Origin: a virus
DNA: 64,000 bases
Virus record (IMG/VR): IMGVR_UViG_3300043777_000086
Location: 1 to 64,000 of that record
Strand: one strand, 5' to 3'
Within the stretch, counting starts at the first letter, position 1. The number at the start of each line of letters is the position of its first letter. The notes under the pieces were generated by a model that saw only the letters and a list, made by a program, of their open reading frames with translations, was not told the DNA's origin and did not search any database. A program made the translations under genes and the position numbers. Positions 1 through 64,000 of the stretch are shown one piece after another.

Positions 1-486
1 GCGCGGGAATCTAGCAGCGTCGTGGCGCGGGAATCTAGCCGCGTCGTGGCGCGGGAATCTAGCAGCGTCGAGGCGTGGGAATCTAGCAGCGTCGAGGCGT
101 GGGAATCTAGCCGCGTCGAGGCGCGGGAATCTAGCAGCGTCGTGGCGCGGGAATCTAGCCGCGTCGAGGCGTGGGGATCTAGCCGCGTCGTGGCGCGGGA
201 ATCTAGCAGCGTCGAGGCGTGGGAATCTAGCAGCGTCGAGGCGCGGGAATCTAGCCGCGTCGAGGCGCGGGAATCTAGCAGCGTCGTGGCGCGGGAATCT
301 AGCAGCGTCGTGGCGCGGGAATCTAGCCGCGTCGTGGCGTGGGAATCTAGCAGCGTCGAGGCGCGGGAATCTAGCAGCGTCGTGGCGCGGGAATCTAGCC
401 GCGTCGTGGCGCGGGAATCTAGCAGCGTCGAGGCGTGGGAATCTAGCAGCGTCGAGGCGTGGGAATCTAGCCGCGTCGAGGCGCGG
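1..486 (+). repeat. Tandem 24-bp coding repeat, 20 full copies
   Basis: Unit GCGYGGGAATCTAGCMGCGTCGWG read directly. Bases 1-120 are identical to 361-480. Confidence 0.98.
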
Positions 487-996
487 GCTATATCTTGCGT
501 TCATCAGAAGTCTTCGGTGCCTACTCAGGTTTACGGGCAGGCGAGCTGCTACCATCACGACGGCTACGCGGAGCCGGTGAGTAAATCCGATCGCTGTTTT
601 ATCATCCCGGTTCGCCGATTAACGGGAAATGACGGCTGGCTGGAAGAGAACGGGATCGACCCTAGCGACGGCTATGTGGTGCTATTCAAGCGCGTCTCTA
701 AAGACCTTCTCACGCAAGAGGGCACGGAGAACGAAACAAGCTGGCCCATCGGCGAGATGGTCACGCACGCAAACTGGAACCCGATTACAGCCGAGTGCGG
801 GCGCGGAAAATTTCATGCCTGCTCCCGCCCGTACTTCGCCGATGAATTCCGCGATACCATAGGCGATCGTTACATTGCGCTCAAGATCGCCGCGGCAGAT
901 CTACATGCGTGGCCGAATCCCGAGTACCCGCATAAGATCGCGTTCAGGACTGGTCTGGTACTGCACGAATGCGACCGATGGGGAGACAAAATCTAG
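1..996 (+). CDS. 5'-truncated phage protein: 8-aa repeat (A[R/W]ESS[S/R]V[V/E]) solenoid followed by a globular C-terminal domain
   Basis: Frame is open from base 1. At least 20 octapeptide repeats precede a domain with the ...ECGRGKFHACSRP... motif typical of phage repeat-tailed proteins. Confidence 0.85.
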   Translation, partial: ARESSSVVARESSRVVARESSSVEAWESSSVEAWESSRVEARESSSVVARESSRVEAWGSSRVVARESSSVEAWESSSVEARESSRVEARESSSVVARESSSVVARESSRVVAWESSSVEARESSSVVARESSRVVARESSSVEAWESSSVEAWESSRVEARAISCVHQKSSVPTQVYGQASCYHHDGYAEPVSKSDRCFIIPVRRLTGNDGWLEENGIDPSDGYVVLFKRVSKDLLTQEGTENETSWPIGEMVTHANWNPITAECGRGKFHACSRPYFADEFRDTIGDRYIALKIAAADLHAWPNPEYPHKIAFRTGLVLHECDRWGDKI

Positions 997-1004
997 GAGA
1001 TTTT

Positions 1005-1244
1005 ATGCTAAAACCAATCACACTCGCGATCACACGGGCGCTGCGATCCACGCGCCCCGAGGAGCCGATGGGTATGACTAACGATGTGCCTGCGATCGTG
1101 GTCCCGTGGGCGCGCTGGAATCGCACGGTGGATGCAATCGCGTCTGAGTTGGAGCCGTTCAAGGTCGATGCAATCGAGTTTTTGCATCACTGCGGTCTTG
1201 ATCGCCAGGTCCCCTTCGATGATCTGGAGGTCACGCGCTGGTGA
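1005..1244 (+). CDS. hypothetical phage protein
   Basis: AGGAG RBS before ATG 1005; stop overlaps the next start. Confidence 0.7.
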   Translation: MLKPITLAITRALRSTRPEEPMGMTNDVPAIVVPWARWNRTVDAIASELEPFKVDAIEFLHHCGLDRQVPFDDLEVTRW

Positions 1245-1471
1245 CCGCCGCCACCGCTCAAGCGCGCTATCGGCCGCATCGGGTAGTCGTATGCGCCAGG
1301 CGCAATCTAAAATTGGGCTCTATTCAGATCATCGAAAACACACCGGATGGGGAGCCTTGCGAGCAACCGTGCAGGATCATCCGGCGCGTCAGCAAGGCCG
1401 CGTACCTGCTTCAGTGGCCGCATCCGGTCGCGGTGCGCGGCAACTTTTTCTTCGAGGTCGAAACCGATTGA
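1241..1471 (+). CDS. hypothetical protein
   Basis: GTGA coupling, GGAGG RBS. Confidence 0.6.
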   Translation: MTAATAQARYRPHRVVVCARRNLKLGSIQIIENTPDGEPCEQPCRIIRRVSKAAYLLQWPHPVAVRGNFFFEVETD

Positions 1472-1537
1472 GTCTCGCGCCCCCTTATCCGGTGTCGGAT
1501 ATCGGGGCGGGCGGCTACGTCGCTCAAAGGAGAAATT

Positions 1538-1819
1538 ATGGCACGCTTTAGACATCGCGTTGCTTTCAATGCTGATCTGTTTTTGACCATCGAGACCGAT
1601 TCAGGCGATGACGGGTTGGAGCAACTGGAGCCGCTCATAATCGCGCGACTCCAGGAGATCAACGAACACGCCGTGATCAACGATCTGCGGATGCCGATCG
1701 CTGAGTTGTCGGACGTGGATGGCGTTATTTTCCCGCGTATCTCCGTACTGGATCATTCGGCTGATTCGCATCTCGAAAACCTGACGTATGAAAACTGTGA
1801 GGAGGTAACGAATGCCTGA
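1538..1819 (+). CDS. hypothetical acidic protein
   Basis: AAGGAG RBS. Confidence 0.7.
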   Translation: MARFRHRVAFNADLFLTIETDSGDDGLEQLEPLIIARLQEINEHAVINDLRMPIAELSDVDGVIFPRISVLDHSADSHLENLTYENCEEVTNA

Positions 1820-2306
1820 CTGCATGCCGGCTTCGATGGAGATCGGCGGGGAGATTACCAAGGCCGATCTGGAATTTTTGCTCGCGGCTATCGAGAGTGA
1901 TGGCGCGGGAAGCGAGGATGGTGGCAGCGTTGATCTCGACTACGTATTGGACGCCATAGGCAAGGAGCCGCTCAAGATCGCGGACGATGACGCGGCCTGG
2001 GGGTTGTTCCGAAGGACCGAGGATTTTTGCTTCAAGCACGGCCTAGCCTTCCGGCGACAGTCCGACAGCAAGTATGAATACCCCGGTATGATCGCTTGGT
2101 GGCGGTCGGGAATGACAGACCCGGATTGGTGCAAGGCGACCAACGACGGAGACCCGTACATCACACTCGCTACACTGCGCGGAATCCTCGACACCAGTAG
2201 CCTCAAGGACGTGATCGAGATCCTGGAGCGATCCGAAGTACCGCCGGTTCCGCCGCTCATGCTGAAGGTTATCGACGCTCAGTTTGCGGAGGTGCCGGAT
2301 GCCTAG
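1812..2306 (+). CDS. hypothetical phage protein
   Basis: GGAGGT RBS, overlaps the previous stop. Confidence 0.75.
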   Translation: MPDCMPASMEIGGEITKADLEFLLAAIESDGAGSEDGGSVDLDYVLDAIGKEPLKIADDDAAWGLFRRTEDFCFKHGLAFRRQSDSKYEYPGMIAWWRSGMTDPDWCKATNDGDPYITLATLRGILDTSSLKDVIEILERSEVPPVPPLMLKVIDAQFAEVPDA

Positions 2307-2547
2307 GGCACGGAGACCTATGAGACGCACATCTAAACCTCTGAAAATGCCGAACGGCCTAAAGGTTCTCAACAACATCGAGGTTGCGCGCGCTGCCGGT
2401 AAGAGACTCCGCAACCGAATCATCGCAGGGGCGCTGCGGAAGCGGTTTCCCTGGCTCGGCACCGGCGCGGCTATAGATTACCACGATGAGTGCGTGCGCC
2501 TGGCTGAATTTTATGAGGAGGTGTCGCGCGATGACCAACACCTCTAA
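2299..2547 (+). CDS. hypothetical basic protein
   Basis: GGAGGT RBS before ATG 2299. Confidence 0.6.
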   Translation: MPRARRPMRRTSKPLKMPNGLKVLNNIEVARAAGKRLRNRIIAGALRKRFPWLGTGAAIDYHDECVRLAEFYEEVSRDDQHL

Positions 2548-2773
2548 GCCCGTCCGCCGCGAAACGCTATCCTCGATACGGGAGCGCGGCAAGACGCGAC
2601 CGATCATCGTGGAGCTTGCGAGTACGTACGTGCGCTGTAGGCTAAAGGGTACTCGCCGTGTGTTCGTGGCGACTTACGCGCAGGTTTGGATGCTGGCCGT
2701 GAGAAACGAGATCGAAGCCCGTAAGCGCGAGCGCGAAGAGGCCCGCAAGGCCAAACGAAAGGAACGTGAATGA
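2531..2773 (+). CDS. hypothetical basic protein
   Basis: GGAGGT RBS, ATG 2531. Confidence 0.65.
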   Translation: MTNTSKPVRRETLSSIRERGKTRPIIVELASTYVRCRLKGTRRVFVATYAQVWMLAVRNEIEARKREREEARKAKRKERE

Positions 2774-3255
2774 TGAAGTTAATCGCATTGACTAAGGGCT
2801 ATTACGCCCAGGTGGACGATGAAGATTTTAGTACTTTATCTCGCCATAAGTGGTATGCGCGAACGCAGGTATTTTCAAAAACCGGCAGGGTGAGCGTGTA
2901 TGCGGCACGCAGAGATCATGGCAGGTACGTGTCTATGCACCAAGTCATCCTTGGAATCAAGAACGTGGACCACGAAGATGGCGATGGATTGAATAATCAG
3001 CGCTACAACCTCAGGCCATGCACTAATTCCCAAAATATAGCGAACCAGGAGCCAAGGGGAGGCAAGTACTCGCGCTATAAGGGCGTAACGTTTAGCCTAA
3101 GGGACAAGAAATGGATCGCCCAGATAACAGCAAACAACACCCACAGGTTTATTGGATTGTTTAAGGAACAGGCCGATGCAGCGCAAGCCTACAACCTAGC
3201 AGCCTTTGAGGTTTTTGGGGACTTTGCTCGATTGAACCAGACGGTGCCGAGATGA
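2770..3255 (+). CDS. HNH-AP2 homing endonuclease
   Basis: VDHEDGDGLNNQRYNLR HNH motif followed by SRYKGV...KWIAQI...AAQAYN AP2 domain. Confidence 0.92.
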   Translation: MMKLIALTKGYYAQVDDEDFSTLSRHKWYARTQVFSKTGRVSVYAARRDHGRYVSMHQVILGIKNVDHEDGDGLNNQRYNLRPCTNSQNIANQEPRGGKYSRYKGVTFSLRDKKWIAQITANNTHRFIGLFKEQADAAQAYNLAAFEVFGDFARLNQTVPR

Positions 3256-3497
3256 GACGTCTTTTCCAGCTTGTTCGCATCCCCGAGGGCGCGCATCCAC
3301 CCGATGATAGGGCTGTGGAGCTTGGCGTGCCCTGCGCGTCGCTAGAACGCGCCCGGTCGCTCGCACAGGCTATCCATACAGATCATCCCGACTGGCCTCT
3401 GGAGATCGAGGTGCAGGAATACGGGCGCAAGATTGGAAATGCGCCCGTAACTTACTCGAATGGCTTGGCGGTTACCCGTCTCGGGGGTGTGTCGTGA
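3252..3497 (+). CDS. hypothetical protein
   Basis: ATGA coupling. Confidence 0.6.
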   Translation: MRRLFQLVRIPEGAHPPDDRAVELGVPCASLERARSLAQAIHTDHPDWPLEIEVQEYGRKIGNAPVTYSNGLAVTRLGGVS

Positions 3498-3733
3498 CGT
3501 TCTCTGAAGCTCTCATGCGCGCCGGCGCGCTGGTGGATCTAGCCCACAAGGCCGTCAAGAGCAGGCCCACTAAGCCGTGCGGGCACTGCGGCGAGATCCC
3601 GCGCGGTGACCGTGAGGAGTATCTGATGGATCAGCAACTTAAGGCCCTGTCGGACAAATGCCGGAGACTCGCCGGAGGGTCTTTCGGCGGGCGGGAGATT
3701 GGTAGAGTCAATCATGGCAGCGACAGCAACTAA
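3494..3733 (+). CDS. hypothetical protein with CxxC
   Basis: GTGA coupling. Confidence 0.55.
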   Translation: MTFSEALMRAGALVDLAHKAVKSRPTKPCGHCGEIPRGDREEYLMDQQLKALSDKCRRLAGGSFGGREIGRVNHGSDSN

Positions 3734-4202
3734 ACCCCGTGTCTCGGACGACCAATTCGTGGCGCTCGTGCTCGAGCAGCGCGGGCGCTGGAAGGCGTTC
3801 GTTCAGGCGCGCGGGTTTGATGAAGCCACCGCCGACGATATCGTGTCGGAGGCCGTCCTGCGCGGGTACCGCTACCTGGGGGCGTTCCGCGGCGAGGCGA
3901 GCCTGCTCTCCTGGATGCTCACGATCATCCTGCGTGAGACGTACACCCACTTCCGGCGGGCGCGGTATCGTATACAAACGGAAAGCCTTGAGGATGAACT
4001 GGTCGACGGGGATACGCTCTCGCGGCCGGAAACGACTACGCGCGCCGCGCTTTTTTCTCAGGTTATGGTGCATGTGAAACGCTTGACGCGCGGAGAGCGT
4101 TTAGCGATCGCGTATTACCTGGATGGCTGGGATAAGCCAAGCCGGTCCGTCCGAGTTCGGAAGTTTCGAGCAGTGCAGAAGTTGAGGGAGAGGCTGTTGT
4201 AG
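3714..4202 (+). CDS. ECF-type sigma-70 family factor (region 4 shortened or degenerate)
   Basis: ADDIVSEAVLRGY..FRGEASLLSWML region 2; VRVRKFRAVQKLR resembles region 4. Confidence 0.8.
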   Translation: MAATATKPRVSDDQFVALVLEQRGRWKAFVQARGFDEATADDIVSEAVLRGYRYLGAFRGEASLLSWMLTIILRETYTHFRRARYRIQTESLEDELVDGDTLSRPETTTRAALFSQVMVHVKRLTRGERLAIAYYLDGWDKPSRSVRVRKFRAVQKLRERLL

Positions 4203-4232
4203 TTGTAGTTTGTTGGAGTTAGTAAAAATCAC

Positions 4233-4262
4233 TTGACAGAATGGTTCGAATCGGCGAAGATT
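4233..4262 (+). promoter_or_regulatory. putative sigma70 promoter
   Basis: Perfect TTGACA at 4233 in an AT-rich intergenic gap; weak -10. Confidence 0.45.
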
Positions 4263-4304
4263 TGTTGTCCACAAGAATTCACAACTCAGGAGAAAACACT
4301 AGAT

Positions 4305-5408
4305 ATGAATAAGGGAATGGAGTTATCGACTTGCGCTCGGGAAATCGCTAGGCAGCAAGGGTTGAAGCGAGACTTCCGGGCACCGGCGGCGCGCATGCGA
4401 ATGAGCGTGCTCTCGCCGGAACAGGAGCGTCAGTCACCGGATGGGTTCAAGATGCGCTTCGCGCTGAACCTGGATGGGCAAGCGCAGCCGTTCGCGGTCC
4501 GCAAGCTCGCCCACCAGCAGATCGCGGAGCGCGTCAAGGTGCCCTGGAATTACTATGAGCGCTGCATGTCGGAAGCGCCGGAACTGGTCACCGAGAACGT
4601 CAACCACTGGCTCACGCACTCTGACGACGTGCGGCTAGTGCGAACGCTCGACAGTCAAGCCAGGGCCTATCTTGGGGATAAGTACCGGCCGCTCGACAAC
4701 TACGACCTATTCACAGCCGTGGCGCCCACGCTCATGGGCGAGTCGGCGCGCGGCATGCGAATCGAGTCGATCCAGATCACCGAGACGAAGTTTTACATCA
4801 AGGCGTTCACCGACCGGATCACCGGCGAGGTCAAGAAGGGCGATGTCGTGCAGGCGGGCGTGGTCATCACGAATTCCGAGGTCGGACATGGGACGCTGGC
4901 GGTCGAGCCCAGCGTGCTCAGATTACTGTGTTTGAACGGTTTGACCGCAAACGACGCCTCTCTCCGCCGGCGTCACGTCGGCCGGGGTTCCGAGATCCAG
5001 GGAGTTGAAGAGTACTTTTCGGATGCCACGCAGCGCATTACAGACGAGGCTTTCTGGCGTCAAGTCAACGACGTTGTACGTGGGGCGTTTGATGAAATCA
5101 AGTTCAAATCCCTCGTCGAGAAAATGCAGGCGACTCTCGATAACCGGATTCCCGAGGGTGGAGCTACCCTCCAGGAAGTTTCAGAGGTCTTCCAGAAGCG
5201 CTACAGTTTGAGCGCCACCGAGGGCGATATGATTCTCAAAAATCTCATCTCCGGCGGCGATCTCAGCCACTACGGCATTGTCAACGCGATCACCGCGACC
5301 GCGAAGAATGGGGATCTTTCGTACCAGCGGGCGGATGAGTTGGAGCACATCGGTGGACAGGTTCTTGAGTTGTCCCGATCCGAGTGGAAGGAATTGATCG
5401 CCGCATAG
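4305..5408 (+). CDS. DUF932-like phage protein
   Basis: AHQQIA..RTLD..ARAYL..YRPLDN and NSEVGHG..RLLCLNG motifs; AGGAG RBS. Confidence 0.8.
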   Translation: MNKGMELSTCAREIARQQGLKRDFRAPAARMRMSVLSPEQERQSPDGFKMRFALNLDGQAQPFAVRKLAHQQIAERVKVPWNYYERCMSEAPELVTENVNHWLTHSDDVRLVRTLDSQARAYLGDKYRPLDNYDLFTAVAPTLMGESARGMRIESIQITETKFYIKAFTDRITGEVKKGDVVQAGVVITNSEVGHGTLAVEPSVLRLLCLNGLTANDASLRRRHVGRGSEIQGVEEYFSDATQRITDEAFWRQVNDVVRGAFDEIKFKSLVEKMQATLDNRIPEGGATLQEVSEVFQKRYSLSATEGDMILKNLISGGDLSHYGIVNAITATAKNGDLSYQRADELEHIGGQVLELSRSEWKELIAA

Positions 5409-5426
5409 CACCCGCGTCTGCGGGTA

Positions 5427-5455
5427 TTGACCCACACAAGGCTTAGATCCATGAT
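5427..5455 (+). promoter_or_regulatory. putative sigma70 promoter of the GIY-YIG gene
   Basis: TTGACC-17 bp-CATGAT. Confidence 0.55.
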
Positions 5456-5528
5456 GATTTCACCTGCCGACTCAATGTTATCGCGAGGAGTGAGGGTTGC
5501 CTTCAATGGCGACGGCAGGGATTTTATT

Positions 5529-6260
5529 ATGCTTATTTACAAGCTCACCAACACTGTCAATGGTAAGATCTACATCGGCCTGACTACTCAATCCCTGAGT
5601 GATCGCATGTGTGGCCATCGTAGAGCAGCGCGCAAAGGCTCACCTCAATTAATCGCTCGCGCTATCCGGAAATACGGATTCGAGGCGTTCACTGTTGAGG
5701 AAATCGCTACAGCGTCGAGCCTTGAAGAACTCAGATTTCTAGAGGTCTTTTACATAGCTGAGTCACGTAGCGCGGAACGCTCTAGGGGGTATAACAGATC
5801 ACTAGGCGGGGAGGGGGCTTTCGGCGTAAGGGATTCCAAGGCGACGCGCGCTAAGAAATCTGCCAGGATGCAGGGATTTAAACACTCCGAAGAAACTAAG
5901 GCTCTATTATCTAAGCTCGCCAAGGAGCGTGGCGCGTACAAGCAGTTGGTTGCTGGTACTAAACGCGCCTGGGCTGATCCTGAACGGCGCGCAGCATTAA
6001 CAGAGATGCGCAAGGGACGAACATGGAGCGATGAGACTCGAGCTAAGAGTATCGCGGCCAGAGTAGGGCAGAAGCATGGGCGGACGCTGCACACCATAAA
6101 GATGGAGGCACGAATGGCTATTGAGTGCGGCTCCCAGCATCGCACGGAAGTTTACATCAACGCTCGGACGGGAAAGATTTCGTGTGCCTTTTGCAGGAGA
6201 AGGACCGCCACGAGTTACAGGGAGAGGCGAGATTTCAGGGAACAGTTGTACAAACTCTAG
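5529..6260 (+). CDS. GIY-YIG homing endonuclease with NUMOD3-like repeats
   Basis: LIYKLTN..GKIYIG, RKYG, GYN motifs; HSEETKALLS and WSDETRAK repeats. Confidence 0.92.
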   Translation: MLIYKLTNTVNGKIYIGLTTQSLSDRMCGHRRAARKGSPQLIARAIRKYGFEAFTVEEIATASSLEELRFLEVFYIAESRSAERSRGYNRSLGGEGAFGVRDSKATRAKKSARMQGFKHSEETKALLSKLAKERGAYKQLVAGTKRAWADPERRAALTEMRKGRTWSDETRAKSIAARVGQKHGRTLHTIKMEARMAIECGSQHRTEVYINARTGKISCAFCRRRTATSYRERRDFREQLYKL

Positions 6261-6276
6261 GTCTCCGAGTGAGTGA

Positions 6277-6315
6277 ACCCCGTGGGGCATGCACCTACGC
6301 TCCACGGGGATTTTT
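6277..6315 (+). terminator. hairpin plus U-tract, probable intrinsic terminator
   Basis: CCCCGTGG...CCACGGGG followed by ATTTTT. Confidence 0.6.
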
Positions 6316-6326
6316 ATGGAGGGAAA

Positions 6327-6533
6327 ATGGCAAAGCATACTTTATTGCAGATGTTTGATTCGCTCGCGTCAGCCCCGCTGCGCACCTGCAATTCACTGCA
6401 TCATTGCTGCATCTGTAACCGCTCGATCATGATGGGGGAGCGGTATCGAGATCGCGGCTATGGGCGAAGGGCACACGATGCCTGCCTTAAGACAGCGGCG
6501 TCGGATTTGAAGCGCGTTTTGGAGACCGCATGA
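6327..6533 (+). CDS. small Cys/His (Zn-binding-like) protein
   Basis: GGAGG RBS; CCIC...HDAC. Confidence 0.6.
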   Translation: MAKHTLLQMFDSLASAPLRTCNSLHHCCICNRSIMMGERYRDRGYGRRAHDACLKTAASDLKRVLETA

Positions 6534-6958
6534 CTGATCCCAGCCCCAAGCGCACCCGCGCCATGCTCTCGCAGGCCCTGCGCTCGGTGCAGCACCTCGA
6601 ATCGCAGCGCAACCTGCATCAGATCGCCCTGTGCCAGTGGATCGCCGGGAGATTCACCCTGGCGGACTGGTTCCCCGATCCGACACCGGCAGAGATTTCA
6701 CAAGCCCTTAAGGGCGGTGCTGTTGAGATCGCCCGTCACGAGCTGTGGCTGTGGATTCACGACGGCGGCGCCACGGATATCGCGATCGAGATCGTCCGCG
6801 GGCCGGCCGGCCTAGTCATGGCCGCTCACTGGGCGGATGATGTGATCTCGGCAGGAGCGCGGTCCAAAACAAACAACACCGCCGTTCGTTTTGCGGAGGT
6901 TATTTTGAAATATCGAGATCGCTTGGACGGACGCGACGACGTGCAGCCAGGAGATTGA
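6530..6958 (+). CDS. hypothetical protein
   Basis: ATGA coupling. Confidence 0.7.
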   Translation: MTDPSPKRTRAMLSQALRSVQHLESQRNLHQIALCQWIAGRFTLADWFPDPTPAEISQALKGGAVEIARHELWLWIHDGGATDIAIEIVRGPAGLVMAAHWADDVISAGARSKTNNTAVRFAEVILKYRDRLDGRDDVQPGD

Positions 6959-6985
6959 CGCCAAGATCGAAAGGACCATATCCCG

Positions 6986-7273
6986 ATGAGCACCACCAAG
7001 GCCACAAAAGCACAAATGTTGATGGGTGTAAATGTTCAGTTTTGCGGGCACAACGGTTATTTCATTGCTGATGTGCGCCGCGTTGCTGGTGCGGTCGCTA
7101 TCCAGGCAGCGGGTCCTGTTTCGCCAGATAATCTGGTTCGAGATAACAATTTTGGGCGCGCCACGCACATCGTTGTTGATTTTCCGGTACCAGGATTATG
7201 GAAGCCTGCGCTCGGTGTATTTGTGGTTCCAGAAGATCAATTCCGAGAACTCGCAAAGGATGGAGGCCGATGA
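6986..7273 (+). CDS. hypothetical protein
   Basis: ORF coupled to the next gene by ATGA. Confidence 0.65.
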   Translation: MSTTKATKAQMLMGVNVQFCGHNGYFIADVRRVAGAVAIQAAGPVSPDNLVRDNNFGRATHIVVDFPVPGLWKPALGVFVVPEDQFRELAKDGGR

Positions 7274-7440
7274 GCACCACCACCCACACACCCGCAACCG
7301 ATAGGGAGATTTTGAATTGGTTGCAAGAGCAGGTAGTCGATGTAATCTACCTTGATGATGGTCGGATAATCGAAGTTCGCGGCGGAAGTATCCGTAAGGC
7401 ACTTTACGCGGCAATCCTCCGCGCACGGGAAGGCAAGTAA
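7270..7440 (+). CDS. small phage protein (MSTTTHTPATDREILNWL...)
   Basis: GGAGG RBS, ATGA coupling. Confidence 0.65.
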   Translation: MSTTTHTPATDREILNWLQEQVVDVIYLDDGRIIEVRGGSIRKALYAAILRAREGK

Positions 7441-7441
7441 A

Positions 7442-7891
7442 ATGAGCACCAACACACCCCAAGAGATCGCCGCGCGCATCCAGTGCGCGCTCCCTGAAAT
7501 CGGAGTAAACGACTTGGCTGACGTTATGCAAATCTTCCAAGAAGCAATCGTGGCTGAGCGCGCCGCCACGATACCTAATAACACCAATGAGTTAGATGGA
7601 AACCAAGCGTTACCGCGCGCCACGTCTCAAGAACTCGCCGCGAAGGTTTATGCCGATGCAAAAGCGGTCGCTCATTGCGCGCATGGATATCCTACGGGTA
7701 CCGCCATAACCCACATGATTGCAGCGGAAATCGAACGAGAGAGGGCTGTACAGGCTGATTTGCTCGCGGCGCTCGAAGAGGCCATTAAGGATTGCCGTTG
7801 CTCGCTCCGGGAACGCGAGAGCGGACATCTTGTTGATTGTTTCGCGCCCAATGCAATCGAGGCAATACGGCGCGCTCGGGAGGGCCAATAG
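7442..7891 (+). CDS. hypothetical phage accessory protein
   Basis: DLLAALEE motif common in phage accessory proteins. Confidence 0.65.
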   Translation: MSTNTPQEIAARIQCALPEIGVNDLADVMQIFQEAIVAERAATIPNNTNELDGNQALPRATSQELAAKVYADAKAVAHCAHGYPTGTAITHMIAAEIERERAVQADLLAALEEAIKDCRCSLRERESGHLVDCFAPNAIEAIRRAREGQ

Positions 7892-7892
7892 G

Positions 7893-8018
7893 ATGACGAA
7901 ATGGATCTGCATATTTTGCGGCGCAGTGCGCGATCGTCATAACGAAAACGAGCAGTGCTTTATGAACCCTACGCGCAACTGGTGGGGAAATCATCACTGG
8001 TTAAAGGAGGAGCGATGA
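7893..8018 (+). CDS. small Cys-rich protein (MTKWICIFCG...)
   Basis: GGAGG RBS; fills the gap and couples to the next gene. Confidence 0.5.
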   Translation: MTKWICIFCGAVRDRHNENEQCFMNPTRNWWGNHHWLKEER

Positions 8019-8182
8019 GCACCCCACAGCAGGACCCGCTAACCAAGGGACAGCGCATCTGCTTTGATCGTGGCTATCACGAAGACGAAGAGTTTATTGA
8101 CCCACGGTCAGGCGGATTCGTTCGCTGCAAAACCTGTGGTCGAGACGTTGACATAGAAGACCCCGATGGAGACTTAGGATGA
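8015..8182 (+). CDS. small Zn-ribbon-like protein
   Basis: AGGAGG RBS, ATGA coupling. Confidence 0.6.
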   Translation: MSTPQQDPLTKGQRICFDRGYHEDEEFIDPRSGGFVRCKTCGRDVDIEDPDGDLG

Positions 8183-8364
8183 GCGATCTACAGCAGGACC
8201 CGCGCACGCCGCGCATTCTTTATGCCTGCCAAAGATGCGGCGAGGAAGTTGGAGAAGGCGAACAGAGCAACGGTCGCTGTCCATTTTGCAACTGCCCGGC
8301 ACTGGACCCAATCGGAGAATGCGAAGAGGATACCTCACCGACAGCGAGCGCGGAGGACAAATGA
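8179..8364 (+). CDS. small Zn-ribbon protein
   Basis: CQRC...CPFC; ATGA coupling. Confidence 0.6.
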   Translation: MSDLQQDPRTPRILYACQRCGEEVGEGEQSNGRCPFCNCPALDPIGECEEDTSPTASAEDK

Positions 8365-8753
8365 CTGACCCCAAGGAAATCGCCGCACGCATCGTTCAGC
8401 AATTCACTGGGTATATTGAACATCCCCTTCCGGGAGTGTTTCGTCTGCAAGGTTTGATCACAGAAGCAATCTCCGTGCGGGATGCCGAGCACGCAGAAAA
8501 TTTACGATGCTGCCCGAAGGCGTCTCATATTCATGATCTCCCATTACCAGAATCTTGTCCCGCATGTGAGGTTTTAGAATTGCGAGCTGCACAACGCGAA
8601 CTACTTGGTGCGCTGCGCGAGGTTCTAAAAGAATACGATCTGGGGTTCAAAATATCTACCCTAAATTTGCAATTCTACCGTGCGATGCTTGCTAAGTATC
8701 CGGAGGCGGCACAGACCACAAATTTAAAAGGAGAAAAAGATGGCAACACCTGA
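8361..8753 (+). CDS. hypothetical protein (MTDPKEIAARI...)
   Basis: GGAGG RBS, ATGA coupling. Confidence 0.6.
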   Translation: MTDPKEIAARIVQQFTGYIEHPLPGVFRLQGLITEAISVRDAEHAENLRCCPKASHIHDLPLPESCPACEVLELRAAQRELLGALREVLKEYDLGFKISTLNLQFYRAMLAKYPEAAQTTNLKGEKDGNT

Positions 8754-10413
8754 AGGACCAAAGACTGAGATTGTCGCAGCTACAGCGGCGACACCTGCCG
8801 CGGCGGCGCCGGCCTCGGTCCCGGATATCACCAACAAGACATGGTTCCGCGGGGTGCCCCCTGAGGACAAATTAAACCGCATGTACGGGTTCTCGAAGGC
8901 GATCTGCAACGCGGCATTCATCAGCCCTGTTGTGCGAGGCGACGAAGCCTCGGTTTTTTATTTGGTTTCAATGGCGGAGGATCTCGGGGCGCAATGGACG
9001 CACGGGCTTCGGTCGATCTACCCGCTCGTGAAGCGCGGCAAGGATGGTGATGGGGATCAGATCCGTGCCGGCATCCAGGGAGACCTGGCGCTGGCGCTGC
9101 TCCTTGGGCGTAAGTTCAAGGTCAAAATCAAGGAATCCACGGATGAGATAGCTACGGTCTGGATGCAGCGTCCGGACGAAACGATGGAGTTCGAGGACAG
9201 CTTCACGATCGCCGAGGCGCAGAAGTTGGGACTCACTAGCAAGCCTAACTGGGGCTACAAAAAAGACATGCTGCGCTGGAGGGCGATCATGCGAGTAGCG
9301 CGCATTGTGGCAGCGGATATATTGGGTGGCATGTACCTCCCTGACGAAATCGAGGGTCTCCCCGAGGAGCGCGGCGACGCGGGTAACGGGGCCTTCCGGG
9401 ACGAGGCTCAGCGCCAGCTTGATAACCCCTATACCGTTGGCCGCAAGACTACGGATGCGCCTGCTGCCGAGGTCGTAGTCGCGGTTAAGCCTTCCGAGAG
9501 TCCGAAGTCGGACGCGCCCGCAGAGCCCGAAAAGCGAGACAATACCAGCGCTACCCCGAGACCCGCCGAGACCCGCAAACCCAGCGCCCCTCCTGAGGTG
9601 CGTACCCCCAAGGCTCAGGACGACAAGGAGCCACCCCTATTCACGGAGACCGTACCGCCGGAGAAGATCAGCGATCCGGAGCCTGCGCCTGCCGCAGCGG
9701 AGCCGGGCGAGCCAGCCAAGGCCGACAAGTCCAAGTCTCCGATCCCCATCGACGGCAAGAAGACAGTCAAGGACATTCTGCTCGAGATGACGGACCTCCT
9801 GCCGACCGTGTCTCCCGAGACGCTTACGCGTAAGACCTTCCCGGAGTTCCTGCGCGGCTTCATGGGGCGCGATCTGAAGGGGCTCAAGAAGGAGCAGGTG
9901 GACCCGGCGCTAGCGATCCTTCCGCCCCTGCTGCGCGATTACAAGCCTCAGTTCCTACGCGACCCGCATGGGGCGGGCGTCATGTGCGGCGCCGGCTGGA
10001 ACAAGTTCGTCCGGTGGTTCGATGAATCCTGGCCGGAGGACTGCAAGCAACTGGCGATCTCGATCGGCGTCGAACGCTATTCGGACAGCGGCGGGTTTGA
10101 TCTCGCGGAGTTTCTGACGGACCCGGTAGACATCAAGAATATGAACCCCTCCGAGCTTCGGACGTTCATGCAGGTGCTCTCAAAGACCCGTGAGGCGATC
10201 CTGCTTAAGGACGCAGCAACGAAGTACGGCGTGTCGATGCTCGCGATTATGAACTCCTGGGATCTCGACATTTTGAATGCGGACGCCGCTACGGTTGAGG
10301 CGTGCCTGAAGAAATCCCTAATCGAAGGGATTGAAGGCGCTGCCGAGCCGGTGACGGCGGGTGTAGATCCGAATTCGGATGAAGACGATTTGGGTTTGTT
10401 CGATGAAGAGTAA
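8740..10413 (+). CDS. RecT-like single-strand annealing protein with a long Pro-rich linker and an extra C-terminal domain
   Basis: FTIAEAQKLGL..NW..KDMLRWRA..ARIVAADILGG motif; acidic C-terminal tip. Confidence 0.75.
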   Translation: MATPEGPKTEIVAATAATPAAAAPASVPDITNKTWFRGVPPEDKLNRMYGFSKAICNAAFISPVVRGDEASVFYLVSMAEDLGAQWTHGLRSIYPLVKRGKDGDGDQIRAGIQGDLALALLLGRKFKVKIKESTDEIATVWMQRPDETMEFEDSFTIAEAQKLGLTSKPNWGYKKDMLRWRAIMRVARIVAADILGGMYLPDEIEGLPEERGDAGNGAFRDEAQRQLDNPYTVGRKTTDAPAAEVVVAVKPSESPKSDAPAEPEKRDNTSATPRPAETRKPSAPPEVRTPKAQDDKEPPLFTETVPPEKISDPEPAPAAAEPGEPAKADKSKSPIPIDGKKTVKDILLEMTDLLPTVSPETLTRKTFPEFLRGFMGRDLKGLKKEQVDPALAILPPLLRDYKPQFLRDPHGAGVMCGAGWNKFVRWFDESWPEDCKQLAISIGVERYSDSGGFDLAEFLTDPVDIKNMNPSELRTFMQVLSKTREAILLKDAATKYGVSMLAIMNSWDLDILNADAATVEACLKKSLIEGIEGAAEPVTAGVDPNSDEDDLGLFDEE

Positions 10414-10657
10414 ATACGTTTGCATAGAGCTGGTGGGGCCTTCCGATTCCGGGAAGACCGAGGTGCATCAGGTCCTGACGGCTGATCGACTGGTTCGCCT
10501 GGGGATGGTTTCTTGGTACGCGCCATGGCGAAAATACGTGTTCCATCCGAGCGGTGGGACGCTTTACGATCCGAATTGCCTGCGGGATATCGCGGATTCC
10601 GTGGACGGGCTCAACCGGCAGCACCGCGAAGGGAAGAAGGAGGCAGTAGCAAAATGA
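10403..10657 (+). CDS. hypothetical phage protein
   Basis: LGMVSWYAPWRKYVF..CLRDIAD motif. Confidence 0.65.
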   Translation: MKSKYVCIELVGPSDSGKTEVHQVLTADRLVRLGMVSWYAPWRKYVFHPSGGTLYDPNCLRDIADSVDGLNRQHREGKKEAVAK

Positions 10658-10818
10658 AAAACTACATCCTATACCGCGTTCTGGTTGACGGCACGCGCGT
10701 CGAGTGGGGGGCTTCTCCAACGGTCGATGGGCTGGTGCGGTGGGCTCATAACGCCGAGAAGCAGGGCATCCGCGTGGATATCACGGACGCGGACGGGGTA
10801 CTTGTATACCCATGCTAG
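10654..10818 (+). CDS. small hypothetical protein
   Basis: GGAGG RBS, ATGA coupling. Confidence 0.55.
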   Translation: MKNYILYRVLVDGTRVEWGASPTVDGLVRWAHNAEKQGIRVDITDADGVLVYPC

Positions 10819-10949
10819 ATTCTGCCGTTGCTTCACGCCCCTCGCGCGTGGCATACTTTTCTTTCGGGCGTCGATGCCTGAAAGTTTCTCGCACCACGGC
10901 CGGGAGCCCTAACTCCCGGCCAGCGAGAACCCCTTTAGGGAGGGGGAAT

Positions 10950-11879
10950 ATGGAAGAAATTAACCCCCGTTGCGAATGCCATAAAATTCTTGGTGGAACA
11001 GCCAAGAAAAAACCTAGGATATTTAGATGCGCAGCACATTCAGCGGGAATCACTCCGGCTTTTGATCTTAGTGGGCTTCCGTTGGTGCGTAAGTGTGTTC
11101 GGTGCTCCACTCCGTTCTTAGTTATGAGCGGTCAAGTTGTCGGCAGCAACCGCAGAGAGTTCTGCTCGCGCAGATGCGCTTTATTGACCTTTACCCCTAA
11201 CCCAATAAAAGAAATACCAATTAAAGCAGGGGACACATTCGGGCGTCTTCATGTAATCGAATGCCCAGAATCTATGCGTGCTCCGGCCATAACCCTAAAG
11301 ATCAGGTGTCTTTGCGAGTGCGGACGAGAACGTTACGTGCGGGCGAGTGCTCTTCTGGCTCCACGTAAACCGACTCGGTCGTGTGGCTGCCTAGGTAGAG
11401 CACTACGCGTTAATTCAAGAGACGGCTTATCCAAAACTCTTGAATACAATTCCTGGTATTCGCTAAAGTATCGGTGTTGTGTTGTTTCGCCTACTTCGAC
11501 ATACCAGAACTACGGCGGGCGCGGCATCATGGTTTGTGAGCGGTGGCTAGATCCGGTTGACGGGTTTACAAATTTCCTGTCCGACATGGGTCCGCGCCCC
11601 GGTCCTGAATACTCCATTGAGCGCAGAGATAACAACGGGAATTACGAACCGGGAAACTGCAAGTGGGCAACAAAGAAAGAACAGGCTAATAATACGCGTT
11701 CCAACCATTTTTTGGAGCTAGATGGAGAGAGGATCACATTGGGCGAGTTCGCGAGACGAAAGGGTGTTACGATCCAGTGTATTTTGTACCGACTAAAACA
11801 TAAGCGCTCTCTGGATGGACCGTACCGCCCCAACCCACGGCGCGGGATAAAGCTAGGAGCGCGCAATGCTCAGCTTTGA
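10950..11879 (+). CDS. HNH homing endonuclease with Zn-finger N-terminus
   Basis: YGGRGIMVCERW..FLSDMGPRP..SIERRDNNGNYEPGNCKWAT. Confidence 0.92.
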   Translation: MEEINPRCECHKILGGTAKKKPRIFRCAAHSAGITPAFDLSGLPLVRKCVRCSTPFLVMSGQVVGSNRREFCSRRCALLTFTPNPIKEIPIKAGDTFGRLHVIECPESMRAPAITLKIRCLCECGRERYVRASALLAPRKPTRSCGCLGRALRVNSRDGLSKTLEYNSWYSLKYRCCVVSPTSTYQNYGGRGIMVCERWLDPVDGFTNFLSDMGPRPGPEYSIERRDNNGNYEPGNCKWATKKEQANNTRSNHFLELDGERITLGEFARRKGVTIQCILYRLKHKRSLDGPYRPNPRRGIKLGARNAQL

Positions 11880-12522
11880 TCCTTTACTTCATGAGTATCA
11901 CGCATCGGGACGCTTACTTCCCTCAGTCACCACCATCATGCGCGCAACTGGGCTCGTGAACGGATGGAGCATCAAGGAGGATCCGCAGTACCGCATGCGT
12001 GGACAGGCCGCCCATGAGGCTGCGCGCCTGATCGATACCGGGGAGTATTCGGAGGAAGGTACTCACGAGCTAATCAGACCCTACGCGCGGCAGTACCGGC
12101 AGTTTGTGTCTGACATCGGATTTATCGCTCATGGCTGGGAAATTTCCATGGCGCACATCACGCTAGGATTTGCCGGGACTTTCGACATTGTGGGTCTCGA
12201 TAAGAACGGCGATGTTCTTTTGATCGACGTGAAAACCGGATCGTCTATGCCCCAATTGGTTGGCGTACAGTTGGCGGCCTACGAGCAGTTGATTATCGAG
12301 GGGGCCGATATCCCGAAGTCGGATGAGCCTCAACTGCGGAACTGGGCTTCTAAGCTCATCCGGGATCATCCAAAAACCAAGCTGAGAAAGCGCTGTCTGC
12401 ATCTTCCCGGTGGTGATGTCTCTCGTGGCGTCCTTAAGTCCTTCGATGAACCGCGTTGGTCTTCTATTTGGCGTGGGGCTCTGAATGTATACAACGCCCG
12501 CAAGGAAGCGGGGCTGCTTTGA
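11866..12522 (+). CDS. PD-(D/E)XK (RecB/Cas4-like) exonuclease
   Basis: PSVTTI, RG..AH, FAGTFD, LIDVKTG, QLAAY motifs. Confidence 0.85.
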   Translation: MLSFDPLLHEYHASGRLLPSVTTIMRATGLVNGWSIKEDPQYRMRGQAAHEAARLIDTGEYSEEGTHELIRPYARQYRQFVSDIGFIAHGWEISMAHITLGFAGTFDIVGLDKNGDVLLIDVKTGSSMPQLVGVQLAAYEQLIIEGADIPKSDEPQLRNWASKLIRDHPKTKLRKRCLHLPGGDVSRGVLKSFDEPRWSSIWRGALNVYNARKEAGLL

Positions 12523-12615
12523 AAACTCAACCTTGCCCGAAGTGCGGTAAGCGTCGAGTCCTGGCTGATGGCCGACTGTGCTGCATCTGTAGGGAAATTC
12601 CTAAAAGGAGAAAAT

Positions 12616-13377
12616 GTGCCAACTAAGGAGCTTACCGGCGCGATTACGCTGGACCTTTCGCGCCAACCACAAGGGGAAATCGGGGATGCCGCTCGCCTGG
12701 CGCTAGCCTTGAGCCAGATCACCGTCGAGGACGACGTGAGCTTTAGACGCGCCTCTGAGATTGCCCAGATTGCGGCGTCGCGCATTAAGGCCGTGGAGGA
12801 TGAGTTCGAAGCCGACAAGGACACGGCCTATCGGATGCACAAATCGATCACCGGCCGCATCAAGCGCTGGACAGACCCATATAAGGCCATCAGAGAGAAG
12901 GCGGAGGCTCTGATGAAACCCTACATCCAAGCCCTCGAAGCCACCAAGGCCGCGCAGGAGGAGAACATCAAGGCGAGCGGCGAGGATGCCCGCCAGGAAC
13001 TGCTCGAGCAGGCCAAGCAGGCCCGGCGCCGGGGAGATATCAAAGCCGCGCGGGAACTAGAGGAGCAGGCCGAGGCGATCGTGACCGACGTCGTACTCGC
13101 CTCTAATGAACCGGAAGTGGACGGTCAGCAGATCCGCCGTCCGTGGATGGGGCAAGTGGATAACGTGATGGAGCTTATCGTGGCAATCGCAGAGGGACGA
13201 CAACCCCTACTCACTACCATAGAAGTCAAGGGTGAGAAGAAGGAGGTTCCGTTCTTGATCGTCAATGAACAGGCGATAACTTACTGGGCCAAGAAGCTTC
13301 AGGATAGCATGAAGATACCTGGCTGCAAGGCTGTTAAAGACATAAACTTCGCGATGAAAAGGAGCGGAAATGGCTGA
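12616..13377 (+). CDS. coiled-coil phage protein of the recombination module
   Basis: AAGGAG RBS before GTG 12616; C-terminal IPGC motif. Confidence 0.7.
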   Translation: MPTKELTGAITLDLSRQPQGEIGDAARLALALSQITVEDDVSFRRASEIAQIAASRIKAVEDEFEADKDTAYRMHKSITGRIKRWTDPYKAIREKAEALMKPYIQALEATKAAQEENIKASGEDARQELLEQAKQARRRGDIKAARELEEQAEAIVTDVVLASNEPEVDGQQIRRPWMGQVDNVMELIVAIAEGRQPLLTTIEVKGEKKEVPFLIVNEQAITYWAKKLQDSMKIPGCKAVKDINFAMKRSGNG

Positions 13378-13591
13378 CTTTGATATGGTCGCGGTCGATA
13401 GCAGCAACATCGACAAGATCGGATACCGAGAGGAGACTCACTCACTGCGAGTGCTGTTCTCGTCCGGGCAGCTTTGGGAATACGTGGACGTCCCTTCCGA
13501 TGAACACCGTAACTTTATGGCGGCGTCGTCCAAAGGTCGCTATTTTAACGAATGTATCCGTAGGGTCTACGAAGGGAGGAAGATCTCCTGA
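13370..13591 (+). CDS. KTSC domain protein
   Basis: VDSSNIDKIGY..L.V.F.SG..Y.DVP..ASSKGRYFN. Confidence 0.92.
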   Translation: MADFDMVAVDSSNIDKIGYREETHSLRVLFSSGQLWEYVDVPSDEHRNFMAASSKGRYFNECIRRVYEGRKIS

Positions 13592-13782
13592 TGGCGATCC
13601 TCATCGGAGTTGCGGGGCTACTCGGGATGTGGGTACTCGTCTGCCTTGTGCTCGACGGCTACCCATCGATGGTAGACACCTGGGCACTGGCACTCAAGCG
13701 GCATGCCGCAAGCGTGCGTACGATGCAGAATAAGCGCTCGGCTGTGCTAGCCGAGGCGTGGATACGGGAGTTGGAAAAATGA
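13591..13782 (+). CDS. small membrane protein
   Basis: N-terminal hydrophobic segment. Confidence 0.6.
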   Translation: MAILIGVAGLLGMWVLVCLVLDGYPSMVDTWALALKRHAASVRTMQNKRSAVLAEAWIRELEK

Positions 13783-14696
13783 CCCTCAGGTCTCTCAAGC
13801 CCGGCGACTCGCTCGACCAGGTCGTACTGGTTTCGGAATGCCAAGCTAAGCGCACCAAGAAGGACACCGCCTATTGGTCGCTCGTAGTGCGAGATAAGAC
13901 CGCCTCGCTCGACGCGAAGTGTTGGAGCCCGCCGGCGAACACCGAAATCCCGATCGCCGGGAACTTCGTGCGGCTGATCGGCACAGTCGAGGATTATCGC
14001 GGTGAGCCGCAGTTGAACGTGACGGATTTGACCTACGCTGACCCGGCCACCGTACAGATGGCGGACTTCCTTCCATGCTCGGAGCGGCCCGCCGAGGAGA
14101 TGCACCGCGAACTAGTAGAGAAAGTCCGAACCCGGATACAGTCGGAGCCGCTCAAGGCTATGCTCATCGATATGCTCACCGATGAGAAAATCAAGTCGGT
14201 GTTATTGCGGTCGCCGGCGGCCGCTAGAAATCACCATGCAAAATTGGGTGGACTCTTGGAGCACATCCTCTCGCTCTGGTGGCTCTCTGAATCCGTAGCG
14301 ATGCACTACGACAAGCTCATCAACCGGGATCTGCTGCTGGCTTACTGTGTGGTCCACGATTTTGGCAAAACTAAGGAACTCAGCGTAGACCTAGGTTTCT
14401 CCTACACGCCGATCGGGGACCTCGTGGGCCACGTGATCATCGGGGCGCATTTGCTATGGCACTACACGCGGAAGCACAAGCTCCCGGTGGATCTAGAGCT
14501 GAAACTCTTACATGGCGTGAGCGGGCATCACGGTGAGTTTGGGGATATCAAACCGCAGACGATGGAACTGCAAGTCTTTCATTGGCTCGATCAGCTTGAC
14601 GCGAGCGTGGAGGCTATCCGCGCGGCGCTGGCTGAGGATACCACCGGACTGCCGGCTGTCATGGTTCCCATGCTCCGAAGGGAGTTTTACCGATGA
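13779..14696 (+). CDS. yhaM: YhaM/Cbf1-family 3'-5' exonuclease (OB fold + HD domain)
   Basis: OB fold (RDKTASLDAKCW), PAAARNHHA..GGLLEH, HDFGK, GH, SGHHG, LDQLDA. Confidence 0.88.
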   Translation: MTLRSLKPGDSLDQVVLVSECQAKRTKKDTAYWSLVVRDKTASLDAKCWSPPANTEIPIAGNFVRLIGTVEDYRGEPQLNVTDLTYADPATVQMADFLPCSERPAEEMHRELVEKVRTRIQSEPLKAMLIDMLTDEKIKSVLLRSPAAARNHHAKLGGLLEHILSLWWLSESVAMHYDKLINRDLLLAYCVVHDFGKTKELSVDLGFSYTPIGDLVGHVIIGAHLLWHYTRKHKLPVDLELKLLHGVSGHHGEFGDIKPQTMELQVFHWLDQLDASVEAIRAALAEDTTGLPAVMVPMLRREFYR

Positions 14697-15022
14697 CAGC
14701 GCATCAGCTTATCGATAAGTTCGACTCGCTGTGCTTCGGAAAGGAGCGACCCACTCACATATTTGTGGGTGAGGATCTTTTCGAATGGCTCGACGGATTA
14801 GTCGCACGCGAACGCAACCACACTGGCCCGTCTAGGGGGTTGATTGAGGTATACAGGATTAGGACCTCTTCTGGGAATCTCCCCTTTAATGGCGCTGAGG
14901 TTTGCCGCGACAGCCTGATTCCACCCATGGCCGCCCACTTCTGGAATATGAACAATCCGCACGACCCGCGCTACAACGCGTACGTGGACTTTGGGAGGAC
15001 TGATGACCAACGAACAGCTTGA
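14693..15022 (+). CDS. hypothetical protein
   Basis: ATGA coupling. Confidence 0.6.
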   Translation: MTAHQLIDKFDSLCFGKERPTHIFVGEDLFEWLDGLVARERNHTGPSRGLIEVYRIRTSSGNLPFNGAEVCRDSLIPPMAAHFWNMNNPHDPRYNAYVDFGRTDDQRTA

Positions 15023-15221
15023 GGATTTGAAGCGCGAGATCAGGATATCCGTACGGGCGCTGGAGATTTCGAATGTAGCTTCGACCCTACTCTCGGGATG
15101 GCTTCCTAACGGCAATGAAAAGCCTGCAATACACAACGATCGCGTCATGCGTGCGATCTATCTTGCTCGCGACATCGTTTACGATGCCGAGACTACGTCC
15201 GTAGCGAAGGAGTTGAGATGA
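15003..15221 (+). CDS. hypothetical protein
   Basis: GGAGG RBS. Confidence 0.6.
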   Translation: MTNEQLEDLKREIRISVRALEISNVASTLLSGWLPNGNEKPAIHNDRVMRAIYLARDIVYDAETTSVAKELR

Positions 15222-15664
15222 CCACTCGCCGCGTCTTTCTTGCTTTCCTTTCGCTGCCGGTGGTGATGCCGGTGGCGCGCAGAGTGCAGGCGGCTTACCA
15301 TCGCCATAGGAAGGCATGTGCCTACGTCGCCCTAGATATCGAGATCAGCAGTCCGATCTGTGTAACGCTCGACCTTGATGGGGTGCCGCAAACGCGGTAT
15401 GTGTTCCCTCCCGCGTCGGGACGGCAGGCGATCTATCTGCCTATATATCGGCCAGCGAAGCACTTTAGACTCGCGGTGGCTTCAAGCTCTGAGCCGTTTA
15501 AGTTTTATACATACTCGCACTTGGGTGTCGATCCGAACTCAGGTAGGGATGTTTTTGTGGATGTGACGCGCAACAAGGATGGGTCACTCAGGAGCGCTGA
15601 GATATCGCCGCTGAGCGAAGAAGAGATTGAGGATTTAAGGAGGCAGTACCATGGGGGAGCTTAG
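15218..15664 (+). CDS. hypothetical protein with Tat-like N-terminus (TRRVFL) and a beta-sandwich resembling the nozzle repeats
   Basis: AAGGAG RBS; similarity by eye to the C-terminus of 50030..54700. Confidence 0.65.
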   Translation: MTTRRVFLAFLSLPVVMPVARRVQAAYHRHRKACAYVALDIEISSPICVTLDLDGVPQTRYVFPPASGRQAIYLPIYRPAKHFRLAVASSSEPFKFYTYSHLGVDPNSGRDVFVDVTRNKDGSLRSAEISPLSEEEIEDLRRQYHGGA

Positions 15665-16076
15665 CATACTGAATGTGGGCGCAGGCGACACAAAGCTCAC
15701 ATTTGACAACACCAACCCGGCCGAGACGCTTCGCACGGGTAGGATTATCCGGGACATGCTGCGTCGTGGGTACGCGCTTCTAGTGGAGGTTGAGCGTGAC
15801 GGAGAGAAAAAGTTTGAGCGCGCTCTGGGGTTTAACGAAAGCACTAACTGCTACATCATTGCGGATTTCGATCCGATCGTAGCTCAAGAACAAGACAGCA
15901 AGGAGGAATATGGGGAAGGCCTCGAGAAGGAAGCTGGATCTTCGGCAGAGACAGAACAGCCGCGAGCAGAGGTTATGGCGCCGACGGGGGGCCGAGGACG
16001 CCGCGGAGGTCGTCGTAAGGAAGTTAGCGCAGAGGGAACGCGCGCTGTCGCTGTGGGACGAAGCGCTGGCGGCTGA
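15651..16076 (+). CDS. small phage protein ending in di-glycine (…RSAGG)
   Basis: AGGAGG RBS; GDTKL..RGY motifs; terminal GG. Confidence 0.75.
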   Translation: MGELSILNVGAGDTKLTFDNTNPAETLRTGRIIRDMLRRGYALLVEVERDGEKKFERALGFNESTNCYIIADFDPIVAQEQDSKEEYGEGLEKEAGSSAETEQPRAEVMAPTGGRGRRGGRRKEVSAEGTRAVAVGRSAGG

Positions 16077-16806
16077 CAAGGAGTACAGAAACCAGTCCTC
16101 GGACGGGCTGATTTCGATGCACTCAATCGAGCGCGCAGTGAACCTGCTGGCCGAAGACGCTTATGAATGGGCTGGCATTCCCATGCCGCTTCGGGGAGAG
16201 AGTCTTACGATCGAACCATCCTACCCATTCTCTAAGGTTTTATCGGGTCCGATCGCGACTGAGGGTACATCGCTACATGTCTGCCGGAATTCAGACGTTG
16301 ACGAAAGCACTCACCACCGCAACACGTTCTGGTCCTGGAAATACCGGAATCGTATCGAGGTCTGGTCGCAGGGCGGGAAGATTAAGTGGGGTCCTCAGAC
16401 CGTAAAGCGCTCCACCTACGACATGCGGACCATGGGATGTTCAGAGGCTTGGCAGCTCGAGTCAGAATTCAGAGCGCTCGGGACCCTAAAAACCCTAGTG
16501 TCACACCGCGCCTGGAGACAATACTTTCTGACGGGCATGTTTATCGAGACTAGTAAGCGCAGCAAGATCAAGTACGTTTTCCGCAAGTTGCGCCCTACTA
16601 TCGCGATGACCACCAAGGGGGATGAGTTGAGCATCCTGTGCTGCCTTTGCCTTCACCCGATCGGGTACTACGAGAACTCCTTTGCTGGATCCCTAGTCCC
16701 AACCGATGATGTGATCGCTCACCTTATACTCATGCGGGGAGATGAGCATCTATTCTGGAAGCGTTCTAATCAGCATCCCTCATGGACCCCAGAGGCGGCA
16801 ATCTGA
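15910..16806 (+). CDS. phage protein with C-x-HP and D motifs, partner of the GG-terminated protein
   Basis: Perfect AGGAGG RBS at 15901; CLHPIGYY..PTDDVIAHL..DE..FW..NQH. Confidence 0.8.
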   Translation: MGKASRRKLDLRQRQNSREQRLWRRRGAEDAAEVVVRKLAQRERALSLWDEALAADKEYRNQSSDGLISMHSIERAVNLLAEDAYEWAGIPMPLRGESLTIEPSYPFSKVLSGPIATEGTSLHVCRNSDVDESTHHRNTFWSWKYRNRIEVWSQGGKIKWGPQTVKRSTYDMRTMGCSEAWQLESEFRALGTLKTLVSHRAWRQYFLTGMFIETSKRSKIKYVFRKLRPTIAMTTKGDELSILCCLCLHPIGYYENSFAGSLVPTDDVIAHLILMRGDEHLFWKRSNQHPSWTPEAAI

Positions 16807-18591
16807 GTGCCTCTTCGCCCCTATCAGCGCGCGTGCCTCAAGTCCGCCCTGGCTGACTATCGCGCGGGCATCCGGCGGCAGTTATGGGTATTGCCCTGTG
16901 GGGGCGGCAAGACGGAGATCGTATCCCGGATCCCTGATCTCCTCAAGCAGCAGCGCGGCGAGCAGGGGATGTTCATCGTTAACCGGGACGACCTGGTCAT
17001 GCAGGCTGCTCGCACGTTCACACGGAACAATCCAAACCTGCGCGTGGGGATCGAGAAGGCCGAAGAGCACGCAGATCCGAACTCGGACATCGTGATTTGC
17101 TCGCTGCAAACTATCGGGAAGGTCGATGGCGTATCGCCGCGGTTTGCGCGCTTCGATGAAGAACGCGTGCGGTGGGTGGTGGTCGACGAATGCCACGCCG
17201 TCCTGTCGCTCCAGTACCTGCACGCGCTGCGGCACTTGAGGCTGAATAAAGCTGAACCTAATATCGACCATGGCAAACTCCTTGTCGGGATCACGGCAAC
17301 TCCCGATCGCAGCGACGGGGTTGGGCTTGAAGCGGTATTCGACAAGATCACATACGAGATCTCGATCCGCGAGCTGATGGAGGACGGTCCGGTCATCGAC
17401 GGGCGAATGTACAGCTACCTTGCGCCAGTGTTGGGGTATCGAGTCACGACGGACTTCGATGTTTCTATGGCTCGCACGCGTAAGGGAGACTTCCTCGAGC
17501 AGGATCTCAGCAACGCACTCGACAATCCAGAGCGCAACAAGCTAATCCTCGATCGCTACCTCGGATACGGGGAACGAATGCGGGCGATTGCATTTACGGT
17601 TAATGTGCAACACGCACACACCCTTACTGAGATGTTCCGCGCTCACGGGATCCCGGCGGTACCTGTCAGTGGGGATACTAAACGGGCTGAGCGCGATCGG
17701 ATCTATGCCGCGTTCGAGGCTGGCGACATTCGGATGATTGCGAGCTGCTCTGTCCTCCAAGAAGGGTTCGATGCTCCGGCCGCGTCGGTAGCTCTTATGT
17801 GCTCCCCGACTAAGTCGAGCCTGCGGTATCGCCAGTCGGTCGGACGGGTGCTCAGACGTTTCCCGTCCGTCGAGCGGATGACTGAAGGCGGATACGATGG
17901 CTGGGTAAAGCCTCACGCGATCATCATTGACTTTTGTGATCTCCTCGGGAGGCACTCCATCCAGTGTGCTCCGACCCTATTCGGGCTTAAGGCCGACTTC
18001 GACCTCGACGGAGGCAACGCGCTCGAGGCTGCTAAGGAAGTCCAGCAGGTCTTGCAGCGCTACCCCTCGATCCAGGACGCCAAGTCCATCAAGGAGCTTC
18101 GCGCCCAGGTGGATTCGGTGGACATCTTCCGGGCTCCGGTGGTCCGTCCCGACGTCCGCCGCTATAGCAAGTTCTCCTGGCTTGAGATACTGGATGGAGT
18201 GTTGCAGTTGAACACCAAAGCCTGCGCCTTGGAGGTGCGGGTCAACGCGCTTGGACGGCACGAGGTGTACCAGTCCGTGAACGGGATCCGCAGCCTAAAG
18301 GATACGGTCCCGGCGCTCCAGGACGCGCTCAGGATCGCAGACGCACTGGTCCCTAAGGATGAATGGGCGATCCATGTGACGCGTGCTAAATGGCGCGAGG
18401 AAGCCCCCACGGAGGCTCAGTGCTCCCGACTCCACCGCGAGGATGAGCGGCTTCGCAAGAAATGGTCTACACCTGGGGACTTCTACCGGTTTGCGATCAG
18501 CCAGCACGGGGCGGGAGATGTGAACTACTCGAAAGGCGCTTTATCGAGAATGATCGACCGCTACGTTTTGAGTAAGGCGGTACCAGCTTGA
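16807..18591 (+). CDS. SF2 DEAD/DEAH-box helicase
   Basis: LRPYQ, PCGGGKT, DECH, TATP, EGFD, QSVGRVLR. Confidence 0.95.
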   Translation: MPLRPYQRACLKSALADYRAGIRRQLWVLPCGGGKTEIVSRIPDLLKQQRGEQGMFIVNRDDLVMQAARTFTRNNPNLRVGIEKAEEHADPNSDIVICSLQTIGKVDGVSPRFARFDEERVRWVVVDECHAVLSLQYLHALRHLRLNKAEPNIDHGKLLVGITATPDRSDGVGLEAVFDKITYEISIRELMEDGPVIDGRMYSYLAPVLGYRVTTDFDVSMARTRKGDFLEQDLSNALDNPERNKLILDRYLGYGERMRAIAFTVNVQHAHTLTEMFRAHGIPAVPVSGDTKRAERDRIYAAFEAGDIRMIASCSVLQEGFDAPAASVALMCSPTKSSLRYRQSVGRVLRRFPSVERMTEGGYDGWVKPHAIIIDFCDLLGRHSIQCAPTLFGLKADFDLDGGNALEAAKEVQQVLQRYPSIQDAKSIKELRAQVDSVDIFRAPVVRPDVRRYSKFSWLEILDGVLQLNTKACALEVRVNALGRHEVYQSVNGIRSLKDTVPALQDALRIADALVPKDEWAIHVTRAKWREEAPTEAQCSRLHREDERLRKKWSTPGDFYRFAISQHGAGDVNYSKGALSRMIDRYVLSKAVPA

Positions 18592-18989
18592 GGTTGATGG
18601 CCGCGCTACTCTTCGCGGCCCTTCCACTATGGGAGCAGGACCACCCGCCGAAGGTCTCTGCGGCCCTTCTGAGCCCGCACGCCGTCCAGGACCGCATCGT
18701 GGCCGCCGCCGGCCCGCGGCTGGCACCACTGGCGCTGGCGATAGTGGCGCGGGAGAGTGGATTCGACCCCAGTAAGCTCTCTGATACTGATGATGGTGGC
18801 CTATTCCAGCTTCACCGATCTACTGCCGCGTGGCTGGGTGTTGTGGATTGGCTGGACCCGGATCAGAACATTGCAGGTGGCGTCAGGCTGCTGCGTGAGG
18901 GGTTTGAGATCTACGGCACCGACCGCGGGGCGGCGTGCTACTTCGCCCACCCCGCGCGGTGCAAGTTCGAAACCGGATCTACGGAATAA
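18588..18989 (+). CDS. lytic transglycosylase (SLT) with hydrophobic N-terminus
   Basis: ARESGFDP catalytic Glu, GLFQL, DPDQNIAGGVRLL. Confidence 0.85.
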   Translation: MRLMAALLFAALPLWEQDHPPKVSAALLSPHAVQDRIVAAAGPRLAPLALAIVARESGFDPSKLSDTDDGGLFQLHRSTAAWLGVVDWLDPDQNIAGGVRLLREGFEIYGTDRGAACYFAHPARCKFETGSTE

Positions 18990-19524
18990 CGACAATCACC
19001 AGGTCTTTGCGCGGAGCTTTGGACCCCAAGCTGTCGCTGGCTTCGACCGCGAATGGAACCGTCCCCGGCTGCGTCGGCGTACCGGTGATCACCCCACTGT
19101 GCGTGTCGAGGCTCAGCCCTGTGGGTAATGAACCCCCCAGCCTGGCGAGTGTGATCGTGAATGGACCCTGCCCGCCGGCGACCATGATCGCCGCGTTGTA
19201 GGCATCCCCCACCTTAGCGTTCGGCAGCTTGGTGGTCATGATCTCCATGTGCTCGACCGGATGCGGGTGCGGAGGAAGCGGCTGCGCCGGGACCTTGAGC
19301 ACATCACCCGGAACCGACACAAAGATTTCCCCGCCCTTGATCTCGGTTGACTTGGTGCTGAATACTTCCATCAGCCCCAGCGGGACTGGTTCGATCGTGG
19401 TGGGCGCTTCTGGATCTTCCGGGGGCGGCTCGATCTTGGCTTTGGCCGCCAGCTCCGTAAGTGTGTAATGCCCCGGCGGGACCGTGTAATTCAGCCCGTC
19501 AATCGTGATCTGCACTTCTTTCAT
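18979..19524 (-). CDS. multi-ubiquitin-like domain fused to a putative Ig (He_PIG) domain
   Basis: VQITIDG..L..GGEIFVS N-terminus; TTKLPNAKVG..GSLPTGLSLD..GVITGTPT Ig signature. Confidence 0.7.
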   Translation of the reverse strand: MKEVQITIDGLNYTVPPGHYTLTELAAKAKIEPPPEDPEAPTTIEPVPLGLMEVFSTKSTEIKGGEIFVSVPGDVLKVPAQPLPPHPHPVEHMEIMTTKLPNAKVGDAYNAAIMVAGGQGPFTITLARLGGSLPTGLSLDTHSGVITGTPTQPGTVPFAVEASDSLGSKAPRKDLVIVVIP

Positions 19525-20309
19525 TGGACCCCCTCGTACTTGATAGTACTGCGAATCAATTCTCCGTCCGAGAACCCAGGCTCATCCCATTGGGAGATTA
19601 TCCAGATCTTCCCTTCCGGCGCCAACTTCCCGGTAGTCACGCACAGAAACGGATCGGGTTTGACGGTCTCGTAGTCGGAGACCATAAATACGGCGTCGGG
19701 CATCTTCTCGAGTACCGCCCCGATCGTAGCTAGAACCCCAGCCGGGATCTTCTGGGCGTACTGCTTACTCTCCACGGTTCCCATGCCGGAACGTTGACTG
19801 ATCCACCCTCCTGGAGATACCGCGGCAATCGCGTGCATATCTGCCTCGCGCATCGGCTTCCATACCCAACGCGTGTTCGGGTTGATTTTGTATGCCTGGT
19901 CGAACAAGTACTCGTCGACTTTATTGAAGTCGTAAACCTTCAGTCCTAGATCTGAGATTGCCATAGTCAACCTAGCTTCGTCGGTCGCCGCGGAACTGAG
20001 GCCGATCGATGCAGCCAGCTTGAGGTAGGTAGAGGGCGCAAGCGCTGTCGCCGGCAGGGGTTTGGCTGAGTTGCGAACCAGTGCGATCGTCATAAGTGGG
20101 GTTTTTGGTTTGCGGGTATTGCCGACGACGCCTGCGCCGCTGATTATCATCCCATTATTGTCGACCCAAACAGCGTTACTTGCATTGTTCCATGTAGCTG
20201 TTATAGCTCCAGCGGTGCCGCTACTACCCCCGCAGGGTCCGGAGCACGTCAATGTCGTCTGTCCAAACGCTGTGAGCGCCAGAGCCAGAATTCCGATTGC
20301 AATTTTCAT
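19521..20309 (-). CDS. signal-peptide protein with C-terminal DPFL...WDEP phage domain
   Basis: MKIAIGILALALTAFG-Q; AGGAG RBS. Confidence 0.75.
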   Translation of the reverse strand: MKIAIGILALALTAFGQTTLTCSGPCGGSSGTAGAITATWNNASNAVWVDNNGMIISGAGVVGNTRKPKTPLMTIALVRNSAKPLPATALAPSTYLKLAASIGLSSAATDEARLTMAISDLGLKVYDFNKVDEYLFDQAYKINPNTRWVWKPMREADMHAIAAVSPGGWISQRSGMGTVESKQYAQKIPAGVLATIGAVLEKMPDAVFMVSDYETVKPDPFLCVTTGKLAPEGKIWIISQWDEPGFSDGELIRSTIKYEGVQ

Positions 20310-20391
20310 GATTTTCTCCTGTGTAGGCCCGACGCTTCGGTAGACTTCGGAGCGCCGGGCCGCCTCGCTGCTTACGGTATTGATTTAGACT

Positions 20392-21608
20392 ATGGGAATT
20401 ATATACATGAGTACAGATTTTGAAGGCTTACGCCCGCAGCGCTCATCCCGAGCGCAGAAATTCCTAGTTGCAAGATGTTAAGCGCGGCGTTGTGATCGCG
20501 GCCAAGTTCAAGGCCGCAGTTAGGACAAGAATGGACGCGTTGCGAGAGTTTTTTAGAAACAGGCTCTCGGCAATTACTACAACGCTGCGAGGTGCCGCGT
20601 GGATTGACTGCAACAACATGCACACCAGCGTATTCTGCTTTGTATGCGAGTTGAAACAGCACGATTCCCCATGCGGCATCCATGATTGATTTATTAAGGC
20701 CGCGCTTCTGCGCGACATTCTTACCAGGGTTCTCGACCGTACCACTGGCTGATCGAGTCATGTTTGTGATCGCCAGATCTTCGTGAACGATGAGATCGTA
20801 AGCAGCCACGAGTTCCTTGGATTTGTGATGCAGGTAGTTAAGCCGCGCATTGGCGGCTTTCTGATGAGCGCGCCTGAGAGCCTCACGTGCTCTGGCCCGA
20901 TTCCGCGAGCCCCGCTTCTTGGTCGCTAACGCTCGGTTCTTTTCAGCGATGTTGTCTTCATAGTGCTTGGTCCAGCGCGGATTGTCGATCACTTGACCGT
21001 TGCTCAGCGTCGCGAGCGTGGTCAGCTCGACATCGATGGCGGTGGCGCGCGATATAACGCGCTTGGGCGGCGCTTCACCGATGTCGCAGACAACCGACGC
21101 TGTCCAGCGCTTCCCTTCGCGCTTAACGGTACATACCTTGGCTTTGCCGTTAATCAGCCGGCCGCCCTTTGCGCGAATGTCCCCGACATTGGGGATCTTG
21201 ATCGAGCGAGCGCGCCATGTCGGCAGGCTAAACGCGAAGGAGTCGTACCGCGCCCGCGCTCTGAATCTAGGGAATCCGGGTTTTTGACCTGATTTGCATC
21301 GACGAAAGAAAGCCCTGAAAGCGAGATCAACTCGCCTCAGCGGGTCGCGCATGATGTCGCACGCCATCCATCGAAAGCGTTCGTCTTGGCGAAGTTCGGT
21401 CAGTTCCACCTGCTGGTCATAGTACGAGACTGACTTTTTATCGTACTTGTACGCGTTGATCCTGTGTTCTAGACACGCGTTGTACGTCTCGCAATTGTCC
21501 GCGAGAATGCGTTCCAGCATAGCGGTTTGGCTCGCGTTGGGCTTCAGGCGGAACTGAAAAGCTCTAAGCATTCTACGACTTCGCTGTACTTAAGTATATA
21601 AGTCCCAT
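20392..21608. mobile_element. tnpB-only element bounded by 25-bp imperfect inverted repeats
   Basis: 20392-20416 ATGGGAATTATATACATGAGTACAG versus reverse complement of 21584-21608 ATGGGACTTATATACTTAAGTACAG (22/25). Confidence 0.7.
20399..21571 (-). CDS. tnpB: TnpB RNA-guided nuclease (solo, no tnpA)
   Basis: N-terminal RAFQFRLKP HTH, GFPRFR, RuvC-I AIDV, RuvC-II HEDL, CSNC/CPNC Zn finger, RuvC-III RDHNAALNI. Confidence 0.95.
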   Translation of the reverse strand: MLRAFQFRLKPNASQTAMLERILADNCETYNACLEHRINAYKYDKKSVSYYDQQVELTELRQDERFRWMACDIMRDPLRRVDLAFRAFFRRCKSGQKPGFPRFRARARYDSFAFSLPTWRARSIKIPNVGDIRAKGGRLINGKAKVCTVKREGKRWTASVVCDIGEAPPKRVISRATAIDVELTTLATLSNGQVIDNPRWTKHYEDNIAEKNRALATKKRGSRNRARAREALRRAHQKAANARLNYLHHKSKELVAAYDLIVHEDLAITNMTRSASGTVENPGKNVAQKRGLNKSIMDAAWGIVLFQLAYKAEYAGVHVVAVNPRGTSQRCSNCREPVSKKLSQRVHSCPNCGLELGRDHNAALNILQLGISALGMSAAGVSLQNLYSCI

Positions 21609-21622
21609 CAGGATCATGGACG

Positions 21623-21805
21623 CTACTTCCCCAAAATCATCGGCACGAATTCCATACCGAACAGCCAGAAAGCTAGCCCGGCTGAAATGAACGTAGGGTA
21701 ATAAGGCTGCGGAGCAGACCACCACCACCTCGACCCCACACCCAGAATAAAGCATCCAAGCGCGAAGCAGTACGCTAGCATCGAAAGAACAGGAGGTTGG
21801 ACCAT
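21623..21805 (-). CDS. small 2-TM membrane protein
   Basis: AAGGAG RBS; two hydrophobic segments. Confidence 0.7.
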   Translation of the reverse strand: MVQPPVLSMLAYCFALGCFILGVGSRWWWSAPQPYYPTFISAGLAFWLFGMEFVPMILGK

Positions 21806-21864
21806 AGGAAACTCCTTACGGATCAAGCGTATCACCAAGTTCCGACCGAGGCAATGAAATAATC

Positions 21865-22025
21865 CTTGACGGCCACGTTTATATGGGTTTATGATGTAGG
21901 AGTTTTCTCTTGAGTTTGGCAGGTGAGCGGGGTTTGGTGCTCCCCGCTCAGTCTGCCAAGAGAAGACGGTCAGCGATTGGCTCAGAATCGCGGACGTCCC
22001 GCCGGTGCTCTTTTAGAGTACCCCA
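21865..22025 (+). promoter_or_regulatory. putative promoter plus structured leader or ncRNA of the replication operon
   Basis: TTGACG-18-TATGAT; stem TTGGCAG-TGAGCGGGG/CCCCGCTCA-CTGCCAA; two further small hairpins. Confidence 0.5.
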
Positions 22026-22100
22026 GACGCCCCCTCCTGTACAATACTTGACCACAAAAATTTCAGGTTAAATTTGTCCGAGTTCGGACATGGAGGCTCT

Positions 22101-22739
22101 ATGCCCACGGAAGATGACATTGACGAACGGATACGCGAGCAGCTATCGAAGCGCGCGGATATATTCCGTCTTTCTGATTCAGAAAACCCATTCATGAAGG
22201 CCGCTAAGTTGATATGCCTAGTGGATGAACTTTTGGATTTTTACAATGAGACAGTGCGTGAACTATGGAAACTTGGATACAACCAGTTTCCAGAGGCGGA
22301 CGGCGTTTCTGGATTTGACCTCACTGAAAGAGGTGGTTGTATGTCGTTTTCATCTAAAGACATCCTAGGGATGCTCGCTGATGGTCCTAAGAAACAAGCG
22401 TTTATGTGGCTTGAGAATGAAGTAGAAGCTGAAAGACGGCGCCGGGCGGACGCTAATCCTAAGCGACAAAAACCGCCGATTAATTGGCGTCGGCGCATCG
22501 CTAGGAGGTTGGGTTATGAGCCACAGGAGTGGGTGTGTGTCTACTGCCGGAAGTCTGGTGACTGTGAGCTTGGGCCTGACGGGCGTCGTTGGCATGTGGA
22601 CCACATGTACCCTCGCGTTCATGGTGGTGATGATAAAAAAGACAATAAAGCCCTATCCTGCGCTAGTTGCAACCTTAGTAAAAATTCCAGGACCGCTACG
22701 GAATTCCTGGCGGGAGACAAGAGGGAGGTTGTCCAATGA
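22101..22739 (+). CDS. HNH endonuclease
   Basis: CVYC..HVDHMYPRVHGG..N...SCASCNLSK; GGAGG RBS. Confidence 0.88.
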   Translation: MPTEDDIDERIREQLSKRADIFRLSDSENPFMKAAKLICLVDELLDFYNETVRELWKLGYNQFPEADGVSGFDLTERGGCMSFSSKDILGMLADGPKKQAFMWLENEVEAERRRRADANPKRQKPPINWRRRIARRLGYEPQEWVCVYCRKSGDCELGPDGRRWHVDHMYPRVHGGDDKKDNKALSCASCNLSKNSRTATEFLAGDKREVVQ

Positions 22740-23893
22740 ACAACCTTCCATACTACCGTCTCTATCCTAAGGACTTCGACACCGACGAGAATGTTCGCCT
22801 TATGAGTATGTGCGAAAAGGGGCTTTACATCGCCCTCTTGAACCATTCCTGGGTGAATGGATCAGTCCCAAACGACATCACTAAGATCGCCCGGATCGCC
22901 GGGGAATCGGTACGAGTTGTGAAAAAATGTTGGGTTCAAGTTTCAAGATGCTTCAATGAAAATGCAAGTGGTGGTCTAGTCAACCGAAGGCTTGAAGATG
23001 AACGTATCTTAGCGGAAACAAAGGGAGAATCTTATTCCGAGAATGCTAAAAAGCGTTGGGAAAAACCATGCAATGGCATTGCACGCGCGTCTGAGTCTGA
23101 ATCTGACTCTAGTTCTCTCTCTTCTGAAACTCAAACTACAAACCAAGAAAAAACTTCTTCGCGCGCACGAGGAGTTTTTGTTGCCTTTGAGGATTTTCTA
23201 CACCAATGGCGCCGGCATCGCGGGTTCAAAAAACCCAACAAGCCGATCCTCGAGCGGGCGGCACAAAAGTGGGGTTCAGTCGAGATCACCGAAGATGAGC
23301 TAGCAGAAGCGCTCGACGGGTATTATGGTTCGGATTGGGCGAAACGCGAGGGGTATCCGATGCTGGGGTTTGTGAAAGACCCTCACTCCTGGCGTGCAGG
23401 CGGGCTTATTGAAAATTCACCCCCACCGCAGCGCACGCCCGCGCGCCCTGCGATCGAAGTGCCGGTGCCGAGGGGTAACCCTACCCCGGAAGTATCCGAT
23501 GCGCCTAGCGACGCCCTGCCGCTACGGGATCATCCCGCAGAATGGAACCGGATGGTACCGGCCGCCAAGTATGAATGGGGGCGGTACGCCCCGATCGAAG
23601 CGCTCCGGTTGTGTCAATACCGCGGCGATGACTTTGCGGAAAAATTTGATGAGGTTTGCGAGCTAGCTCAGGCGATTCATGTGGCGCGCGGCAAGGAGGT
23701 GGGATGGTTAACGCTTCCCTGGATCCTCAAAGTCGGGGATGAGAACCGACCGAACTGGTACAAACTTCTGACAGAGATGCGTTGGATGGCCACGCCCGCC
23801 GGTAAGCAACCCCCACCAGACCCCATCGCCTCAGCCCGAGAAATGCTACGTAAACGTAAAGAAGAAAGGGAGTTAAAAGAACGCAGTGTATAA
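22736..23893 (+). CDS. DUF1376/YdaU-like replication initiator
   Basis: PYYRLYPKDF..EKGLYIALL..W.NGSVPND..LVNRRLEDE; lies upstream of dnaB. Confidence 0.82.
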   Translation: MNNLPYYRLYPKDFDTDENVRLMSMCEKGLYIALLNHSWVNGSVPNDITKIARIAGESVRVVKKCWVQVSRCFNENASGGLVNRRLEDERILAETKGESYSENAKKRWEKPCNGIARASESESDSSSLSSETQTTNQEKTSSRARGVFVAFEDFLHQWRRHRGFKKPNKPILERAAQKWGSVEITEDELAEALDGYYGSDWAKREGYPMLGFVKDPHSWRAGGLIENSPPPQRTPARPAIEVPVPRGNPTPEVSDAPSDALPLRDHPAEWNRMVPAAKYEWGRYAPIEALRLCQYRGDDFAEKFDEVCELAQAIHVARGKEVGWLTLPWILKVGDENRPNWYKLLTEMRWMATPAGKQPPPDPIASAREMLRKRKEERELKERSV

Positions 23894-24296
23894 CTTTAAC
23901 GAAGAAACACTTGACTGGGGAATACAGCGGATGGACCGCATGAAGCACCTCAAGGGATTCCCGGCGCTCGACGTCGGCGTGGAGGCGGTCGCCGGGGCGC
24001 TGCTACGGATCGCACACCCGGTTATCGTAGAGGCCCGGCTGGACTGGGCGATCAAAGGCGGATCACTTGACGACTTTGATCCGAGTTCGGATATAATCAA
24101 CCCCGGTGCGGAGGCGCTTAGTTTAGTGACGCTAATCCACCCAAAGATAAAAACTCCCATTAATCCAATGATTTGGATGGTGGATATGGCGCTGGATAAG
24201 TACAACTGGTTCCCCGCCCCCATCGACCTACGCCGGATCTTTGTGGAGAAGTTCCCGCCGGCGGACGGGCAGGAACCGGCACCGGCGGAATACTGA
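23886..24296 (+). CDS. hypothetical protein, possible helicase loader or inhibitor
   Basis: Follows the initiator; WFPAPIDLR motif. Confidence 0.6.
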   Translation: MYNFNEETLDWGIQRMDRMKHLKGFPALDVGVEAVAGALLRIAHPVIVEARLDWAIKGGSLDDFDPSSDIINPGAEALSLVTLIHPKIKTPINPMIWMVDMALDKYNWFPAPIDLRRIFVEKFPPADGQEPAPAEY

Positions 24297-24320
24297 ATCG
24301 CTCGACAAAAAGGAGTCTAA

Positions 24321-24434
24321 ATGTACGTGCCAAAACACGATGAAGACGACCTCGAGGATGACGAACTCCTCGACGACGAAGAAGGCAGTGAGGAATTGAA
24401 TGAGGATGATCTCGACGACGAGGATGACGAATGA
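24321..24434 (+). CDS. 37-aa hyperacidic peptide
   Basis: AAGGAG RBS, ATGA coupling; MYVPKHDEDDLEDDELLDDEEGSEELNEDDLDDEDDE. Confidence 0.7.
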   Translation: MYVPKHDEDDLEDDELLDDEEGSEELNEDDLDDEDDE

Positions 24435-24598
24435 GATGGCTTTGTAGGCTCCTGGGGCACCGATGGGCGCGAACAACAATCCCACTACGATGCCTGCGCT
24501 GTCACGATGTCCACTGGGTATGCAAACGTTGCGGTTACAGCGAAATCACCACAGGATTCCGTTACTGGTACTGCCCAATCCATAATGGAAGTCACTAA
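24431..24598 (+). CDS. 55-aa Cys/His prophage protein (DUF1660-like CRLLGH..CKRCG)
   Basis: Translated manually; coupled to the acidic peptide. Confidence 0.6.
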   Translation: MRWLCRLLGHRWARTTIPLRCLRCHDVHWVCKRCGYSEITTGFRYWYCPIHNGSH

Positions 24599-24608
24599 GG
24601 GGACTTTT

Positions 24609-24851
24609 ATGGGGCTGCGTAAACCGTACGGGCTGCCGGGAGATCCGAGTTCGGATATCTTCTGGCCGGAGGTCTCCCGGTTTTATTCCGACTGCACCAC
24701 AGACGAACAGATGCTCAAGCAGCGAATTCGGAGGGCTTTTGAGAAACTTCATCTGGAGCACGAGGAGCACTTCGAGCTTGCTGAGCTTATCTATCAGAAA
24801 CTAAAACCGTTTGCTGTTATGCGGCAGACACCTAGAGGGCTCAATGACTGA
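24609..24851 (+). CDS. hypothetical protein
   Basis: AAGGGG RBS before ATG 24609. Confidence 0.55.
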   Translation: MGLRKPYGLPGDPSSDIFWPEVSRFYSDCTTDEQMLKQRIRRAFEKLHLEHEEHFELAELIYQKLKPFAVMRQTPRGLND

Positions 24852-25074
24852 ACCAACCCCAATACCGGGACCCGCCACGAAGGATAACCCCATTACCTTC
24901 ATCATGTTTCCGGAGCGCTGCCTTGGTTGCAAGGCGGCCCGTATCGGAATCCAGGAAGGCCGATGTTATTTCGCGTGCAAGACCGTGGTCCAGCACATCA
25001 AGCTAACCGGACGCCTGCACGTTAAGCGCAGCCACGAGTGCTTCGTCAGGCAGCGCGAGGGGGCCACGGCATGA
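24844..25074 (+). CDS. small Cys-rich protein
   Basis: Overlap-coupled on both sides. Confidence 0.55.
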   Translation: MTEPTPIPGPATKDNPITFIMFPERCLGCKAARIGIQEGRCYFACKTVVQHIKLTGRLHVKRSHECFVRQREGATA

Positions 25075-25400
25075 GCGCGCCGATCCTGCCGCCGCGGATC
25101 CGGAATGTGATCCAGGCCCACGCCACGGACCACCACACCACAGTCGAGGAGATCCTATCCTCCAGCCAGATGAAACACACCTCCATGGCCCGCCGGCACG
25201 CCTGCCACTCCCTGAAGCGAATGGGGTTCTCTGAGCCCGAGATAGGGCGGTTCCTCCGGAAGGACCATAGCACAGTCCACTACGCGCTCACGCAGCCGCT
25301 GCTGAACCTGGAGGGTAAGGTGGTCGGAGCCCCGCTACGGCCGCAGCACAGGCCCGCGGACGTGCCCGTACCCGACCTCAGCGGGGAGTGGGCGGTATGA
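25071..25400 (+). CDS. DnaA C-terminal (domain IV)-like HTH protein
   Basis: ARRHAC..GFSEPEIGRFLRKDHSTVHYA. Confidence 0.8.
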   Translation: MSAPILPPRIRNVIQAHATDHHTTVEEILSSSQMKHTSMARRHACHSLKRMGFSEPEIGRFLRKDHSTVHYALTQPLLNLEGKVVGAPLRPQHRPADVPVPDLSGEWAV

Positions 25401-25675
25401 TGGCATACATCAATCTAGGGCGCCCTAACCCTCACTTCAAGCCCGACCAGCAAGTTTTCGATCCTGCCGCGGGAAAGTACCGGAAGGTGTCCACCGGACA
25501 CCACCTCCGCAACTGGAACGGTTCGCTACGGATCGAGGAGTCTGCCTTTGTGGCCGCAGTATGCGGACGTCACGACATGCAGTACGCAGGTTTCGGGTTC
25601 ACGGAGGATATCGCGCACACCCGGTTCGAAGTGTGGCGCTGCCCGCAGTGTCGGGTGGAAGAGCACAGGTTCTGA
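25397..25675 (+). CDS. hypothetical Zn-ribbon protein
   Basis: CGRH...CPQC. Confidence 0.55.
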   Translation: MMAYINLGRPNPHFKPDQQVFDPAAGKYRKVSTGHHLRNWNGSLRIEESAFVAAVCGRHDMQYAGFGFTEDIAHTRFEVWRCPQCRVEEHRF

Positions 25676-27073
25676 GTGAGCCAACCCCGCAAAACCCACC
25701 AGCAATCCGCCGGCGACCTCGCCCTAGAAAAAGGTATGCCCGCTTCCCCGGAGATCGAGAAGATCATCCTTGGGGCGATCCTCATCAAGCCCGACTGCTT
25801 CGATGCGGTCAGGGGCCTGCTTGAGCCAGACGACTTCAGCACGGAGCGCAATCGCCGCTGCTACCGCCGAATGATCGACCTCAAGGAGCGCGGCGACCCG
25901 ATTGACAGGGTTATGCTCATGGATGAGCTTCAGCGGCATGGGGAGTTGGAGTCGGTGGAACTCTCCTACCTCATGGAACTCGACACCGACGTTCCTGAGG
26001 TCGTTGAGACCTCGCTCGCGACGTACTGCCGGTCGGTTAAGGACCGCTCCGGGTTACGGCAGATCATCTTCGCCGCCCGCGACCTGGCGAAGCAGGCGCT
26101 CGATGCGGTGGATAACCCGCAGATTTTGGTCGAGCAGGCCACGAGTGCCCTCCAGGACATCGCGTCACGCGTGCAGGTGCAGCAGGATGACGGCGGGCAG
26201 ACGGTCATGCAGGCTATAGAATCCTTCCCCGGAGGGCTAACAGCGTTCCTGGAACCATCAAGCAGAAAGTTGGGTCTGCCGACCGGGTACGATCGCCTGG
26301 ATGATATGCTCGGCGGGCTACATGACGGGGAGTTGATCGTGATCGCCGGGAGGCCGTCCACCGGTAAGAGTTGCTTTATGAGCAACATCGTAGAGCACTT
26401 GACGATCAGGAAGCGAAAGTACCCGGCGATATTCTCGCTTGAGATGTCCGCCGAGTCAATCCTCACGAGGATGATGTGCTCCGCCGGCCACGTGGACCAC
26501 CAGAAGTTTCGCGCCGGATACCTCAACAAGGACGAGCGCTATAAGCTACAGGTGGCCGTCGACCAGCTATCCGATGTCCGACTTCGGATTTATGACAAGG
26601 CCGGGATTCGGGCTCCGGAGTTGATCTCAACGATACGCCGCCTTGCGCGGGACGAGGGCTGTCACGCTGTATTTATTGACTACCTGGGCCTGATCGGATC
26701 CCACGAAAAGACCGAGAACAAGAATCAAGAGGTCAGTCGGTTGACGCGCGACCTGAAGCTCCTGGCTATGGAGTGTGAGATTCCGATCGTACTGTTGTGC
26801 CAGCTATCCCGAGCGCCTGAGCGCCGAGGGGGGTCTTTTCGCCCAATTCTGTCCGACCTGAGGGATTCGGGATCGATCGAGCAAGACGCCGACACCGTGC
26901 TGTTTATCTTCAGATCCGAACTCTACAACCGGGATCGCGAGGACTACAAAGGCAAGGCGGAGATCATCATTAGCAAACAGAGGAATGGACCTGTGGGTTC
27001 CGTTCCGCTTAGGTTTCTATCGCACCTGATGCGGTTTGAGAACGCAAGTGCGGATGACGAGCCCGCCTCATGA
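25676..27073 (+). CDS. dnaB: replicative DNA helicase
   Basis: AGRPSTGKS, FSLEM, IDYL, QLSR, LSDLRDSGSIEQDAD, KQRNGP. Confidence 0.97.
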   Translation: MSQPRKTHQQSAGDLALEKGMPASPEIEKIILGAILIKPDCFDAVRGLLEPDDFSTERNRRCYRRMIDLKERGDPIDRVMLMDELQRHGELESVELSYLMELDTDVPEVVETSLATYCRSVKDRSGLRQIIFAARDLAKQALDAVDNPQILVEQATSALQDIASRVQVQQDDGGQTVMQAIESFPGGLTAFLEPSSRKLGLPTGYDRLDDMLGGLHDGELIVIAGRPSTGKSCFMSNIVEHLTIRKRKYPAIFSLEMSAESILTRMMCSAGHVDHQKFRAGYLNKDERYKLQVAVDQLSDVRLRIYDKAGIRAPELISTIRRLARDEGCHAVFIDYLGLIGSHEKTENKNQEVSRLTRDLKLLAMECEIPIVLLCQLSRAPERRGGSFRPILSDLRDSGSIEQDADTVLFIFRSELYNRDREDYKGKAEIIISKQRNGPVGSVPLRFLSHLMRFENASADDEPAS

Positions 27074-27077
27074 ATAA

Positions 27078-27407
27078 ATGTGGACAAGATGCGCGTATTG
27101 CGATATTCTGGTTCGGTCTGAAGGCACAATAAATCCGAACTCGGACATGCAATCCACCACCCTAAAGGAAACGATGCTTCAGATGCTAGAGGAGGCCCGC
27201 ATCGAAGTCGAACGCGGCCGGCTGGAGTCTCTGGCAATCTTCTCTCGCCGAACTAATGGATCCCATGTCCAATGGTTTACCTGCGAGCCTGACGCGGATA
27301 TCTGTTCGCTGTACGGGTTCGCGCTCGTGGCGCTCCAGCGCTCAGTCGAAGTCAAGAGCGAAACCGAGATCCGTCCGACCGGATCGAATAAAGGAGATGT
27401 TCAATGA
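27078..27407 (+). CDS. hypothetical protein (true start may be 27174)
   Basis: AAGGA before ATG 27174. Confidence 0.6.
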   Translation: MWTRCAYCDILVRSEGTINPNSDMQSTTLKETMLQMLEEARIEVERGRLESLAIFSRRTNGSHVQWFTCEPDADICSLYGFALVALQRSVEVKSETEIRPTGSNKGDVQ

Positions 27408-27673
27408 TAGATCAGTTCGAGGTGTGGTGTATCGCCGCTACTAATTCCTGCGTGACCTTCGTGGGCAAGATCGACGGGATCACCGCGGAAACACCCGAGG
27501 CCGCCGGCATAGAGGGAATCACAAGCGCTCTAAAGTTCGGGTTGAACATGACTCCGTCATTGGGGATGCCGGCCGTAAAGGTTCCTGTGCTTAGTTGCAT
27601 CCCCTTCAGAATCGAAAAAGTAACCCAGGTCGTGCTCGCGCAGGCCATGCCGCAGAAGAAAGGACAATCTTGA
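27404..27673 (+). CDS. hypothetical protein
   Basis: AAGGAG RBS, ATGA coupling. Confidence 0.65.
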   Translation: MIDQFEVWCIAATNSCVTFVGKIDGITAETPEAAGIEGITSALKFGLNMTPSLGMPAVKVPVLSCIPFRIEKVTQVVLAQAMPQKKGQS

Positions 27674-27674
27674 A

Positions 27675-28391
27675 ATGTTGACCCCAACCGCATCAGAAAC
27701 CGACGTGATAAAGGATTTGTTGCGTGCAGGAAAAAATATCACATTAGCCGTACCGGACGATCTCGACGCCCGCGACGTCAGCCGGTACATCAAGAGCACG
27801 TGCTCCTTGCTTGTTAAGTCCGAGATTGGGCGCGACAAGCTCACGGCCGTTCTTGGGAGACTACTAGTCCTGGCCCGCAAAAACAAGGAAGTGTGGGGCA
27901 AGGCCGGGTACGACTCCTTCAGTGAATTCCTCCAGAAGGAGGTGGTGGAAAAGTTCGGGATCTCCCGCAGCACGATGTATGAAGCCAAAAAGATTCTCAC
28001 GGCCTTCCCGGATCTCACGATGGAACAGTACGGAGCCGCCGGAAGCCAGAAGCTCCTACTGCTTTCCAAGTTCACCTCGCAGTCCGACTCCGGCTCCACC
28101 AAGCTAATCAAGGCTGCTTCAGAGAAAAGCTACGATCAACTCAAGGAGTACTGCGAGGAGAAGGGGTATCTGGGAGCCGATGACGCCACCGGAGCTTCCT
28201 TTGTAATTAAAGGCTCTCTATCCAAGATCAAGGAACTCCGCAAGTTTCTGGCGCGTGAGGATATCCGCGCTGTGGCTGAGAGTGACGACCCCCTAACGAT
28301 CATCCTGGCTATGACCCAGGAGGTCGACTCCGAGTGGACCGAACAGGGGGCCGAGGCCCTCAAGGGCAAGAAGAACGCCGCGGCCGACTAG
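27675..28391 (+). CDS. putative HTH DNA-binding protein (DUF3102-like)
   Basis: LGRLL..GYDSFSEFL..FGISRSTMYE pattern. Confidence 0.6.
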   Translation: MLTPTASETDVIKDLLRAGKNITLAVPDDLDARDVSRYIKSTCSLLVKSEIGRDKLTAVLGRLLVLARKNKEVWGKAGYDSFSEFLQKEVVEKFGISRSTMYEAKKILTAFPDLTMEQYGAAGSQKLLLLSKFTSQSDSGSTKLIKAASEKSYDQLKEYCEEKGYLGADDATGASFVIKGSLSKIKELRKFLAREDIRAVAESDDPLTIILAMTQEVDSEWTEQGAEALKGKKNAAAD

Positions 28392-28789
28392 TGAATCCAG
28401 AGAGCGCCATCCGTAAGGTCGAGAAGATCACCGGATGCAAGATCACCACAATCCAGGACTATGCGGATGGAAAGTGGTTCCCGGTGGCTTTCGCGGCGCA
28501 CGATCCGGAACTGGATAGCAACTTTCTGTCCGCTGTGCGCCGACAAACCAAGGAGCAGATCCTTGCGGCTATTAAGCGTCTGCATGCGATGGTATACCGA
28601 GCCAGGCGCGAGGAGCTGTACGCTAGACAAAGAGGTAGATGCTCCCGTTGCGACCTAAAAACGCAGCACCTAACATGCCACCATAAAAAACACCGGGCGG
28701 TAAATGGACGAGACGATCGCTTGAGTAATATGGAGCTGCTCTGCACTGGGCCGGGCACGAATGGCTGTCACGACGCGGAGCACTCATGA
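28391..28789 (+). CDS. HNH endonuclease
   Basis: CSRC..HHKKHR..DDRLSNMELLC..CHDAEH. Confidence 0.8.
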   Translation: MNPESAIRKVEKITGCKITTIQDYADGKWFPVAFAAHDPELDSNFLSAVRRQTKEQILAAIKRLHAMVYRARREELYARQRGRCSRCDLKTQHLTCHHKKHRAVNGRDDRLSNMELLCTGPGTNGCHDAEHS

Positions 28790-29169
28790 CCTACGAACTA
28801 ATTTTGCACGGGCAATTAGTCTCTAAGAAGAACCTGTACATGCCCCGAATTGTTGGCAAGGGTTCCGCGCAGAAGGTGATCTTTATAAAAAATTCAGAGC
28901 TTCAGTCCAAGCTAGACTCTCTAGCCTGCCAGATCCCGGCCGACATGAGAAATCTTAAACTCGAAAGTCCCGATATCCACGTGGAAATGACCGTAGCACA
29001 CCAACAGGGAGATCAGGACGGGGCTTACACTACTCTGCTTGATATTCTCGTGGAATATGGCGTGCTCTACAACGACAACATTAAGCGGTGTAACGGCAGA
29101 AAGATACTGGAGCCCTGCACGATAAGCGACCACTGGAAGACTGTGGTTACCCTGACCACCAGATCCTAG
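28786..29169 (+). CDS. RusA-like Holliday junction resolvase
   Basis: SKKN, DQDG..LLDILVEYGVLYNDN. Confidence 0.75.
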   Translation: MTYELILHGQLVSKKNLYMPRIVGKGSAQKVIFIKNSELQSKLDSLACQIPADMRNLKLESPDIHVEMTVAHQQGDQDGAYTTLLDILVEYGVLYNDNIKRCNGRKILEPCTISDHWKTVVTLTTRS

Positions 29170-29172
29170 CCC

Positions 29173-31140
29173 TCACTGCACCTTGGCATTCCCGCTCACT
29201 GTAGCCTTTCCGGAGATCACCGATCCCCCGCCAGCCGGGGCTGCTCCGGAGAACTCAAACACCCCGATGCTCGGTGGATTGGGTCGCGTTAACCCGTCAG
29301 CGTCATACGTGGGGGCACCAGTGTGCGATCCGGCTCCATTCGCCGGGCTCGAGGAGGAGGATAGGTGAAAGTCTGGGGTGCTAGTAGAAACGATAGAAGG
29401 ATTCGAGTTTACCGTAGAAGTGATGGACGCGAACGACGGAGGAGCACCCACTCCGAACATCAGGTTTTTAGTTCCACTCACAGTCGTGCAGGTGGTTGTG
29501 CAATCCGACCCAGGCCCGGCCGCCAAGATGGTCACATACGATTCAGTGTTGGCAGGTTGATAGATGATGTTGTTCGTAAGTGTCAGCGTGCCGAAGCCAT
29601 TCTCTGGATAGAAGATGAAGCAGGAGTCCGCGCTCGCGTGTGCCGTTCCGCAGTTATACATCGTGTTGTTAAACACGTTGGTATTCCCATTTGCTAGCAC
29701 CTGCCACGCCTGAAGATACATGCCATTGGTAGCCCCGCCATCGGGTGGTTGGGGGCCTTGGCCGACATTATAGAGAATGTTGTTGTAAATGCTGATCCCA
29801 GTACCCTGCGACGAATCCATGTTGATGTAGACGATGCCATCACACGCGGTGTCGTGGATCACGTTGTCGTGGATCGCCACGCTATAGGACGTGTCCGGGT
29901 CGGTTGAACTGTTCTGTTGAAACCCGCGACATGCGGGCACATTGGCGATTGTGTTCCAACCAAACTCGATAACCGATGAGCCGTCTCCGAGGTAGAAGCC
30001 CTGCTGAAGCGCAGTAACCGTGCCGCTGGCGACGTTGGTCGATATATTGTGGATGTTGTTTCCGTGCCACGTCGCATTGTTCGAGAAGAACGTGGACGCC
30101 CCGCCCTGCTCCCCATTCGCATAGCTAGCGGTCGCTTCATTTCCAACTACCGTCATGCGCCTGGTTGAATAGAGGCTGACCGATTCATTTGGCCCTCCGA
30201 GAACCTTAAACGCGCCGATGACCCAGTCGGTAACCACATTTAGAACGGTCCAGACCGAGAATGTTCCACTGCCTCCAACCGTATCAACATTGACCACCAG
30301 CGTCGTCCCCGAGTCGCTGGTTACAAACCCCTCCATGAAGTCCGCGATGTTGGAGTTGTTGTAGATGAATACCCGATTCCCCGCGTTTATCCCGTCAGCG
30401 CTGTGCGTGGTGAAGGTCTTTGATCCGGTGCCGATTGTGACTGAGCTGCTCGGTATAGCGTCCCCTCCCGTTCCGATGACCTGGATACCTCCAGAGCAAG
30501 AGGGACTCGCCACGTCCTGACCGACCGTGACCGTATCCCCTGGATAGACCAACAGCGCCTTAGGTGTGCCGCTAGCTCCACTCAGGTTTTGATTGATCTG
30601 AAGGTAGGGATTTTCTCCGCCGATTGCGTTCGGGTCGCATGTGGTCAATGTCAGTGTCTCCACATAAACCGTATCGCCTGCCACAATCGTATTGGTTGCA
30701 TGCGAGATCGTCAGCCAGCATCCGCCCGCGAAGGTTCCGGGATTGGAGTCGCTGCCGCTGGTCGAGACGCAGTAGATGTTTCCAGATCGCACCGTCCACG
30801 GCACGGTGTTACTCGTGCCCGCTGCGGTCGTAAGCGTGATATTCCCCGTCGAGCATCCTGATCCGGTTTGGATTACGACCTTGTCGTACTCGGTCCCTGA
30901 AACCCCGCCCCATACGCCAGCCTGCCAGCTCTTGTATTGCGCGGGCGCTCCCCCTCCGCATGAAACCGTTGAAGAGCCTCGCGTACTTCCGAAGTTCTTC
31001 CCGTAGATGGTAACGTACACGCCTGAGCCTGATTCGCCCCCCGCATTCGGTCCACTGGAGATGTCCGTGAAGAAAATATTAGGAGGGCTCGCCCCAAGCG
31101 CTAGTTGGATGGAAAGGATAAAAACTAGAGCGCGCTTCAT
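29173..31140 (-). CDS. secreted-type IPT/TIG plus right-handed beta-helix (pectate-lyase-like) protein
   Basis: Signal peptide; VTIYGKNFG TIG domain; N-rich helix rungs (GNNIHN, NNILYN); DFHL..YDADGLTRP..GVFEF end. Confidence 0.85.
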   Translation of the reverse strand: MKRALVFILSIQLALGASPPNIFFTDISSGPNAGGESGSGVYVTIYGKNFGSTRGSSTVSCGGGAPAQYKSWQAGVWGGVSGTEYDKVVIQTGSGCSTGNITLTTAAGTSNTVPWTVRSGNIYCVSTSGSDSNPGTFAGGCWLTISHATNTIVAGDTVYVETLTLTTCDPNAIGGENPYLQINQNLSGASGTPKALLVYPGDTVTVGQDVASPSCSGGIQVIGTGGDAIPSSSVTIGTGSKTFTTHSADGINAGNRVFIYNNSNIADFMEGFVTSDSGTTLVVNVDTVGGSGTFSVWTVLNVVTDWVIGAFKVLGGPNESVSLYSTRRMTVVGNEATASYANGEQGGASTFFSNNATWHGNNIHNISTNVASGTVTALQQGFYLGDGSSVIEFGWNTIANVPACRGFQQNSSTDPDTSYSVAIHDNVIHDTACDGIVYINMDSSQGTGISIYNNILYNVGQGPQPPDGGATNGMYLQAWQVLANGNTNVFNNTMYNCGTAHASADSCFIFYPENGFGTLTLTNNIIYQPANTESYVTILAAGPGSDCTTTCTTVSGTKNLMFGVGAPPSFASITSTVNSNPSIVSTSTPDFHLSSSSSPANGAGSHTGAPTYDADGLTRPNPPSIGVFEFSGAAPAGGGSVISGKATVSGNAKVQ

Positions 31141-31952
31141 TTCACCACCGCCTTGCCTGAGATTGTAGCTGAACCGCTTATAGTCGACCCTCCTCCTGTT
31201 GTTGGGAGTGTGATATCGAAAGAGGTGAAGATGCAGCCCACGTCGCTCGAAGTACTCGCTACATTACTATAGGTCCCATTCCCAATATAGGAGCTGATCG
31301 ACGTTATCTGCTGCCACTCGTCGAACATATTCGCGTCGTCCAGGGATGTTACACCGGCGGTCCATCCGGAACCGGCCGCGTAGCTCACGGGCTCCTCGGC
31401 GGTCGTATCCGCACATGTGACCCAACCAAATTCATTCGCCTGGTGATTTATCCCGCTGCCAGCATTCCACGCGCAGTTGGTACACGTACCTCCAGTGAAT
31501 CCATTGTCATTGGACTTCAGGATGTCCGTACTCCCCCAGGTAGCTCCCTTGAATGCCGCGCACAGAACCACGATGGCCGTGCCAGTTGAGGTCGATATCG
31601 TCACCCCGCTGATCGATGAGGAATTGATTTTGTAGACCTGCTGGTGATACCAATGAACCGCGAGCGAGGTCCCGAAGGTCCATGTCTGCGACGCGGAGTC
31701 CGTGATCGTAAACGAACTTGCGTTTGAAAGCTCTACCGCACAGGCCACGAAATCCCCTGCTGTGGTGTTGACTGCCGTGCCAGTGGAGCTTCCTGCTGAA
31801 TTAGTGTGTAGTCCGAAATTACAGCCTAATGATGTGGCTGAGTCGGTCGCCGAGTCATTGACACAATCTACGATCGTGCCGCTAACTACATCCCGCGAAA
31901 CCGCCCCAAAGGCGACTACAGAAAATAGGATGGCTGCAACCAAGCATCTCAT
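31137..31952 (-). CDS. signal-peptide Ser/Thr-rich beta protein (virion decoration or fibre-like)
   Basis: MRCLVAAILFSVVAFG-A; TAGDFVAC..ITDSASQTW pattern. Confidence 0.75.
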   Translation of the reverse strand: MRCLVAAILFSVVAFGAVSRDVVSGTIVDCVNDSATDSATSLGCNFGLHTNSAGSSTGTAVNTTAGDFVACAVELSNASSFTITDSASQTWTFGTSLAVHWYHQQVYKINSSSISGVTISTSTGTAIVVLCAAFKGATWGSTDILKSNDNGFTGGTCTNCAWNAGSGINHQANEFGWVTCADTTAEEPVSYAAGSGWTAGVTSLDDANMFDEWQQITSISSYIGNGTYSNVASTSSDVGCIFTSFDITLPTTGGGSTISGSATISGKAVVK

Positions 31953-32728
31953 CGGATCGAGGGAGGCATCACGGGGTTATTCGTACCGGATGCTTTGAAT
32001 GCCGCCACCCCGCAACGATAATTGTCTGAGGAGTTGATACTAAACTGCATCGAGGCGGTGTAGTTGGTCGCCACGGATACGATTTGATCCTGACTTGCAG
32101 CAGGCTGAAAGCTTGAATCGTTGGTTTGCTGATTCTGAATGGTGAACCCGGTTGCCGCCGTAAAGGTTGCTGTTCCGCTACCTCCGTTTGAAACCGAGCA
32201 TGCTCCTATAATCACGTCATTGGCGTTGGTTGTGGTGATGGATCCGGGACTCATTGGAGTTCCGCCGGTACACGGAGCACAAGTGCCTCCCGCCCCGGCT
32301 GAGGTATCCACGGGAGAGGAGCTTACCACGCCGGAGTACTCCATCACTAGCGCCGTCAGGAATGCTGTGGTTCCGGCCTTGCAGGTCACTGTGAATGTTC
32401 CGGTTGACCCGCTCACTATACTCCACCAGAGCCCTATGCTTACATCTGTGGAGCCGGCCTGGTTGCCGGTAGCGGCAGCTACGTTGTTGTACGTATTACC
32501 GGACTGATTGTCGGTTGGGGTCGTCCAGGTCTGCGTCGTGGCAGCCGAGCACCAGATTACGATTAGATTCCCAACTGTTGGGGTTGACGTGAATGAACAT
32601 GCCTCGGAAGTAACGGCACTACTAGAGGAGCACACGCCTTGGGTTGTGGACCCGGATGTAGCTGGCTGAATGCGCGTAATTGTCGCCCAGGCGGGCAGGG
32701 AACATAAGACCAATAGAAGAGCCTTCAT
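31949..32728 (-). CDS. signal-peptide Ser/Thr-rich beta protein, same general family as its neighbour
   Basis: MKALLLVLCSLPAWA-T; GNLIVI..TDNQSGNTY..MEYSGV..ITTTNANDVII. Confidence 0.75.
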   Translation of the reverse strand: MKALLLVLCSLPAWATITRIQPATSGSTTQGVCSSSSAVTSEACSFTSTPTVGNLIVIWCSAATTQTWTTPTDNQSGNTYNNVAAATGNQAGSTDVSIGLWWSIVSGSTGTFTVTCKAGTTAFLTALVMEYSGVVSSSPVDTSAGAGGTCAPCTGGTPMSPGSITTTNANDVIIGACSVSNGGSGTATFTAATGFTIQNQQTNDSSFQPAASQDQIVSVATNYTASMQFSINSSDNYRCGVAAFKASGTNNPVMPPSIR

Positions 32729-32729
32729 A

Positions 32730-35700
32730 TTAGTTCGCCTGGACCGCCAGGAGCCTGGGGATCGTTACCGTAACTAACTGAAGATTAGCCACCGCGGTAG
32801 CCGACGAAGTCGAGGCAATCTTGATATTCATCACATTACCTCCGGAGCAATTAGTCATGCTGGTCGAGTTCAACTGAAGCGTTTGGGTGTATGGCGTGTT
32901 GGCTGTGGTGCCCGTCGTCGTGGTGGTGAATGTCTGTGCTGTCTGAAAGCTAGGGTCGTCTGTGGTGGTAGAGCATCCGATCGCCACCGAGAATGCGATC
33001 ACCTGGGATCCAGTTGCTGCGTTCTGCGTGTAGTTGATGCGGACGTAGGGGTCGGTGGCGGTATCCCAATCCGAGGGAACCTCGAGCTGGGATTGGGCGC
33101 TCTGGACGCTTGCGGCGAACTGAAGATAGCCGGTCTGTAGATTGGTGCCGGTGCGGCAAAACGGGGTCGGTGCCGCGCTGGTTGGTAGCGACATTCCAGC
33201 TCCCGCCGTGGTGTTATTGCAGTTGGCCGGGACGATCTGCTTGACGTCAGGGAAGTCTATGAAGGTTGGGGATCCAGCCCCCCCGGATAGCGCTACCTGC
33301 TTGGCTGTGCCCGCAGCGCTTGAGCTTATGGCGGACGTGCTTGATCCGTATACGATCCCTCCGCTGGTTACCGAGGCCGGAATCGTTAACCCATTAATGC
33401 TCGTCTGATTCGCAAGGGCGGCCGGTAGATCAGCAGTCCCGATCGACTCATAACCCGGTGCCGCGGTCGACCCGGTGTTATTCATCCAGGCTTTATGGGC
33501 ACCGGCCGTGGCGAGCGTGGCGGTGATCGCCCCGGTCGAAGAAGAGTTCGAAATAAACGTTCCGTCCCCGCTGAATGAAGTTACCGGGGCTCCACCGATC
33601 GTCCCGGTGGCGATCTGCCCGGTGATCGAGGGCGATCCCGTTGCTGTGCTCCACGTAGCCTGGAAGTCAATCGTATGGCTCGTAGTGGTGTTAATGCTGA
33701 ATGTGGCGGTGTTAGCTAAGGACCCATCCGCTGGCGTCAGGGATGTTACTGAAGACGGATTGATCTGGAATGCACAAACAGCAATCGCCGTTCCTCCGGA
33801 TCCCGTGGTACGCGTGGTGATCTGACAGCCAGGCGTATTCCAGGATCCGTTCGTGACGGCTGTGGAAGGTAGAGTCAGCGCGCCGGTAGTGGCGATCGAA
33901 GATCCGTCGATTAATAACGTGATCGTCAGCGTTCCGATGTAAGCGCTCGGGATCGATACAACCCCTCCGAAGTTCAGGCTAAGCGGAGTATTCGTGATCA
34001 GCGTATTAGCGGGGATAGTCTGGGCTCCTCCGCCGATTAGGGAGGTGGCGGAAGTTCCTGTGTCCGTAGCTGAGGAGGTCGCATTGAATACGCTCGCTCC
34101 GGCAGATCCACCTCCGCCACCCCCGCTCGATGCGATCGTGAGTCCATTGGAGGCCGGGGTGAATGTCACGTTCGTGCCAGCTACGGGGGGAGCATTTCCG
34201 AAATAATTGGTGCCGTCCGACCAGAACGCGATCGGCTGATAGGAGATCAAGACAGGGACGCTCGATGCCCCATTGAAGTTCTTGGAATTTAGGGAAACCG
34301 TAGCTACTGAACTGCCGATGGACTCGATCGCCCCGTAGTATCCGTTGGTCGGGGATCCGTACAGGGTAACAGAGCAGGGAGAAGCGCAGTTCATTACCAC
34401 TGTCTTTCCAAGGTCCCCGGCAACTAGAGTGTAGTTTCCGGTCTGGGTATTTTCAGCCCCGCTCACCGTGCAGGTTGATCCGAGGGTGCAGGTCTGTCCG
34501 TTTACCGTGGAGGAGCTATTTGCCAGGGCTGCGTTCGGTACCGCCTCGTATGTGACGGTATTCGAGGCGGTGACCACAGGGACCGTATTTGTGGATGGCG
34601 TCGCCCCGTAGCTTACCCCGTTGACTTTAGCCACAGTGGCCGCCAGGGATCCGGCCGAGCTTATCACATCTCCGGTCAACTGAAGAGTGAACCAGGCGAA
34701 TTGACTAACGTTCGAGGTCGGCGCCGGGAACAACATGATCTGATTGGCGGCTGGAACAGCATTAGGAGTCTCAAGTAAGACCGAAGTGGTTATCGTTGTG
34801 GGGCAGGTCCACCCAAACGAGTTGCTACCTGCGGTTGCCGCAGTGCCCTGCGCGCACTGCCATGCTCCGGCTACGCCGCTGCCGGATCCTGTCGTAACTG
34901 AGGAGGTGGTGGAGATTGGCTCCGTGGTCGAGACCGTGGTTCCGTTGTCGGTTATGGAGGTGTTCTCGCAAGCCGAAGAGCCATTAGATGCCTGAACAAC
35001 CCCCGCTGATCCCGAGGGGATACACCCAGATCCAGACCCGGTGTACTGCGGGATATTCAAAGTCCCGGAGGTGAACGTGGCTGCACCTGAAGTACCCGTG
35101 GTGGTGAGGGTGAATGGTGCCGTGAAAGCCCCGTTGCCGTTCAGGAACGTGGTCGTGGTTCCTGGGAGGATCGGAAGGAATCCGTGGGCGCTAGTGGAGG
35201 CGTTGTTCGTGGTGATATTGGTCAGTGCCAATGCCGCTTCCGCTAAAGTTCCCCCTCCGGCCGAGTTCTGATGGTTATGGTTGGCATTTACGAACGAGGC
35301 GATCGTAGGCGTGGTCAGGGTTTTATTGGTAAGGGTATCGGTTGTGCCGCGACCGACAAAAGTGTCCGTCGCATCCTGAATAGTCCAGACCCGATTCGCC
35401 GTAGGAGTGCCAGTCAGCTCAATCGAATCGGTACCAAAGGTCGACGACCCATAGAGATAGATATTTCTCCACGCAGTCGCCGCGGCGCCGAGGTCGAGGG
35501 TGGTCTGCGGTATCAGTGATAGGTTAATGGAAACAGAAGCCAAGTTCGATAGGGCTGTATTAGCACCACCCCCACCACTGCCGCAATCCGATCCGGTACC
35601 GGTGATCAAACCTGCGGAATTGGCGTGTAGACATTGGATTCCGGAAGCAACATCACTGAGCGTCAACCCCGAAGCCGTGGGGTTGGTCAACGTCTTGTTG

Positions 35701-36806
35701 GTTAGTGTGTCCGTGGTAGCCCGACCCACGAATGTGTCAGAGGAATTCTGGATGGTCCAGACACGCGCAGCGGTCGGGGTCCCGGTGATTTCGATCGAGT
35801 CCGTCCCGAAGGTGGTCCCTCCGTAGAGAAATATATTAGTGAACGGAGTTGAGGCGGCGCCCAGCGCTACTCCGGCCTGCGGCACGAGCGACGTGTTGAT
35901 CGAAACGGACGCGAGGTTTGACAGTGCCGTGTTAGCTCCGCCGCTACCCGTTCCGCAGTCAGTCCCCGTGCCTGTTATGAGGCCGGCTGAGTTGGCATGC
36001 AAACACTGTATCCCAGAAGCCACATCGCTCAGCGTCAGCGCCGATACGCTCGGGGCTGTGATCGTTTTATTGGTTAGAGTTTGCGTAGCTGCGATTGCAG
36101 TCAGAGTCCCACCCCCCGTAGGGAATGTCCACGTACTCGAAGAGGGGATCGCAAAGGTGGGGTTGAAGGCGCCCGTGAAGGTTACGTTCCCGGATAGGGT
36201 CAGAGTGTCTGATCCGTTATTAACCCCCGTCCCTCCGTTGGTGCCCCCAAGGATCCCGGTTACGTCTGCGGTAAGGGACACCAGCGAGCTAGTACAGACC
36301 TGCGTGCTGCCCGCGAAGTGGCAGATGCCCACACCTGGCGCGATTGCCGTCACCACATTGGCCGTGACGATGCCACTGTCCACTGGTGTATTGGTGGCTC
36401 CGAACCCGACCAGGTGGCCGTTGGTCCCAGCAAAAGCCGTGCCGTTCAATAGACCGGCATTGATAATTCCACCGCCCGTAAAGGTCAGCGTCGTCCCCGT
36501 GCCGACCGTGTACGTGTTGCCGGTGGTGTTGGTCCCTCCGGTTAGCGTCGTCCACGCCGCGGATACCGTGCCGCCGCCCATCGTACTCCAGGTGTTTGTC
36601 GCAGAGCAGTAATAGGGTGTGGCGGCCCCCGCCGTGAAGACCACATACACCTGACCGTTACCAGGTACGCAGGTGGACGGAAGCCCAGACCCTGTGACGA
36701 TCCGGCGAGTGATAGCAGATCCTCCGCCTGGGGTGATCTGGGCCTGCAAAAGTCCGAACCCGGACAAAAGCAGGACCAGAACCTTAAAGTACGTCGCCAT
36801 CCGCAT
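32730..36806 (-). CDS. long tail-fibre-like protein (1358 aa) with N-terminal signal peptide
   Basis: TLTNKT repeats, GGTG motifs, internal ~125-aa duplication. Confidence 0.8.
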   Translation of the reverse strand: MRMATYFKVLVLLLSGFGLLQAQITPGGGSAITRRIVTGSGLPSTCVPGNGQVYVVFTAGAATPYYCSATNTWSTMGGGTVSAAWTTLTGGTNTTGNTYTVGTGTTLTFTGGGIINAGLLNGTAFAGTNGHLVGFGATNTPVDSGIVTANVVTAIAPGVGICHFAGSTQVCTSSLVSLTADVTGILGGTNGGTGVNNGSDTLTLSGNVTFTGAFNPTFAIPSSSTWTFPTGGGTLTAIAATQTLTNKTITAPSVSALTLSDVASGIQCLHANSAGLITGTGTDCGTGSGGANTALSNLASVSINTSLVPQAGVALGAASTPFTNIFLYGGTTFGTDSIEITGTPTAARVWTIQNSSDTFVGRATTDTLTNKTLTNPTASGLTLSDVASGIQCLHANSAGLITGTGSDCGSGGGGANTALSNLASVSINLSLIPQTTLDLGAAATAWRNIYLYGSSTFGTDSIELTGTPTANRVWTIQDATDTFVGRGTTDTLTNKTLTTPTIASFVNANHNHQNSAGGGTLAEAALALTNITTNNASTSAHGFLPILPGTTTTFLNGNGAFTAPFTLTTTGTSGAATFTSGTLNIPQYTGSGSGCIPSGSAGVVQASNGSSACENTSITDNGTTVSTTEPISTTSSVTTGSGSGVAGAWQCAQGTAATAGSNSFGWTCPTTITTSVLLETPNAVPAANQIMLFPAPTSNVSQFAWFTLQLTGDVISSAGSLAATVAKVNGVSYGATPSTNTVPVVTASNTVTYEAVPNAALANSSSTVNGQTCTLGSTCTVSGAENTQTGNYTLVAGDLGKTVVMNCASPCSVTLYGSPTNGYYGAIESIGSSVATVSLNSKNFNGASSVPVLISYQPIAFWSDGTNYFGNAPPVAGTNVTFTPASNGLTIASSGGGGGGSAGASVFNATSSATDTGTSATSLIGGGAQTIPANTLITNTPLSLNFGGVVSIPSAYIGTLTITLLIDGSSIATTGALTLPSTAVTNGSWNTPGCQITTRTTGSGGTAIAVCAFQINPSSVTSLTPADGSLANTATFSINTTTSHTIDFQATWSTATGSPSITGQIATGTIGGAPVTSFSGDGTFISNSSSTGAITATLATAGAHKAWMNNTGSTAAPGYESIGTADLPAALANQTSINGLTIPASVTSGGIVYGSSTSAISSSAAGTAKQVALSGGAGSPTFIDFPDVKQIVPANCNNTTAGAGMSLPTSAAPTPFCRTGTNLQTGYLQFAASVQSAQSQLEVPSDWDTATDPYVRINYTQNAATGSQVIAFSVAIGCSTTTDDPSFQTAQTFTTTTTGTTANTPYTQTLQLNSTSMTNCSGGNVMNIKIASTSSATAVANLQLVTVTIPRLLAVQAN

Positions 36807-37191
36807 GACATGAATCTCCTGCGCTCTCGATCACGATCTGAAACTGACCCGCCCAATACACGTTTGCTTTTTGAGAATCGCCTATCGCCCAAGCTTCACC
36901 GGGGTCGATCGCTCGAATTACGCCGCCCGTAATTGGGCCACCGGGGGTCTGTATGAATGTGCTGCCTTCATTGAAGGGGGCAACCCCCCAGCACACAAAA
37001 ATACGCCCGGTGTTATTTGCATTCGCCTTGATCTCCAGTTTATTGAGTTGTAGATCATCCTGGCTGTTAGGGTTGCCGAAGGCATTGGCTGGTAGATTAG
37101 AGGTGAGCCGTAGCGCATGCGTGTCTCCGATCCCGGTCGGGGCCAGAAGTCCAAAGAACACCGGCTTAGAGAGTGGTTGAAATTGTGCCAT
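36784..37191 (-). CDS. hypothetical virion-region beta protein
   Basis: IKANANNTGRIFV..IDPGEAW motif. Confidence 0.65.
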   Translation of the reverse strand: MAQFQPLSKPVFFGLLAPTGIGDTHALRLTSNLPANAFGNPNSQDDLQLNKLEIKANANNTGRIFVCWGVAPFNEGSTFIQTPGGPITGGVIRAIDPGEAWAIGDSQKANVYWAGQFQIVIESAGDSCHADGDVL

Positions 37192-37194
37192 ACT

Positions 37195-37395
37195 TTAATC
37201 CCTGCGCTTTGCGCGCTTCCCTTTCCTCTTACCTGAAGATCTTCCGACAACCGCATTGGCGGCCCTAATGGCGCTACCTTCGGATGCCCCGCGCTTGAGC
37301 ATCGAATCCGCTACGTGCGACCACTGCCTTTTCTTCTTTGGGCTACTGGCTTTACGCGTGAACCTCTTGGCTGACTGTGGAGTCCATGGCATCAC
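37195..37395 (-). CDS. small basic phage protein (ChaB-like MPW..RQW..AIRAANA)
   Basis: Recognisable motif; Lys/Arg-rich. Confidence 0.7.
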   Translation of the reverse strand: MMPWTPQSAKRFTRKASSPKKKRQWSHVADSMLKRGASEGSAIRAANAVVGRSSGKRKGKRAKRRD

Positions 37396-39065
37396 TGCAC
37401 CCTAGCTTTCGGCGGAGTACTTGGCCTACGCGCGTACAGCAATAGGTCAGTGATCGCGGAGATGTACTTGTCGAGATCATCAACCAAGTCCGCCTTGTGG
37501 ATCGGATACTCACGCCCCTCGCTTGGCCGTTCTCCCATCTGGCTTTGAATGTGCGCCTCGCCTACCCTACGCGTAACCGATGCCTTCGGCTCGTCCTGCG
37601 CGATACTGAACGTGATCTCACCCTCATGGCCTAGAAGCGACCGCTTGATGACCTGGAGTCTCTGAACCTCCTGCACGAGCTGCTCGTTTGGGATCGAAGA
37701 GAAATCCACGATCGCACTCGCCGGTACGCCGTGTTTTTCTGCGATCTGATTCGCTTCGTTGGCGGATACCCTGGTCTGCGCTCGGGGGTCTGGCACGTAC
37801 CCGCTCGGACCTTCTTCAATCGCACCGCGCACGGGTGGCGGTCCGCCGATTGATTCCTGAATCCTGCCGGGAGTGGGGATAGTCTCCCCCGAGGCGCTGC
37901 TGCCGACAATCTGCCTGGATCGTGGCGCAGGCGTTGGGGGTTCTTCGTAGCCAGGACGTACGGTAGGCGGTCCGACTTTCTGTTCTGGCTGCCTCGCTAC
38001 TTCCCTAGGTCCCACTCTGACTAGCTCTCCGCCTGGGGGCCGCTTGGATTTAGCTTTGGAAGGCGCCGGGATCTCCTTGGGTTTTTCTCCTTCGCGTACC
38101 GGACCCACTTCCTCGCTCTCAATCCCCATCTTTTTGATCGTCTCGGACACCTGAGAGTTAAGCTGCTTAAACCGCGCCTGCGCCTCCGGGGGTAGGGATT
38201 GGGAAGACTTGTACTGGTCCATCTCGCGCAATAGATCACGGAGCTTGGAGCGCGCTTCGCGGGCGGCTGGGGGTATTCCCTCGTCTGCTTTCGAGAGCGG
38301 TCCGGATTCCTTATCGAGACCCATTGCCCGCTGCCCTGTCTTTGTGAATGGCAACGCCGCGAGAGTCTGGCTGATCGCGGAAATCACCTTAGCCGCGCCC
38401 TCTGGGGTCCTATTAGGATCCTGAGCCCATGACAGAGCCATATCAGCAGAGTCTGCCGCCTTGTACGCCGAATAGAGTCCTGCGCCTTTTTGCCCGATCC
38501 ACTTCATGAGACCGGCGATCCGCGGCGCATACTTTCCGAGCACGCCTTCGATGGGGCCGGCTACTAACGCGGTCGCTATGCCGGCAGGAGTTTGCGCGGC
38601 ATCCATCGTCTTGCCCGTCTCGCGCATCAATCCCTCAACAAACCTCCCATGGCTAATCAACGGCAGCGGCCCGTACATCGTCGATTCGACCGCCGCCTTA
38701 ACCACAGGAGGAGCTTTCTCGGTGAATCGCTTCACAGCCCCTTCGGCCGATACATCCGAGACTCCCGCTGCATTCCCGATCTGCTGGGTTACGGGAGTGA
38801 AGGCAACATCCTTGGCCTTCTGGGTCCCCGCTCCCGGTCTGACCTCGGGAGGTTTGGATTCATCAGCCAACTGGTAGCGGCTCGCAAAACTAGGCTCGGA
38901 GGTGATCGCCTTCAGGAGTTGATCCCTTGATACCCCGCCGGGATTGCTCGACTGGAGCTGGCGGAACAACTGCCGCGCGTGATTGTTCTGCGGGTCGGGA
39001 TCCTTAATCATCCCCACAAACGATTCGATCACCTGATCCGAGCCAATTTGTTGCTTATCGGCCAC
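37392..39065 (-). CDS. putative internal virion/ejection protein
   Basis: Helical and Pro-rich; lies in the ejection-gene cluster. Confidence 0.6.
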   Translation of the reverse strand: MADKQQIGSDQVIESFVGMIKDPDPQNNHARQLFRQLQSSNPGGVSRDQLLKAITSEPSFASRYQLADESKPPEVRPGAGTQKAKDVAFTPVTQQIGNAAGVSDVSAEGAVKRFTEKAPPVVKAAVESTMYGPLPLISHGRFVEGLMRETGKTMDAAQTPAGIATALVAGPIEGVLGKYAPRIAGLMKWIGQKGAGLYSAYKAADSADMALSWAQDPNRTPEGAAKVISAISQTLAALPFTKTGQRAMGLDKESGPLSKADEGIPPAAREARSKLRDLLREMDQYKSSQSLPPEAQARFKQLNSQVSETIKKMGIESEEVGPVREGEKPKEIPAPSKAKSKRPPGGELVRVGPREVARQPEQKVGPPTVRPGYEEPPTPAPRSRQIVGSSASGETIPTPGRIQESIGGPPPVRGAIEEGPSGYVPDPRAQTRVSANEANQIAEKHGVPASAIVDFSSIPNEQLVQEVQRLQVIKRSLLGHEGEITFSIAQDEPKASVTRRVGEAHIQSQMGERPSEGREYPIHKADLVDDLDKYISAITDLLLYARRPSTPPKARVQ

Positions 39066-42000
39066 CGACCACCTGTCCCTTTACGTTGTACACCTCCGGC
39101 AGGGGCTGCGCTCTCTTGCGCTGCGTGCCCAAGTACTTGCGCCATTCCTGGATGATCGCGCGAGGGCTCAGCTTATTCGAATCGGCAACCTTGAGGATAA
39201 TGTTGGCCGCCTCTATATCGTTGGATTTCATGGCTGAAATATAGGCTTCTTTTGCGCGAGTATAGCTGAGTCCCTGCCTCGTCGGTAGACCGGCCACATT
39301 AAATAGCATGCTCGCCCCGCCCGGCATCGGGTAGAGCTGGGAGAAACGCTTATCGTTGATAGCCCTGATGGGATCCCTGGCGGAGAAGGGCACGAACATC
39401 GGAAGCGCCAACTCCATGCGTTGAATGTTCTTCTGGAGGGGGGTGCCGTACTTATCGACGTACTCGAATCCGGTTACGGGATCCACGCCGTACGCCGCGG
39501 CTCCGGCCGCCTGTACCGGCCCAGAGAGGGCGTTCATCATCCAGTCGTGCGGGTCCATGGCGAGCTTCACTGGATCCGTAAGGCCCTTTCCCCAGTTGAC
39601 ATACCGCTCGGATCCGTTCGGCATGTAGCCCATCGGAATCGCGAAGGAGTTGGATGTCAGCCCGGTGTCGTGACTCCCGAACCTAATCGGCACTCCCGGA
39701 TTGTCCCAGGTGAAGTGCCCGCCCTCCTTGCCGTTCTTGTCCTTGTTCTTGAAGATCGAACTCGATAGATACGATCCAACCTGCATACTGAGGAACCAGG
39801 TCAGAGCCGCGCCGCGAGCATAATTCGTAGCGACCTCCCGGCCGAGCGACCCCTCAAACGCCTGAGTGAATACCCGAAGGTTTGAAATCTTCCATCCAGG
39901 CGCAAGAAAGATCCAGTTCATCATTTGGGCGACCTTGGGGTTGACGAGCATTTTCTCCCAACTGATGGCTCCGTATGCGTCGTTCACCTGGGCGGCCACG
40001 GCGCGCTTGATCGCCGTAACCTCCGCAGGAGTTCGCGGCTGGGCGCGCTCGATCATACTCGACACTCCGGATTCGTAGGAGTGCGCCATATTGGCCGGCA
40101 AATAGAAATCCCATAGAGACTTCTCGATCACGTGGTTCATGTGCCCCATGGCGCGGATGGGGGCCGTCACGGCCTTCTTCCATCCGGTCTGGTCCTTGCC
40201 CATGTTCTGCATGAAATTACGTGAAGATCGTTCGGCATCATCGATCTCTAGGCGCACGCCGTGATGCAGCATGTCGCGAACAAAATCCGAGTTCAGTCGG
40301 AAGATCGGAAGCTCATCGCCCTTGCCTTTGCCTATCACTTCCGCGATGCCTGTACGTGCGCCCTTGTAGATTTCAGGATCCGCGAACCACCATCTCGTGA
40401 GACCCTTGAGGGCTCCGGATGTAGATGCCGTCATAGCCTGGGACTGCTCGGTGATCGCCCAGTTGTGGAATAGTGAACCATAGAGGTTTAATCTCTTCCC
40501 AAATGAACGGACCTGGTCGATGGTCTTGAACGCAGGGGAATTGAATCGGCTTCCGAAGATTGCCTTTGCGGCCATCGCCATCTGGGGGTGAACGTACACC
40601 GGCTGGTAGCGATAGAAGGACTTTTCGATACGAACGTCCTTGCCGCGGATCTGCTTGATCTCTTCCTCTGAGGCTTGGAATGCCGCGCGGTTCAGTGCCG
40701 GGGCATCGTCTAACTTTACCCAGTCATCCAAATGGAGCGCGTTCTTCTGCTGCTCGGTGGCGACTGCTCCGATGTCATTTAGAGTGTTAGCCATCCTCTG
40801 GTTGGCAATGACGCGCGTCAGGTAGTTCCAGCGTACGCGTACGACGTCGAGGACGTCATTGTACTTAGGGACCCATCCGGCCTTGATGCCAGCCTCGTAG
40901 TCCTCGAACACCTTTTGTTTTAGGAAGCGATCGTGCATCAGCGTCTGTGCTGCGCGACCAGCCGGAGTTCCGCGGTTGGGCATCTCCCAGATCTGAGTCA
41001 GGTACTCATTGGGATCGGCCAGTTGCAGATCATTGCCGTAGTACTGCTTCAGAAGATTAGCGGATTCGTGATTTAGCTTCTGAATCACCTCAACGGCCTG
41101 CTGGCCCTTCGGCGACAAAGAGCTTTTGGGGGCAGTGCCCTGGATGACCGCCGCCATCTGGTTAGTGGGCTCTGGCTTGCCGTCAGCACCCATTTTGTAG
41201 ATGGTGCGCTCCTCCGCTGGAACAGATTCCTTAATTGGATGGAGTACGCTTTCAACCCGGAACTTATTCTCAGACTCAAATGCAGCTCGGTCCTCGACAA
41301 AATCCTTAGAGATGGACACCAACTCCGGGGTCTTTATATGAAGCATACGGGCTACGTCGCCCACAATCGGAGTCTGATGAACCGCGTCGAGTTTGAGCTT
41401 CTTCTCCCAGAATCCCTTGGGCGCAGCGATCTCATTCAGGACGTCGACTTTACTCTCAAGGATCTTGGTAGCGCTTGGGGGTTTGTCGCCCTCTTCGGTG
41501 TACGGCGCCGTACTCTTTAGGCGCTCCACTGCCTCACGGCGTCCGACTTCGGATTTTGCGCGCTCCCCCACGGACTCCTTGAGCCTAGCCGCTGCGGCAG
41601 GCGCTTCGATCTTCTCGATCGTCTTTGCCCCTTTGACGCCCGAGTACGCTTGGGCAAGGGCCACAACCACATGCGAGAGGTTCTCGGGACGAGGATCGTC
41701 CCTGTAAGCCTTAAGCGCATCCACAGCCTGCTTCCCCGCAAAGGCCGTGAATCCATAGTCGAGGATCGGCGCGAAGCGTCTCGTCTGCGGAGTAACGTGT
41801 AGCGTGATAAGCCCGATACCGGCCGGGGAGGTCATGAAGTCCAGCGCGCCAGGGGCCGCCTTGTAGGTTTCCGCCAGGAACCGGGAGATATAGTCCCCCT
41901 CATGGGACTGCCGCACAGACTCGGGGATAATGGCTTCGAGCGCTTTACGGAACCCAGAGTCTTCGTAGCGTTCCGAAAACCCCTTACCGCCTCCAATTGT

Positions 42001-42228
42001 CAGCACGGACTTAGTCAGAAACGAGCCGGTCGTTTTCGCTGGACGCTCCGGCGGAGGGGACGCCGCGGAGTCCTTTTTTAGGTAACGATCGAATGAGGAT
42101 CCGAAGTCGCCGACTGGAGCGGGGGGCTTGTCAGGCTTCTTGGGTTGGCTATCAGGCGGGTTCCCAGCCTTTTTTTGCGACAGATAGCGATCAAACGCAG
42201 ACCCGAAGTCACCCTGCTGGTCCGCCAC
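39055..42228 (-). CDS. large putative ejection (DNA-transfer) protein
   Basis: 1057 aa, helical; VNDAYG..FLAPGW C-terminal region. Confidence 0.65.
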   Translation of the reverse strand: MADQQGDFGSAFDRYLSQKKAGNPPDSQPKKPDKPPAPVGDFGSSFDRYLKKDSAASPPPERPAKTTGSFLTKSVLTIGGGKGFSERYEDSGFRKALEAIIPESVRQSHEGDYISRFLAETYKAAPGALDFMTSPAGIGLITLHVTPQTRRFAPILDYGFTAFAGKQAVDALKAYRDDPRPENLSHVVVALAQAYSGVKGAKTIEKIEAPAAAARLKESVGERAKSEVGRREAVERLKSTAPYTEEGDKPPSATKILESKVDVLNEIAAPKGFWEKKLKLDAVHQTPIVGDVARMLHIKTPELVSISKDFVEDRAAFESENKFRVESVLHPIKESVPAEERTIYKMGADGKPEPTNQMAAVIQGTAPKSSLSPKGQQAVEVIQKLNHESANLLKQYYGNDLQLADPNEYLTQIWEMPNRGTPAGRAAQTLMHDRFLKQKVFEDYEAGIKAGWVPKYNDVLDVVRVRWNYLTRVIANQRMANTLNDIGAVATEQQKNALHLDDWVKLDDAPALNRAAFQASEEEIKQIRGKDVRIEKSFYRYQPVYVHPQMAMAAKAIFGSRFNSPAFKTIDQVRSFGKRLNLYGSLFHNWAITEQSQAMTASTSGALKGLTRWWFADPEIYKGARTGIAEVIGKGKGDELPIFRLNSDFVRDMLHHGVRLEIDDAERSSRNFMQNMGKDQTGWKKAVTAPIRAMGHMNHVIEKSLWDFYLPANMAHSYESGVSSMIERAQPRTPAEVTAIKRAVAAQVNDAYGAISWEKMLVNPKVAQMMNWIFLAPGWKISNLRVFTQAFEGSLGREVATNYARGAALTWFLSMQVGSYLSSSIFKNKDKNGKEGGHFTWDNPGVPIRFGSHDTGLTSNSFAIPMGYMPNGSERYVNWGKGLTDPVKLAMDPHDWMMNALSGPVQAAGAAAYGVDPVTGFEYVDKYGTPLQKNIQRMELALPMFVPFSARDPIRAINDKRFSQLYPMPGGASMLFNVAGLPTRQGLSYTRAKEAYISAMKSNDIEAANIILKVADSNKLSPRAIIQEWRKYLGTQRKRAQPLPEVYNVKGQVVGGR

Positions 42229-42229
42229 T

Positions 42230-43906
42230 TCACGGCCTCTTCTTCAGCCACGGTAGCGTTGAGTCGATCTCGTCTTCTGGAATAGGGGCGTCTGCGTGAT
42301 CGGCATCGTCCTTAATTGAGTCAGACTCATCCTTATTCAGGAAGGCAAGCCCAGCGGTACCGAACGCCGCCCCAATCGCATTGATCCTTCCCCTGGCATC
42401 CTGCTTAATGAGATTCGCGCGCTCCTCGATCTCGCGCTGGATCTGATTCTGCCGGTTATTGAATTCTTCCGAGGTGAGTTGGCGCTTAACTGGGGGATTC
42501 TTCGTGGTGTCAAGGATCGTTGGATCTTTTCGCAGTGCATCGATTTTGGACTCGCGCTCCTTGTATAGCGCTTCAAGCCGACGCGAGGTGTCCGCTTGCT
42601 CAGCTATCGCGGCCTTGCGTGCGTAGTTGAAGTTTGCCTGGAAAGTGTTGGTCTGATCCTTCCACTGACGGAGTGGCTTGCCATTATCGTCTTTGGCTAC
42701 CCGCCACTTACCCTCAGGACTTCGTTCCTCGATAACGTTCTTTCCGGGGCTATCCGGGTCCTGAACCACGCGCGTGGCATAGGGGGCCTTGTCTGGTTTG
42801 CGGTAAACCGAAGGCTGCTCGCTCGGCGGTAGGAACTGCCCGGTCTGCGCGTCTACAAACCCCGCCGGGATCCCCGGTCCTCCCATTGAGTACTGAAGCT
42901 GCCTGGGCTTACCATCGACCATCATCTCCTTGGGCTCAGTGACTAAGTTATTGGTGTTTAGCCAGTCGCGCTCCTCATCAGCCAGCCGCTGTGTACGGAC
43001 CGCTGGCAGCGCAGGCTCCTTAGTCGGCGGCGGCGCCGCAGAGCCGGCCTCCACGGGAAGCGGAGGGGCGCCCTGCGCAGCCGTAGGGGCGGATTGATCT
43101 GAACGCACAGGAGGAGGAGCGCCTCCCGCAGTACGGTTATGAAATTCCGCAAGCCTCTTATCCGCGTCGATCTTCTTCTGCTCGGCCTCGGTTGGCTGCC
43201 GCGGCTTGGGCTTCGTGTCATACGGAGATAGGATCTGAGAGATCGATTCCTTACCGCCGCCGAAGCGATCGAAGGCGGGGATGAACGGCTGCACCGCCTT
43301 GGCGGCATCCTCCTTTGTGAATGGCTGCCCAGCCTGCTTGGCTGCGTCCTCGGCATCCGCCACGGCCTTCTGGGCCTGTCCTACCAGTTGCGTGCGCTGA
43401 CCTTGAATTGTATTCTGCGGAAGCGATAGCTTCGCACCCCAGTCCGCCATGACTTTCTGCATTGCCCCGATGTCGGACTTGGATTTAGAGACCTCACCGC
43501 CAGCTAGGCCGCTGAATACCTTATTGAGCGTTCCGAGGATCGGATTCTGTTTGGCTCCGTCCTTAGTGGCGTCCTGAGCCTCAGAGATCATCGCTTTGGC
43601 GGCATCGCGCTCAAGCTGCGACTTGAGTTCCGGAGGCACCTCTGGGTTCGACATCTGCGCGTTCACCCAGTTAGAGAAACCCTGAGTGAATTGGTACTTC
43701 TGCATCTCAGTCGCCATGGCCTTTTGTGCGCGGCCCTTGCCGACGCCTTCTAGGAATTTAGATAGGATGCCGAGCGTTGCACCCCCCTTACCTTGATAGC
43801 CACTGAATGGTGTGGTGCTCTCATGGGGCGACTGAACGATTTGGGGTTGGATCGCCTGAGCGAATGGTCCGGTAAATTGCTGAGGTCCGTAGGGATTATC
43901 AGGCAT
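42230..43906 (-). CDS. putative ejection protein
   Basis: GGAGGT RBS before ATG 43906; Q/A/K-rich coils. Confidence 0.65.
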   Translation of the reverse strand: MPDNPYGPQQFTGPFAQAIQPQIVQSPHESTTPFSGYQGKGGATLGILSKFLEGVGKGRAQKAMATEMQKYQFTQGFSNWVNAQMSNPEVPPELKSQLERDAAKAMISEAQDATKDGAKQNPILGTLNKVFSGLAGGEVSKSKSDIGAMQKVMADWGAKLSLPQNTIQGQRTQLVGQAQKAVADAEDAAKQAGQPFTKEDAAKAVQPFIPAFDRFGGGKESISQILSPYDTKPKPRQPTEAEQKKIDADKRLAEFHNRTAGGAPPPVRSDQSAPTAAQGAPPLPVEAGSAAPPPTKEPALPAVRTQRLADEERDWLNTNNLVTEPKEMMVDGKPRQLQYSMGGPGIPAGFVDAQTGQFLPPSEQPSVYRKPDKAPYATRVVQDPDSPGKNVIEERSPEGKWRVAKDDNGKPLRQWKDQTNTFQANFNYARKAAIAEQADTSRRLEALYKERESKIDALRKDPTILDTTKNPPVKRQLTSEEFNNRQNQIQREIEERANLIKQDARGRINAIGAAFGTAGLAFLNKDESDSIKDDADHADAPIPEDEIDSTLPWLKKRP

Positions 43907-44000
43907 ACGCCACCTCCGCGGTGGTAATCTTAGTATCGAGCTGCCGTAGCGGGCTAACGCCACGGCAACTCTCACCAGAGCGATCTACAGGGAGACCGTC

Positions 44001-44588
44001 GTGGCTAAACGTAAGTTTATACCGATGCCGACCATAAGCCCCGAAGAGGAAAGACTCTTCTGGAGTTTGGTCAGGAAATACGAAGATCCAAGGAAGTGTT
44101 GGGAGTGGCTGGGGAACCTGCATAGCGACGACAGAGGCAGGATCTGCCTCAGGAGTCAACACTATATAGCTCCGCGCATGTCCTTCCACCTCACCTACGG
44201 AGGTGATCCGGAGTGGCTCTTTGTGTGTCATACATGCGACAACCCGATCTGCGTAAATCCCGATCACTTCTTCCTCGGTACGCACGGGGACAATAACAGA
44301 GACTCTATCGCCAAGGGTCGCAGGTGCGGCGTGTATGAAAAATGGAGGAATGATAATCCACAGGCAGCGCACGCCGCCGCCCAGCGCGTAGTTCAATGGA
44401 GACAGCAGCACCCAGAAAGTAATCGCGGTGAAAACGCAAACGGAGTAAAGCTTACAACGGAGTATGTTCTCGCTATACGGGCGAGAGCAACTAAAGGAGA
44501 AACTCATACTTCTCTCGCTAGGGAATATGGAGTTGCACCGCAAACCGTGGATGGCATAGTCAGCAGAAAACACTGGAAGCATATTTGA
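44001..44588 (+). CDS. HNH homing endonuclease inserted antisense in the virion operon
   Basis: CWEWLG, VCHTCDNPICVNPDH, GENANGVKLT..LAREYGV HTH. Confidence 0.93.
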   Translation: MAKRKFIPMPTISPEEERLFWSLVRKYEDPRKCWEWLGNLHSDDRGRICLRSQHYIAPRMSFHLTYGGDPEWLFVCHTCDNPICVNPDHFFLGTHGDNNRDSIAKGRRCGVYEKWRNDNPQAAHAAAQRVVQWRQQHPESNRGENANGVKLTTEYVLAIRARATKGETHTSLAREYGVAPQTVDGIVSRKHWKHI

Positions 44589-44592
44589 AATT

Positions 44593-45411
44593 TCAGCATT
44601 TTGCATGCAGCGCTGTGTTCTCCGTTACCTGAGTGGAAATCGCGGTTCGTAAGGCGAAATCAAACACTGGCCTAAGCGCCCAACGCATGACTACGCTGTG
44701 CTTTGCCTTAGCGGCAACCGACTTACCAACCCGGCAGTACAGCCACATAACTATTCCACCAAACACCGTCCGCCTGAACGGGCCGTTAAGGAATTCGCGC
44801 ACGATAAATGTACGCGGATCATGGGTTCCATAAATCACTTCCGCAATCCAACATCCGACACCCGGAGCAAATACGCTACCAAGAGCACCACCGGCGCTTC
44901 CTGCCAACTCTCCGAGGAAAGATAGAGTTGACGCCTTACCTTGACTCTGCGCCTGCATCGTAGCTGCATTGGAACTCGACGCCCCTCCGGCCGCTGAGAT
45001 CGCAGCGCCCACGTCGCTTAGGCCGAAGGACTCAATACCCTGCCCCAGTTGCGCAAGCTGCGCCGGAGCGCCTTGAGTTAAAGCATTCCTAGTCTGCGCG
45101 ATCTGCGTCTGCGTTCCGGTGTCCACGTTCGCCAGAGCCACCTGCTGTGCGGCCCCTGGTCCAATATCCTCCATAATCTGACCCTTAGCTTGCGAGGCCC
45201 CCTGCGTAATGTTTGTGAGGTACGGAGCGAGGGCTGTAGAGATCGCAGTGGGGTTATTTGAAGAGAGGGCCGTAAGTTGACTAATAAGCGGCTGCATCAA
45301 CTGGGAACCCTGCGCCTGGTTGTCCTGAGCCAACTGATTTTGCTGGCTTTCAATTGCCAACTGCTGGGCTGTGATTTGCTGCTGGGTTCCTGTGCTACTT
45401 GGTGACGACAC
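44593..45411 (-). CDS. Gln/Ala/Gly-rich pilot/ejection protein with a C-terminal CWIA (CFI-box-like) domain
   Basis: Low-complexity N-terminal part, then GVG-CWIAEVIYG..R..L..Y. Confidence 0.7.
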   Translation of the reverse strand: MSSPSSTGTQQQITAQQLAIESQQNQLAQDNQAQGSQLMQPLISQLTALSSNNPTAISTALAPYLTNITQGASQAKGQIMEDIGPGAAQQVALANVDTGTQTQIAQTRNALTQGAPAQLAQLGQGIESFGLSDVGAAISAAGGASSSNAATMQAQSQGKASTLSFLGELAGSAGGALGSVFAPGVGCWIAEVIYGTHDPRTFIVREFLNGPFRRTVFGGIVMWLYCRVGKSVAAKAKHSVVMRWALRPVFDFALRTAISTQVTENTALHAKC

Positions 45412-46327
45412 GTCGCATCACCTCCTCTGCTTTTGCCTGATCCTCTGGATGATGCTCTAGCCAATGTCTTAGGCGGTGACAGACAACGCACAGCATGTCA
45501 CATTTAACGACTTCTGCCTGGTAATCTTCACGTGTCAAACACTGAGATAAACACCTAACCTTGTCTTGCGGATCCCGATGGTCAAAGTCGAACACCGCCG
45601 GAATCGTTGAATGTAGGCCACAGGACTGGCAACGGTCATGCCTGGACTCCATAGCCGCTCGCTTCCACTGCTCTCTTTGTATTTGATTGGCGGTCTTCTT
45701 GCGTGGGGCTATATTCCGTTTACGTTGCTCGCGTAACTCATTTCTAACCTGCTGTTTAGATCTGAGGCGACATTTCATACATACTGAATTGCAAGTCTTC
45801 ACTCGATCACACCGAGAGCACAAATGACATTTACGCTGTCTCAGCTTGTCGAATTCACCTCTACACGATTCGCATAAGCGAGCGCGGTATTCCTCAGGGG
45901 TGGTGTATACCACAACGCGGCAGAGTGAGCACAATGGCGGAAGTCTGTATTTAAATTTATGGAGATCAGCGAAGCAATCGGAGCAAAACCTTCTTCGGTA
46001 CTGTACGCCCTTGAATGTAGCTACCGGAAATTGATCGATGGGTTTTACTGTAGCGCACTTTATGCATTGCCCTTCTGTAGCTCCGGTATCCCAGCGCCTT
46101 CGGCGTGGAGCGGCAGGTTTTTCTCCTACGCTAATTCTGTACCTCTCATGCTTATATTTACTTTCGCAGGAGCGACACATTCTTCTACGATTGCCAGATC
46201 TACTGGCCAATGCAAAGTTTTCAATTGGTTGGCGTTGGCCGCATTTTAAGCAGGAAAACTCCAGCAATCCGGTATCCCAACGACTTCCACGGCGCTTAGA
46301 GTAATCGTGTTGGGCGGTAGCTTGCAT
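45395..46327 (-). CDS. multi-Zn-finger HNH endonuclease
   Basis: Duplicated RWDTG-CxxC modules; CQSCG..DFDHRDP..KCDMLCVVCHRLRH. Confidence 0.8.
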   Translation of the reverse strand: MQATAQHDYSKRRGSRWDTGLLEFSCLKCGQRQPIENFALASRSGNRRRMCRSCESKYKHERYRISVGEKPAAPRRRRWDTGATEGQCIKCATVKPIDQFPVATFKGVQYRRRFCSDCFADLHKFKYRLPPLCSLCRVVVYTTPEEYRARLCESCRGEFDKLRQRKCHLCSRCDRVKTCNSVCMKCRLRSKQQVRNELREQRKRNIAPRKKTANQIQREQWKRAAMESRHDRCQSCGLHSTIPAVFDFDHRDPQDKVRCLSQCLTREDYQAEVVKCDMLCVVCHRLRHWLEHHPEDQAKAEEVMRRVVTK

Positions 46328-46999
46328 CTAAACCTCCACGAGATCCTCTGCGTGAATCATGTTCTTTGCGAGCCCCCACTGCTCCCTTGTCATCACGGCA
46401 GATTGGTAGTCGCAGGGCTCGATAGTGCCGTCCTCCTTCATCCAGGGTCCGTACACCGGCAACACTCCGACCACCTGGAATCCCACGCGCTCCGCAAACC
46501 GGCAGGCCATTTTATTGGGCTTCGGTGTGGTGCCGTACAGGACTTGTAGGTTCAGGGTCCTGAATCCCCAGTCGATCATCATCTCGGCGAACTGGTACGG
46601 CAGCATCGTGCGATGAGCGAAAGGTAGGAACGCAAATCCAACTTCAGCTTTGAATCGCGGCTGCTCCTTGATGTTCCCGAGGAATGTGATCGTGGCGATC
46701 GTCCCGAACCCAGCGATATCCAACTTCTCTCCGTTCTGGATCAGGCACCCGATTACCACATTCCTTGGGCTGCCGTCAGCGTTCGCATCCGTGGCCCAGT
46801 CAAGTAGCCAGCGCAACGTCGGGACGTGGCCGGGCCACACGATATGCAAGAGCTTGGCGGTGCTCAGGGCGATCCAGATCCGCGCCATCATGATCTCGGA
46901 AACGGCGCTCTTATCCATTCTCAGGATGTGCAGGATCGTCCCGTCTTCGAGCTTCTTAGAATCCGTCCAGTTCCAACCGTTTGCGTCAGCCATTGGCAT
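46328..46999 (-). CDS. GNAT-fold protein of the podovirus tail/ejection cluster
   Basis: EVGFAF..LYGTTPKPNKMACRFAERVGF. Confidence 0.75.
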   Translation of the reverse strand: MPMADANGWNWTDSKKLEDGTILHILRMDKSAVSEIMMARIWIALSTAKLLHIVWPGHVPTLRWLLDWATDANADGSPRNVVIGCLIQNGEKLDIAGFGTIATITFLGNIKEQPRFKAEVGFAFLPFAHRTMLPYQFAEMMIDWGFRTLNLQVLYGTTPKPNKMACRFAERVGFQVVGVLPVYGPWMKEDGTIEPCDYQSAVMTREQWGLAKNMIHAEDLVEV

Positions 47000-47010
47000 T
47001 ATGATACCCC

Positions 47011-47039
47011 TTGACGATGACGGTATACTCGTCCACAAT
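47011..47039 (+). promoter_or_regulatory. putative sigma70 promoter, possibly leaderless transcript
   Basis: TTGACG-17-CACAAT, 8 nt before ATG 47048, no RBS. Confidence 0.5.
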
Positions 47040-47047
47040 TATTAGAT

Positions 47048-47707
47048 ATGACCCCCATCCGTCGCGCCCTCGCTGCTATCTCCCGCTTTGTCCGAGTTCG
47101 GATCTTTAGGCGTCCGGAACCTCCGATCGTAGAGCGGCCACCTGACGGCGCGATCGTATTCCCAGAGCTTCCCTCAAGTAGAGCGCTTGAAGAGTATGGA
47201 TCCGGAACTCAGGCGGTGGCTATCAGCACACTTCCTCGGCCGCCGATATCTGACCTCATTCCGCTTAGGCCGGCGTCCTGTCTCTATGAGGTCACCTTCC
47301 AGCCACGGCCGTACTGGCTATTCGACTCGATCCACCTAACGGCTATCTGCGGGTCCGCGCTGCGGGTGATCGCGTTCCATGAGGACGTTTCGCACTGCAT
47401 CTTCCAGGTGACCGTCACTCCGATCCCGATGCAGCTCGACCACGCGATGCTATTGGGGTTGCATCGCGCGCGGGCAGAGGCGCCAGTCACGCTACGGATT
47501 GAGAGCCGGGTTACGTTTGAGGTCTACGAACTCCGCGCCACCTACCTGCGACCGGACTTCCGGCGCGAGCAGGCTTCGGACGGGACGATGATGCTGGTGT
47601 TCAACGACCCGTTCTACAAACCGATAGCCGAATCCGAATTCGGATTACTTCCCTCAGCGCCGCACCACCGCAAGATCTACGGACCCGGCGCGGACGTGGG
47701 GTACTAG
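47048..47707 (+). CDS. antisense-oriented hypothetical protein with a nozzle-repeat-like beta-sandwich
   Basis: Fills an otherwise empty gap; has its own promoter. Confidence 0.7.
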   Translation: MTPIRRALAAISRFVRVRIFRRPEPPIVERPPDGAIVFPELPSSRALEEYGSGTQAVAISTLPRPPISDLIPLRPASCLYEVTFQPRPYWLFDSIHLTAICGSALRVIAFHEDVSHCIFQVTVTPIPMQLDHAMLLGLHRARAEAPVTLRIESRVTFEVYELRATYLRPDFRREQASDGTMMLVFNDPFYKPIAESEFGLLPSAPHHRKIYGPGADVGY

Positions 47708-48021
47708 GGCTTAGTGACAGCCGGCGGGACTGTAGGGCAATTCCAGGTCTTGTCTTTGTTGACATGACATCCGGGACCGGCCCCATATTCCTTTATGAGC
47801 GTATTCTCGTAATCGACCCAGATCTTTTCTTCTTTTTGAGCCTCTTCGCGAGCCGCCACAAGGCGCAACTGGGCCTGCTGAAGCTCTAACTCCGCGCTCT
47901 GTACCGCCAGCATCTTCCTGGAGATTTCCTCATAGCGCTTCTCTGGGATAGGCGTAGGGGTGGTCGTAGGGGCAGCCTTATCATCCAGAAACATACAGAT
48001 CGCCGCAACGAATAAAATCAC
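47704..48021 (-). CDS. coiled-coil protein with hydrophobic N-terminus (fibre chaperone-like)
   Basis: GAGGT RBS; follows the fibre gene. Confidence 0.65.
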   Translation of the reverse strand: MILFVAAICMFLDDKAAPTTTPTPIPEKRYEEISRKMLAVQSAELELQQAQLRLVAAREEAQKEEKIWVDYENTLIKEYGAGPGCHVNKDKTWNCPTVPPAVTKP

Positions 48022-48031
48022 TAGGTCACCT

Positions 48032-49417
48032 CTAGCAATGCGTTATGATTCCGTCAGAGCTTGCGAACAAGGAGGTCGGGGTTCCTGTACAGGTAACTCC
48101 CGCTACTCCGCCGATTGTCATCCCCGTGGGCGTGAAGTTCCAGATTAGGGACCCAAACCCAGAGGTGTAAACCTGTAAGGCAATTGTGGATTGCGTACCA
48201 TTAGGCCCCATGTCCGCGATAGCAGCGCCGGAACCATTGAATATTTCCACCGCCCCTCCCGACCCTGAGAAACTTATCTCTACCTGGTTGGTGCCCGCAT
48301 TCTGCATGAAAATTCCGGTGGAGTTCGCAACCACCATATTCTGACCGGATGAGTTATTCAGGATCAACTGTCCCGCGCCCGCTCCACTAGGGGTAATAGA
48401 AGCTAGTTCGATACTAAATCCTGAATTCCACAACTCTAGGTCGGTGCTGGATTGAACTCCGGTAGAGGCACCCATAGATGACTTAGCCGCCCCAGTGTTG
48501 TCGAAAACTATTAATCGACCTCCCACGCCGGCTGTGAATGTGCCTTCGATCTGATTTACGCTGGTGTTTTGAACAAAGAATCCAGAGGAGTTAGCTATAA
48601 ACGTATTACTTGCTACGTCTAAATCCACAGCTACATCGAGCTGATGAGCCGGGTTAGTGGTTCCAATTCCCACGAGACCTCCGGAGGTGATCCTCATCTT
48701 CTCGATGTTATTACCACCACTCAGGGCAGTAGCGAAGATAAGAGTTCCAGAATAGTCTCCCGCTATAGAGTTCTCCTTATACCCCCAAATTTCGGCGGAA
48801 TCCGCAAACGACCCGGTGCCTACGTAATCAAACCCGAGAGAGATATGCCCACCAATTCCAGTCGCATGAGTTGAGGAACTATCCCGGATGACTGCCTGGC
48901 CGATGTTGGCAGAGCTTATACCCTGTACAGTTAGAACACCTATGGGGGCTACTCCGATTCCCACCTTACCGCCGAAGAAGTCGAAATTAAAGGCATTGGT
49001 ATTGAATGTCATATCGCCGGCGTTTGAATCATCTATAGACCACACAGTACCGCCAGTGGGATTCTCTAGGCGAATTCCATTCGACGCATTCAGAACATTA
49101 TCCTGTAAGACCAACCCAGGTTCCGTGGGACCCGGAGAAAGAACAATGACCGAAGACAGGTGAGCGCCGCTTACATTTCCAGGACTCAGTACGATCGATC
49201 CATTACTGGACGAACGACCGGTGATTACTGAGGCGTTATTGCCGGATATCCCAAGGTCCATATAGGTTGCGCAGGAAGGGGTCTCATCACAGATCCGCAA
49301 TTCTCCAGGGGCTGGCCCAGTCGGAACGGCTAGGATTTTTACCGGAGAGGATAGGCTTATCTGTGCGTGAGCGCACGAAGCCAGCGCTAGAATGGAAAGA
49401 ACTAATGCGTATATCAT
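48032..49417 (-). CDS. tail-fibre-like protein with signal peptide
   Basis: MIYALVLSILALASCAHA-Q; GKVGIG and EKMRITSGGLVGIGTTNP fibre motifs. Confidence 0.8.
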   Translation of the reverse strand: MIYALVLSILALASCAHAQISLSSPVKILAVPTGPAPGELRICDETPSCATYMDLGISGNNASVITGRSSSNGSIVLSPGNVSGAHLSSVIVLSPGPTEPGLVLQDNVLNASNGIRLENPTGGTVWSIDDSNAGDMTFNTNAFNFDFFGGKVGIGVAPIGVLTVQGISSANIGQAVIRDSSSTHATGIGGHISLGFDYVGTGSFADSAEIWGYKENSIAGDYSGTLIFATALSGGNNIEKMRITSGGLVGIGTTNPAHQLDVAVDLDVASNTFIANSSGFFVQNTSVNQIEGTFTAGVGGRLIVFDNTGAAKSSMGASTGVQSSTDLELWNSGFSIELASITPSGAGAGQLILNNSSGQNMVVANSTGIFMQNAGTNQVEISFSGSGGAVEIFNGSGAAIADMGPNGTQSTIALQVYTSGFGSLIWNFTPTGMTIGGVAGVTCTGTPTSLFASSDGIITHC

Positions 49418-49424
49418 AAAACCC

Positions 49425-50033
49425 CTACACTCCTAATTGAGTTGCAAACTTCCACCAGTTTCCATCTGACCGTCCGACGAACAAGTAAAAGTTCTTTTGG
49501 TTTGCGGCATTCCCTATGTCATTAACTGACGTGTTTTTTAGATGTGAATCCCAGGTAATCTGATCCCCGTCAGTTCCGTCACAGGTTAGCACAATGAGAA
49601 GTAGGGCGGCGACCGTTGGGGAGATAGACGCTACGATGTTCGTGGTCGAGCTATGAGATAGTGCAATCTCCTGGAGGGTAAGACTGCCGCTACCGCCACC
49701 TCCTCCGCCGCCACTGCCGCCACTGGGAAAAGGCACTGGATTCTGGCTGAGCGCTGTATTTACCAACTGATTACTCGATCCGAACAGCTTCTGTGCGGCG
49801 ATAAGCGTCAGTAGCGCAAGCGGGTTGGTCGGGACCGAATCGTCCTCGGAGAAGAAATCCGGAGCCGTCACGGTATTCCCAAGGGTGATCGGGCCTGTAC
49901 CGCCCTGTACCGATGCGATCTGCTGCGCCAGGAAGTTCAGAACGTAGTTTAACTGGAATAGTTCAGGATCTTGAAGGTCTTGCGGCGTGATCCGTATATT
50001 GACGCCCTGCTGCTCTACGGTGGGCATCTTCAA
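49425..50033 (-). CDS. tail-associated adaptor or short fibre
   Basis: Downstream of the nozzle gene; poly-Gly hinge; C-terminal beta domain. Confidence 0.6.
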   Translation of the reverse strand: MKMPTVEQQGVNIRITPQDLQDPELFQLNYVLNFLAQQIASVQGGTGPITLGNTVTAPDFFSEDDSVPTNPLALLTLIAAQKLFGSSNQLVNTALSQNPVPFPSGGSGGGGGGGSGSLTLQEIALSHSSTTNIVASISPTVAALLLIVLTCDGTDGDQITWDSHLKNTSVNDIGNAANQKNFYLFVGRSDGNWWKFATQLGV

Positions 50034-53000
50034 TTCACCTGCGGCTGCGTCAACTCAGACCACTTGAATTCCGCATACGATGCACGCTGCTGCCCTGAGA
50101 GCGGCAAGGACTCGACTCGGCTACTATCGGCGTAGATCTTAAACGGCGTGACCCCGTCGATCGAGGTCACCACGATCCGGTATACCTTGCTCTTGTTGTA
50201 CTGACCGTTCGCTTGATCCGGAAGGAAGAACCGTTCAATGTCCCGGTCGGCGTGCGCCGGTAGCTCCACCTGATAGAAAAGCGCATCGCCAGCCACGTAC
50301 ACAGAAACCACGATTGCCGCCGCGCATAGATACTCCACCCACATCTGCCGGATCACCTTGAAGCCGACGTAGCCAAGGGTGTTCTCGTAAAGGTCTAGGA
50401 TCGTGCGGTAGCACGGCTCATTCCAGACGTCGTAGGTGACCTTGAAGATCTGAGCTTTCCCTCCGGAGCCTGGAGTTGGTATCATCCGTGCGAGGCGCCC
50501 GATCAGGTTTGAGTTGCAGGTCAGAATCCTAACTCGATCCACGTCGGTGGTTGTGATTGTCCAGGTCTGGACAATTGACCCATCCAGTTCTAGTTGGAGC
50601 TGGCAGGCTACCCCGCCCGTATCGATATCCACTTCGATCCCGCGCCAAACCTTCTCGCACTTCCATCCATTATCGGACCACTCGGTTGCCGGTACGATGT
50701 CGGGCGGATAGTCGATCTTGGTAAAGGTGTACTTCCATACGCGCAGTGAAACGGTGGTCGATTGCGGGTAGATCCGAACCATCTTTACGATCGTGTCGAT
50801 TGTGATCGAGAACGACTGCTTGCAGCGCCCGGTTCCAGATAACACGAAGGATTGTACGGCCGTATTCAATGTGCTGCCCTGCACTCCGGTGACGGTATCC
50901 ATTAGCATAGTGGTCGTGGTGCCCCCGGTATCGTACTCAAACGAGACTGTTATGAGGCGCTTGTCGAACGGACTCCCGAGATCGTCGTAATCAAACGAGT
51001 GGTCGACCGCGGCCTTATCGGCAGGCATCGTCACGAAACTCGCCCCCCACAACTGGAACATGCCGTTCGTGGGGACCGTGCCCAGTAGAATCCGCGCCTT
51101 GCGCCCCATGATATCCGGATTGAGGGTGATCGTCACGTCGCGGGTATTTAGGGTTGCGGTGACGGTAACGGTTTGTACGATTGTGCCGTCGACCTCGATC
51201 TTGACGGGAATTGCGATGCCATTGGTATTCACATCCAAAACGAGCTGTTGGAAGTATTTCTCGAACGGAGATTTGCTATCGTCGTACTCCGTGAAGTTTA
51301 CGATGTCCGGTGGGTAGTTCTCGGCCTTGATCTGATAACCGAAGATCTCGAAGTTTGTGGTGGTTGTCTGGGCGCGCAAGCGCAACTTCTTGGCGATGAT
51401 CCCGTCTATGATCGCAAACTCTTGCTGTGACCGATCCGCGCCGGAGATCTGGAGCGTTTGGACTGCGAGTGTCTGTGTGTTCCCTCCAACGCCTCCGATT
51501 ATGTCCAAGAACAAGTCGATCGCCTGCCCGTACGTATTGTAGTCTAGGGTGATCGCGTAGATTCTCTTATCCCAAGGGTGTCCGTTGTCCTGCCAATCCG
51601 TGATCCGGCCTCGCTGAAGTTCAGCGAGGGGGATGTAGGTCATCTGAACAGAAAAGATCTGGACTATTCCGATTGAGCTGCCAGTGAACTGAATAGCAAA
51701 AACTCGGGCCTCTTTACCAAATACAGTTCCGCCCGACACGCCAAGCTGCAACGGTACGAAGCGTCGGTTAGTAGTCGCAGTCAGGGTGAATTGATCTACC
51801 GGATCGAGAGTCCCGGAGTAATCGTAAAATAAGCCAACCGTGACCGTGTCATGGGGGTTGCTTAATTCAACCAGCAGCTCCACGTATTGCTTATTGAGGG
51901 CTCGTCCCTCCGGGGCCATAATCCCAGTTGTGCCGCTCCATACGATCGGATTTCCGCTATTCGGGGCACCCGTGTAATGATCCGAGGTTCCCATCTCAAG
52001 CAGATGAAGCTCGGAGGTTCCGGGACCGTTTAGGAAGATTGCTCCAACGAGGCGCCCGGTGTCCTTCTCAACCATCATGGATGTTAACGCACCCTGCGCG
52101 GCCACGCTTGTGTAGACCACCGGCTCCCAGCGTTTGTAGATCAGGCTGTAGCGGAGTTGATTGATCAGATTCGACGTGTCCCGGTAGCTTAGGTACACGT
52201 AGTTATCGAATGATTGAATGAATATCTGATCCAGTTGAGTGAAGTCGATCGGATTGAGCCCCTCCGCCCCTATGCCTACGAAAATAAGGTCAAGATCCTC
52301 AGTGACCTTAACGCACCCGCCGCCGGCCCAGGCGTAGATGCCGTCGTAGGAAACGAACCAGATCTGATTGTTGACCTTGCACCACAGGTGCTTTCCGATC
52401 ATCCCGCGGTCTGCTGGCGTCTCGGTGATGTTCAGGAACTGACCGAGCCAGATCTGGAAGATGAAGATTGATTTCAGATTGAGCGAGACGTATCCGCCGC
52501 CGTAGTCCAACAGACCCATGATCGGGTTGTCGGGGCTACCGATGATCTGCTGGTGGGAATTCCCGGTCTCCAGATTTATGATCGGCCACTCTCCGGGATA
52601 TCCGGCCTTGGACCGGTAGCAGATATGCGGGTTGTTGACGTCACCGGCGAGTAGTAGGCTGTTTCCTGCCTGGCACACAATATCGCAAGGCTGCCCGATT
52701 CTTACGCCGCAGGTGAGGGTCTCGCCCACGAAGTGTTGATTCTGGAGCCACACCTGCACGAACCCAAGTCCGACCGAGAATACATTGGCGATCTCCTGAT
52801 TGGATCCGGATCCGATCGTAAGCTGGGATCCGACCGTGAAATATAGGTGTGCGGATCCACCGATGTCTACCGAGTAAAGATTCGGATACGGATTGGATCC
52901 TCCGACAGGAGTCGGGGCTATCCCTAGCGTGGTGTTTAATGGCGTCGGCAGAGAACTCGCTACGGGTGGGTAATTGTCCACCTCAAGCTCGTCGTTACCG

Positions 53001-54700
53001 GCAATTAGCAGATCCGGGAAATTATCCACAAAGGTGGCGGTGAGCGGGAACCCATTGGAGTCCACACCCGGATTAGTGGAATACCCCAGGAACCTGAAGA
53101 GTCCGTCTGCGAACGTGCCTCCAGCGCGATACACAGCGATCGACCCGAATCCCGTTAGCGCAGGATTCCCGGTGGCACTATTATCGAAACCGTAGACTGT
53201 TACCTGTACAGCCCTGAGCTGCACGGTCACCATGTTCTGGGTGGCCATGTATGGGCAGGGGTTACCCATCTCGCCGGTCACTGGATTGCGGAGGATGTAC
53301 ACGTATTGATACGGCAATGCCGCCGCATCGGTGACATTGTCAGGCCCCTGCGCGCCATGTGCGTAGATCGCTCCGACTTCTACTGAGAACGCCGGCGAAC
53401 CCGTCACGGTCGCCGAGAGCGCCCACACCTGCACCCCGGTAACCTGCTTCCAGGAAAACGGACCATTCCCGGCGTTGCCCACCGGCAGGAAGTCGCTCTT
53501 GGCGATGTCGAACTCCATCCATACCGGGGCGGCCTGCGGGGCGATCTGGATAGGCTCCAACTGAGATCCGAACTCGGACGGGAAGATAACGTTTCCGATT
53601 GATCCGGCGGTGATCGCCGCCGCCACGGCCGCCTGGATCTGGGCTGCCAGGGTGGCGTTGTTGACGTAGGTCTGCACCGAGGAGGGCGCCACAGCCTTCA
53701 GGTAGTAGTCTGTATGCGAGCCGTTCACCAAAACCTGGATGTTGAGCTGCGTGATGTATGCCGGGTTTGAAACCCAAAGTCCGATATGCACCAGGTCGTC
53801 GCTCGAGTAACCGTCGTCGGGGCTCCCGGTAAACGACCAATCGACGCTGTTGTCCCACTCTCCGTAGTAGTTACTTCCGTTGGCGGTGAGCGTCGGAGCG
53901 GATCCGCCGGTCGAGGTCAGGTTTACAAGTTGGTAATACGAAACGATGGATCCGGTTGGAATGACTGTAGAGTACACATTAAAGGTGGTGGCGGTGATCG
54001 TGTCAACGAGCCCAAGCACCCCGTTCATGTACAGGTACATGCCGCTCAGGATTCCGTTCATGGACGACGGCGTAACCTGAAAGTAGTCCTGGCTGATCTG
54101 TGTCGCGCTTGTGACGGTCGGAGATCCGCTGAGCCGGTTAGACCCTCCGATCTGCGTCGTGAGGATCACGTATCCGGGATTCCCTGGCAGGGCTGGGTTT
54201 GTTGGCGTAGCCGTCGCCGGGAATAGCGCGGCCGTGATTCCCCATGGATAGAGTTGGGTGAATGTTCCGTTATCCCACCGCATAGCAGTGGCCTGAGCAA
54301 AGAAGATGTACGGGGTGCCTGATGTCCCTGAGTTAAACGTAGCCGACTCCCAACGCGAGGTCGGTAGTGATGAAGGAGCTAGGAAGGTGGTGGCGTATGT
54401 GTTCACGGTTGTGAACGTCGTGTACGGCCCCGTGCAGCGCCTCATCAAGGAGCCATCCCCGCAGTAGCGTGGATCAGTGGCGTCGTTGCCAAGGGAGAGC
54501 TTGGCAAGCGAGTGGATCACACCCAGAGGCGTATTGGCCGTGAACATCTGGGATCCCCGGCGCGGCCCGATAGCCCCCTCTTGTAAGCTAGTCAGGTTTA
54601 TGGTCGAGGAAAAAGCGCCCTCGGGCAGCAGGGCCGGCTCTTGCTTGAGGTTGACCCCTTTGAAGATTAAGGGGAAAGCCTTGTTTTTGGTCTCGGCCAT
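50030..54700 (-). CDS. tail nozzle / tubular protein B-like (stabilisation protein) with repeated C-terminal beta-sandwiches
   Basis: FKGVN..GAIGPRRG N-terminus, propeller-like region (WFVSYDGIYAW), upstream of GNAT and ejection genes. Confidence 0.7.
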   Translation of the reverse strand: MAETKNKAFPLIFKGVNLKQEPALLPEGAFSSTINLTSLQEGAIGPRRGSQMFTANTPLGVIHSLAKLSLGNDATDPRYCGDGSLMRRCTGPYTTFTTVNTYATTFLAPSSLPTSRWESATFNSGTSGTPYIFFAQATAMRWDNGTFTQLYPWGITAALFPATATPTNPALPGNPGYVILTTQIGGSNRLSGSPTVTSATQISQDYFQVTPSSMNGILSGMYLYMNGVLGLVDTITATTFNVYSTVIPTGSIVSYYQLVNLTSTGGSAPTLTANGSNYYGEWDNSVDWSFTGSPDDGYSSDDLVHIGLWVSNPAYITQLNIQVLVNGSHTDYYLKAVAPSSVQTYVNNATLAAQIQAAVAAAITAGSIGNVIFPSEFGSQLEPIQIAPQAAPVWMEFDIAKSDFLPVGNAGNGPFSWKQVTGVQVWALSATVTGSPAFSVEVGAIYAHGAQGPDNVTDAAALPYQYVYILRNPVTGEMGNPCPYMATQNMVTVQLRAVQVTVYGFDNSATGNPALTGFGSIAVYRAGGTFADGLFRFLGYSTNPGVDSNGFPLTATFVDNFPDLLIAGNDELEVDNYPPVASSLPTPLNTTLGIAPTPVGGSNPYPNLYSVDIGGSAHLYFTVGSQLTIGSGSNQEIANVFSVGLGFVQVWLQNQHFVGETLTCGVRIGQPCDIVCQAGNSLLLAGDVNNPHICYRSKAGYPGEWPIINLETGNSHQQIIGSPDNPIMGLLDYGGGYVSLNLKSIFIFQIWLGQFLNITETPADRGMIGKHLWCKVNNQIWFVSYDGIYAWAGGGCVKVTEDLDLIFVGIGAEGLNPIDFTQLDQIFIQSFDNYVYLSYRDTSNLINQLRYSLIYKRWEPVVYTSVAAQGALTSMMVEKDTGRLVGAIFLNGPGTSELHLLEMGTSDHYTGAPNSGNPIVWSGTTGIMAPEGRALNKQYVELLVELSNPHDTVTVGLFYDYSGTLDPVDQFTLTATTNRRFVPLQLGVSGGTVFGKEARVFAIQFTGSSIGIVQIFSVQMTYIPLAELQRGRITDWQDNGHPWDKRIYAITLDYNTYGQAIDLFLDIIGGVGGNTQTLAVQTLQISGADRSQQEFAIIDGIIAKKLRLRAQTTTTNFEIFGYQIKAENYPPDIVNFTEYDDSKSPFEKYFQQLVLDVNTNGIAIPVKIEVDGTIVQTVTVTATLNTRDVTITLNPDIMGRKARILLGTVPTNGMFQLWGASFVTMPADKAAVDHSFDYDDLGSPFDKRLITVSFEYDTGGTTTTMLMDTVTGVQGSTLNTAVQSFVLSGTGRCKQSFSITIDTIVKMVRIYPQSTTVSLRVWKYTFTKIDYPPDIVPATEWSDNGWKCEKVWRGIEVDIDTGGVACQLQLELDGSIVQTWTITTTDVDRVRILTCNSNLIGRLARMIPTPGSGGKAQIFKVTYDVWNEPCYRTILDLYENTLGYVGFKVIRQMWVEYLCAAAIVVSVYVAGDALFYQVELPAHADRDIERFFLPDQANGQYNKSKVYRIVVTSIDGVTPFKIYADSSRVESLPLSGQQRASYAEFKWSELTQPQVN

Positions 54701-54741
54701 TCCTTATAGTGTACCCCTCGGAATAAGGGACAATAATCCTA

Positions 54742-55446
54742 ATGTTTCCAGCCGCGCTAGCCTTTCTTGACGTCCACCACCCTACCCCCATAAAATACAC
54801 GTGGCTGGCGCTAATCGTAGCTGCGGCTGTATTGAAACTCCTGATTATAGGCATGCTCACGCTTCGCTCCACGAGATTCCCTGCCTTCAGGATTTTTCTG
54901 CTCATATCAGCCTGGGGCGGGCTAATACAGACGAGCAGACTGTGGAATCTTGAATGGGAGATCGCCCTGGCTGGAGCACTAGGACTCTTCGTACTCGAGA
55001 TTCTGTTCGTATCGGGATGGAGTGTGCGCGGACAATTCGTGCGCCGCTACGACAGGAACGTGTCGGCGTTCGCCGGTCTGATCCTATTCGCCGTGATGCT
55101 CATCGCGGCGCCGGCTCCGTATCCGGGGTATCCCCCGCCTCTATATTACACGCGACTCTATACCGCGATCATTGCGGAGGGGATGGTGATTGCGGCGGCG
55201 ATCTACTATTGGTTCGATCGGATCGGAAGGGAGGCGTGGGTCAAATGGCATAATGCCTGCGCCATTTTCTACATCGCCATCCCGCTGGCGGCAGCCGGAT
55301 ACCGCGGGTCGCATCGCTGGGAGGCGCGAATTGTCATCACCTCCCTGAATCTCGCCTGCCTTTCGGTGTGGCTGTGGCTCAGTCTTGCCCGCGAAGATCG
55401 CGTATGTCCCGATGTAGGTCCTGTATGTTCTGCCTCCATTCAATAA
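54742..55446 (+). CDS. polytopic membrane protein (about 7 TM), divergently transcribed
   Basis: Multiple hydrophobic segments. Confidence 0.75.
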   Translation: MFPAALAFLDVHHPTPIKYTWLALIVAAAVLKLLIIGMLTLRSTRFPAFRIFLLISAWGGLIQTSRLWNLEWEIALAGALGLFVLEILFVSGWSVRGQFVRRYDRNVSAFAGLILFAVMLIAAPAPYPGYPPPLYYTRLYTAIIAEGMVIAAAIYYWFDRIGREAWVKWHNACAIFYIAIPLAAAGYRGSHRWEARIVITSLNLACLSVWLWLSLAREDRVCPDVGPVCSASIQ

Positions 55447-55711
55447 CCAGGAGGGCATCCTTGGACTCTTTGTCGCGTCTCTCGCGATCCATATCATCCA
55501 GTCTTTGCAACACCGGCCTAAGTTCGCTGGCGATAGTCGCCCTGATCACAGCGTCCACTGTAACAGGCTTACCGTTACCGTTAGACTTGGCAAGTTTGGA
55601 CTTCATGCGTGCCAATAAACCACCCAGCACGCTGATGACCAATAGCAATGCGCCGATGACCCGCTCAAGTAAATTATTGGTATCGGCGCTGTTCTGGTTG
55701 GAGTCAAGCAT
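55379..55711 (-). CDS. 1-TM plus coiled-coil protein (holin-like)
   Basis: N-terminal TM, charged coil. Confidence 0.6.
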   Translation of the reverse strand: MLDSNQNSADTNNLLERVIGALLLVISVLGGLLARMKSKLAKSNGNGKPVTVDAVIRATIASELRPVLQRLDDMDRERRDKESKDALLVIEWRQNIQDLHRDIRDLRGQD

Positions 55712-55712
55712 C

Positions 55713-55976
55713 TCAAGGCCATGGGGGTCCGGGCGGGTCGTACAGCACGTGCGCGGTGGCGACCTCGTACACCCATTCTCCCACGAGCACGTCCCCTTCT
55801 ATAACTTTTACTGCCTTGACGTTAAAAAATTTCCTGTCAGGGCTGTGCTCGAGCACGGCAATGATGATGGCCGTCCAAAGATTACCCTGATCGTCTTGAT
55901 AGGGCGCGAACTGATCCGGTTTAGGCGGTTCGCCCGTAACAGCAAGAGGTGGATTGGCAATGTAGTTTTGTGACAT
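55713..55976 (-). CDS. hypothetical protein
   Basis: Tight packing. Confidence 0.6.
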   Translation of the reverse strand: MSQNYIANPPLAVTGEPPKPDQFAPYQDDQGNLWTAIIIAVLEHSPDRKFFNVKAVKVIEGDVLVGEWVYEVATAHVLYDPPGPPWP

Positions 55977-55978
55977 TT

Positions 55979-56320
55979 CTATTGTCCCTTTCTCAAGAAA
56001 TACAAAATTAACGCGCCTATCAGCATCTGAATAATAACCCCAGCCCCCAGTCCGATGTAGATGAACTTCCAGACGTTTTCCATTTGCTCGACAACGCGTT
56101 GATGTCGGCTATTGTATTCGTCCTTCGAGACCATTTCTTTCTGCATCTCGCGGTTCTCCGAACGCAGATTGTTCATGTCCCGAAGGCGTTCGTCCATGAG
56201 CTTTTGCAGCAGCGCCGTTTGTCCGTCGCGTAATTCAAAGACCTCCCTTAGGTGTTCAAAACGAAGCCTGATGATCTCGGTTAATTGCTCAACGTCATGA
56301 CTCCTTGTTCCCGAAGGCAT
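55979..56320 (-). CDS. coiled-coil plus C-terminal TM protein (haemolysin/holin-like)
   Basis: WKFIYIGLGAGVIIQMLIGALIL TM. Confidence 0.65.
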   Translation of the reverse strand: MPSGTRSHDVEQLTEIIRLRFEHLREVFELRDGQTALLQKLMDERLRDMNNLRSENREMQKEMVSKDEYNSRHQRVVEQMENVWKFIYIGLGAGVIIQMLIGALILYFLRKGQ

Positions 56321-56326
56321 TGCTCT

Positions 56327-56770
56327 TCAGTGCTCAACGGAAACCACCAGATGCTCATCGATCGGCTTGCCAGCGGCATCGTCCTTTTCGGCTGGCACGA
56401 GCGTTACTTCTTTCGGTTTCTTTACGACATTTTGAAACATCCACTCCTGGCCAGCCCGCTGCGCAGCGAAACGAATGAAGCCGTCGTAAAGCGCATGCAG
56501 GGATGGGGTCGATCCCGTGAAGTGCCATCCGGTTGACGCGTCTCCGCTGGTTATGCTAATCGTGCCTTGTACGAACAGCGCCGTCCCGAGTGCGGCTCCG
56601 GTGGACACCCAACGCGTCACGCGATCGGAGTTCGCACTAAGCCACGGGAACCAGCGCGCACGCTTCAACCACTGAATCACGTAAACTGTGATCACTACCA
56701 AACCGGCTTGGTGCGCCATCGCGTCTAGCGCGCGCATCAGATCCGGGTTGGAGATATCTTCGGATTGCAT
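56327..56770 (-). CDS. holin-like membrane protein
   Basis: VIQWLKR..WL motif, 2 TMs. Confidence 0.6.
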   Translation of the reverse strand: MQSEDISNPDLMRALDAMAHQAGLVVITVYVIQWLKRARWFPWLSANSDRVTRWVSTGAALGTALFVQGTISITSGDASTGWHFTGSTPSLHALYDGFIRFAAQRAGQEWMFQNVVKKPKEVTLVPAEKDDAAGKPIDEHLVVSVEH

Positions 56771-57051
56771 TACTTTACTGGCGGGATGGGGTCTACCTGT
56801 TCAACTTTTATGACCGGCTGCTGGGTGTTCGCTGCAATCACCTCCGGGCTCGATGGTTGAGGGATCTTTCCGCCCGACACCTGCGAATCCTTGGCATTCA
56901 CCCCGAAGCTCGCTAACCCACCCGCCATCGCGAACATAGCGATCGCCATAATCCAATTCGGAAACGTGATGAAGTGGAGCTGCTGAGCGAATAGAACAAA
57001 AGACGCGGCAGCCGATATGGATGCCGCTACTGTGGTTCTCCAGCTCTTCAT
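56770..57051 (-). CDS. holin-like membrane protein
   Basis: MKSWRTT..2 TMs..AKD motif; AAGGAGG RBS. Confidence 0.7.
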   Translation of the reverse strand: MKSWRTTVAASISAAASFVLFAQQLHFITFPNWIMAIAMFAMAGGLASFGVNAKDSQVSGGKIPQPSSPEVIAANTQQPVIKVEQVDPIPPVK

Positions 57052-57125
57052 AGAACCCTCCTTGATCCTTACCAGGATCTGCATTTGGCTAACGATAACA
57101 TAGCCCTACCGGGCTCGAATTAATG

Positions 57126-57155
57126 TGGACAAAAATATCCGAGGCGTGATATCCT
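57126..57155 (+). promoter_or_regulatory. putative promoter of the GT/sulfotransferase cassette
   Basis: TGGACA-18-TATCCT with extended TG; the same AATGTGGACAA occurs at 27077. Confidence 0.45.
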
Positions 57156-57177
57156 AGCCCCCAGAAACCGCACAGAC

Positions 57178-58767
57178 ATGCCGATAAATCCCACCATAAT
57201 CTTCTGCACAACCTGCAAGGGACGCACGCAGCATTTAGCGCAGACGCTCCCTATGAATCTTCGCGACAACGCCAACTACCCGAACTGTAAATTCGTTGTG
57301 CTGGATTACGGAGACCCTGGTGAGTTGAAGGAATACCTGAGGGCGGTTCATCCTCCTGACATTGCCAGCGGCCGCCTTAGCGTTTATCGTTTTGAGACAG
57401 AGGAGCCCTTTCATGTCTCGCACGCCAAGAACATCGCGGCCCGTTGCGGTATTTTAGAGGGCGCTGACATCCTCGTCACGCTCGATGCCGACAACTTCAC
57501 CGGGCCAGGCTTCGCGCAATACATTGCGGATCACTTTCAAGTTTTAGACTACGCACCACCGGGGCAGTTTTTGGTCCCCAACCACCTCTACATCCAGAGC
57601 CTTCCGCACGGCCCCGGACGACCCTGCCGGGGTTTCGCCGGCCGCTTGGCGATCCGCGCACAGGACTTCATCAAGATGGGCGGGTACGACGAGACTTACA
57701 ACACCTGGCGCGGAGAGGACATCGACCTGATGTTTCGAATGATGCGTTCCGGCTACGCACTGCGGCATATCGACAACCGATTTCTGAATACGATCCCGCA
57801 CAACGCCGCGGTCCGATTCAAGGAGTACCCCGAGGCTCGGCAGTACGAGAATCCGGATGAGGTCAAGGTGATCCGCGCCCGTACGGAAACCGTCGTCAAC
57901 TATGGCAAGTTTGGTATGGGAACGGTTTACCGCAACTTCAGCTCCAGACCCATTGAACTTACTGCCGTTCCCACTAGGATCTTCGGAATCGGAATGCATA
58001 AAACCGGTACCACTAGCCTGAACGCGGCGTTTCAGATCCTCGGTTTAGATAGCCTCCATTGGGGAGCCGGTGAAGCGCCTCGGATCTGGCAGGAGATGAA
58101 CTCTGGAGAATTTTCTAAGACGCTCGAGCAATGGTACGCGCTTTCCGACCTTCCAATCCCTCTGCTTTACAAGAAGCTCGATCGCGCTTACCCTGGATCG
58201 AAGTTCATCCTCACGGTGCGCAACGAGGAGAAGTGGCTCCGGAGTGTCGAACGGCTATGGAGCCCGAGGTTCAACCCGACCAGGCACCTCTGGAACATCT
58301 GGCCGTTTAGCAACACCATCCATCGCGTGCTGTACGGACAGGATACGTTCGACGCAGATATATTTCTTGAAAGATACCGGCGGCACAATCGAGAGGTGAT
58401 AGAGTATTTCCGCCAGCGCCCGCAGGATCTACTCGTGCTAGATATGGACGCCGAGGCGAAGTGGGCGCCTCTTTGCATGTTCCTCGGATTGCGCTATCCG
58501 GCAGTCGAATTCCCTACGCAAAATCAGACTCAGGCGTTTGAGTCGCTAAAGGTATACTCTGCCCCCGAACCGTGCGATGACGTCGACAGCGATGAAGAGC
58601 TTCTCGCAAGAAGCCTTCGTGAGTACTGGAGGACCGCACCCCCAAGTGGACAGCCGACACCAACTCAGCCGATGACCACGCATCATAAAAGAAGAATGCG
58701 CCGGATCCGGCGTAGGAGAGAGGTGGAGGCTAATACCCCGATCAAGGGACCGGAGGAAATAGCGTGA
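57178..58767 (+). CDS. GT-A glycosyltransferase (GT2/GT7C-like) fused to a PAPS-dependent sulfotransferase
   Basis: AKN, LDAD (DxD), GGYDE..WRGEDIDL; then GMHKTGTTSL (5'-PSB) and LTVR..W..S (3'-PB). Confidence 0.9.
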   Translation: MPINPTIIFCTTCKGRTQHLAQTLPMNLRDNANYPNCKFVVLDYGDPGELKEYLRAVHPPDIASGRLSVYRFETEEPFHVSHAKNIAARCGILEGADILVTLDADNFTGPGFAQYIADHFQVLDYAPPGQFLVPNHLYIQSLPHGPGRPCRGFAGRLAIRAQDFIKMGGYDETYNTWRGEDIDLMFRMMRSGYALRHIDNRFLNTIPHNAAVRFKEYPEARQYENPDEVKVIRARTETVVNYGKFGMGTVYRNFSSRPIELTAVPTRIFGIGMHKTGTTSLNAAFQILGLDSLHWGAGEAPRIWQEMNSGEFSKTLEQWYALSDLPIPLLYKKLDRAYPGSKFILTVRNEEKWLRSVERLWSPRFNPTRHLWNIWPFSNTIHRVLYGQDTFDADIFLERYRRHNREVIEYFRQRPQDLLVLDMDAEAKWAPLCMFLGLRYPAVEFPTQNQTQAFESLKVYSAPEPCDDVDSDEELLARSLREYWRTAPPSGQPTPTQPMTTHHKRRMRRIRRRREVEANTPIKGPEEIA

Positions 58768-59279
58768 CGGTTTTGATGACAGGTCTACCGTGCTCTGGAA
58801 AGACGACGCTCTCCTTAGCGCTCTGTAATCTTCTACGCAACTCCGGACGCCGCGCCGAGATCCTCGACGGTGACGTGGTGCGCTTCGAGCTATGGAAGGA
58901 GCTTGGGTTCAGCCAGTCTGATCGCGAGGAAAACGTTCGCCGCCTTGGTTATCTTGCGCGTATGCTCTCCCGGAACGGCGCTATTGCCATCATAGCGGCG
59001 GTGTCCCCCTACCGCGCCTCCCGCGACCATATCCGCAAAATATCCGACAACGGATTTATGGAGGTATACGTTAAGGCGCCTCTTTCTGTTTGCGAGACCC
59101 GCGACGTAAAGGGAATGTATGCCCAGGCGCGCGCCGGTAAGCGACCACACTTCACCGGCATCGACGACCCCTATGAGGCGCCGGTCAATCCCGAGGTAGA
59201 ATGCCTAACAGATGAAGAGAGCGTCGCGGAGATCGTCGCCAAGATCGTGATCGAGCTTAAAAAGCAAGGAGCCCTCTAA
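58764..59279 (+). CDS. cysC: adenylyl-sulfate (APS) kinase
   Basis: TGLPCSGKTT, LDGD, LGFSQSDREENVRR, SPY, RDVKGMY, FTGIDDPYEAP. Confidence 0.96.
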   Translation: MTVLMTGLPCSGKTTLSLALCNLLRNSGRRAEILDGDVVRFELWKELGFSQSDREENVRRLGYLARMLSRNGAIAIIAAVSPYRASRDHIRKISDNGFMEVYVKAPLSVCETRDVKGMYAQARAGKRPHFTGIDDPYEAPVNPEVECLTDEESVAEIVAKIVIELKKQGAL

Positions 59280-60106
59280 TGAACTACCGCCTCGGAAAGC
59301 GCCCGCCGGTTGTCGACGCGCGCACACTTAAATTCAGGAAGTACACTACTACTTTACCGCCAGTTCCGCTATTAGTTGATTTCATGTCCAAGGTCCCGAG
59401 TTTCCCGATGTATCTCAATGATGTTGAGGGCGACTGTGTATGCGCCGCCGCGGGCCACATGATTCAGAACTGGACGCAGTATTCCGGCAAGTACTTCCAG
59501 CCAACCGACGCTGACATTCAGACGTTCTACGAGTTCAGCGGATTCGATCCCGGCAATCCGTCGACCGATCAGGGATGGGAACTCCTGCCTGCATTGAAGG
59601 TGTGGCGCAACAAAGGCATCGGCGGTCATAAGATCGTCGCCTTTGCGCAACTCACCACCGGAGACTTCGGGGAACTCCTGGATGCGATCCGGATCTTTGG
59701 AAATGCCTACCTGGGGTTCAGCCTTCCGGATTACGTAGTGCCCAACTCCGGACCGGACTGGACAACCATCCGGTGGCTGTACGAAGAAGGCAACCCTCCC
59801 GATCCAAATAACGGCCACTGTGTGCCGGCTATGAAATTTTCCCTTAAAACCGCATACGGTCATCGCGTGTGGTTCGTTTCCTGGGCGGCAAGGATGGTGA
59901 TGAACCCCCCGTTCTACCAAGCCTATAGCGATGAAGCCTGGGTGGCGATCACGCAGGACTGGATAGATGCGGATGCTAAGTCTCCGAGCGGGTTCAATAT
60001 GGCAGCGCTTACCGCCGACCTGGCATTAATTACCGGGAAACCGCAGGCGGCGACCGCGATCCAACCCAAGAGTGCTGATAGAAAGAAATGGTGGAGCCGG
60101 CTATGA
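59279..60106 (+). CDS. papain-like cysteine peptidase
   Basis: ND..GDCVCAA..H catalytic Cys, GHCV His, VSW. Confidence 0.75.
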   Translation: MNYRLGKRPPVVDARTLKFRKYTTTLPPVPLLVDFMSKVPSFPMYLNDVEGDCVCAAAGHMIQNWTQYSGKYFQPTDADIQTFYEFSGFDPGNPSTDQGWELLPALKVWRNKGIGGHKIVAFAQLTTGDFGELLDAIRIFGNAYLGFSLPDYVVPNSGPDWTTIRWLYEEGNPPDPNNGHCVPAMKFSLKTAYGHRVWFVSWAARMVMNPPFYQAYSDEAWVAITQDWIDADAKSPSGFNMAALTADLALITGKPQAATAIQPKSADRKKWWSRL

Positions 60107-60471
60107 CACCCTCTCAATTCAGAACCGATCGCAACAATAACCCCACGGCCATGATCGTGCAGTTGGCCCAGGAAGGCGGGCTCGTTGAAGGTACCGACTA
60201 CACCCAGGGGGACGCTTTCGAATCCGGAGGTAGGACCTACTACACCGCCAAGCTCCTTGGGGATCCGGTAGCCCTCACAATCAAAGTGATCGACGAAGTG
60301 GGATTCTACTCTGAACCGCCGCATGCCCGCTGGAACTACATCGCTATACCGCACGCCCTGTGGATGAGCCTGAATACAATCCAGAAGTCTTACGTGATCG
60401 GCTGGATGTATTCACAGGAGGGTGGAGTGGCGATGAGGAATCTATTTCCGGTTGCGCCTTATAGCGCGTAA
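60103..60471 (+). CDS. small protein with RNNNP motif (lysozyme-like family, tentative)
   Basis: RTDRNNNPTAM ... QEGG. Confidence 0.5.
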   Translation: MTPSQFRTDRNNNPTAMIVQLAQEGGLVEGTDYTQGDAFESGGRTYYTAKLLGDPVALTIKVIDEVGFYSEPPHARWNYIAIPHALWMSLNTIQKSYVIGWMYSQEGGVAMRNLFPVAPYSA

Positions 60472-60492
60472 CGCGGATACGGCGGATTTGGA

Positions 60493-61167
60493 TCACGGAG
60501 CCACCGCGTTAATCGCCTGAGCGTACAGCGCAGAAGAATGCCAGGCGATCGGGTCGATGTCCTTCAGGTCCAAGAATCCGTCCGGTGCCTTAGTCACGTG
60601 CGTGAGCGGGATGTTCTTGTACGCGAATGCAGGCGGCAAAGGTAGGGGCAGCATAGGGACTGGGTCGCCATAGAAGCCTGCCGCGTTCCTGTAATTGCGC
60701 CATTCCACTTTGGACAGGAAGTCGAGGAATGCTTGGAATCCCGGAGCTGGGCCTGCCATTCCGATTATGCGAAGCATCGAAGGATCGGGTTGGTACTGAT
60801 CTAGGAAGATCGCGCCGGCTTCCGCCGCGCGTTGGCTTCCTAGGCTGTGTCCCGTTAAGGTGGTCTTCAATCCCAAGTTCAAGAGGGGGACGATCCGCGC
60901 CATCGTCTCGGGCATCCCACAGAATGATCCAGAGTGGACAGGTCCGAATCTGGCGTGCTGGTAAGGCTGTGGGTAGGCCATAAGATCCTGCAACCAATTC
61001 TGAAGCTCAGAGGGAAGCGTGCCGCGAAATACTACTACGTTCTCATCTGGGGTCAACAATACCGCACAGCATATGGAGAAGCCCTCCTCTGGGTAGTATT
61101 TGGTGAACCCCGCCGCGCCAGAGTAGATTGCGTGGCTAAGTTGCGCGGCCTGTGCGTCTGATATCAT
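60493..61167 (-). CDS. class-3 lipase (alpha/beta hydrolase)
   Basis: VVFRGT, VHSG, TGHSLG nucleophile elbow, DPVP, H near the C-terminus. Confidence 0.9.
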   Translation of the reverse strand: MISDAQAAQLSHAIYSGAAGFTKYYPEEGFSICCAVLLTPDENVVVFRGTLPSELQNWLQDLMAYPQPYQHARFGPVHSGSFCGMPETMARIVPLLNLGLKTTLTGHSLGSQRAAEAGAIFLDQYQPDPSMLRIIGMAGPAPGFQAFLDFLSKVEWRNYRNAAGFYGDPVPMLPLPLPPAFAYKNIPLTHVTKAPDGFLDLKDIDPIAWHSSALYAQAINAVAP

Positions 61168-61289
61168 GATCGCCACTGAATCGCCAGCCAACCAGCCGCC
61201 CCAAGAAGTGCCAGCAATGCAAATACAATCCAGCATGCCAGCCAGAAGCGCTGTACGTCGTTAGGGGTGTGCGGGGATTGGTGGGTCAT
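61164..61289 (-). CDS. 41-aa single-TM peptide
   Basis: MTHQSPHTPNDVQRFWLACWIVFALLALLGAAGWLAIQWRS; coupled on both sides. Confidence 0.55.
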   Translation of the reverse strand: MTHQSPHTPNDVQRFWLACWIVFALLALLGAAGWLAIQWRS

Positions 61290-61693
61290 TAGGCCACGCT
61301 TTCGTTCAATAGGTTATCGGACGCCCATTCACGCATCCGCAACCAACGGTGCTCTGGTGTCTCAGGGCCGCCCTCATCATTCTGATAAGCGATCTCCATC
61401 GCGAGCTGTCGCGCGATATCGAATACCGCAGCAACCTGCTCGGGTTCCTCTGGGTCGATCTCCTGCATTTTTATGCCACGCATCCGACCGACAGCACCGA
61501 GAGCGCAAACTTGACCGTCTGGGGTTTCCAATTCCGAAGATACGAGAGCCTTTTCGGGCATTAGATCGAGCGCAGCAACCATATCAGCGAGTAGTTTTTG
61601 GCCGCGCTTGCCACGAATAGCGCTCGCAACTTGGCCGCGCCATTTAATAAGATCCCATTGGTCAAGATCTTCAGAATATCCCGATCTGCTCAT
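61289..61693 (-). CDS. conserved hypothetical phage protein
   Basis: MSRSGYSED..SAIRGKRGQ..VCALGAV..EIAYQND..RWLRMR. Confidence 0.8.
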   Translation of the reverse strand: MSRSGYSEDLDQWDLIKWRGQVASAIRGKRGQKLLADMVAALDLMPEKALVSSELETPDGQVCALGAVGRMRGIKMQEIDPEEPEQVAAVFDIARQLAMEIAYQNDEGGPETPEHRWLRMREWASDNLLNESVA

Positions 61694-61788
61694 GGACACA
61701 CTCCTATTTCATAGCAGAACCATCTCACGGGCACGTCCCAGTCTTCTGCCACGTCACGGTAAGTGCAGGCAGAGCAATCGTCATTGAA

Positions 61789-62526
61789 TCAGTCATTGCA
61801 GACCACCTGCTGATCGCACAGCAGAGCGCTAGTCGATTCTAATACAGATCGTACGGCCTTCATGTCCAGCGCTCGGTCGTCTTCGGTACGCACCCGTCGC
61901 TCCATGTCGATCCAGTATGGTCGCGAGAACCCCTCCTCGAATAGCGCCTCAATTTTCTGCACCTGATTTACTACATTCTGTGGACCTAACCCACCAGCAT
62001 AGCCGCACCAGAAGGGCACGTTCCGTGAAGAAGGCCACTTATCAGGAAGAATCCCCGCGCCTCCCGACGTGTCGAATAGTGCCGCCACATCAAGGCCGTG
62101 TGCGTGGACGCCGAGCGATAGGTGGTTGTTGACGCCGTCCCACTGAAAAATAAACTGCTTGCCTGAAAGCGAGCGCAGGCAATCGATCAATCCCATCGTC
62201 GAAACGTGCTCCTCGGCGTGCGTGTTGATTTGAATGCGTTGCGAAATATGCACGCACTCGGGCAAATCCGGCCAGTTCAATTTCCCGACGAACATGTCCC
62301 GAACCCAACGCCCGCACACATGCGTCGAAACTTTGAGTTTTTTCGCAAACGCAACGGTAGAAAATCGATCGATCCAGTCACGGCCCGGAAAGCGCGGAGA
62401 ACCCTCCAGTCGCTGCGACACCAGAATGCCCCACTCCACAAATGGAAACTGATGAGCCAAATCAACCAGCTCGATTATGCTCGTGCTGTCATCGGCTCCA
62501 GTAATCGTAACCGCCTTCAGGTTCAT
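61789..62526 (-). CDS. TrpF (PRAI)-like TIM-barrel protein
   Basis: TITGADD, LFDTSGGAG, GYAGGLGPQNV, WIDME..VR. Confidence 0.8.
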   Translation of the reverse strand: MNLKAVTITGADDSTSIIELVDLAHQFPFVEWGILVSQRLEGSPRFPGRDWIDRFSTVAFAKKLKVSTHVCGRWVRDMFVGKLNWPDLPECVHISQRIQINTHAEEHVSTMGLIDCLRSLSGKQFIFQWDGVNNHLSLGVHAHGLDVAALFDTSGGAGILPDKWPSSRNVPFWCGYAGGLGPQNVVNQVQKIEALFEEGFSRPYWIDMERRVRTEDDRALDMKAVRSVLESTSALLCDQQVVCND

Positions 62527-62544
62527 GTTATTCTACCTTTCTCG

Positions 62545-63999
62545 TTATGGGCACTTCACCGCTTGCCACGATGGCGTGGTCACAATCGTAAGCACCAGTG
62601 GTTTCCCGTTCGGACCAGCAGGGAAGGTCTGCGTCGTAGTCACGGCCTTGCCGGGGCAGGTCTGGTAGGTGGTTGTTGCCGGCGTAAGCGTAACCGTCGC
62701 GCTCGCGGAGACACCCGACACCGTGGCCGTAATCAAGGCCGAAGATGCTGTCGGGATGCTCGCAGGGGCCGTGTACAGCCCCGAGCTTGAGATTGCGCCG
62801 ATGTTGGCGCTCCACGTCGCGCCCGATGGCGTCGCCGTGAACTGCTGCGTTTGACTGGCGCTCAAGGTTGCCGTGGAGGGCGAGATCGTCACGGTAACGG
62901 GCGTAGGCGGCGTCAGGCTGATCGTGGCCGTCGCGCTCACACCAGACGCTATCGCCGTGATCGTCGCGGTGCTGGCGCTGGTGATCGACGCGGGCGCGGT
63001 ATACAGTCCGGTCGCGGAGATTGTCCCTGTAGACGCGCTCCAAGTCACGGCGGTGCCACTCGGCGTCACTGTGGCCGTGAACTGCTGAGTCCCACCCTGC
63101 CCAAGCGTGGCGCTCGTCGGCGAGATTGTAATGCTCACAGTCGGCGGCGGGGTTGCTCCTCCGAGGTTCGCGCCGATGCCCGCAAGCGCGGTATTGCCCA
63201 CAGGAAATGTCGTCAGGTTGCCGAACGTCGGGTTCAGGTTTGTGCTGCCCGTCAGGTTCTTGACTGCGGTCGGAACTCCCGCGCCGAAGAAATTGTTCGC
63301 GGCCCCGCTTACTGTACTACTGGTGGTCGTGATATCCGAGCCCGATCCGCTGCTCAAGATCTGCATGTACGGCGTCGTGCCATCCAGAATGTTCGATCCG
63401 AAATTGACCGTCCCTACGCCGCTTTCCGGGTAGTAAAGGAACTCGGGCGCTCCCCCCAAGGCTCCGTTATTGTAGAGCGTGTTGTTTTTGAATGTCGCCG
63501 CCCCGTTGCCGGTCACGGACCACGTCTGCAAATACACGCCCGCGAATGCCCCGCCATCAGGAGGTTGAGGACCTTGGCCGGTGTTATAGACCACGTTATT
63601 GTATATCTGCACTCCGGTCCCCCTGGACGCGTCCATATTCACGTAGACAATGCCGTCGCAGGCCGTGTCGTGGATGATGTTGTTCGCGATGATGACCGAA
63701 TACGAGGTATCCCCGCTTACCGATGAATTTTGCTGAAAACCTCGACATCCGTTAACGTACGCAATTGTGTTCCACTCGAAGTCAAACGAAAAACTTTCGT
63801 CACCCAGGTAAAAGCCTTGCTGAAGAGCCGTAACGCTGCCTGCCGCGAGGTTCGTGCTGACGTTGTGGAGATTATTGCCATACCAGGTCGTGTTTGTCGC
63901 ATTGAAGTTGCTTGCTCCTCCCTGCTCTCCGTTGGCGTAGGTCGCGGAGATGTTATTGCCAATGATCCGAATCCGCTGCGCTCCGTTCGGCCCCCAGCC
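62545..63999 (-). CDS. 5'-truncated beta-helix protein with two C-terminal Ig-like (Big_2-type) domains; paralogue of 29173..31140
   Basis: Frame stays open to the window edge (..YANGEQGGA..TALQQGFYLGD..CRGFQQNSS..HDTACDGIVY..); ITISPTSATL..QQFTAT..GLYTAP twice. Confidence 0.88.
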   Translation of the reverse strand, partial: GWGPNGAQRIRIIGNNISATYANGEQGGASNFNATNTTWYGNNLHNVSTNLAAGSVTALQQGFYLGDESFSFDFEWNTIAYVNGCRGFQQNSSVSGDTSYSVIIANNIIHDTACDGIVYVNMDASRGTGVQIYNNVVYNTGQGPQPPDGGAFAGVYLQTWSVTGNGAATFKNNTLYNNGALGGAPEFLYYPESGVGTVNFGSNILDGTTPYMQILSSGSGSDITTTSSTVSGAANNFFGAGVPTAVKNLTGSTNLNPTFGNLTTFPVGNTALAGIGANLGGATPPPTVSITISPTSATLGQGGTQQFTATVTPSGTAVTWSASTGTISATGLYTAPASITSASTATITAIASGVSATATISLTPPTPVTVTISPSTATLSASQTQQFTATPSGATWSANIGAISSSGLYTAPASIPTASSALITATVSGVSASATVTLTPATTTYQTCPGKAVTTTQTFPAGPNGKPLVLTIVTTPSWQAVKCP

Positions 64000-64000
64000 C

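Follow-up and report, generated by a model that had tools for sequence, protein, structure and literature searches.

What is the role of a short palindrome that recurs letter for letter along a phage genome, and what reads it? The question is raised by the complete, 106,152-bp genome of an uncultured phage (G000), the first 64,000 nt of which are referred to as the window. The palindrome has the core TCCGA-NN-TCGGA, which comprises 12 letters, or 14 with the flanking R...Y. The window contains 14 copies against 0.15 expected (100 dinucleotide shuffles, reaching two copies at most), and the whole 106,152-bp genome contains 21. No other gapped palindrome in the genome comes close, as the next unrelated one has at most seven copies. 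All 14 positions reported in the initial annotation are correct (Table 1), as is its spacer tally (GT/AC, n = 8; CT/AG, n = 3; AT, n = 2; GG, n = 1). The extension to R...Y holds for 12 of the 14, the exceptions being the copies at 4150, which has an A on its 3' side, and at 4875, which has a T on its 5' side. The four one-mismatch copies that had been listed do exist, but their stated starts are each one base too low (correct starts: 1488, 14125, 36753 and 59043). With four further ones at 12109, 12312, 26570 and 43466, the window has eight one-mismatch copies, a weak excess over the approximately 3.4 expected.

A shuffle that preserves the encoded proteins had been proposed as a check on this enrichment. 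When run on the full genome (500 synonymous-codon shuffles, all proteins preserved), the enrichment survives, with 16 in-gene copies observed against a mean of 0.79 and a largest count of five. Selection acts at synonymous positions of the palindrome copies. As claimed, the copies occur in differing reading frames; all three are used, and the encoded peptides are VRVR, DPNSD/DPSSD or SEFG/SEVG. The SEVG stretch at the 4875 copy is also conserved at the protein level in one relative (G002). Spacing is uneven, with inter-site gaps from 542 to 15,886 bp, five of which are shorter than 900 bp versus about 3.4 expected by our own arithmetic, and the reported cluster of five copies in the replication block (22–27 kb) is present. 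At approximately one per 5 kb, the sites are too sparse for coating the DNA by themselves, the role that had been suggested for them.

Table 1. Palindrome copies and genes for candidate readers (window coordinates unless stated otherwise).
Feature	Sequence	Position	Strand	Context
Copy	TCCGAGTTCGGA	4150..4161		41 nt ahead of the stop of sigma-factor-like gene 3699-4202
Copy	TCCGAGGTCGGA	4875..4886		within DUF932 gene 4233-5408; encodes SEVG
Copy	TCCGAAGTCGGA	9501..9512		within RecT-like gene 8740-10413
Copy	TCCGAATTCGGA	10368..10379		34 nt ahead of the stop of RecT-like gene 8740-10413
Copy	TCCGAACTCGGA	17076..17087		within helicase gene 16807-18591, 274 nt after the gene start
Copy	TCCGAGTTCGGA	22077..22088		3 nt 5' of GGAGG; ATG at 22101 of the HNH gene heading the replication block
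Copy		24080..24091		within ORF 23886-24296; between TTGACG and TATAAT hexamers with a 19-nt spacer
Copy		24644..24655		within ORF 24507-24851
Copy		26577..26588		within dnaB 25676-27073; no indel at the site in the protein alignment
Copy		27134..27145		intergenic, 3' of dnaB; 25 nt downstream of sigma-70-like match 27081-27109; heads the operon holding the 238-aa HTH gene
Copy		41542..41553		within large minus-strand gene 39055-42228
Copy		47091..47102		52 nt downstream of sigma-70-like match 47011-47039; 43 nt into orphan plus-strand ORF 47048-47707; 53 nt upstream of minus-strand gene 46328-47038
Copy		47633..47644		near the opposite end of orphan ORF 47048-47707
Copy		53567..53578		within 1556-aa gene 50030-54700
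238-aa all-helical HTH protein		27675..28391	+	best candidate reader; predicted HTH helices at residues 82-93 and 98-110
ParB-like gene		genome 94437-95207, outside the window		ParB-like N-terminal domain and HTH
71-aa ribbon-helix-helix-like protein		genome 93539-93754		beside packaging genes

Where the sites stand relative to genes gives a first indication of their role. Site centres fall within the 35 nt ahead of a start codon in 21 of 127 cases, compared to 4.7% of random positions (p ~5e-7); over the last 30 nt ahead of start codons, the enrichment is about four-fold. Intergenic sequence harbors 28 of the 102 sites in eight genomes, while only 9–15% of the sequence is non-coding. Around 70% of the sites are located inside genes, with no evident target. 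A copy had been placed immediately before the ribosome-binding site of the first gene of the replication operon, and the site at 22077 is indeed found there. Two others (27134 and 47091) had been described as lying downstream of putative promoters; both do have a sigma-70-like match upstream, but such matches are no more frequent than in shuffles. Over all sites considered, 9 of 145 (6%) are associated with a sigma-70-like promoter, versus 3.2% of random positions. This association is so weak that it does not support, for most copies, operator action of the classical kind at sigma-70 promoters. Nor do the sites follow transcription: the orientation bias over four genomes (26 versus 16) is not significant, and one relative (G007) shows about five in each direction and thus no polarity.

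Conservation in related phages was a further check that had been put forward, and its outcome is twofold: the layout and the positions at genes are kept, whereas the word itself has changed between lineages. A 14-bp layout, xTCC-N6-GGAx, is common to relatives from IMG/VR (G001, G002, G003, G005, G006, G007, G008, G009 and G015), with inner bases that are specific to the lineage. Their words include GTCCGRATYCGGAC, GTCCAGATCTGGAC, GTCCMACGTKGGAC, GTCTGKATMCAGAC and CTCCAWATWTGGAG, as well as the asymmetric GTMMAATATTAGAC, and copy numbers amount to 9 in G002, 12 in G008 and 11 exact copies in G007. Relatives that are about 90% identical have unchanged sites. Between G000 and G003, of which the TerL and portal proteins are 73–76% identical, the words already differ, and G010 and G011 carry a different motif with a GCTTGCA core. 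Differing words nonetheless occupy orthologous places, namely the signal-peptide region of a fibre gene, the 5' ends of the portal, capsid and DnaB genes, TerL at +530–600, and the helicase gene, where G009 has its own version 280 nt from the start (+274 in G000). Similarly, G001 has a copy ahead of its orthologue of the HNH gene. In the fibre gene, it is the site that sets the peptide (FVRVRIS, FVHGWTS or MSGFGHA), without any indels. A megablast search of positions 20–30 kb of the window against a phage collection gave no match.

We assign a probability of about 50% to the reading that the palindromes are duplex-DNA docking sites for a phage-encoded dimer and together form a regulatory network, with the 238-aa helix-turn-helix (HTH) protein as the likeliest reader. 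A dimeric, sequence-specific DNA-binding protein, as proposed in the initial annotation, is the best reading of sites that are exact, two-fold symmetric and kept at synonymous positions, and of which the outer GTCC/GGAC blocks are one helical turn apart. The absence of polarity points in the same direction, as does the equally conserved version of one lineage that has no hairpin capacity. Each subunit of the dimer would read one outer GTCC-type block, and the sites together would constitute a genome-wide network of approximately 20 per 100 kb. A subset lies at the beginning of key genes (the heads of replication operons and the portal, capsid and fibre genes), either directly before the first codons or some 40–50 nt into them, where a bound dimer may block RNA polymerase in the manner of a roadblock or operator and so gate expression. 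The other, in-gene sites may act at a distance or may merely be tolerated. That a protein binds here at all, which protein this is and what its binding would do, we infer from comparing sequences.

Comparative genomics supports the product of the gene at 27675, one of the two HTH proteins originally singled out in the window, as a candidate. Its family is linked to dnaB in every relative, and none of the seven near-complete motif-bearing genomes lacks it. G002 and G009 have one motif in common and an identical predicted recognition helix (SRSNLYE), in which the SNL residues correspond to STM in the G000 protein. Their 238-aa proteins are also the closest pair, at 40% identity against at most 36% for all other pairs, while their neighboring DnaB proteins (35% identity) are not the closest pair. 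A distant subfamily with a PRSTWY helix (G010, G011) accompanies the GCTTGCA-core motif. Conversely, G006 and G007 have similar recognition helices but different inner words. Overall, the putative recognition helix tracks the motif across seven genomes, a relation that is confounded by shared descent, and the linkage to dnaB could instead mean a role in replication. Fold and family searches with the 238-aa protein returned no significant match. The weak ones comprise ParB DNA-binding domains (Z 4.0–4.5), SopB and P1 ParB (Foldseek E ~5), and DUF3102, which occurs in 16–23% of the members of nearby Atlas clusters; a ParB N-terminal domain is not detectable in the protein. A large protein database holds eight members of the family, all on contigs of at most 6.7 kb. 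Scans of viral and metagenome contigs with the single protein and with sub-alignments found no further relatives, and ten additional contigs had no match. A broader proposal, more tentative than the docking-site reading and with less than even odds in our estimate, is that this orphan HTH family, always linked to dnaB and with no detectable ParB clamp domain, runs the site network in a large clade of ~100-kb uncultured soil phages, in which protein and site would co-evolve to give each lineage a private word at the same genes.

Other proteins of the phage may be the reader. The second HTH candidate of the initial annotation, the DnaA_C-like product of 25038-25400 (there called 25071), has no homologue in any of the motif-bearing relatives and was dropped, as was the sigma factor encoded at 3699 for the same reason. 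Loading sites of the parS or OB type, at which a ParB-like protein would act in silencing or partition as a clamp resembling KorB or Noc, are unlikely. G000 does encode a ParB-like protein with an N-terminal domain of the GxxRxxA type (DGAHRFLAA) and a helix-turn-helix, and the 16-bp operators of KorB itself are likewise dispersed, some close to promoters and others distant (PMC11790492). However, the family profile of this protein finds nothing in G002 (94% complete, with the syntenic locus covered) or G008 (96% complete), which both have strong motifs. The parS reading is disfavored because the gene is missing from these two relatives, and the ParB-like protein was rejected as reader. Pfam ParB_N also finds nothing in G002 and G008, a model that misses the ParB-like gene of G000 as well, and the protein scans turned up neither a ParA nor a KorA partner. 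The same dimer mechanism with the 71-aa ribbon-helix-helix-like protein as its reader appears rather improbable. Homologues occur in G001, G002, G003, G004, G005, G008 and G009, none was found in G010, which carries another motif, and in G000, G001 and G003 the gene has palindrome copies no more than 200 bp away. Yet the protein was not detected in the motif-bearing G006 and G007, and its putative DNA-reading strand differs between G002 and G009 (PLQVRV versus LVFGRV) despite their common motif. Since it has no Pfam match, its fold is predicted from a sequence pattern only. Small, fast-evolving DNA-binding proteins could also have escaped detection as readers.

The least unlikely alternative to the docking-site reading, though still improbable, dispenses with DNA binding: a short hairpin in leaders or early coding regions may serve as translational operator, processing site or stability element through an RNA-binding protein. 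Most versions of the site fold into hairpins of 5–8 bp (-5.7 to -11.5 kcal/mol), the enrichment directly ahead of start codons fits such a role, and the 3' arm of the G015 version reads GGAG and is spaced from the start codon like a Shine-Dalgarno sequence. The gene-start copies also share a single orientation in G001 (six of six) and G007 (four of five), and the missing polarity does not exclude RNA, as a perfect palindrome yields identical RNA from both strands. Against this, the stems are invariant within a genome, without compensatory changes, half-site variants create C-U or A-G stem mismatches, and some copies lie in promoter spacers. The version in G007, moreover, is unstructured (-0.4 to -1.3 kcal/mol) and still has 11 exact copies. 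It is very unlikely that a host protein reads the sites, with the phage mimicking a host word, that a nuclease or recombinase targets them, or that they are tiny mobile elements. Indels produced by recombination between repeats are on record for Cluster O phages (PMC4351075), and the orphan ORF 47048-47707 is bracketed by two copies. But the word differs between the close relatives G000 and G003, so a host reader would require repeated changes of the host. The segments between paired copies have no homology in common, and copies in conserved proteins have arisen by substitution rather than insertion, with no indels at the sites in protein alignments, for which reasons a mobile micro-element of the REP or MITE kind was rejected. 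Tandem arrays as binding platforms were set aside as well, as the 24-bp array of G000 is within an ORF that weakly matches the gp5 beta-helix and is thus probably coding.

Several known kinds of site invite comparison with the docking sites proposed here. In mycobacteriophage L5 and other Cluster A phages, approximately 30 exact stoperator sites are dispersed over the genome, often in short intra-operon gaps, where bound repressor blocks the elongating polymerase. Stoperators lack symmetry and point along transcription, and their reader is the immunity repressor of a temperate phage. The present sites are equally dispersed and exact, but they are symmetric and unoriented, and no integrase or CI/Cro-type repressor was found among about 75 proteins scanned, with many small ORFs having no match. 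The operators of phage 434 are 14 bp long (ACAA-N6-TTGT) and lie in two groups of three next to cI and cro. They resemble the present sites in their 4-N6-4 layout, with fixed outer bases and central bases that tune recognition by an HTH dimer, whereas the sites in G000 are single and scattered over 106 kb. Dispersed dyad repeats are a kind already known from other phages. Nearest to the present sites is that of Cluster O mycobacteriophages, a 17-bp repeat, TGTTCGGNNNCCGAACA, with 34 copies in Corndog, for which a dimeric protein was proposed as reader (Cresawn et al. 2015, PMC4351075). Both systems have invariant arms, a variable center with preferred bases and no orientation, very few one-mismatch copies, and tens of copies genome-wide that fall in short gaps between genes, at gene 5' ends or within genes, and rarely at predicted promoters. 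They differ in that lineage, word and arm length are unrelated (here, arms of 5–6 bp and a center of 2–4 bp), and in that the present layout can be traced across deeply diverged lineages with their own words, conserved positions and one candidate reader. On plasmid RK2, a KorB dimer reads OB operators for global control, likewise a dispersed, near-identical palindrome of a mobile genome, with copies both close to and distant from promoters; KorB, however, belongs to the ParB family, acts as a CTPase clamp and has KorA as its partner (PMC11790492), whereas the 238-aa candidate has no detectable ParB N-terminal domain and the only ParB-like gene is absent from motif-bearing relatives.

With many deeply diverged lineages that keep one layout in different words, this clade makes the function of dispersed palindromes testable. 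Positions at genes are retained between lineages, to the point that a site determines which residues a signal peptide has, and there is one best candidate protein. The seven natural pairs of protein and site could reveal the reader as well as the recognition code of the 238-aa family. If a dnaB-linked HTH protein does run this network, these phages would provide a natural set of graded specificities for a global phage regulator of a new type.

The dispersed palindrome TCCGA-NN-TCGGA of the studied phage (G000) is genuine, a cis-element under strong selection that extends across the clade. Its core is present at all 14 window positions reported in the initial annotation (sequence count), compared to 0.15 copies in dinucleotide shuffles (shuffle maximum 2). 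The source record is a complete virus with direct terminal repeats, of which the window covers the opening 64 kb, and 21 copies occur over its entire 106,152 bp. When all gapped palindromes with 5-bp arms are counted in this genome, the word is a single outlier, with any unrelated word reaching at most seven copies. Copies were said to lie in unrelated genes and in different frames, and all three reading frames are indeed represented. In the codon-preserving shuffle that had been suggested, synonymous codons were exchanged while each protein and the codon usage remained unchanged; 16 in-gene copies are observed against a mean of 0.79 and a maximum of 5 (500 shuffles). Hence it is through synonymous sites that the word is maintained. 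The one-mismatch copies also exist, weakly in excess (8 versus ~3.4 expected), though those originally listed start one base later than given. Pooling the two halves of every site yields the half-site W-W-R-TCCGA-R, with a purine as flanking base in 40 of 42 halves, and GT/AC forms the centre of 12 of the 21 sites.

Relatives (G001-G015) were found by terminase and portal searches of IMG/VR and belong to a large clade with contigs of ~100 kb and portal identities of 26-76%. Scanning whole contigs for over-represented paired words revealed a private word per lineage. The lineages share the frame xTCC-N6-GGAx, with the outer blocks one helical turn apart, and differ in the inner six bases. Among relatives of G008 that are ~90% identical, every tested copy is unchanged, one even in a 75%-identical flank. 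The distant branch G010-G013 (L124-L141) uses another dispersed word, whose core is GCTTGCA.

Dispersed words and recognition helices of the 238-aa helix-turn-helix protein
Genome	Word	Copies	Recognition helix
G000	RTCCGANNTCGGAY	21	SRSTMYE
G001	GTCCGRATYCGGAC	17	SRTDAYA
G002	GTCCAGATCTGGAC	9	SRSNLYE
G009	GTCCAGATCTGGAC and variant with centre one base shorter	15	SRSNLYE
G003	GTCCA-N4-TGGAC	8	
G005	GTCCAGTTCTGGAC	6	
G006	GTCCMACGTKGGAC	14	SRTTCFE
G008	GTCTGKATMCAGAC	12	SRPEAWN
G015	CTCCAWATWTGGAG	19 in 54 kb	
G007	GTMMAATATTAGAC, asymmetric	11	SRQTCFE
G010	ATGCTTGCAT	10	PRSTWY (remote homologue)
G011	ACGCTTGCAG	11	PRSTWY (remote homologue)
G013	CACGCTTGCA	7	

Most G000 proteins have no family match. 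Those that do include DnaB, a second helicase, a RecT-like protein, a DUF1376 protein, a sigma-factor-like protein, terminase and portal, as well as several HNH and GIY-YIG endonucleases and a TnpB. A ParB-like gene adjoins a HerA-like ATPase outside the window, and neither an integrase nor a CI/Cro-type repressor was found among ~75 proteins scanned. The early and replication region contains four homing-endonuclease-like genes, and AP2-HNH genes occur in several copies in relatives. TnpB homologues in G005 and G006 are 51-66% identical, so TnpB appears to move among these phages. A 24-bp tandem array spanning both record ends is probably coding sequence for a spike made of octapeptide repeats, and not a set of iterons.

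Coordinates of sites and neighbouring features (window positions unless a genome is given)
Position	Feature	Observation
24080	Site	Promoter-like context, flanked by TTGACG and TATAAT
genome 69453	Site	Promoter-like context, overlaps -35 hexamer
G001 12127	Site	Promoter-like context, within 17-nt spacer
G006 75610	Site	Promoter-like context, after consensus promoter and before ribosome-binding site
G002 2405, 13892, 44321; G009 38275; G008 26371	Gene-start copies	Followed by 8-11 nt A-rich, then ATG
G000 (genome 77955), two G003 paralogues, G006	Tail-fibre-like gene	Site 42-59 nt inside the gene; G001 copy at same aligned position
G002, G008, G009	Portal	Site directly upstream of start codon
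G001, G015	Capsid gene	Site at 5' end
G007, G008	dnaB	Site at 5' end
G001, G007, G009	Terminase gene	Site ~530-600 nt inside the gene
G000, G009	Helicase gene	Site 274 nt (G000) and 280 nt (G009) inside the gene
genome 101353	Site	Nested within larger inverted repeat CGGCGTCCG ... CGGACGCCG (L003:1330-1385, genome ~101330-101385)
47048-47707	Orphan plus-strand ORF (219 aa) in minus-strand block	Flanked by palindrome copies 542 bp apart
2770-3255	HNH-AP2	
5427-6260	GIY-YIG	
22074-22739	HNH	
28334-28789	HNH	
20399-21571	TnpB	OrfB_IS605 with Cas12f1-like TNB domain
3699-4202	Sigma-factor-like	Sigma70_r2, PHROG 1740
13758-14696	OB fold and HD domain protein, early region	Weak Cas3_HD match
1-487 and L003:6032-6152 (genome 106032-106152)	24-bp tandem array, ~25 copies	Within ORF 22-996, weak match to T4 gp5 C-terminal beta-helix
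G001 ~75500-75920 (L012:15500-15920)	27-bp tandem repeat, ~16 copies, in ORF 75291-76331	Each unit holds TCCGGTGGCGGA, matching the clade's TCCG-N4-CGGA core, possibly by coincidence
G015 L142:6613-15480	2955-aa protein	ddrB-like ParB and ResIII helicase domains; resembles giant multi-domain proteins injected by some phages

Clustering the genes across ten genomes revealed that several sites keep their position at orthologous genes even as the word differs from lineage to lineage. In the fibre protein alignment, the site coincides with the signal peptide, where the peptides FVRVRIS, FVHGWTS and MSGFGHA track the DNA word with no indel and two arginines are put into the hydrophobic core by that word. 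Judged from such alignments, the sites in the fibre protein, DnaB, helicase and other proteins originated by substitution.

Simple gene calls in eight genomes put 28 of the 102 sites between genes, compared to 9-15% non-coding sequence. The sharpest positional signal is found at gene starts: 26 of 145 site centres fall within the 30 nt that precede a predicted start, compared to 4.1% for random positions, and the remaining distance bins are near random. The 3' arm of the G015 word is itself GGAG; with this genome left out, 21 of 127 centres lie at most 35 nt before the start codon versus 4.7% at random (p ~5e-7). The enrichment persists with longest-ORF starts. Sigma-70-like promoters are weakly associated (9 of 145 sites versus 3.2% of random positions, p ~0.05). 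None of the five tabulated gene-start copies of G002, G009 and G008 has a Shine-Dalgarno match; G000 genes have a clear GGAGG. The orphan ORF has no family match and no homologue in the relatives; three other site pairs are spaced 557-725 bp, with no homology among the between-site segments.

Stems are invariant within each genome and half-site variants yield mismatches instead of wobble pairs. Moreover, the G007 word forms practically no hairpin (-0.4 to -1.3 kcal/mol versus -5.7 to -11.5 in the other lineages, whose words are symmetric) and its copies are as exact as those of hairpin-forming lineages. Together, these observations favour duplex-DNA reading. The asymmetric centre does not significantly follow the direction of transcription (26 versus 16, four genomes), nor does site orientation in G007 (~5 versus 5). 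Nonetheless, the gene-start copies share one orientation in G001 (6/6) and G007 (4/5), and an RNA or promoter-linked role is conceivable for this subset. The closest precedent for the G000 palindrome is a 17-bp repeat known from Cluster O mycobacteriophages. It occurs in 34 copies whose arms are invariant and whose A/T-rich centre has no fixed orientation; 14 copies are intergenic, 10 near gene 5' ends and 10 inside genes, few are at promoters, and a dimeric protein was proposed as reader (PMC4351075). KorB-OB operators (PMC11790492) serve as a working analogy, but the ParB requirement sets the clade's sites apart from them. Stoperators differ from the sites of this clade in symmetry and polarity.

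Conservation of the outer GTCC block across the clade implies that its reader protein is conserved too, and candidates were traced by family profiles on six-frame translations. The 238-aa helix-turn-helix protein (27675-28391), one of two in-window candidates originally proposed, is found in 7/7 near-complete genomes with the 14-bp motif, in each adjoining dnaB or at most 3.4 kb away. The other, the 25038 HTH (listed as 25071), was rejected, as was the sigma-factor-like protein; both lack a homologue in any motif-bearing relative. The ParB-like protein has no homologue in the motif-bearing G002 and G008, which disfavours the parS reading put forward in the initial annotation, and the 71-aa ribbon-helix-helix-like protein was not found in G006 and G007. 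The structure model of the 238-aa protein (mean pLDDT 79) consists of helices only, and residues 82-110 form a helix-turn-helix. No significant match emerged from fold or family searches; the weak, non-significant rows include ParB-type DNA-binding domains and DUF3102. The protein's recognition helix varies between lineages with different words and is the same in G002 and G009, which have one common word. For this protein they are the closest pair (40% identity; every other pair at most 36%), whereas their adjacent DnaB proteins (35%) are not, G009 being 42-43% identical to G000 and G007. In a counter-case, the helices of G006 and G007 are alike and their inner words differ. Over seven genomes, confounded by shared descent, tracking of the motif by the helix is thus suggestive, and the 238-aa protein is the best candidate reader. 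Most likely, a phage-encoded dimer docks at these sites, and our best guess is that its binding would gate gene starts.

Follow-up and report, generated by a model that had tools for sequence, protein, structure and literature searches.

The inverted repeats on either side of a phage-borne tnpB gene were identified as terminal inverted repeats (TIRs) belonging to IS1595-family DDE transposons of a lineage carried by phages. Between them tnpB is positioned and oriented like the transposase gene of the autonomous members of that lineage. The gene lies in a window of 64,000 nt, the whole stretch of DNA that was analysed, from a virus record that is a complete genome of 106,152 bp with direct terminal repeats. 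The account developed here, in which an IS1595-type TIR cassette carries an intact TnpB and an omega-RNA scaffold that shares bases with one TIR, depends on a transposase supplied in trans and reads its guide from the flank, is judged very probable as a whole.

The two arms, at 20392-20416 on the plus strand and 21584-21608 on the minus strand, match in inverted orientation at 22 of 25 positions (three mismatches), as the first-pass annotation had recorded; they are the sole such pair in the window, and no match appeared in 100 shuffles. That annotation also recorded an overlap of one arm with the stop codon and put the other 12 bp upstream of the ATG, in agreement with the coordinates, since the tnpB stop codon (20399-20401) is inside the first arm and the second arm ends 12 nt 5′ of the ATG. 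Its description of the repeats as 25-bp ends stands for the inverted pair but not for the exact termini. Similarity among independent copies stops at GGGA and TCCC, which sets the window cassette at 20394-21606; the 8-bp duplications of relatives directly adjoin GGGA/TCCC, and the extra AT outside each terminus is peculiar to the window copy. The cassette and its neighbours are as follows.

20394..21606, minus strand: non-autonomous IS1595-type cassette of 1,213 bp (GGGA...TCCC), from family comparison, with tnpB as its only gene
20399..21571, minus strand: tnpB, 390 aa, with HTH_OrfB_IS605, OrfB_IS605 and Cas12f1-like TNB (zinc ribbon) domains by Pfam
21584..21606, minus strand: left TIR (IRL equivalent) on the 5′ side of tnpB, GGGACTTATATACTTAAGTACAG from outer to inner
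20394..20416, plus strand: right TIR (IRR equivalent), GGGAATTATATACATGAGTACAG from outer to inner, holding the tnpB stop codon
21626..21808, minus strand: upstream neighbour ORF, 60 aa, hydrophobic, with its stop codon at 21623-21625, 16 nt from the left terminus
20326..20361, minus strand: GC-rich hairpin in the phage flank, outside the cassette termini
19521..20309, minus strand: downstream neighbour, a phage ORF of 262 aa on the same strand as tnpB

Both ends begin with GGGAnTTATATAC and are thus GG-initiated. TnpB scored 248 bits against the NCBIfam model guided_TnpB and aligned end to end with ISDra2 TnpB (8EXA; E 7e-49). This alignment bears out the earlier statement that the RuvC D/E/D residues are retained with AIDVE at RuvC-I, all three sites being kept (AIDVE, VHEDL and GRDHNAALNI), and both CxxC pairs of the zinc finger are present. 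Judged by its residues, TnpB is a catalytically intact RNA-guided nuclease. The cassette is single-copy in the 106,152-bp genome, where the TIR motif occurs just twice, as one TIR pair. Profile searches of the complete genome gave no match to PF12762 (IS1595), PF01797 (Y1) or PF00239 (serine recombinase), which makes the cassette non-autonomous and agrees with the annotated lack of tnpA. The 262-aa downstream ORF matched no PHROG or Pfam family.

The flanks of homologues, where the first-pass annotation had proposed to look for the same repeats, do carry them. TnpBs 47-67% identical to that of the window, from other viral contigs and one Terriglobia chromosome (a metagenome-assembled genome, MAG), are bracketed by the motif GGGAnTTATATAC(A/T)T(G/A)A... 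arranged as in the window: the left arm precedes the ATG by 3-25 nt and the right arm overlaps the stop codon; the motif is absent around TnpBs of 45% identity or less. Four of these cassettes are flanked by perfect 8-bp target-site duplications (TSDs), namely CTAAGAAT (L082), AATTAAAT (L006), AAAGTATA (L016) and AAAAATAT (L023), and the flanks of L291 match at 7 of 8 positions. L082 lies in a 1.27-Mb Terriglobia contig and splits a peptidase gene, with DPPIV_N/PD40 upstream and Peptidase_S9 (E 2e-50) downstream; removal of the cassette and one repeat copy restores the peptidase reading frame. The same MAG has one partial IS1595 match and no second TIR pair. The window copy itself has no TSD, as annotated, the outer 8 bp being ATCCTGAT on one side and ATAGTCTA on the other. 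A second pattern scan for further tnpB cassettes returned just 9 loci, most of them known already. The TnpBs P0020 and P0031, encoded on contigs of about 106 kb, are 67-68% identical to the window TnpB.

The owners of these ends were sought by scanning viral contigs with the motif GGGAHTTATATACWTRA, which yielded at least 120 stretches and at least 70 inward-facing TIR pairs, those listed being spaced 275-3,509 bp apart. Among the matches listed, perfect 8-bp TSDs flank 46 of 64 pairs that do not hold tnpB, and the duplicated sites are strongly A/T-rich within flanks of normal GC content. A protein of about 305 aa has a homologue in at least 23 of the TSD-flanked pairs; its start usually lies some 50-70 nt in from one end. 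All six representatives scanned with Pfam or NCBIfam (L246, L232, L248, L184, L202 and L373) proved to be IS1595 transposases, matching either Zn_ribbon_IS1595 and DDE_Tnp_IS1595 (PF12760 and PF12762) or NF033547 (190-201 bits). Both ends of one of these transposase-bearing elements, L202, read GGGAATTATATACATGAGTACAG, which equals the window right arm at 23 of 23 positions, and the IRL consensus from 23 transposase-bearing elements among the matches listed is GGGAATTATATACTTGACTCCC. Cargo genes encode an N4/N6 methylase with an MvaI/BcnI endonuclease (L184), PAPS-reductase-like proteins (L232 and L202) or a lone methylase (L230), and at least 17 pairs are empty shells (MITEs) of 275-700 bp. 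The inner end of the TIR differs by subfamily (CTCCC, CTTCC, CTACC or GTACAG), one variant occurring at both ends of an element. IRL and IRR are slightly asymmetric (ACTTGA versus ACATGA); since the tnpB cassettes mirror this asymmetry, tnpB occupies the transposase position and faces the same way. The two genes were never found in one element; in one phage contig (G004) a tnpB cassette lies about 10 kb from an IS1595 transposase of 312 aa that is accompanied by a related end. The traits of the pairs correspond to those of the IS1595 family, which has an 8-bp TSD, a transposase with a zinc finger and DDE_Tnp_IS1595 domain, and GG-initiated ends (PMC8101967). These results support the suggestion, one of several in the first-pass annotation, that the element is DDE-mobilised in trans: its TIRs are of the IS1595 family, its relatives have 8-bp TSDs, and the transposase is encoded elsewhere. 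The ISfinder consensus for ISNwi1, ggnnatTAT, fits GGGAATTAT.

In a maximum-likelihood tree all TIR-bearing TnpBs fall into one clade (98/95) within which TIR-less members are nested, suggesting, from the sequences compared, that the ends were captured once by this clade and later decayed in some lineages. No recombinase gene adjoins tnpB in any clade member.

The omega-RNA was analysed in 16 sequences of the clade, and its predicted parts in the window are as follows.

20439..20455, minus strand: stem 1, GCGCUC-GGGAU-GAGCGC, from covariation in 16 sequences
20421..20438, minus strand: stem 2, from RNAfold, conserved in all clade members
20417-20424, minus strand: linker UUCAAAAU, (U)UCAGAAU, after stem 2, conserved
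20402..20415, minus strand: terminal scaffold hairpin, UGUAC-UCAU-GUAUA, its 3′ strand being the TATATA core of the right TIR
20394..20401, minus strand: unpaired scaffold tail UAAUUCCC, coinciding with the outer end of the right TIR
20374..20393, minus strand: predicted guide AUAGUCUAAAUCAAUACCGU, comprising the 20 nt of flank next to the scaffold

Stem 1, which had been proposed at the outset as part of the guide RNA, is conserved and covaries: four of its six pairs show compensatory changes, 99% of cells are paired across the 16 sequences, and in other copies it becomes AGGCUC/GAGCCU. RNAalifold on the same sequences recovered stem 1 and the outer terminal stem. The terminal hairpin is paired in 92.5% of cells, with AU to GC compensation in L288 and L291; for both helices together 96% of cells are paired, six pairs are changed on both sides, and the score was reached by none of 500 shuffles, although the 5′ strand of the terminal hairpin resembles a partial inverted copy of the TIR, so that TIR symmetry could supply part of this covariation. 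The hairpin follows the linker in every TIR-bearing copy, with a 5′ strand of (C/U)U(A/G)UAC, an inner stem in some copies, and a 3′ strand formed by the inner right TIR including its GUAUAUA core. Inner stems vary while pairing is kept (GACUC/GAGUC in L003, CUUCC/GGAAG in L006, UUUCC/GGAGG in L002, CUACC/GGUAG in L023, CUCCC/GGGAG in L293 and CGUGAUU/AGUCACG in L285), and L288 and L022 have lost the TATATA core on both strands and nevertheless retain the pairing and an AAGUCCC or GAGUCCC tail. All TIR copies keep the tail (U)AAnYCCC, whose counterpart, by eye, is a conserved RAGUYCC in relatives with a decayed TIR. No Rfam family matched the scaffold at E <= 1. That the terminal hairpin of the omega-RNA is built partly from the right TIR is a new detail. 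The earlier idea of an atypical RNA was not upheld, the layout being ordinary and overlapping the 3′ end of tnpB, with only the last stem held in common with the TIR. Nor did the hairpin GGCCCG..CGGGCC (20326-20361) prove to belong to the scaffold: it lies in the phage flank beyond the termini, 12 nt past the predicted guide, with the start codon of the next gene 16 nt further on, it is followed by no T-run, and the flanks of other cassette copies hold nothing resembling it.

Where the scaffold ends determines what the guide would be. On the preferred reading, held with somewhat better than even confidence, the scaffold extends to TCCC and the guide is the adjoining flank from 20393 downwards; this rests on the scaffold layout and on the right ends of two Deinococcus relatives (L120 and L121), in which the scaffold continues for about 70 nt past an equivalent UUCAGG and closes with a hairpin, after which come a tail of 9 nt and the flank. 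Alternatively, the scaffold might end at the linker and the guide might be a fixed internal sequence, which in the window would be the right TIR; such a constant guide would aim TnpB, for example, at TIR-bearing DNA or at a rival element rather than at a target derived from the flank. In TIR-less relatives similarity does fall directly after CAGAAT, and L004 and L005 tolerate a 30-bp insertion after the linker. L013, with about 30 extra and unrelated nt exactly after the linker, fits a guide starting at the linker equally well. Against this, the segment after the linker is conserved as a stem with compensatory changes and persists despite loss of the core in L288 and L022, and a guide would not be expected to stay paired; the 16-nt post-linker sequences, as candidate fixed guides, matched nothing convincingly beyond their own right ends in the loci compared, the sole exception being that of the window, which resembles other TIRs; and the Deinococcus scaffold continues well beyond the linker equivalent. 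Both the internal guide and its constant-target version are therefore thought unlikely. With regard to a target-adjacent motif (TAM), nothing was conserved 5′ of the TSD in five insertion sites (GTAC, CAGG, GTAG, ATGG and CATG); G at -1 in four of five cassettes, against a background of 37%, was not significant.

Other explanations concern how, and whether, the cassette moves. The window copy could be a stranded relic that once transposed and is now immobile and vertically inherited, whether or not its TnpB is active. This would agree with the missing TSD, the three arm mismatches, the single copy, a genome that encodes no transposase, and the finding that no sigma-70-like promoter was detected within the cassette, yet the right arm is identical throughout to the ends of a transposase-bearing element, the ORF, catalytic residues and scaffold stems are all intact, and a similar IRL/IRR asymmetry also occurs in elements with TSDs; a relic is accordingly considered possible but rather unlikely. 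An ordinary IS200/IS605 element, that is, an IS1341-type solo tnpB with hairpin ends that resemble inverted repeats by chance and a Y1 TnpA acting in trans, is a reading of very low probability. TnpB is indeed nearest to IS200/IS605-type models, and in most relatives each arm is partly palindromic (GGGA...TCCC). The arms are inverted rather than direct, however, and in the window the palindrome within each arm is gone while the match between arms is retained; moreover, the genome has no Y1 gene, identical ends occur on IS1595 DDE elements, and TIRs with perfect 8-bp TSDs are incompatible with the mechanics of IS200/IS605 or IS607, which yield neither, as set out in a 2026 review (PMC13565253). 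Mobilisation of the IS607 kind was rejected, there being no PF00239 match in the genome and no adjacent recombinase in the clade, and the recombinase-mobilised element considered in the first-pass annotation is likewise not supported. That annotation also entertained a domesticated phage TnpB or an invertible segment. An immobile TnpB acting as a TldR-like regulator, or a segment whose repeats serve as operators or recombinase sites, would suit the phage location, the single copy and the absence of a nearby transposase, but the catalytic triad is intact, TSD-flanked copies occur at unrelated loci including a host gene, the genome encodes no serine invertase, and the repeats do not recur in it as operators would, so that both variants are regarded as highly improbable. 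A phage promoter repeat was likewise rejected, the motif being present only twice in the genome.

Under the preferred account of an IS1595-type cassette with a flank-derived guide, mobility would depend on an IS1595 transposase that recognises these ends in trans. The host, a co-infecting phage or an element resident alongside the cassette might supply this enzyme; L202-type elements have identical ends. The guide would consist of the TSD and the flank just outside the right end, so that the nuclease would acquire a new guide with every DDE-mediated insertion, as with IS605 elements and eukaryotic Fanzor1. Alleles that lack the element in co-infecting phages could thereby be cleaved and receive the cassette by recombination. 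Since the window copy lacks a TSD, either new flanks replaced the original ones once it had inserted, or recombination brought it in. TSDs are perfect in 4 of 16 tnpB cassettes as against 46 of 64 other pairs among the matches listed (Fisher p = 0.001), and the mismatching flanks of tnpB cassettes look random rather than decayed, which is consistent with a swap of flanks through recombination at the element boundary, perhaps triggered by the nuclease; alternatively, the tnpB insertions may be older. Empty sites were sought through relatives of the 262-aa flanking protein and of a nearby helicase in viral contigs, of which there were none, and by blastn against GenBank phages, which gave no matches for the window phage. 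The full proposal, in which the 3′ module of the omega-RNA is fused with the right TIR, insertions load guides and TnpB drives cut-and-copy homing into element-free phage alleles, is offered tentatively, as a model with a real though minority chance of being correct.

TnpB-family nucleases in DDE shells are best known from eukaryotic Fanzors. Fanzor1 resembles the window cassette as a TnpB-family nuclease in cut-and-paste transposons with TIRs and TSDs, unrelated to IS605, whose RNA lies beside the transposon end; the cassette differs in being prokaryotic and phage-borne, with a compact TnpB and no transposase in the same element, and the relation is one of analogy rather than of demonstrated descent. 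In bacteria, the closest precedent is the work of Altae-Tran et al. (2023, PNAS), the relevant parts of which describe six DDE-associated TnpB branches (DDE-1 to DDE-6) with inverted terminal repeats, in which the 3′ end of tnpB is at most 250 bp from the transposon end, name IS630 as DDE partner, and consider solo TnpBs with the same ends as DDE elements to be probably mobilised in trans (PMC10691335). The window lineage is like these branches, as described there, in having tnpB inside symmetrical inverted ends with its 3′ end near the transposon end, and in having solo copies whose ends match those of transposase-bearing elements, which implies that they are mobilised in trans (PMC10691335). 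It is unlike them in that tnpB and transposase were never found together in one element, it is almost wholly phage-borne, and its last scaffold hairpin is common to the TIR. The 2026 review gives ISL2, IS630 and IS1031 as DDE partners, and the main texts of both papers leave IS1595 unnamed as a TnpB partner (PMC10691335, PMC13565253). With IS1595 elements of the ISNwi-like group with passenger genes, the cassette has in common GG-initiated TIRs, and its lineage also 8-bp A/T-rich TSDs, a transposase with an N-terminal Zn ribbon and DDE_Tnp_IS1595 in autonomous members, passenger genes and MITE derivatives; the window element differs in having no transposase, an RNA-guided nuclease as its only gene and no TSD at this copy. 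With the IS1341 group and ISDra2 TnpB it shares architecture, catalytic residues and an omega-RNA scaffold overlapping the 3′ end of the gene. IS200/IS605 elements, as the review outlines them, have neither TIRs nor TSDs and move as single strands by Y1 TnpA (PMC13565253), in contrast to the TIRs, 8-bp TSDs and DDE partner of the window lineage.

The general arrangement was already published in that 2023 paper (PMC10691335), and what is new, as far as its main text extends, is the IS1595 partner, the phage habitat and the overlap of TIR and scaffold; the advance is incremental and, the general principle being known, not surprising. It shows a route by which an RNA-guided nuclease can leave its IS605/IS607 home for a DDE shell, in bacteria and phages, and it provides a testable junction at which the transposase binding site and the guide-RNA scaffold use the same bases. 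Engineering may benefit from compact TnpBs in which a short fixed tail (AAnUCCC) precedes the guide. The homing model, if true, would make the cassette a phage counterpart of Fanzor1 and would account for the frequent loss of TSDs from tnpB cassettes. Taken together, these findings describe an IS1595 lineage, carried by phages, that moves nucleases, methylases and restriction systems from one phage genome to another.

The small hydrophobic ORF immediately upstream of the tnpB cassette (window 20394-21606, minus strand) contains within its 3′ end a terminator-like hairpin whose tail is rich in T (21640-21660, minus strand). Should this hairpin be functional, tnpB would depend on a promoter of its own; none was predicted. 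An HNH endonuclease gene (22074-22739; PHROG HNH and endonuclease VII matches) lies 470 bp from the cassette and adjoins a primosomal protein gene, and is a second gene of the selfish-nuclease type in the same replication module as the cassette. Two genes downstream, a 181-aa ORF (18979-19524) matches the He_PIG putative Ig domain (E 1e-13).

Three related tnpB cassettes carry an additional ORF of 45-60 aa between the left terminal inverted repeat (TIR) and tnpB, in the following regions:
L006:2851-3000, extra small ORF
L002, about 2860-3000, extra small ORF
L014, about 2835-3000, extra small ORF
In all three the ORF is preceded by a TTGACA-N17-CATAAT promoter, and its product combines a GGRPRG (AT-hook-like) motif with CxxC...H...C; the sole Pfam match, zf_C2HC_14, was weak and below the cut-off (E 0.003).

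Two further cassettes, those of L004 and L005, are otherwise like that of L003 (comparison stretch L003:4085-4110) but contain a 22-bp palindromic solo TIR (GGGAGTCATCTATATAATTCCC) directly after the omega-RNA linker. The 8-bp duplication AATCTATA is present on both sides of it, and the insertion (L004:2069-2098 and L005:4102-4131) represents a micro-MITE or else a minimal IS1595 footprint. At L040:2946-4185 a TnpB that is more distant, with 41% identity, lies between perfect 24-nt inverted repeats (GGTAGTGGCTCAACATGGTGTTGA). These repeats differ from the IS1595-type TIR, have no clear target-site duplication at their ends and stand around tnpB in the same geometry; L040 may represent a second, independent capture of TnpB by another TIR transposon.

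IS1595 shells like those of the tnpB cassettes, with other cargo, were found on phage contigs:
L184:11188-13766
L232:1849-3765
L202:1971-3852
L230:7602-8425
The cargo types were an N4/N6 methylase with an MvaI/BcnI restriction endonuclease, PAPS-reductase-like genes, and a lone methylase; in phages the shell thus serves to transport cargo of the DNA-modification and nuclease kind. The only close chromosomal copy of the tnpB cassette interrupts a DPP-IV/S9 peptidase gene in a Terriglobia (Acidobacteriota) MAG (L082:2279-4867), which hints that phages with this TnpB clade infect soil Acidobacteriota.

What the first reader, a model, noticed from the sequence alone, without database searches (positions are those of the whole stretch)
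29173..49417. Tail-fibre-like and virion-region proteins carry Sec-type signal peptides: possible extracytoplasmic virion decoration
Seen: consecutive late-operon proteins begin with n-h-c signal sequences. These are MKRALVFILSIQLALG-A (31140), MRCLVAAILFSVVAFG-A (31952), MKALLLVLCSLPAWA-T (32728), ..FKVLVLLLSGFGLLQA-Q (36806) and MIYALVLSILALASCAHA-Q (49417). The chaperone-like 48021 also has a hydrophobic N-terminus. The mature parts carry fibre motifs (TLTNKT, GLVGIGTTNP) and many closely spaced Cys. The nozzle and ejection proteins have no such leader. Established: tailed phages normally assemble fibres in the cytoplasm, and disulfides form in the periplasm. Inference: receptor-binding parts are exported, oxidised (perhaps glycosylated) and attached at or after lysis, or they act as secreted adhesins or depolymerases.
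Basis: partly seen in the sequence, partly recalled or inferred. Interest (0 to 1): 0.85.

Follow-up and report, generated by a model that had tools for sequence, protein, structure and literature searches.

The report
Phage fibre proteins carrying export signals
A 106-kb tailed phage, probably of a soil Acidobacteriota host, puts ordinary bacterial secretion signals and paired cysteines on all its fibre-, lectin- and sugar-cutting-type proteins, so this host-recognition gear almost certainly folds in the periplasm, away from the cytoplasm where tailed-phage particles are built.

Summary
The window is the first 64 kb of a 106,152-bp tailed-phage record. Fourteen ORFs carry signal-peptide-like N-termini: 13 in the late region (12 Sec type, one lipoprotein type) and one in the early region. 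That is about 20% of the genome. Five lie in the flagged stretch.

Export is supported by these points:
- The starts are sound.
- The leaders persist in diverged homologues of five families. In one family 19 of 19 homologues keep them, all with Gln at +1.
- All 13 late-region proteins have an even number of mature cysteines (non-leader ORFs: 41 even, 47 odd; p = 1.5e-4).

The proteins are fibre-like (one shares repeats with a solved virion tail fibre), beta-helix glycanase-like and jelly-roll lectin-like. Two fibre families pair a conserved N-terminal domain with variable tips.

The best host lead, a Terriglobia genome, has a periplasmic glutaminyl cyclase and DsbA-like proteins.

Export and oxidative folding: about 0.8.

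In cultured Cellulophaga phage phi18:3, three leader-bearing proteins are annotated as virion proteins from MS/MS. I found no paper describing this route.

This scan has noted the same pattern on many other phages. This would be a case from a probable Acidobacteriota phage.

The parts
29173..31140 (-). 655-aa exported beta-helix protein: signal peptide, IPT/TIG domain, right-handed parallel beta-helix, short C-terminal tag
   Evidence: Leader and ATG start. 12 mature Cys. AF2 model pLDDT 85 and pTM 0.86. Foldseek PDB hits to GH136, PL9 Pel9A, GH120 and rhamnogalacturonan lyase, then phage tailspikes. A profile built from 71 family members hits RG lyase at 3e-9. At least 111 of 149 best homologues have leaders, with mature Cys even in 94 and odd in 17. 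Paralogue of 62545-64695 at 39% identity.
31137..31952 (-). 271-aa exported Cys-rich protein with the same C-terminal tag as 29173-31140
   Evidence: Leader. 8 mature Cys. The C-terminal 70 residues are 31% identical to the end of the 655-aa protein. No Pfam or PHROG hit.
31949..32728 (-). 259-aa exported protein of two jelly-roll beta-sandwiches (the C-terminal one TNF/C1q-like), from a phage-typical family
   Evidence: Leader. 8 mature Cys. 9 of 11 homologues shown carry leaders. AF2 pLDDT 85. BFVD hits at E 3.6e-11 and TM 0.74, including actinophage 'minor tail proteins'. PDB matches are weak only, Z no higher than 5.8. The nearest ESM Atlas clusters are 91-100% viral.
32730..36806 (-). 1358-aa exported fibre-like protein (TLTNKT three times), paralogue of the 842-aa fibre at 75475-78003
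   Evidence: Leader ending A|Q. 22 mature Cys. BLASTP to g75475 at 3e-20. Its homologue in the IMG/VR relative L005 keeps a leader ending G|Q and the same upstream neighbour.
36784..37191 (-). 135-aa leaderless protein, conserved upstream neighbour of the 1358-aa fibre
   Evidence: Overlaps the fibre start by 23 nt. The same pair is adjacent in L005 at 19565-20005 and 19978 onward. Function unknown.
37392..43975 (-).
   Evidence: N-termini without a hydrophobic core, and 0 Cys each. No family hits. The role as ejection proteins is inferred from position and composition only.
47704..48021 (-). 105-aa ORF with a short hydrophobic start; not a canonical signal peptide
   Evidence: GTG start, 11 hydrophobic residues, no basic n-region, no cleavage motif, alternative ATG at codon 10.
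48032..49417 (-). 461-aa exported tail-fibre-like protein: signal peptide, conserved ~130-aa N-terminal domain with a Cys-x5-Cys loop, variable distal part
   Evidence: Leader ending A|Q. 4 mature Cys. Homologues P0002 and P0003 keep the leader and Q+1. The N-domain is 59% identical to P0003 against 21% for the rest. Distant hits are tail-fibre proteins carrying PF13884.
49425..54700 (-).
   Evidence: No leader. 15 Cys in the 1556-aa protein. No family hits. The role is inferred from size and position only.
62545..64000 (-). C-terminal two thirds of a 716-aa exported beta-helix paralogue (gene 62545-64695; its leader lies beyond the window)
   Evidence: Leader ending A|Q. 6 mature Cys. Big_2 domain at residues 521-587. 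39% identical to 29173-31140.
19521..20309 (-). 262-aa leader-bearing ORF outside the late operon, next to tnpB
   Evidence: Leader ending G|Q. 3 mature Cys, the only odd count in the set. No Pfam hit.
57178..60471 (+). Context: plus-strand island with a glycosyltransferase-sulfotransferase fusion and an APS kinase
   Evidence: PF17784 at 1.7e-36 and PF02709. APS_kinase at 3e-56. A link to the exported proteins is not shown.

Best explanation
These are genuine, cleavable Sec signal peptides. The 13 late-region proteins comprise 12 of signal-peptidase-I type and one lipoprotein type. Five of the 12 lie in the flagged stretch, and a sixth lies mostly inside the window at 62545.

Proposed course. 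During late infection the proteins are translocated into the host periplasm. They are trimmed, mostly to an N-terminal Gln that the host's periplasmic glutaminyl cyclase can cyclise. They are folded there with all cysteines in disulfides.

What the proteins are. They are all of the fibre-, lectin- and glycanase-like proteins I could recognise in the genome:
- three tail-fibre-like proteins (75475-78003, 32730-36806, 48032-49417);
- two IPT plus beta-helix polysaccharide-enzyme-like proteins (29173-31140, 62545-64695);
- several small jelly-roll proteins.
They therefore act on the envelope or exopolysaccharide from outside the cytoplasm and are set free when the cell lyses.

Shown by computation: the leaders and their conservation, the cysteine parity, the folds, and the domain plan.

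Inferred: translocation, cleavage, pyroglutamate, disulfides, and everything after export.

Of the two ways the gear could then work, I rate action off the particle at about 0.45. That covers free enzymes and adhesins, or display on the infected cell as in Bdellovibrio MAT fibres, for example to clear or mask receptors and matrix. I rate docking onto finished particles at about 0.33.
For: Phage identity: HK97-type major head protein, portal and large terminase. The tool calls it a virus record.

Leaders. Starts.

Leader conservation despite sequence divergence:
- g75475 N-domain family: 19 of 19 full-length homologues at 33-66% identity have a leader followed by Gln.
- g48032 family: both close homologues, with only 5-6 identical residues within the leader.
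- g31949 family: 9 of 11.
- g29173 family: at least 111 of 149.
- g32730 and g75475 homologues in the relative L005.

Cysteine parity: 13 of 13 late-region leader proteins have an even count (2 to 32). Non-leader ORFs split 41 even to 47 odd, Fisher p = 1.5e-4. The beta-helix family splits 94 even to 17 odd. Conserved Cys pairs sit inside the conserved N-domains.

Host lead: the phage tnpB is 67% identical to one in a Terriglobia MAG, with the next best at 47%. That genome has a PF05096 glutaminyl cyclase with its own leader, and two DsbA-like proteins. Its own leader-like ORFs are enriched for Q at +1: 12 of 46 against 23 of 365.

Nature of the proteins.
Against: - No trained signal-peptide predictor and no experiment were available. 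My rule set is crude and also flags some membrane proteins.
- The host assignment rests on one mobile gene.
- Extracellular virion proteins could in principle acquire disulfides after release, so even parity alone does not prove periplasmic folding.
- The ORF at 19521 has an odd Cys count.
- A few homologues lack a leader (P0059, and P0052 as called).
- Sec export of fibre-like late proteins is not an established part of tailed-phage biology, so the prior is modest.
Confidence: 0.8

Rival explanations
1. Export-and-dock. The anchor-bearing fibres (75475-78003, 48032-49417, 32730-36806, perhaps with the small lectin-like proteins) are the virion's own receptor-binding proteins. They mature in the periplasm and bind tail or head sites on finished particles when holin lesions merge cytoplasm and periplasm, or just after release.
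For: - g75475 lies directly after the tail and connector-type genes, with a 4-nt overlap, in this phage and in L005.
- Its residues 137-196 are repeats shared with a solved virion short tail fibre (PDB 9zd7, E 1.5e-18) and with annotated Pseudomonas phage tail fibres.
- Two families show the classic receptor-binding-protein plan of a conserved N-terminal domain and swapped tips: g48032 at 59% against 21% identity, and the g75475 N-domain on proteins of 538-1439 aa, some with a Pectate_lyase_3 domain, on contigs of about 100 kb. For g75475, an N-terminal stretch that aligns closely with L005 stands against a poorly aligned remainder (37% identity overall).
- Only one leaderless paralogue of any leader protein exists, so the genome shows no other recognisable fibre.
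- Precedent checked here: Cellulophaga phage phi18:3 gp085, gp086 and gp087 all have leaders ending in Q at +1 and are annotated as virion structural or tail proteins from MS/MS. Its other MS-detected virion proteins have no leader.
Against: - No tailed phage is described as assembling exported parts, and I found no paper saying so.
- Nothing here shows presence in the particle or identifies a docking site.
- The leaderless 1556-aa protein could be the adsorption device.
- MS detection in a purified lysate does not prove structural attachment.
- The beta-helix family also occurs as a stand-alone gene among ordinary chromosomal genes in the locus I read closely.
- Later checks of similar cases in this scan priced this reading near 10%.
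Confidence: 0.33
2. Uncleaved signal anchors. The hydrophobic N-termini tether the proteins to the inner membrane facing the periplasm, like SAR endolysins or i-spanins, and are not removed.
For: A hydrophobic N-terminus alone cannot distinguish a leader from an anchor. L005 has a 226-aa paralogue whose longer hydrophobic segment looks more like an anchor.
Against: - The cores are short (9-14 residues) and are followed within 3-6 residues by small-x-small motifs.
- Gln at +1 is invariant in 19 of 19 g75475 relatives. That only makes sense if the bond before it is cut.
- The conserved domain starts right at +1.
Confidence: 0.07
3. Accessory 'moron' genes taken from bacteria. These would be secreted enzymes or adhesins that benefit a lysogen (matrix remodelling, nutrition, exclusion) and have nothing to do with particle function.
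For: - The beta-helix family has 2,504 representative clusters, mostly leader-bearing.
- It occurs in 3 of 121 Acidobacteriota genomes sampled. In the locus I read closely (G058) it sits among ordinary chromosomal genes.
- Its closest solved structures are bacterial glycanases.
- P. gingivalis prophages carry Q-rule leader genes that were read in this way (PMC10367356).
Against: - The genes sit in the minus-strand late operon with translational coupling, not as separate cassettes.
- I identified no integrase in the ORFs I scanned. That scan was not exhaustive.
- The jelly-roll family and the g75475 N-domain family look phage-specific.
- The fibre families have phage fibre repeats.
Confidence: 0.1
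4. Artefact: wrong start codons or chance hydrophobic N-termini.
For: A public gene caller started two of the genes downstream of the leader (P0001; P0066).
Against: - Homologues align from residues 2-20 and have their own leaders.
- The starts are ATG in a tightly packed operon.
- The enrichment over the internal-Met control is about tenfold.
Confidence: 0.03

Closest known systems
Cellulophaga phage phi18:3 (Pachyviridae, NC_021794) gp085, gp086, gp087
   Same: A cultured tailed phage with three consecutive large proteins. Each has a Sec-type leader ending in Gln at +1. Each is annotated 'virion structural protein', 'structural protein' or 'tail protein' on the basis of MS/MS. The other MS-detected virion proteins of that phage have no leader.
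   Different: The host is Bacteroidota. There is no sequence similarity to the proteins here. It has few or no cysteines (0, 1 and 3), so no disulfide signature. It has three genes rather than thirteen. As far as I could find, the leaders are not discussed in print.
Bdellovibrio bacteriovorus mosaic adhesive trimer (MAT) fibres (Caulton et al. 2024, PMC10769870)
   Same: [quoted passage not shown] They are exported and displayed outside the cytoplasm. This is the same plan as the g48032 and g75475 families.
   Different: MATs are cellular proteins of a predator and sit on its own surface. Here the genes are in a phage late operon. Homology of the N-domains was not tested. No S74 chaperone domain was detected in the window's proteins.
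Q-rule leader proteins of Porphyromonas gingivalis prophages (Matrishin et al. 2023, PMC10367356), and the Bacteroidetes Q-rule (Bochtler et al. 2018, PMC5837995)
   Same: Phage genes whose predicted signal-peptidase-I cleavage exposes Gln. This was read as adaptation to the host's secretion pathway.
   Different: Those are five genes of unknown function, not fibre-like, in Bacteroidota prophages. The Q-rule was described as specific to Bacteroidetes. Here the host lead is Terriglobia, and the cyclase found there is the plant and Xanthomonas type (PF05096), not the mammalian type of P. gingivalis.
Leaderless podovirus tail fibres and tailspikes (T7 gp17, P22 gp9, HK620 and LKA1 tailspikes, K1F endosialidase)
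   Same: A conserved N-terminal particle-binding module with exchangeable distal domains. Beta-helix glycanase bodies. Fibre repeats as in a solved short tail fibre.
   Different: By established knowledge, all of these lack signal peptides and are folded and attached in the cytoplasm.
Known exported phage proteins: spanins, SAR endolysins, T4 RI, T5 Llp, Cor and Ltp exclusion lipoproteins, filamentous-phage pIII and pVIII
   Same: Phage proteins that use the host Sec pathway. pIII and pVIII are even virion proteins. The lipobox ORF at 68205-68747 may belong to the spanin or exclusion class.
   Different: Those of tailed phages are small lysis or exclusion factors and not fibre-like. Filamentous phages assemble at the membrane and have no cytoplasmic capsid. 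This comparison rests on my own knowledge plus PMC8385771 as listed.

Membership tests
Sec / signal peptidase I substrates | Tripartite N-terminus: basic n-region, hydrophobic core of 7-15 residues, small residues at -3 and -1 | tested here: met
   Met for 12 late-region ORFs plus one of lipobox type. Rule-based only; SignalP was not available.
Sec / signal peptidase I substrates | Leader kept in homologues while its sequence drifts | tested here: met
   19/19, 2/2, 9/11 and at least 111/149 in four families, plus the g32730 homologue in L005. Leader identity is only 5-6 residues.
Sec / signal peptidase I substrates | Translocation and cleavage demonstrated | not testable with these tools
   Needs PhoA or Bla fusions or N-terminal proteomics.
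Disulfide-bonded exported proteins (Dsb substrates) | Bias to an even number of cysteines in the mature chain | tested here: met
   13 of 13 even, against 41 even and 47 odd in other ORFs, p = 1.5e-4. The beta-helix family splits 94 to 17. DsbA-like genes are present in the candidate host genome.
Virion tail fibre / receptor-binding protein of a tailed phage | Sequence or fold relation to proven virion fibres | tested here: met
   g75475 repeats against PDB 9zd7 short tail fibre at 1.5e-18. Pseudomonas phage tail fibres. g48032 distant hits carry PF13884. The g31949 fold matches 'minor tail proteins' in BFVD.
Virion tail fibre / receptor-binding protein of a tailed phage | Conserved N-terminal module with exchangeable distal domains | tested here: met
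Virion tail fibre / receptor-binding protein of a tailed phage | Leaderless; folded and attached in the cytoplasm | tested here: not met
   All fibre-like ORFs here carry leaders. For this reason I do not file them as ordinary tail fibres.
Virion tail fibre / receptor-binding protein of a tailed phage | Physical presence in the particle | not testable with these tools
   No isolate and no proteome exist for this phage. The only data are by analogy to phi18:3.
Right-handed parallel beta-helix polysaccharide enzymes (PL9, GH136, GH120, GH28, phage tailspikes) | Beta-helix fold | tested here: met
   AF2 pLDDT 85. Foldseek E 2e-9 to 1e-7 for GH136, Pel9A, XylC and RG lyase; tailspikes at 1e-5 to 1e-4. 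Profile hit to RG lyase at 3e-9.
Right-handed parallel beta-helix polysaccharide enzymes (PL9, GH136, GH120, GH28, phage tailspikes) | Catalytic residues and substrate groove of a defined CAZy family | not tested
   No residue-level comparison was made. No Pfam family reached threshold.
Bdellovibrio MAT superfamily | Signal peptide, conserved N-domain of about 130 aa, variable trimeric tip | tested here: met
   Met at the level of architecture only.
Bdellovibrio MAT superfamily | Homology of the N-domain to the MAT N-domain; surface display | not tested
Bacteroidetes Q-rule | Gln at +1 of most signal-peptidase-I substrates | tested here: met
   9 of 14 phage leaders as assigned. 19 of 19 in the g75475 family.
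Bacteroidetes Q-rule | Host belongs to Bacteroidota | tested here: inconclusive
   The only host lead is a Terriglobia tnpB at 67% identity. That genome has a PF05096 cyclase with a leader and a fourfold enrichment of Q at +1. The rule may therefore extend to this lineage.

The most novel reading that the evidence does not exclude
The phage's receptor-binding fibres, and perhaps its lectin-like and glycanase-like appendages, are exported by Sec, trimmed to pyroglutamate and disulfide-bonded in the periplasm. They then dock onto cytoplasmically built particles when the inner membrane is breached at lysis. This would be a two-compartment assembly route not described for any tailed phage. The recurrence of such leaders across this scan suggests it could be widespread in soil and marine phages.
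Probability: 0.33. Interest if true: 0.9.

Novelty: new variant of a known kind. Interest (0 to 1): 0.7.

Why it matters
Tailed-phage particles are taught to be built entirely in the cytoplasm. Here a fifth of a phage genome, including every recognisable fibre-like gene, is addressed to the periplasm and bears the mark of disulfide folding.

Even on the cautious reading, this shows a phage investing heavily in exported, oxidatively stabilised sugar-binding and sugar-cutting proteins. That bears on how phages of matrix-rich soil bacteria reach, leave or shield their hosts. It also matters for annotation, because such genes are routinely called tail fibres and their leaders are trimmed away by gene callers.

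If the exported fibres do join the particle, that would be a new assembly route. It would explain how phages obtain disulfide-bonded appendages. It would also matter for phage engineering and for expressing receptor-binding proteins, which would then need periplasmic expression.

The question can be tested directly in a cultured system, Cellulophaga phage phi18:3.

The case also suggests that the Gln+1 (pyroglutamate) habit is not confined to Bacteroidota.

Tried and rejected
- Pfam and PHROGs on the flagged proteins gave nothing, so family names could not settle their nature.
- tblastn against 50,697 phage records found no match for g48032, g31949, g29173 or a TLTNKT-repeat segment of g32730. 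Only g75475 hit, through its fibre repeats.
- IMG/VR scans gave just two relatives, L004 and L005, and none for g48032 or the 259-aa family.
- Both metagenome scans found nothing.
- The genome-collection scan with the capsid protein found no prophage.
I therefore could not see the gene neighbourhoods of the homologues, including the contigs of about 100 kb that carry g75475-type proteins.
- The candidate host genome G001 has no homologue of the beta-helix protein.
- Complex prediction with the g75475 N-domain against the two upstream tail-type proteins returned no verdict. This counts neither for nor against binding.
- phi18:3 gp085-087 share no sequence with the proteins here.
- I considered that the phage's M28-like ORF might be a glutaminyl cyclase. 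There is no PDB hit and only a weak PepT-like match, so I dropped the idea.
- Wrong-start and chance explanations were rejected for the reasons given under the rival explanations.
- Literature searches for exported tail fibres found no description. The Holmfeldt 2013 paper behind the phi18:3 annotation is not in the library.

Full report
WHAT THE DNA IS

The window is bases 1-64000 of a single 106,152-bp contig that the tools hold as a virus record.

- The plus strand of the first 29 kb carries replication and recombination genes: DnaB, a superfamily-2 helicase, a RecT-like protein, HNH and GIY-YIG nucleases, and a solo tnpB.
- From about 92 kb down to 29 kb the minus strand carries a late region. 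It holds a large terminase, a portal and an HK97-type major head protein. That head protein is about 28% identical to those of Myxococcus phages Mx8 and Mx9.
- The finding lies at the distal end of this late region.

THE OBSERVATION

- All five start at ATG.
- They abut or overlap the preceding stop codon.
- Some are preceded by purine-rich, Shine-Dalgarno-like stretches.
- They have no plausible alternative start that would skip the hydrophobic core without leaving a long gap.

A public gene caller did truncate two of them (P0001; P0066). But homologues align from residues 2-20 and have leaders of their own, so the long forms stand.

A simple rule flags 20 of 129 ORFs, about 15 of them convincing, against 5 of 385 internal-Met controls.

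The set is much larger than reported. There are thirteen late-region ORFs, one with a lipobox, plus one ORF in the early region. Together they make 7,191 residues, or 20.3% of the genome.

The ORF ending at 48021 does not have a real signal peptide.

ARE THEY REALLY EXPORTED?

Three independent lines say yes.

1. The leader is conserved as a feature while its sequence drifts.
   - The N-domain of the 842-aa protein (75475-78003) recurs in 19 full-length proteins at 33-66% identity. All 19 have a leader followed directly by Gln.
   - Both close homologues of 48032-49417 keep the leader and Gln+1, with only 5-6 identical leader residues.
   - 9 of 11 homologues of the 259-aa protein have leaders.
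   - At least 111 of 149 homologues of the 655-aa protein have leaders.
   - The IMG/VR relative L005 keeps leaders on its copies of the 842-aa and 1358-aa proteins.

2. Cysteine parity.
   - All 13 late-region leader proteins have an even number of cysteines after the predicted cleavage site (2 to 32).
   - The other ORFs split 41 even to 47 odd (Fisher p = 1.5e-4).
   - The beta-helix family splits 94 even to 17 odd.
   - An even-number bias is the established signature of exported proteins in bacteria that make disulfides. This rests on my own knowledge, and the papers listed use it.
   - Conserved Cys pairs lie inside the conserved N-terminal domains.

3. The cleavage motif fits a particular host habit.
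   - Nine of the fourteen leaders, as assigned, expose Gln.
   - The only host lead is the phage's tnpB, which is 67% identical to a copy in a Terriglobia MAG. The next best match is 47%.
   - That genome encodes a PF05096 glutaminyl cyclase (305 bits) with a leader of its own, and two DsbA-like proteins.
   - In a 400-kb sample of that genome, 12 of 46 leader-like ORFs have small-x-small followed by Gln, against 23 of 365 other ORFs at the same positions.
   - The Gln+1 rule was described as specific to Bacteroidetes (PMC5837995). This lineage may share it.

WHAT THE PROTEINS ARE

- 75475-78003 contains two copies of a repeat of the form N-L-S-D-L ... A-R-x-N-L-G-L. These match a solved virion short tail fibre (PDB 9zd7, E 1.5e-18) and annotated Pseudomonas phage tail fibres.
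- 32730-36806 is its paralogue (3e-20).
- 48032-49417 shares its G-I-G-T-T motif region with tail-fibre proteins that carry the S74 chaperone domain.
- 29173-31140 and 62545-64695 are 39% identical.
  - The first models confidently as a leader helix, an IPT/TIG domain and a right-handed beta-helix.
  - Its nearest solved structures are GH136, PL9, GH120 and rhamnogalacturonan lyase, followed by phage tailspikes.
- 31949-32728 models as two jelly-roll sandwiches.
  - It matches uncultured Caudovirales proteins and actinophage 'minor tail proteins' in BFVD (E 3.6e-11, TM 0.74).
  - It matches TNF/C1q-like knobs in the PDB only weakly (Z no higher than 5.8).
  - The nearest ESM Atlas clusters are viral.

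Two families have the design of receptor-binding proteins, with a conserved N-terminal domain of about 110-130 aa directly after the leader and exchangeable distal parts.
- g48032 is 59% identical to P0003 in the N-domain against 21% in the rest.
- The g75475 N-domain sits on proteins of 538-1439 aa, two of them with Pectate_lyase_3.
- Against the L005 homologue, the g75475 N-terminal stretch through the fibre repeats aligns closely while the remainder aligns poorly (37% identity overall). The neighbouring tail-type genes are 65% and 70% identical between the two phages.

WHERE THE EVIDENCE STOPS

Nothing I could run shows what happens after export.

For docking onto particles:
- the position of g75475 right after the tail-type genes, with a 4-nt overlap, in two phages;
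- the anchor-plus-tip design;
- the near absence of leaderless paralogues. The only one is the C-terminal domain of 73839-74711, shared with leaderless 82264-82878 next to the capsid gene;
Cellulophaga phage phi18:3 gp085-087 all carry leaders ending before Gln and are annotated as virion or tail proteins 'based on experimental MS/MS', whereas its other MS-detected virion proteins are leaderless.

Against docking:
- the route is described for no tailed phage;
- no docking site is known;
- the beta-helix family is mostly leader-bearing and, in the locus I read closely (G058), sits among ordinary chromosomal genes of an Acidobacteriota genome. It was found in 3 of 121 genomes sampled;
- the closest published analogue of the architecture is cellular. 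Bdellovibrio MAT fibres have a signal peptide, a conserved N-domain of about 130 aa and variable tips, and are displayed on the cell surface (PMC10769870).

A structure-based binding test gave no verdict.

I therefore rate export and oxidative maturation at about 0.8. Given export, I rate action off the particle at about 0.45 and docking at about 0.33. The rest goes to uncleaved anchors, moron-type genes and artefact.

COMPARISON AND NOVELTY

Exported phage proteins are known: spanins, SAR endolysins, RI, exclusion lipoproteins, and the Q-rule genes of P. gingivalis prophages (PMC10367356). Tail fibres are known. A whole fibre, lectin and glycanase set addressed to Sec is not described in any paper I found.

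Earlier notes of this scan record the same pattern on many other phages, mostly of Bacteroidota. Later checks left the observation standing but priced the docking reading near 10%.

What this case adds:
- a probable Acidobacteriota host;
- the largest share of a genome I saw (a fifth);
- a clean cysteine-parity signature;
- an invariant Gln+1 in one family, tied to a cyclase in the candidate host lineage.

I class it as a new variant of a known kind. If docking is shown, it would be categorically new.

LIMITS

- No trained signal-peptide predictor was available.
- The host call rests on one mobile gene.
- Fold matches show fold, not function.
- Cysteine counts for homologues use approximate cleavage sites.

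Noticed in passing
window 29173-29260 and 31137-31220 (C-termini of the 655-aa and 271-aa proteins): The two otherwise dissimilar exported proteins end in the same Gly-rich linker plus a hexad-like tag of about 14 residues. The tag is disordered in the model (pLDDT 43). Similar tags end a few beta-helix homologues (P0084, P0163, P0177) and a 259-aa-family member (P0053). Many other beta-helix homologues end in a motif of the form N-P-P-T-N-L-x-V-x-V-Q, like a lone first strand of an FN3 domain. This may be a docking or sorting strand.
   Followed up: partly
genome 73839-74711 and 82264-82878 (L001:11839-12711, L002:2264-2878); L005:11500-12820: The C-terminal half of a leader-bearing 290-aa protein is 33% identical (E 1.5e-12) to the C-terminal domain of a leaderless 204-aa protein encoded two genes after the capsid gene. 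In relative L005 the leaderless gene is followed by a 226-aa paralogue with a long hydrophobic N-terminus. One binding domain is thus used in both compartments.
   Followed up: partly
window 57178-60471 (+), and genome 66857-67597 (-): A glycosyltransferase-sulfotransferase fusion, an APS kinase (3e-56) and, further on, a weak PAPS-reductase-like ORF lie inside the late region. This is a sulfation kit whose target (exported proteins, host polysaccharide or something else) is unknown.
   Followed up: partly
window 46328-47038 (-), and genome 64692-65336 (-): Two GNAT acetyltransferase-like ORFs (PF13302, E about 4e-6), one overlapping the start of the beta-helix paralogue at 62545-64695 and one 1 kb from the fibre-like gene at 48032-49417.
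   Followed up: no
window 20399-21571 (-): A solo tnpB (OrfB_IS605 plus Cas12f1-like TNB), 67% identical to a copy in a Terriglobia MAG with the next best at 47%. This is the only host lead, and a sign of recent exchange with that lineage.
   Followed up: partly
window 44001-44588 (+), 45395-46327 (-), 5427-6260 (+), 10812-11879 (+); genome 80102-80968 (-): Several HNH, GIY-YIG or Cys-rich nuclease-like ORFs interrupt the structural and replication modules. One lies on the opposite strand inside the late operon. They look like homing-endonuclease-type insertions.
   Followed up: no
window 1-1000, and genome 106047-106152: The first 30 bases recur at 121, 265 and 361 and again at 106048 and 106096. 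The first ORF (22-996) is a repetitive protein. Tandem repeats therefore span the contig ends, and the contig may be circularly permuted or cut within a repeat array.
   Followed up: no
genome 104887-105762 (L003:6887-7762, +): A Peptidase_M28-like ORF (E 7e-6). The M28 fold also houses mammalian-type glutaminyl cyclases, which would fit the Gln+1 leaders. But there is no PDB sequence hit and only a weak PepT-like match, so no claim is made.
   Followed up: partly
window 37392-43975 (-): The three large low-complexity leaderless proteins, and also the scaffold-like ORF and the 391-aa ORF beyond the window, contain no cysteine at all. This contrasts with 0.9-3.3 Cys per 100 residues in the exported set.
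   Followed up: no
window 29173-31140 and 48032-49417: The protein collection holds these two genes only as N-terminally truncated calls (543 and 337 aa) that omit the leader. Automatic annotation can hide this kind of signal.
   Followed up: yes
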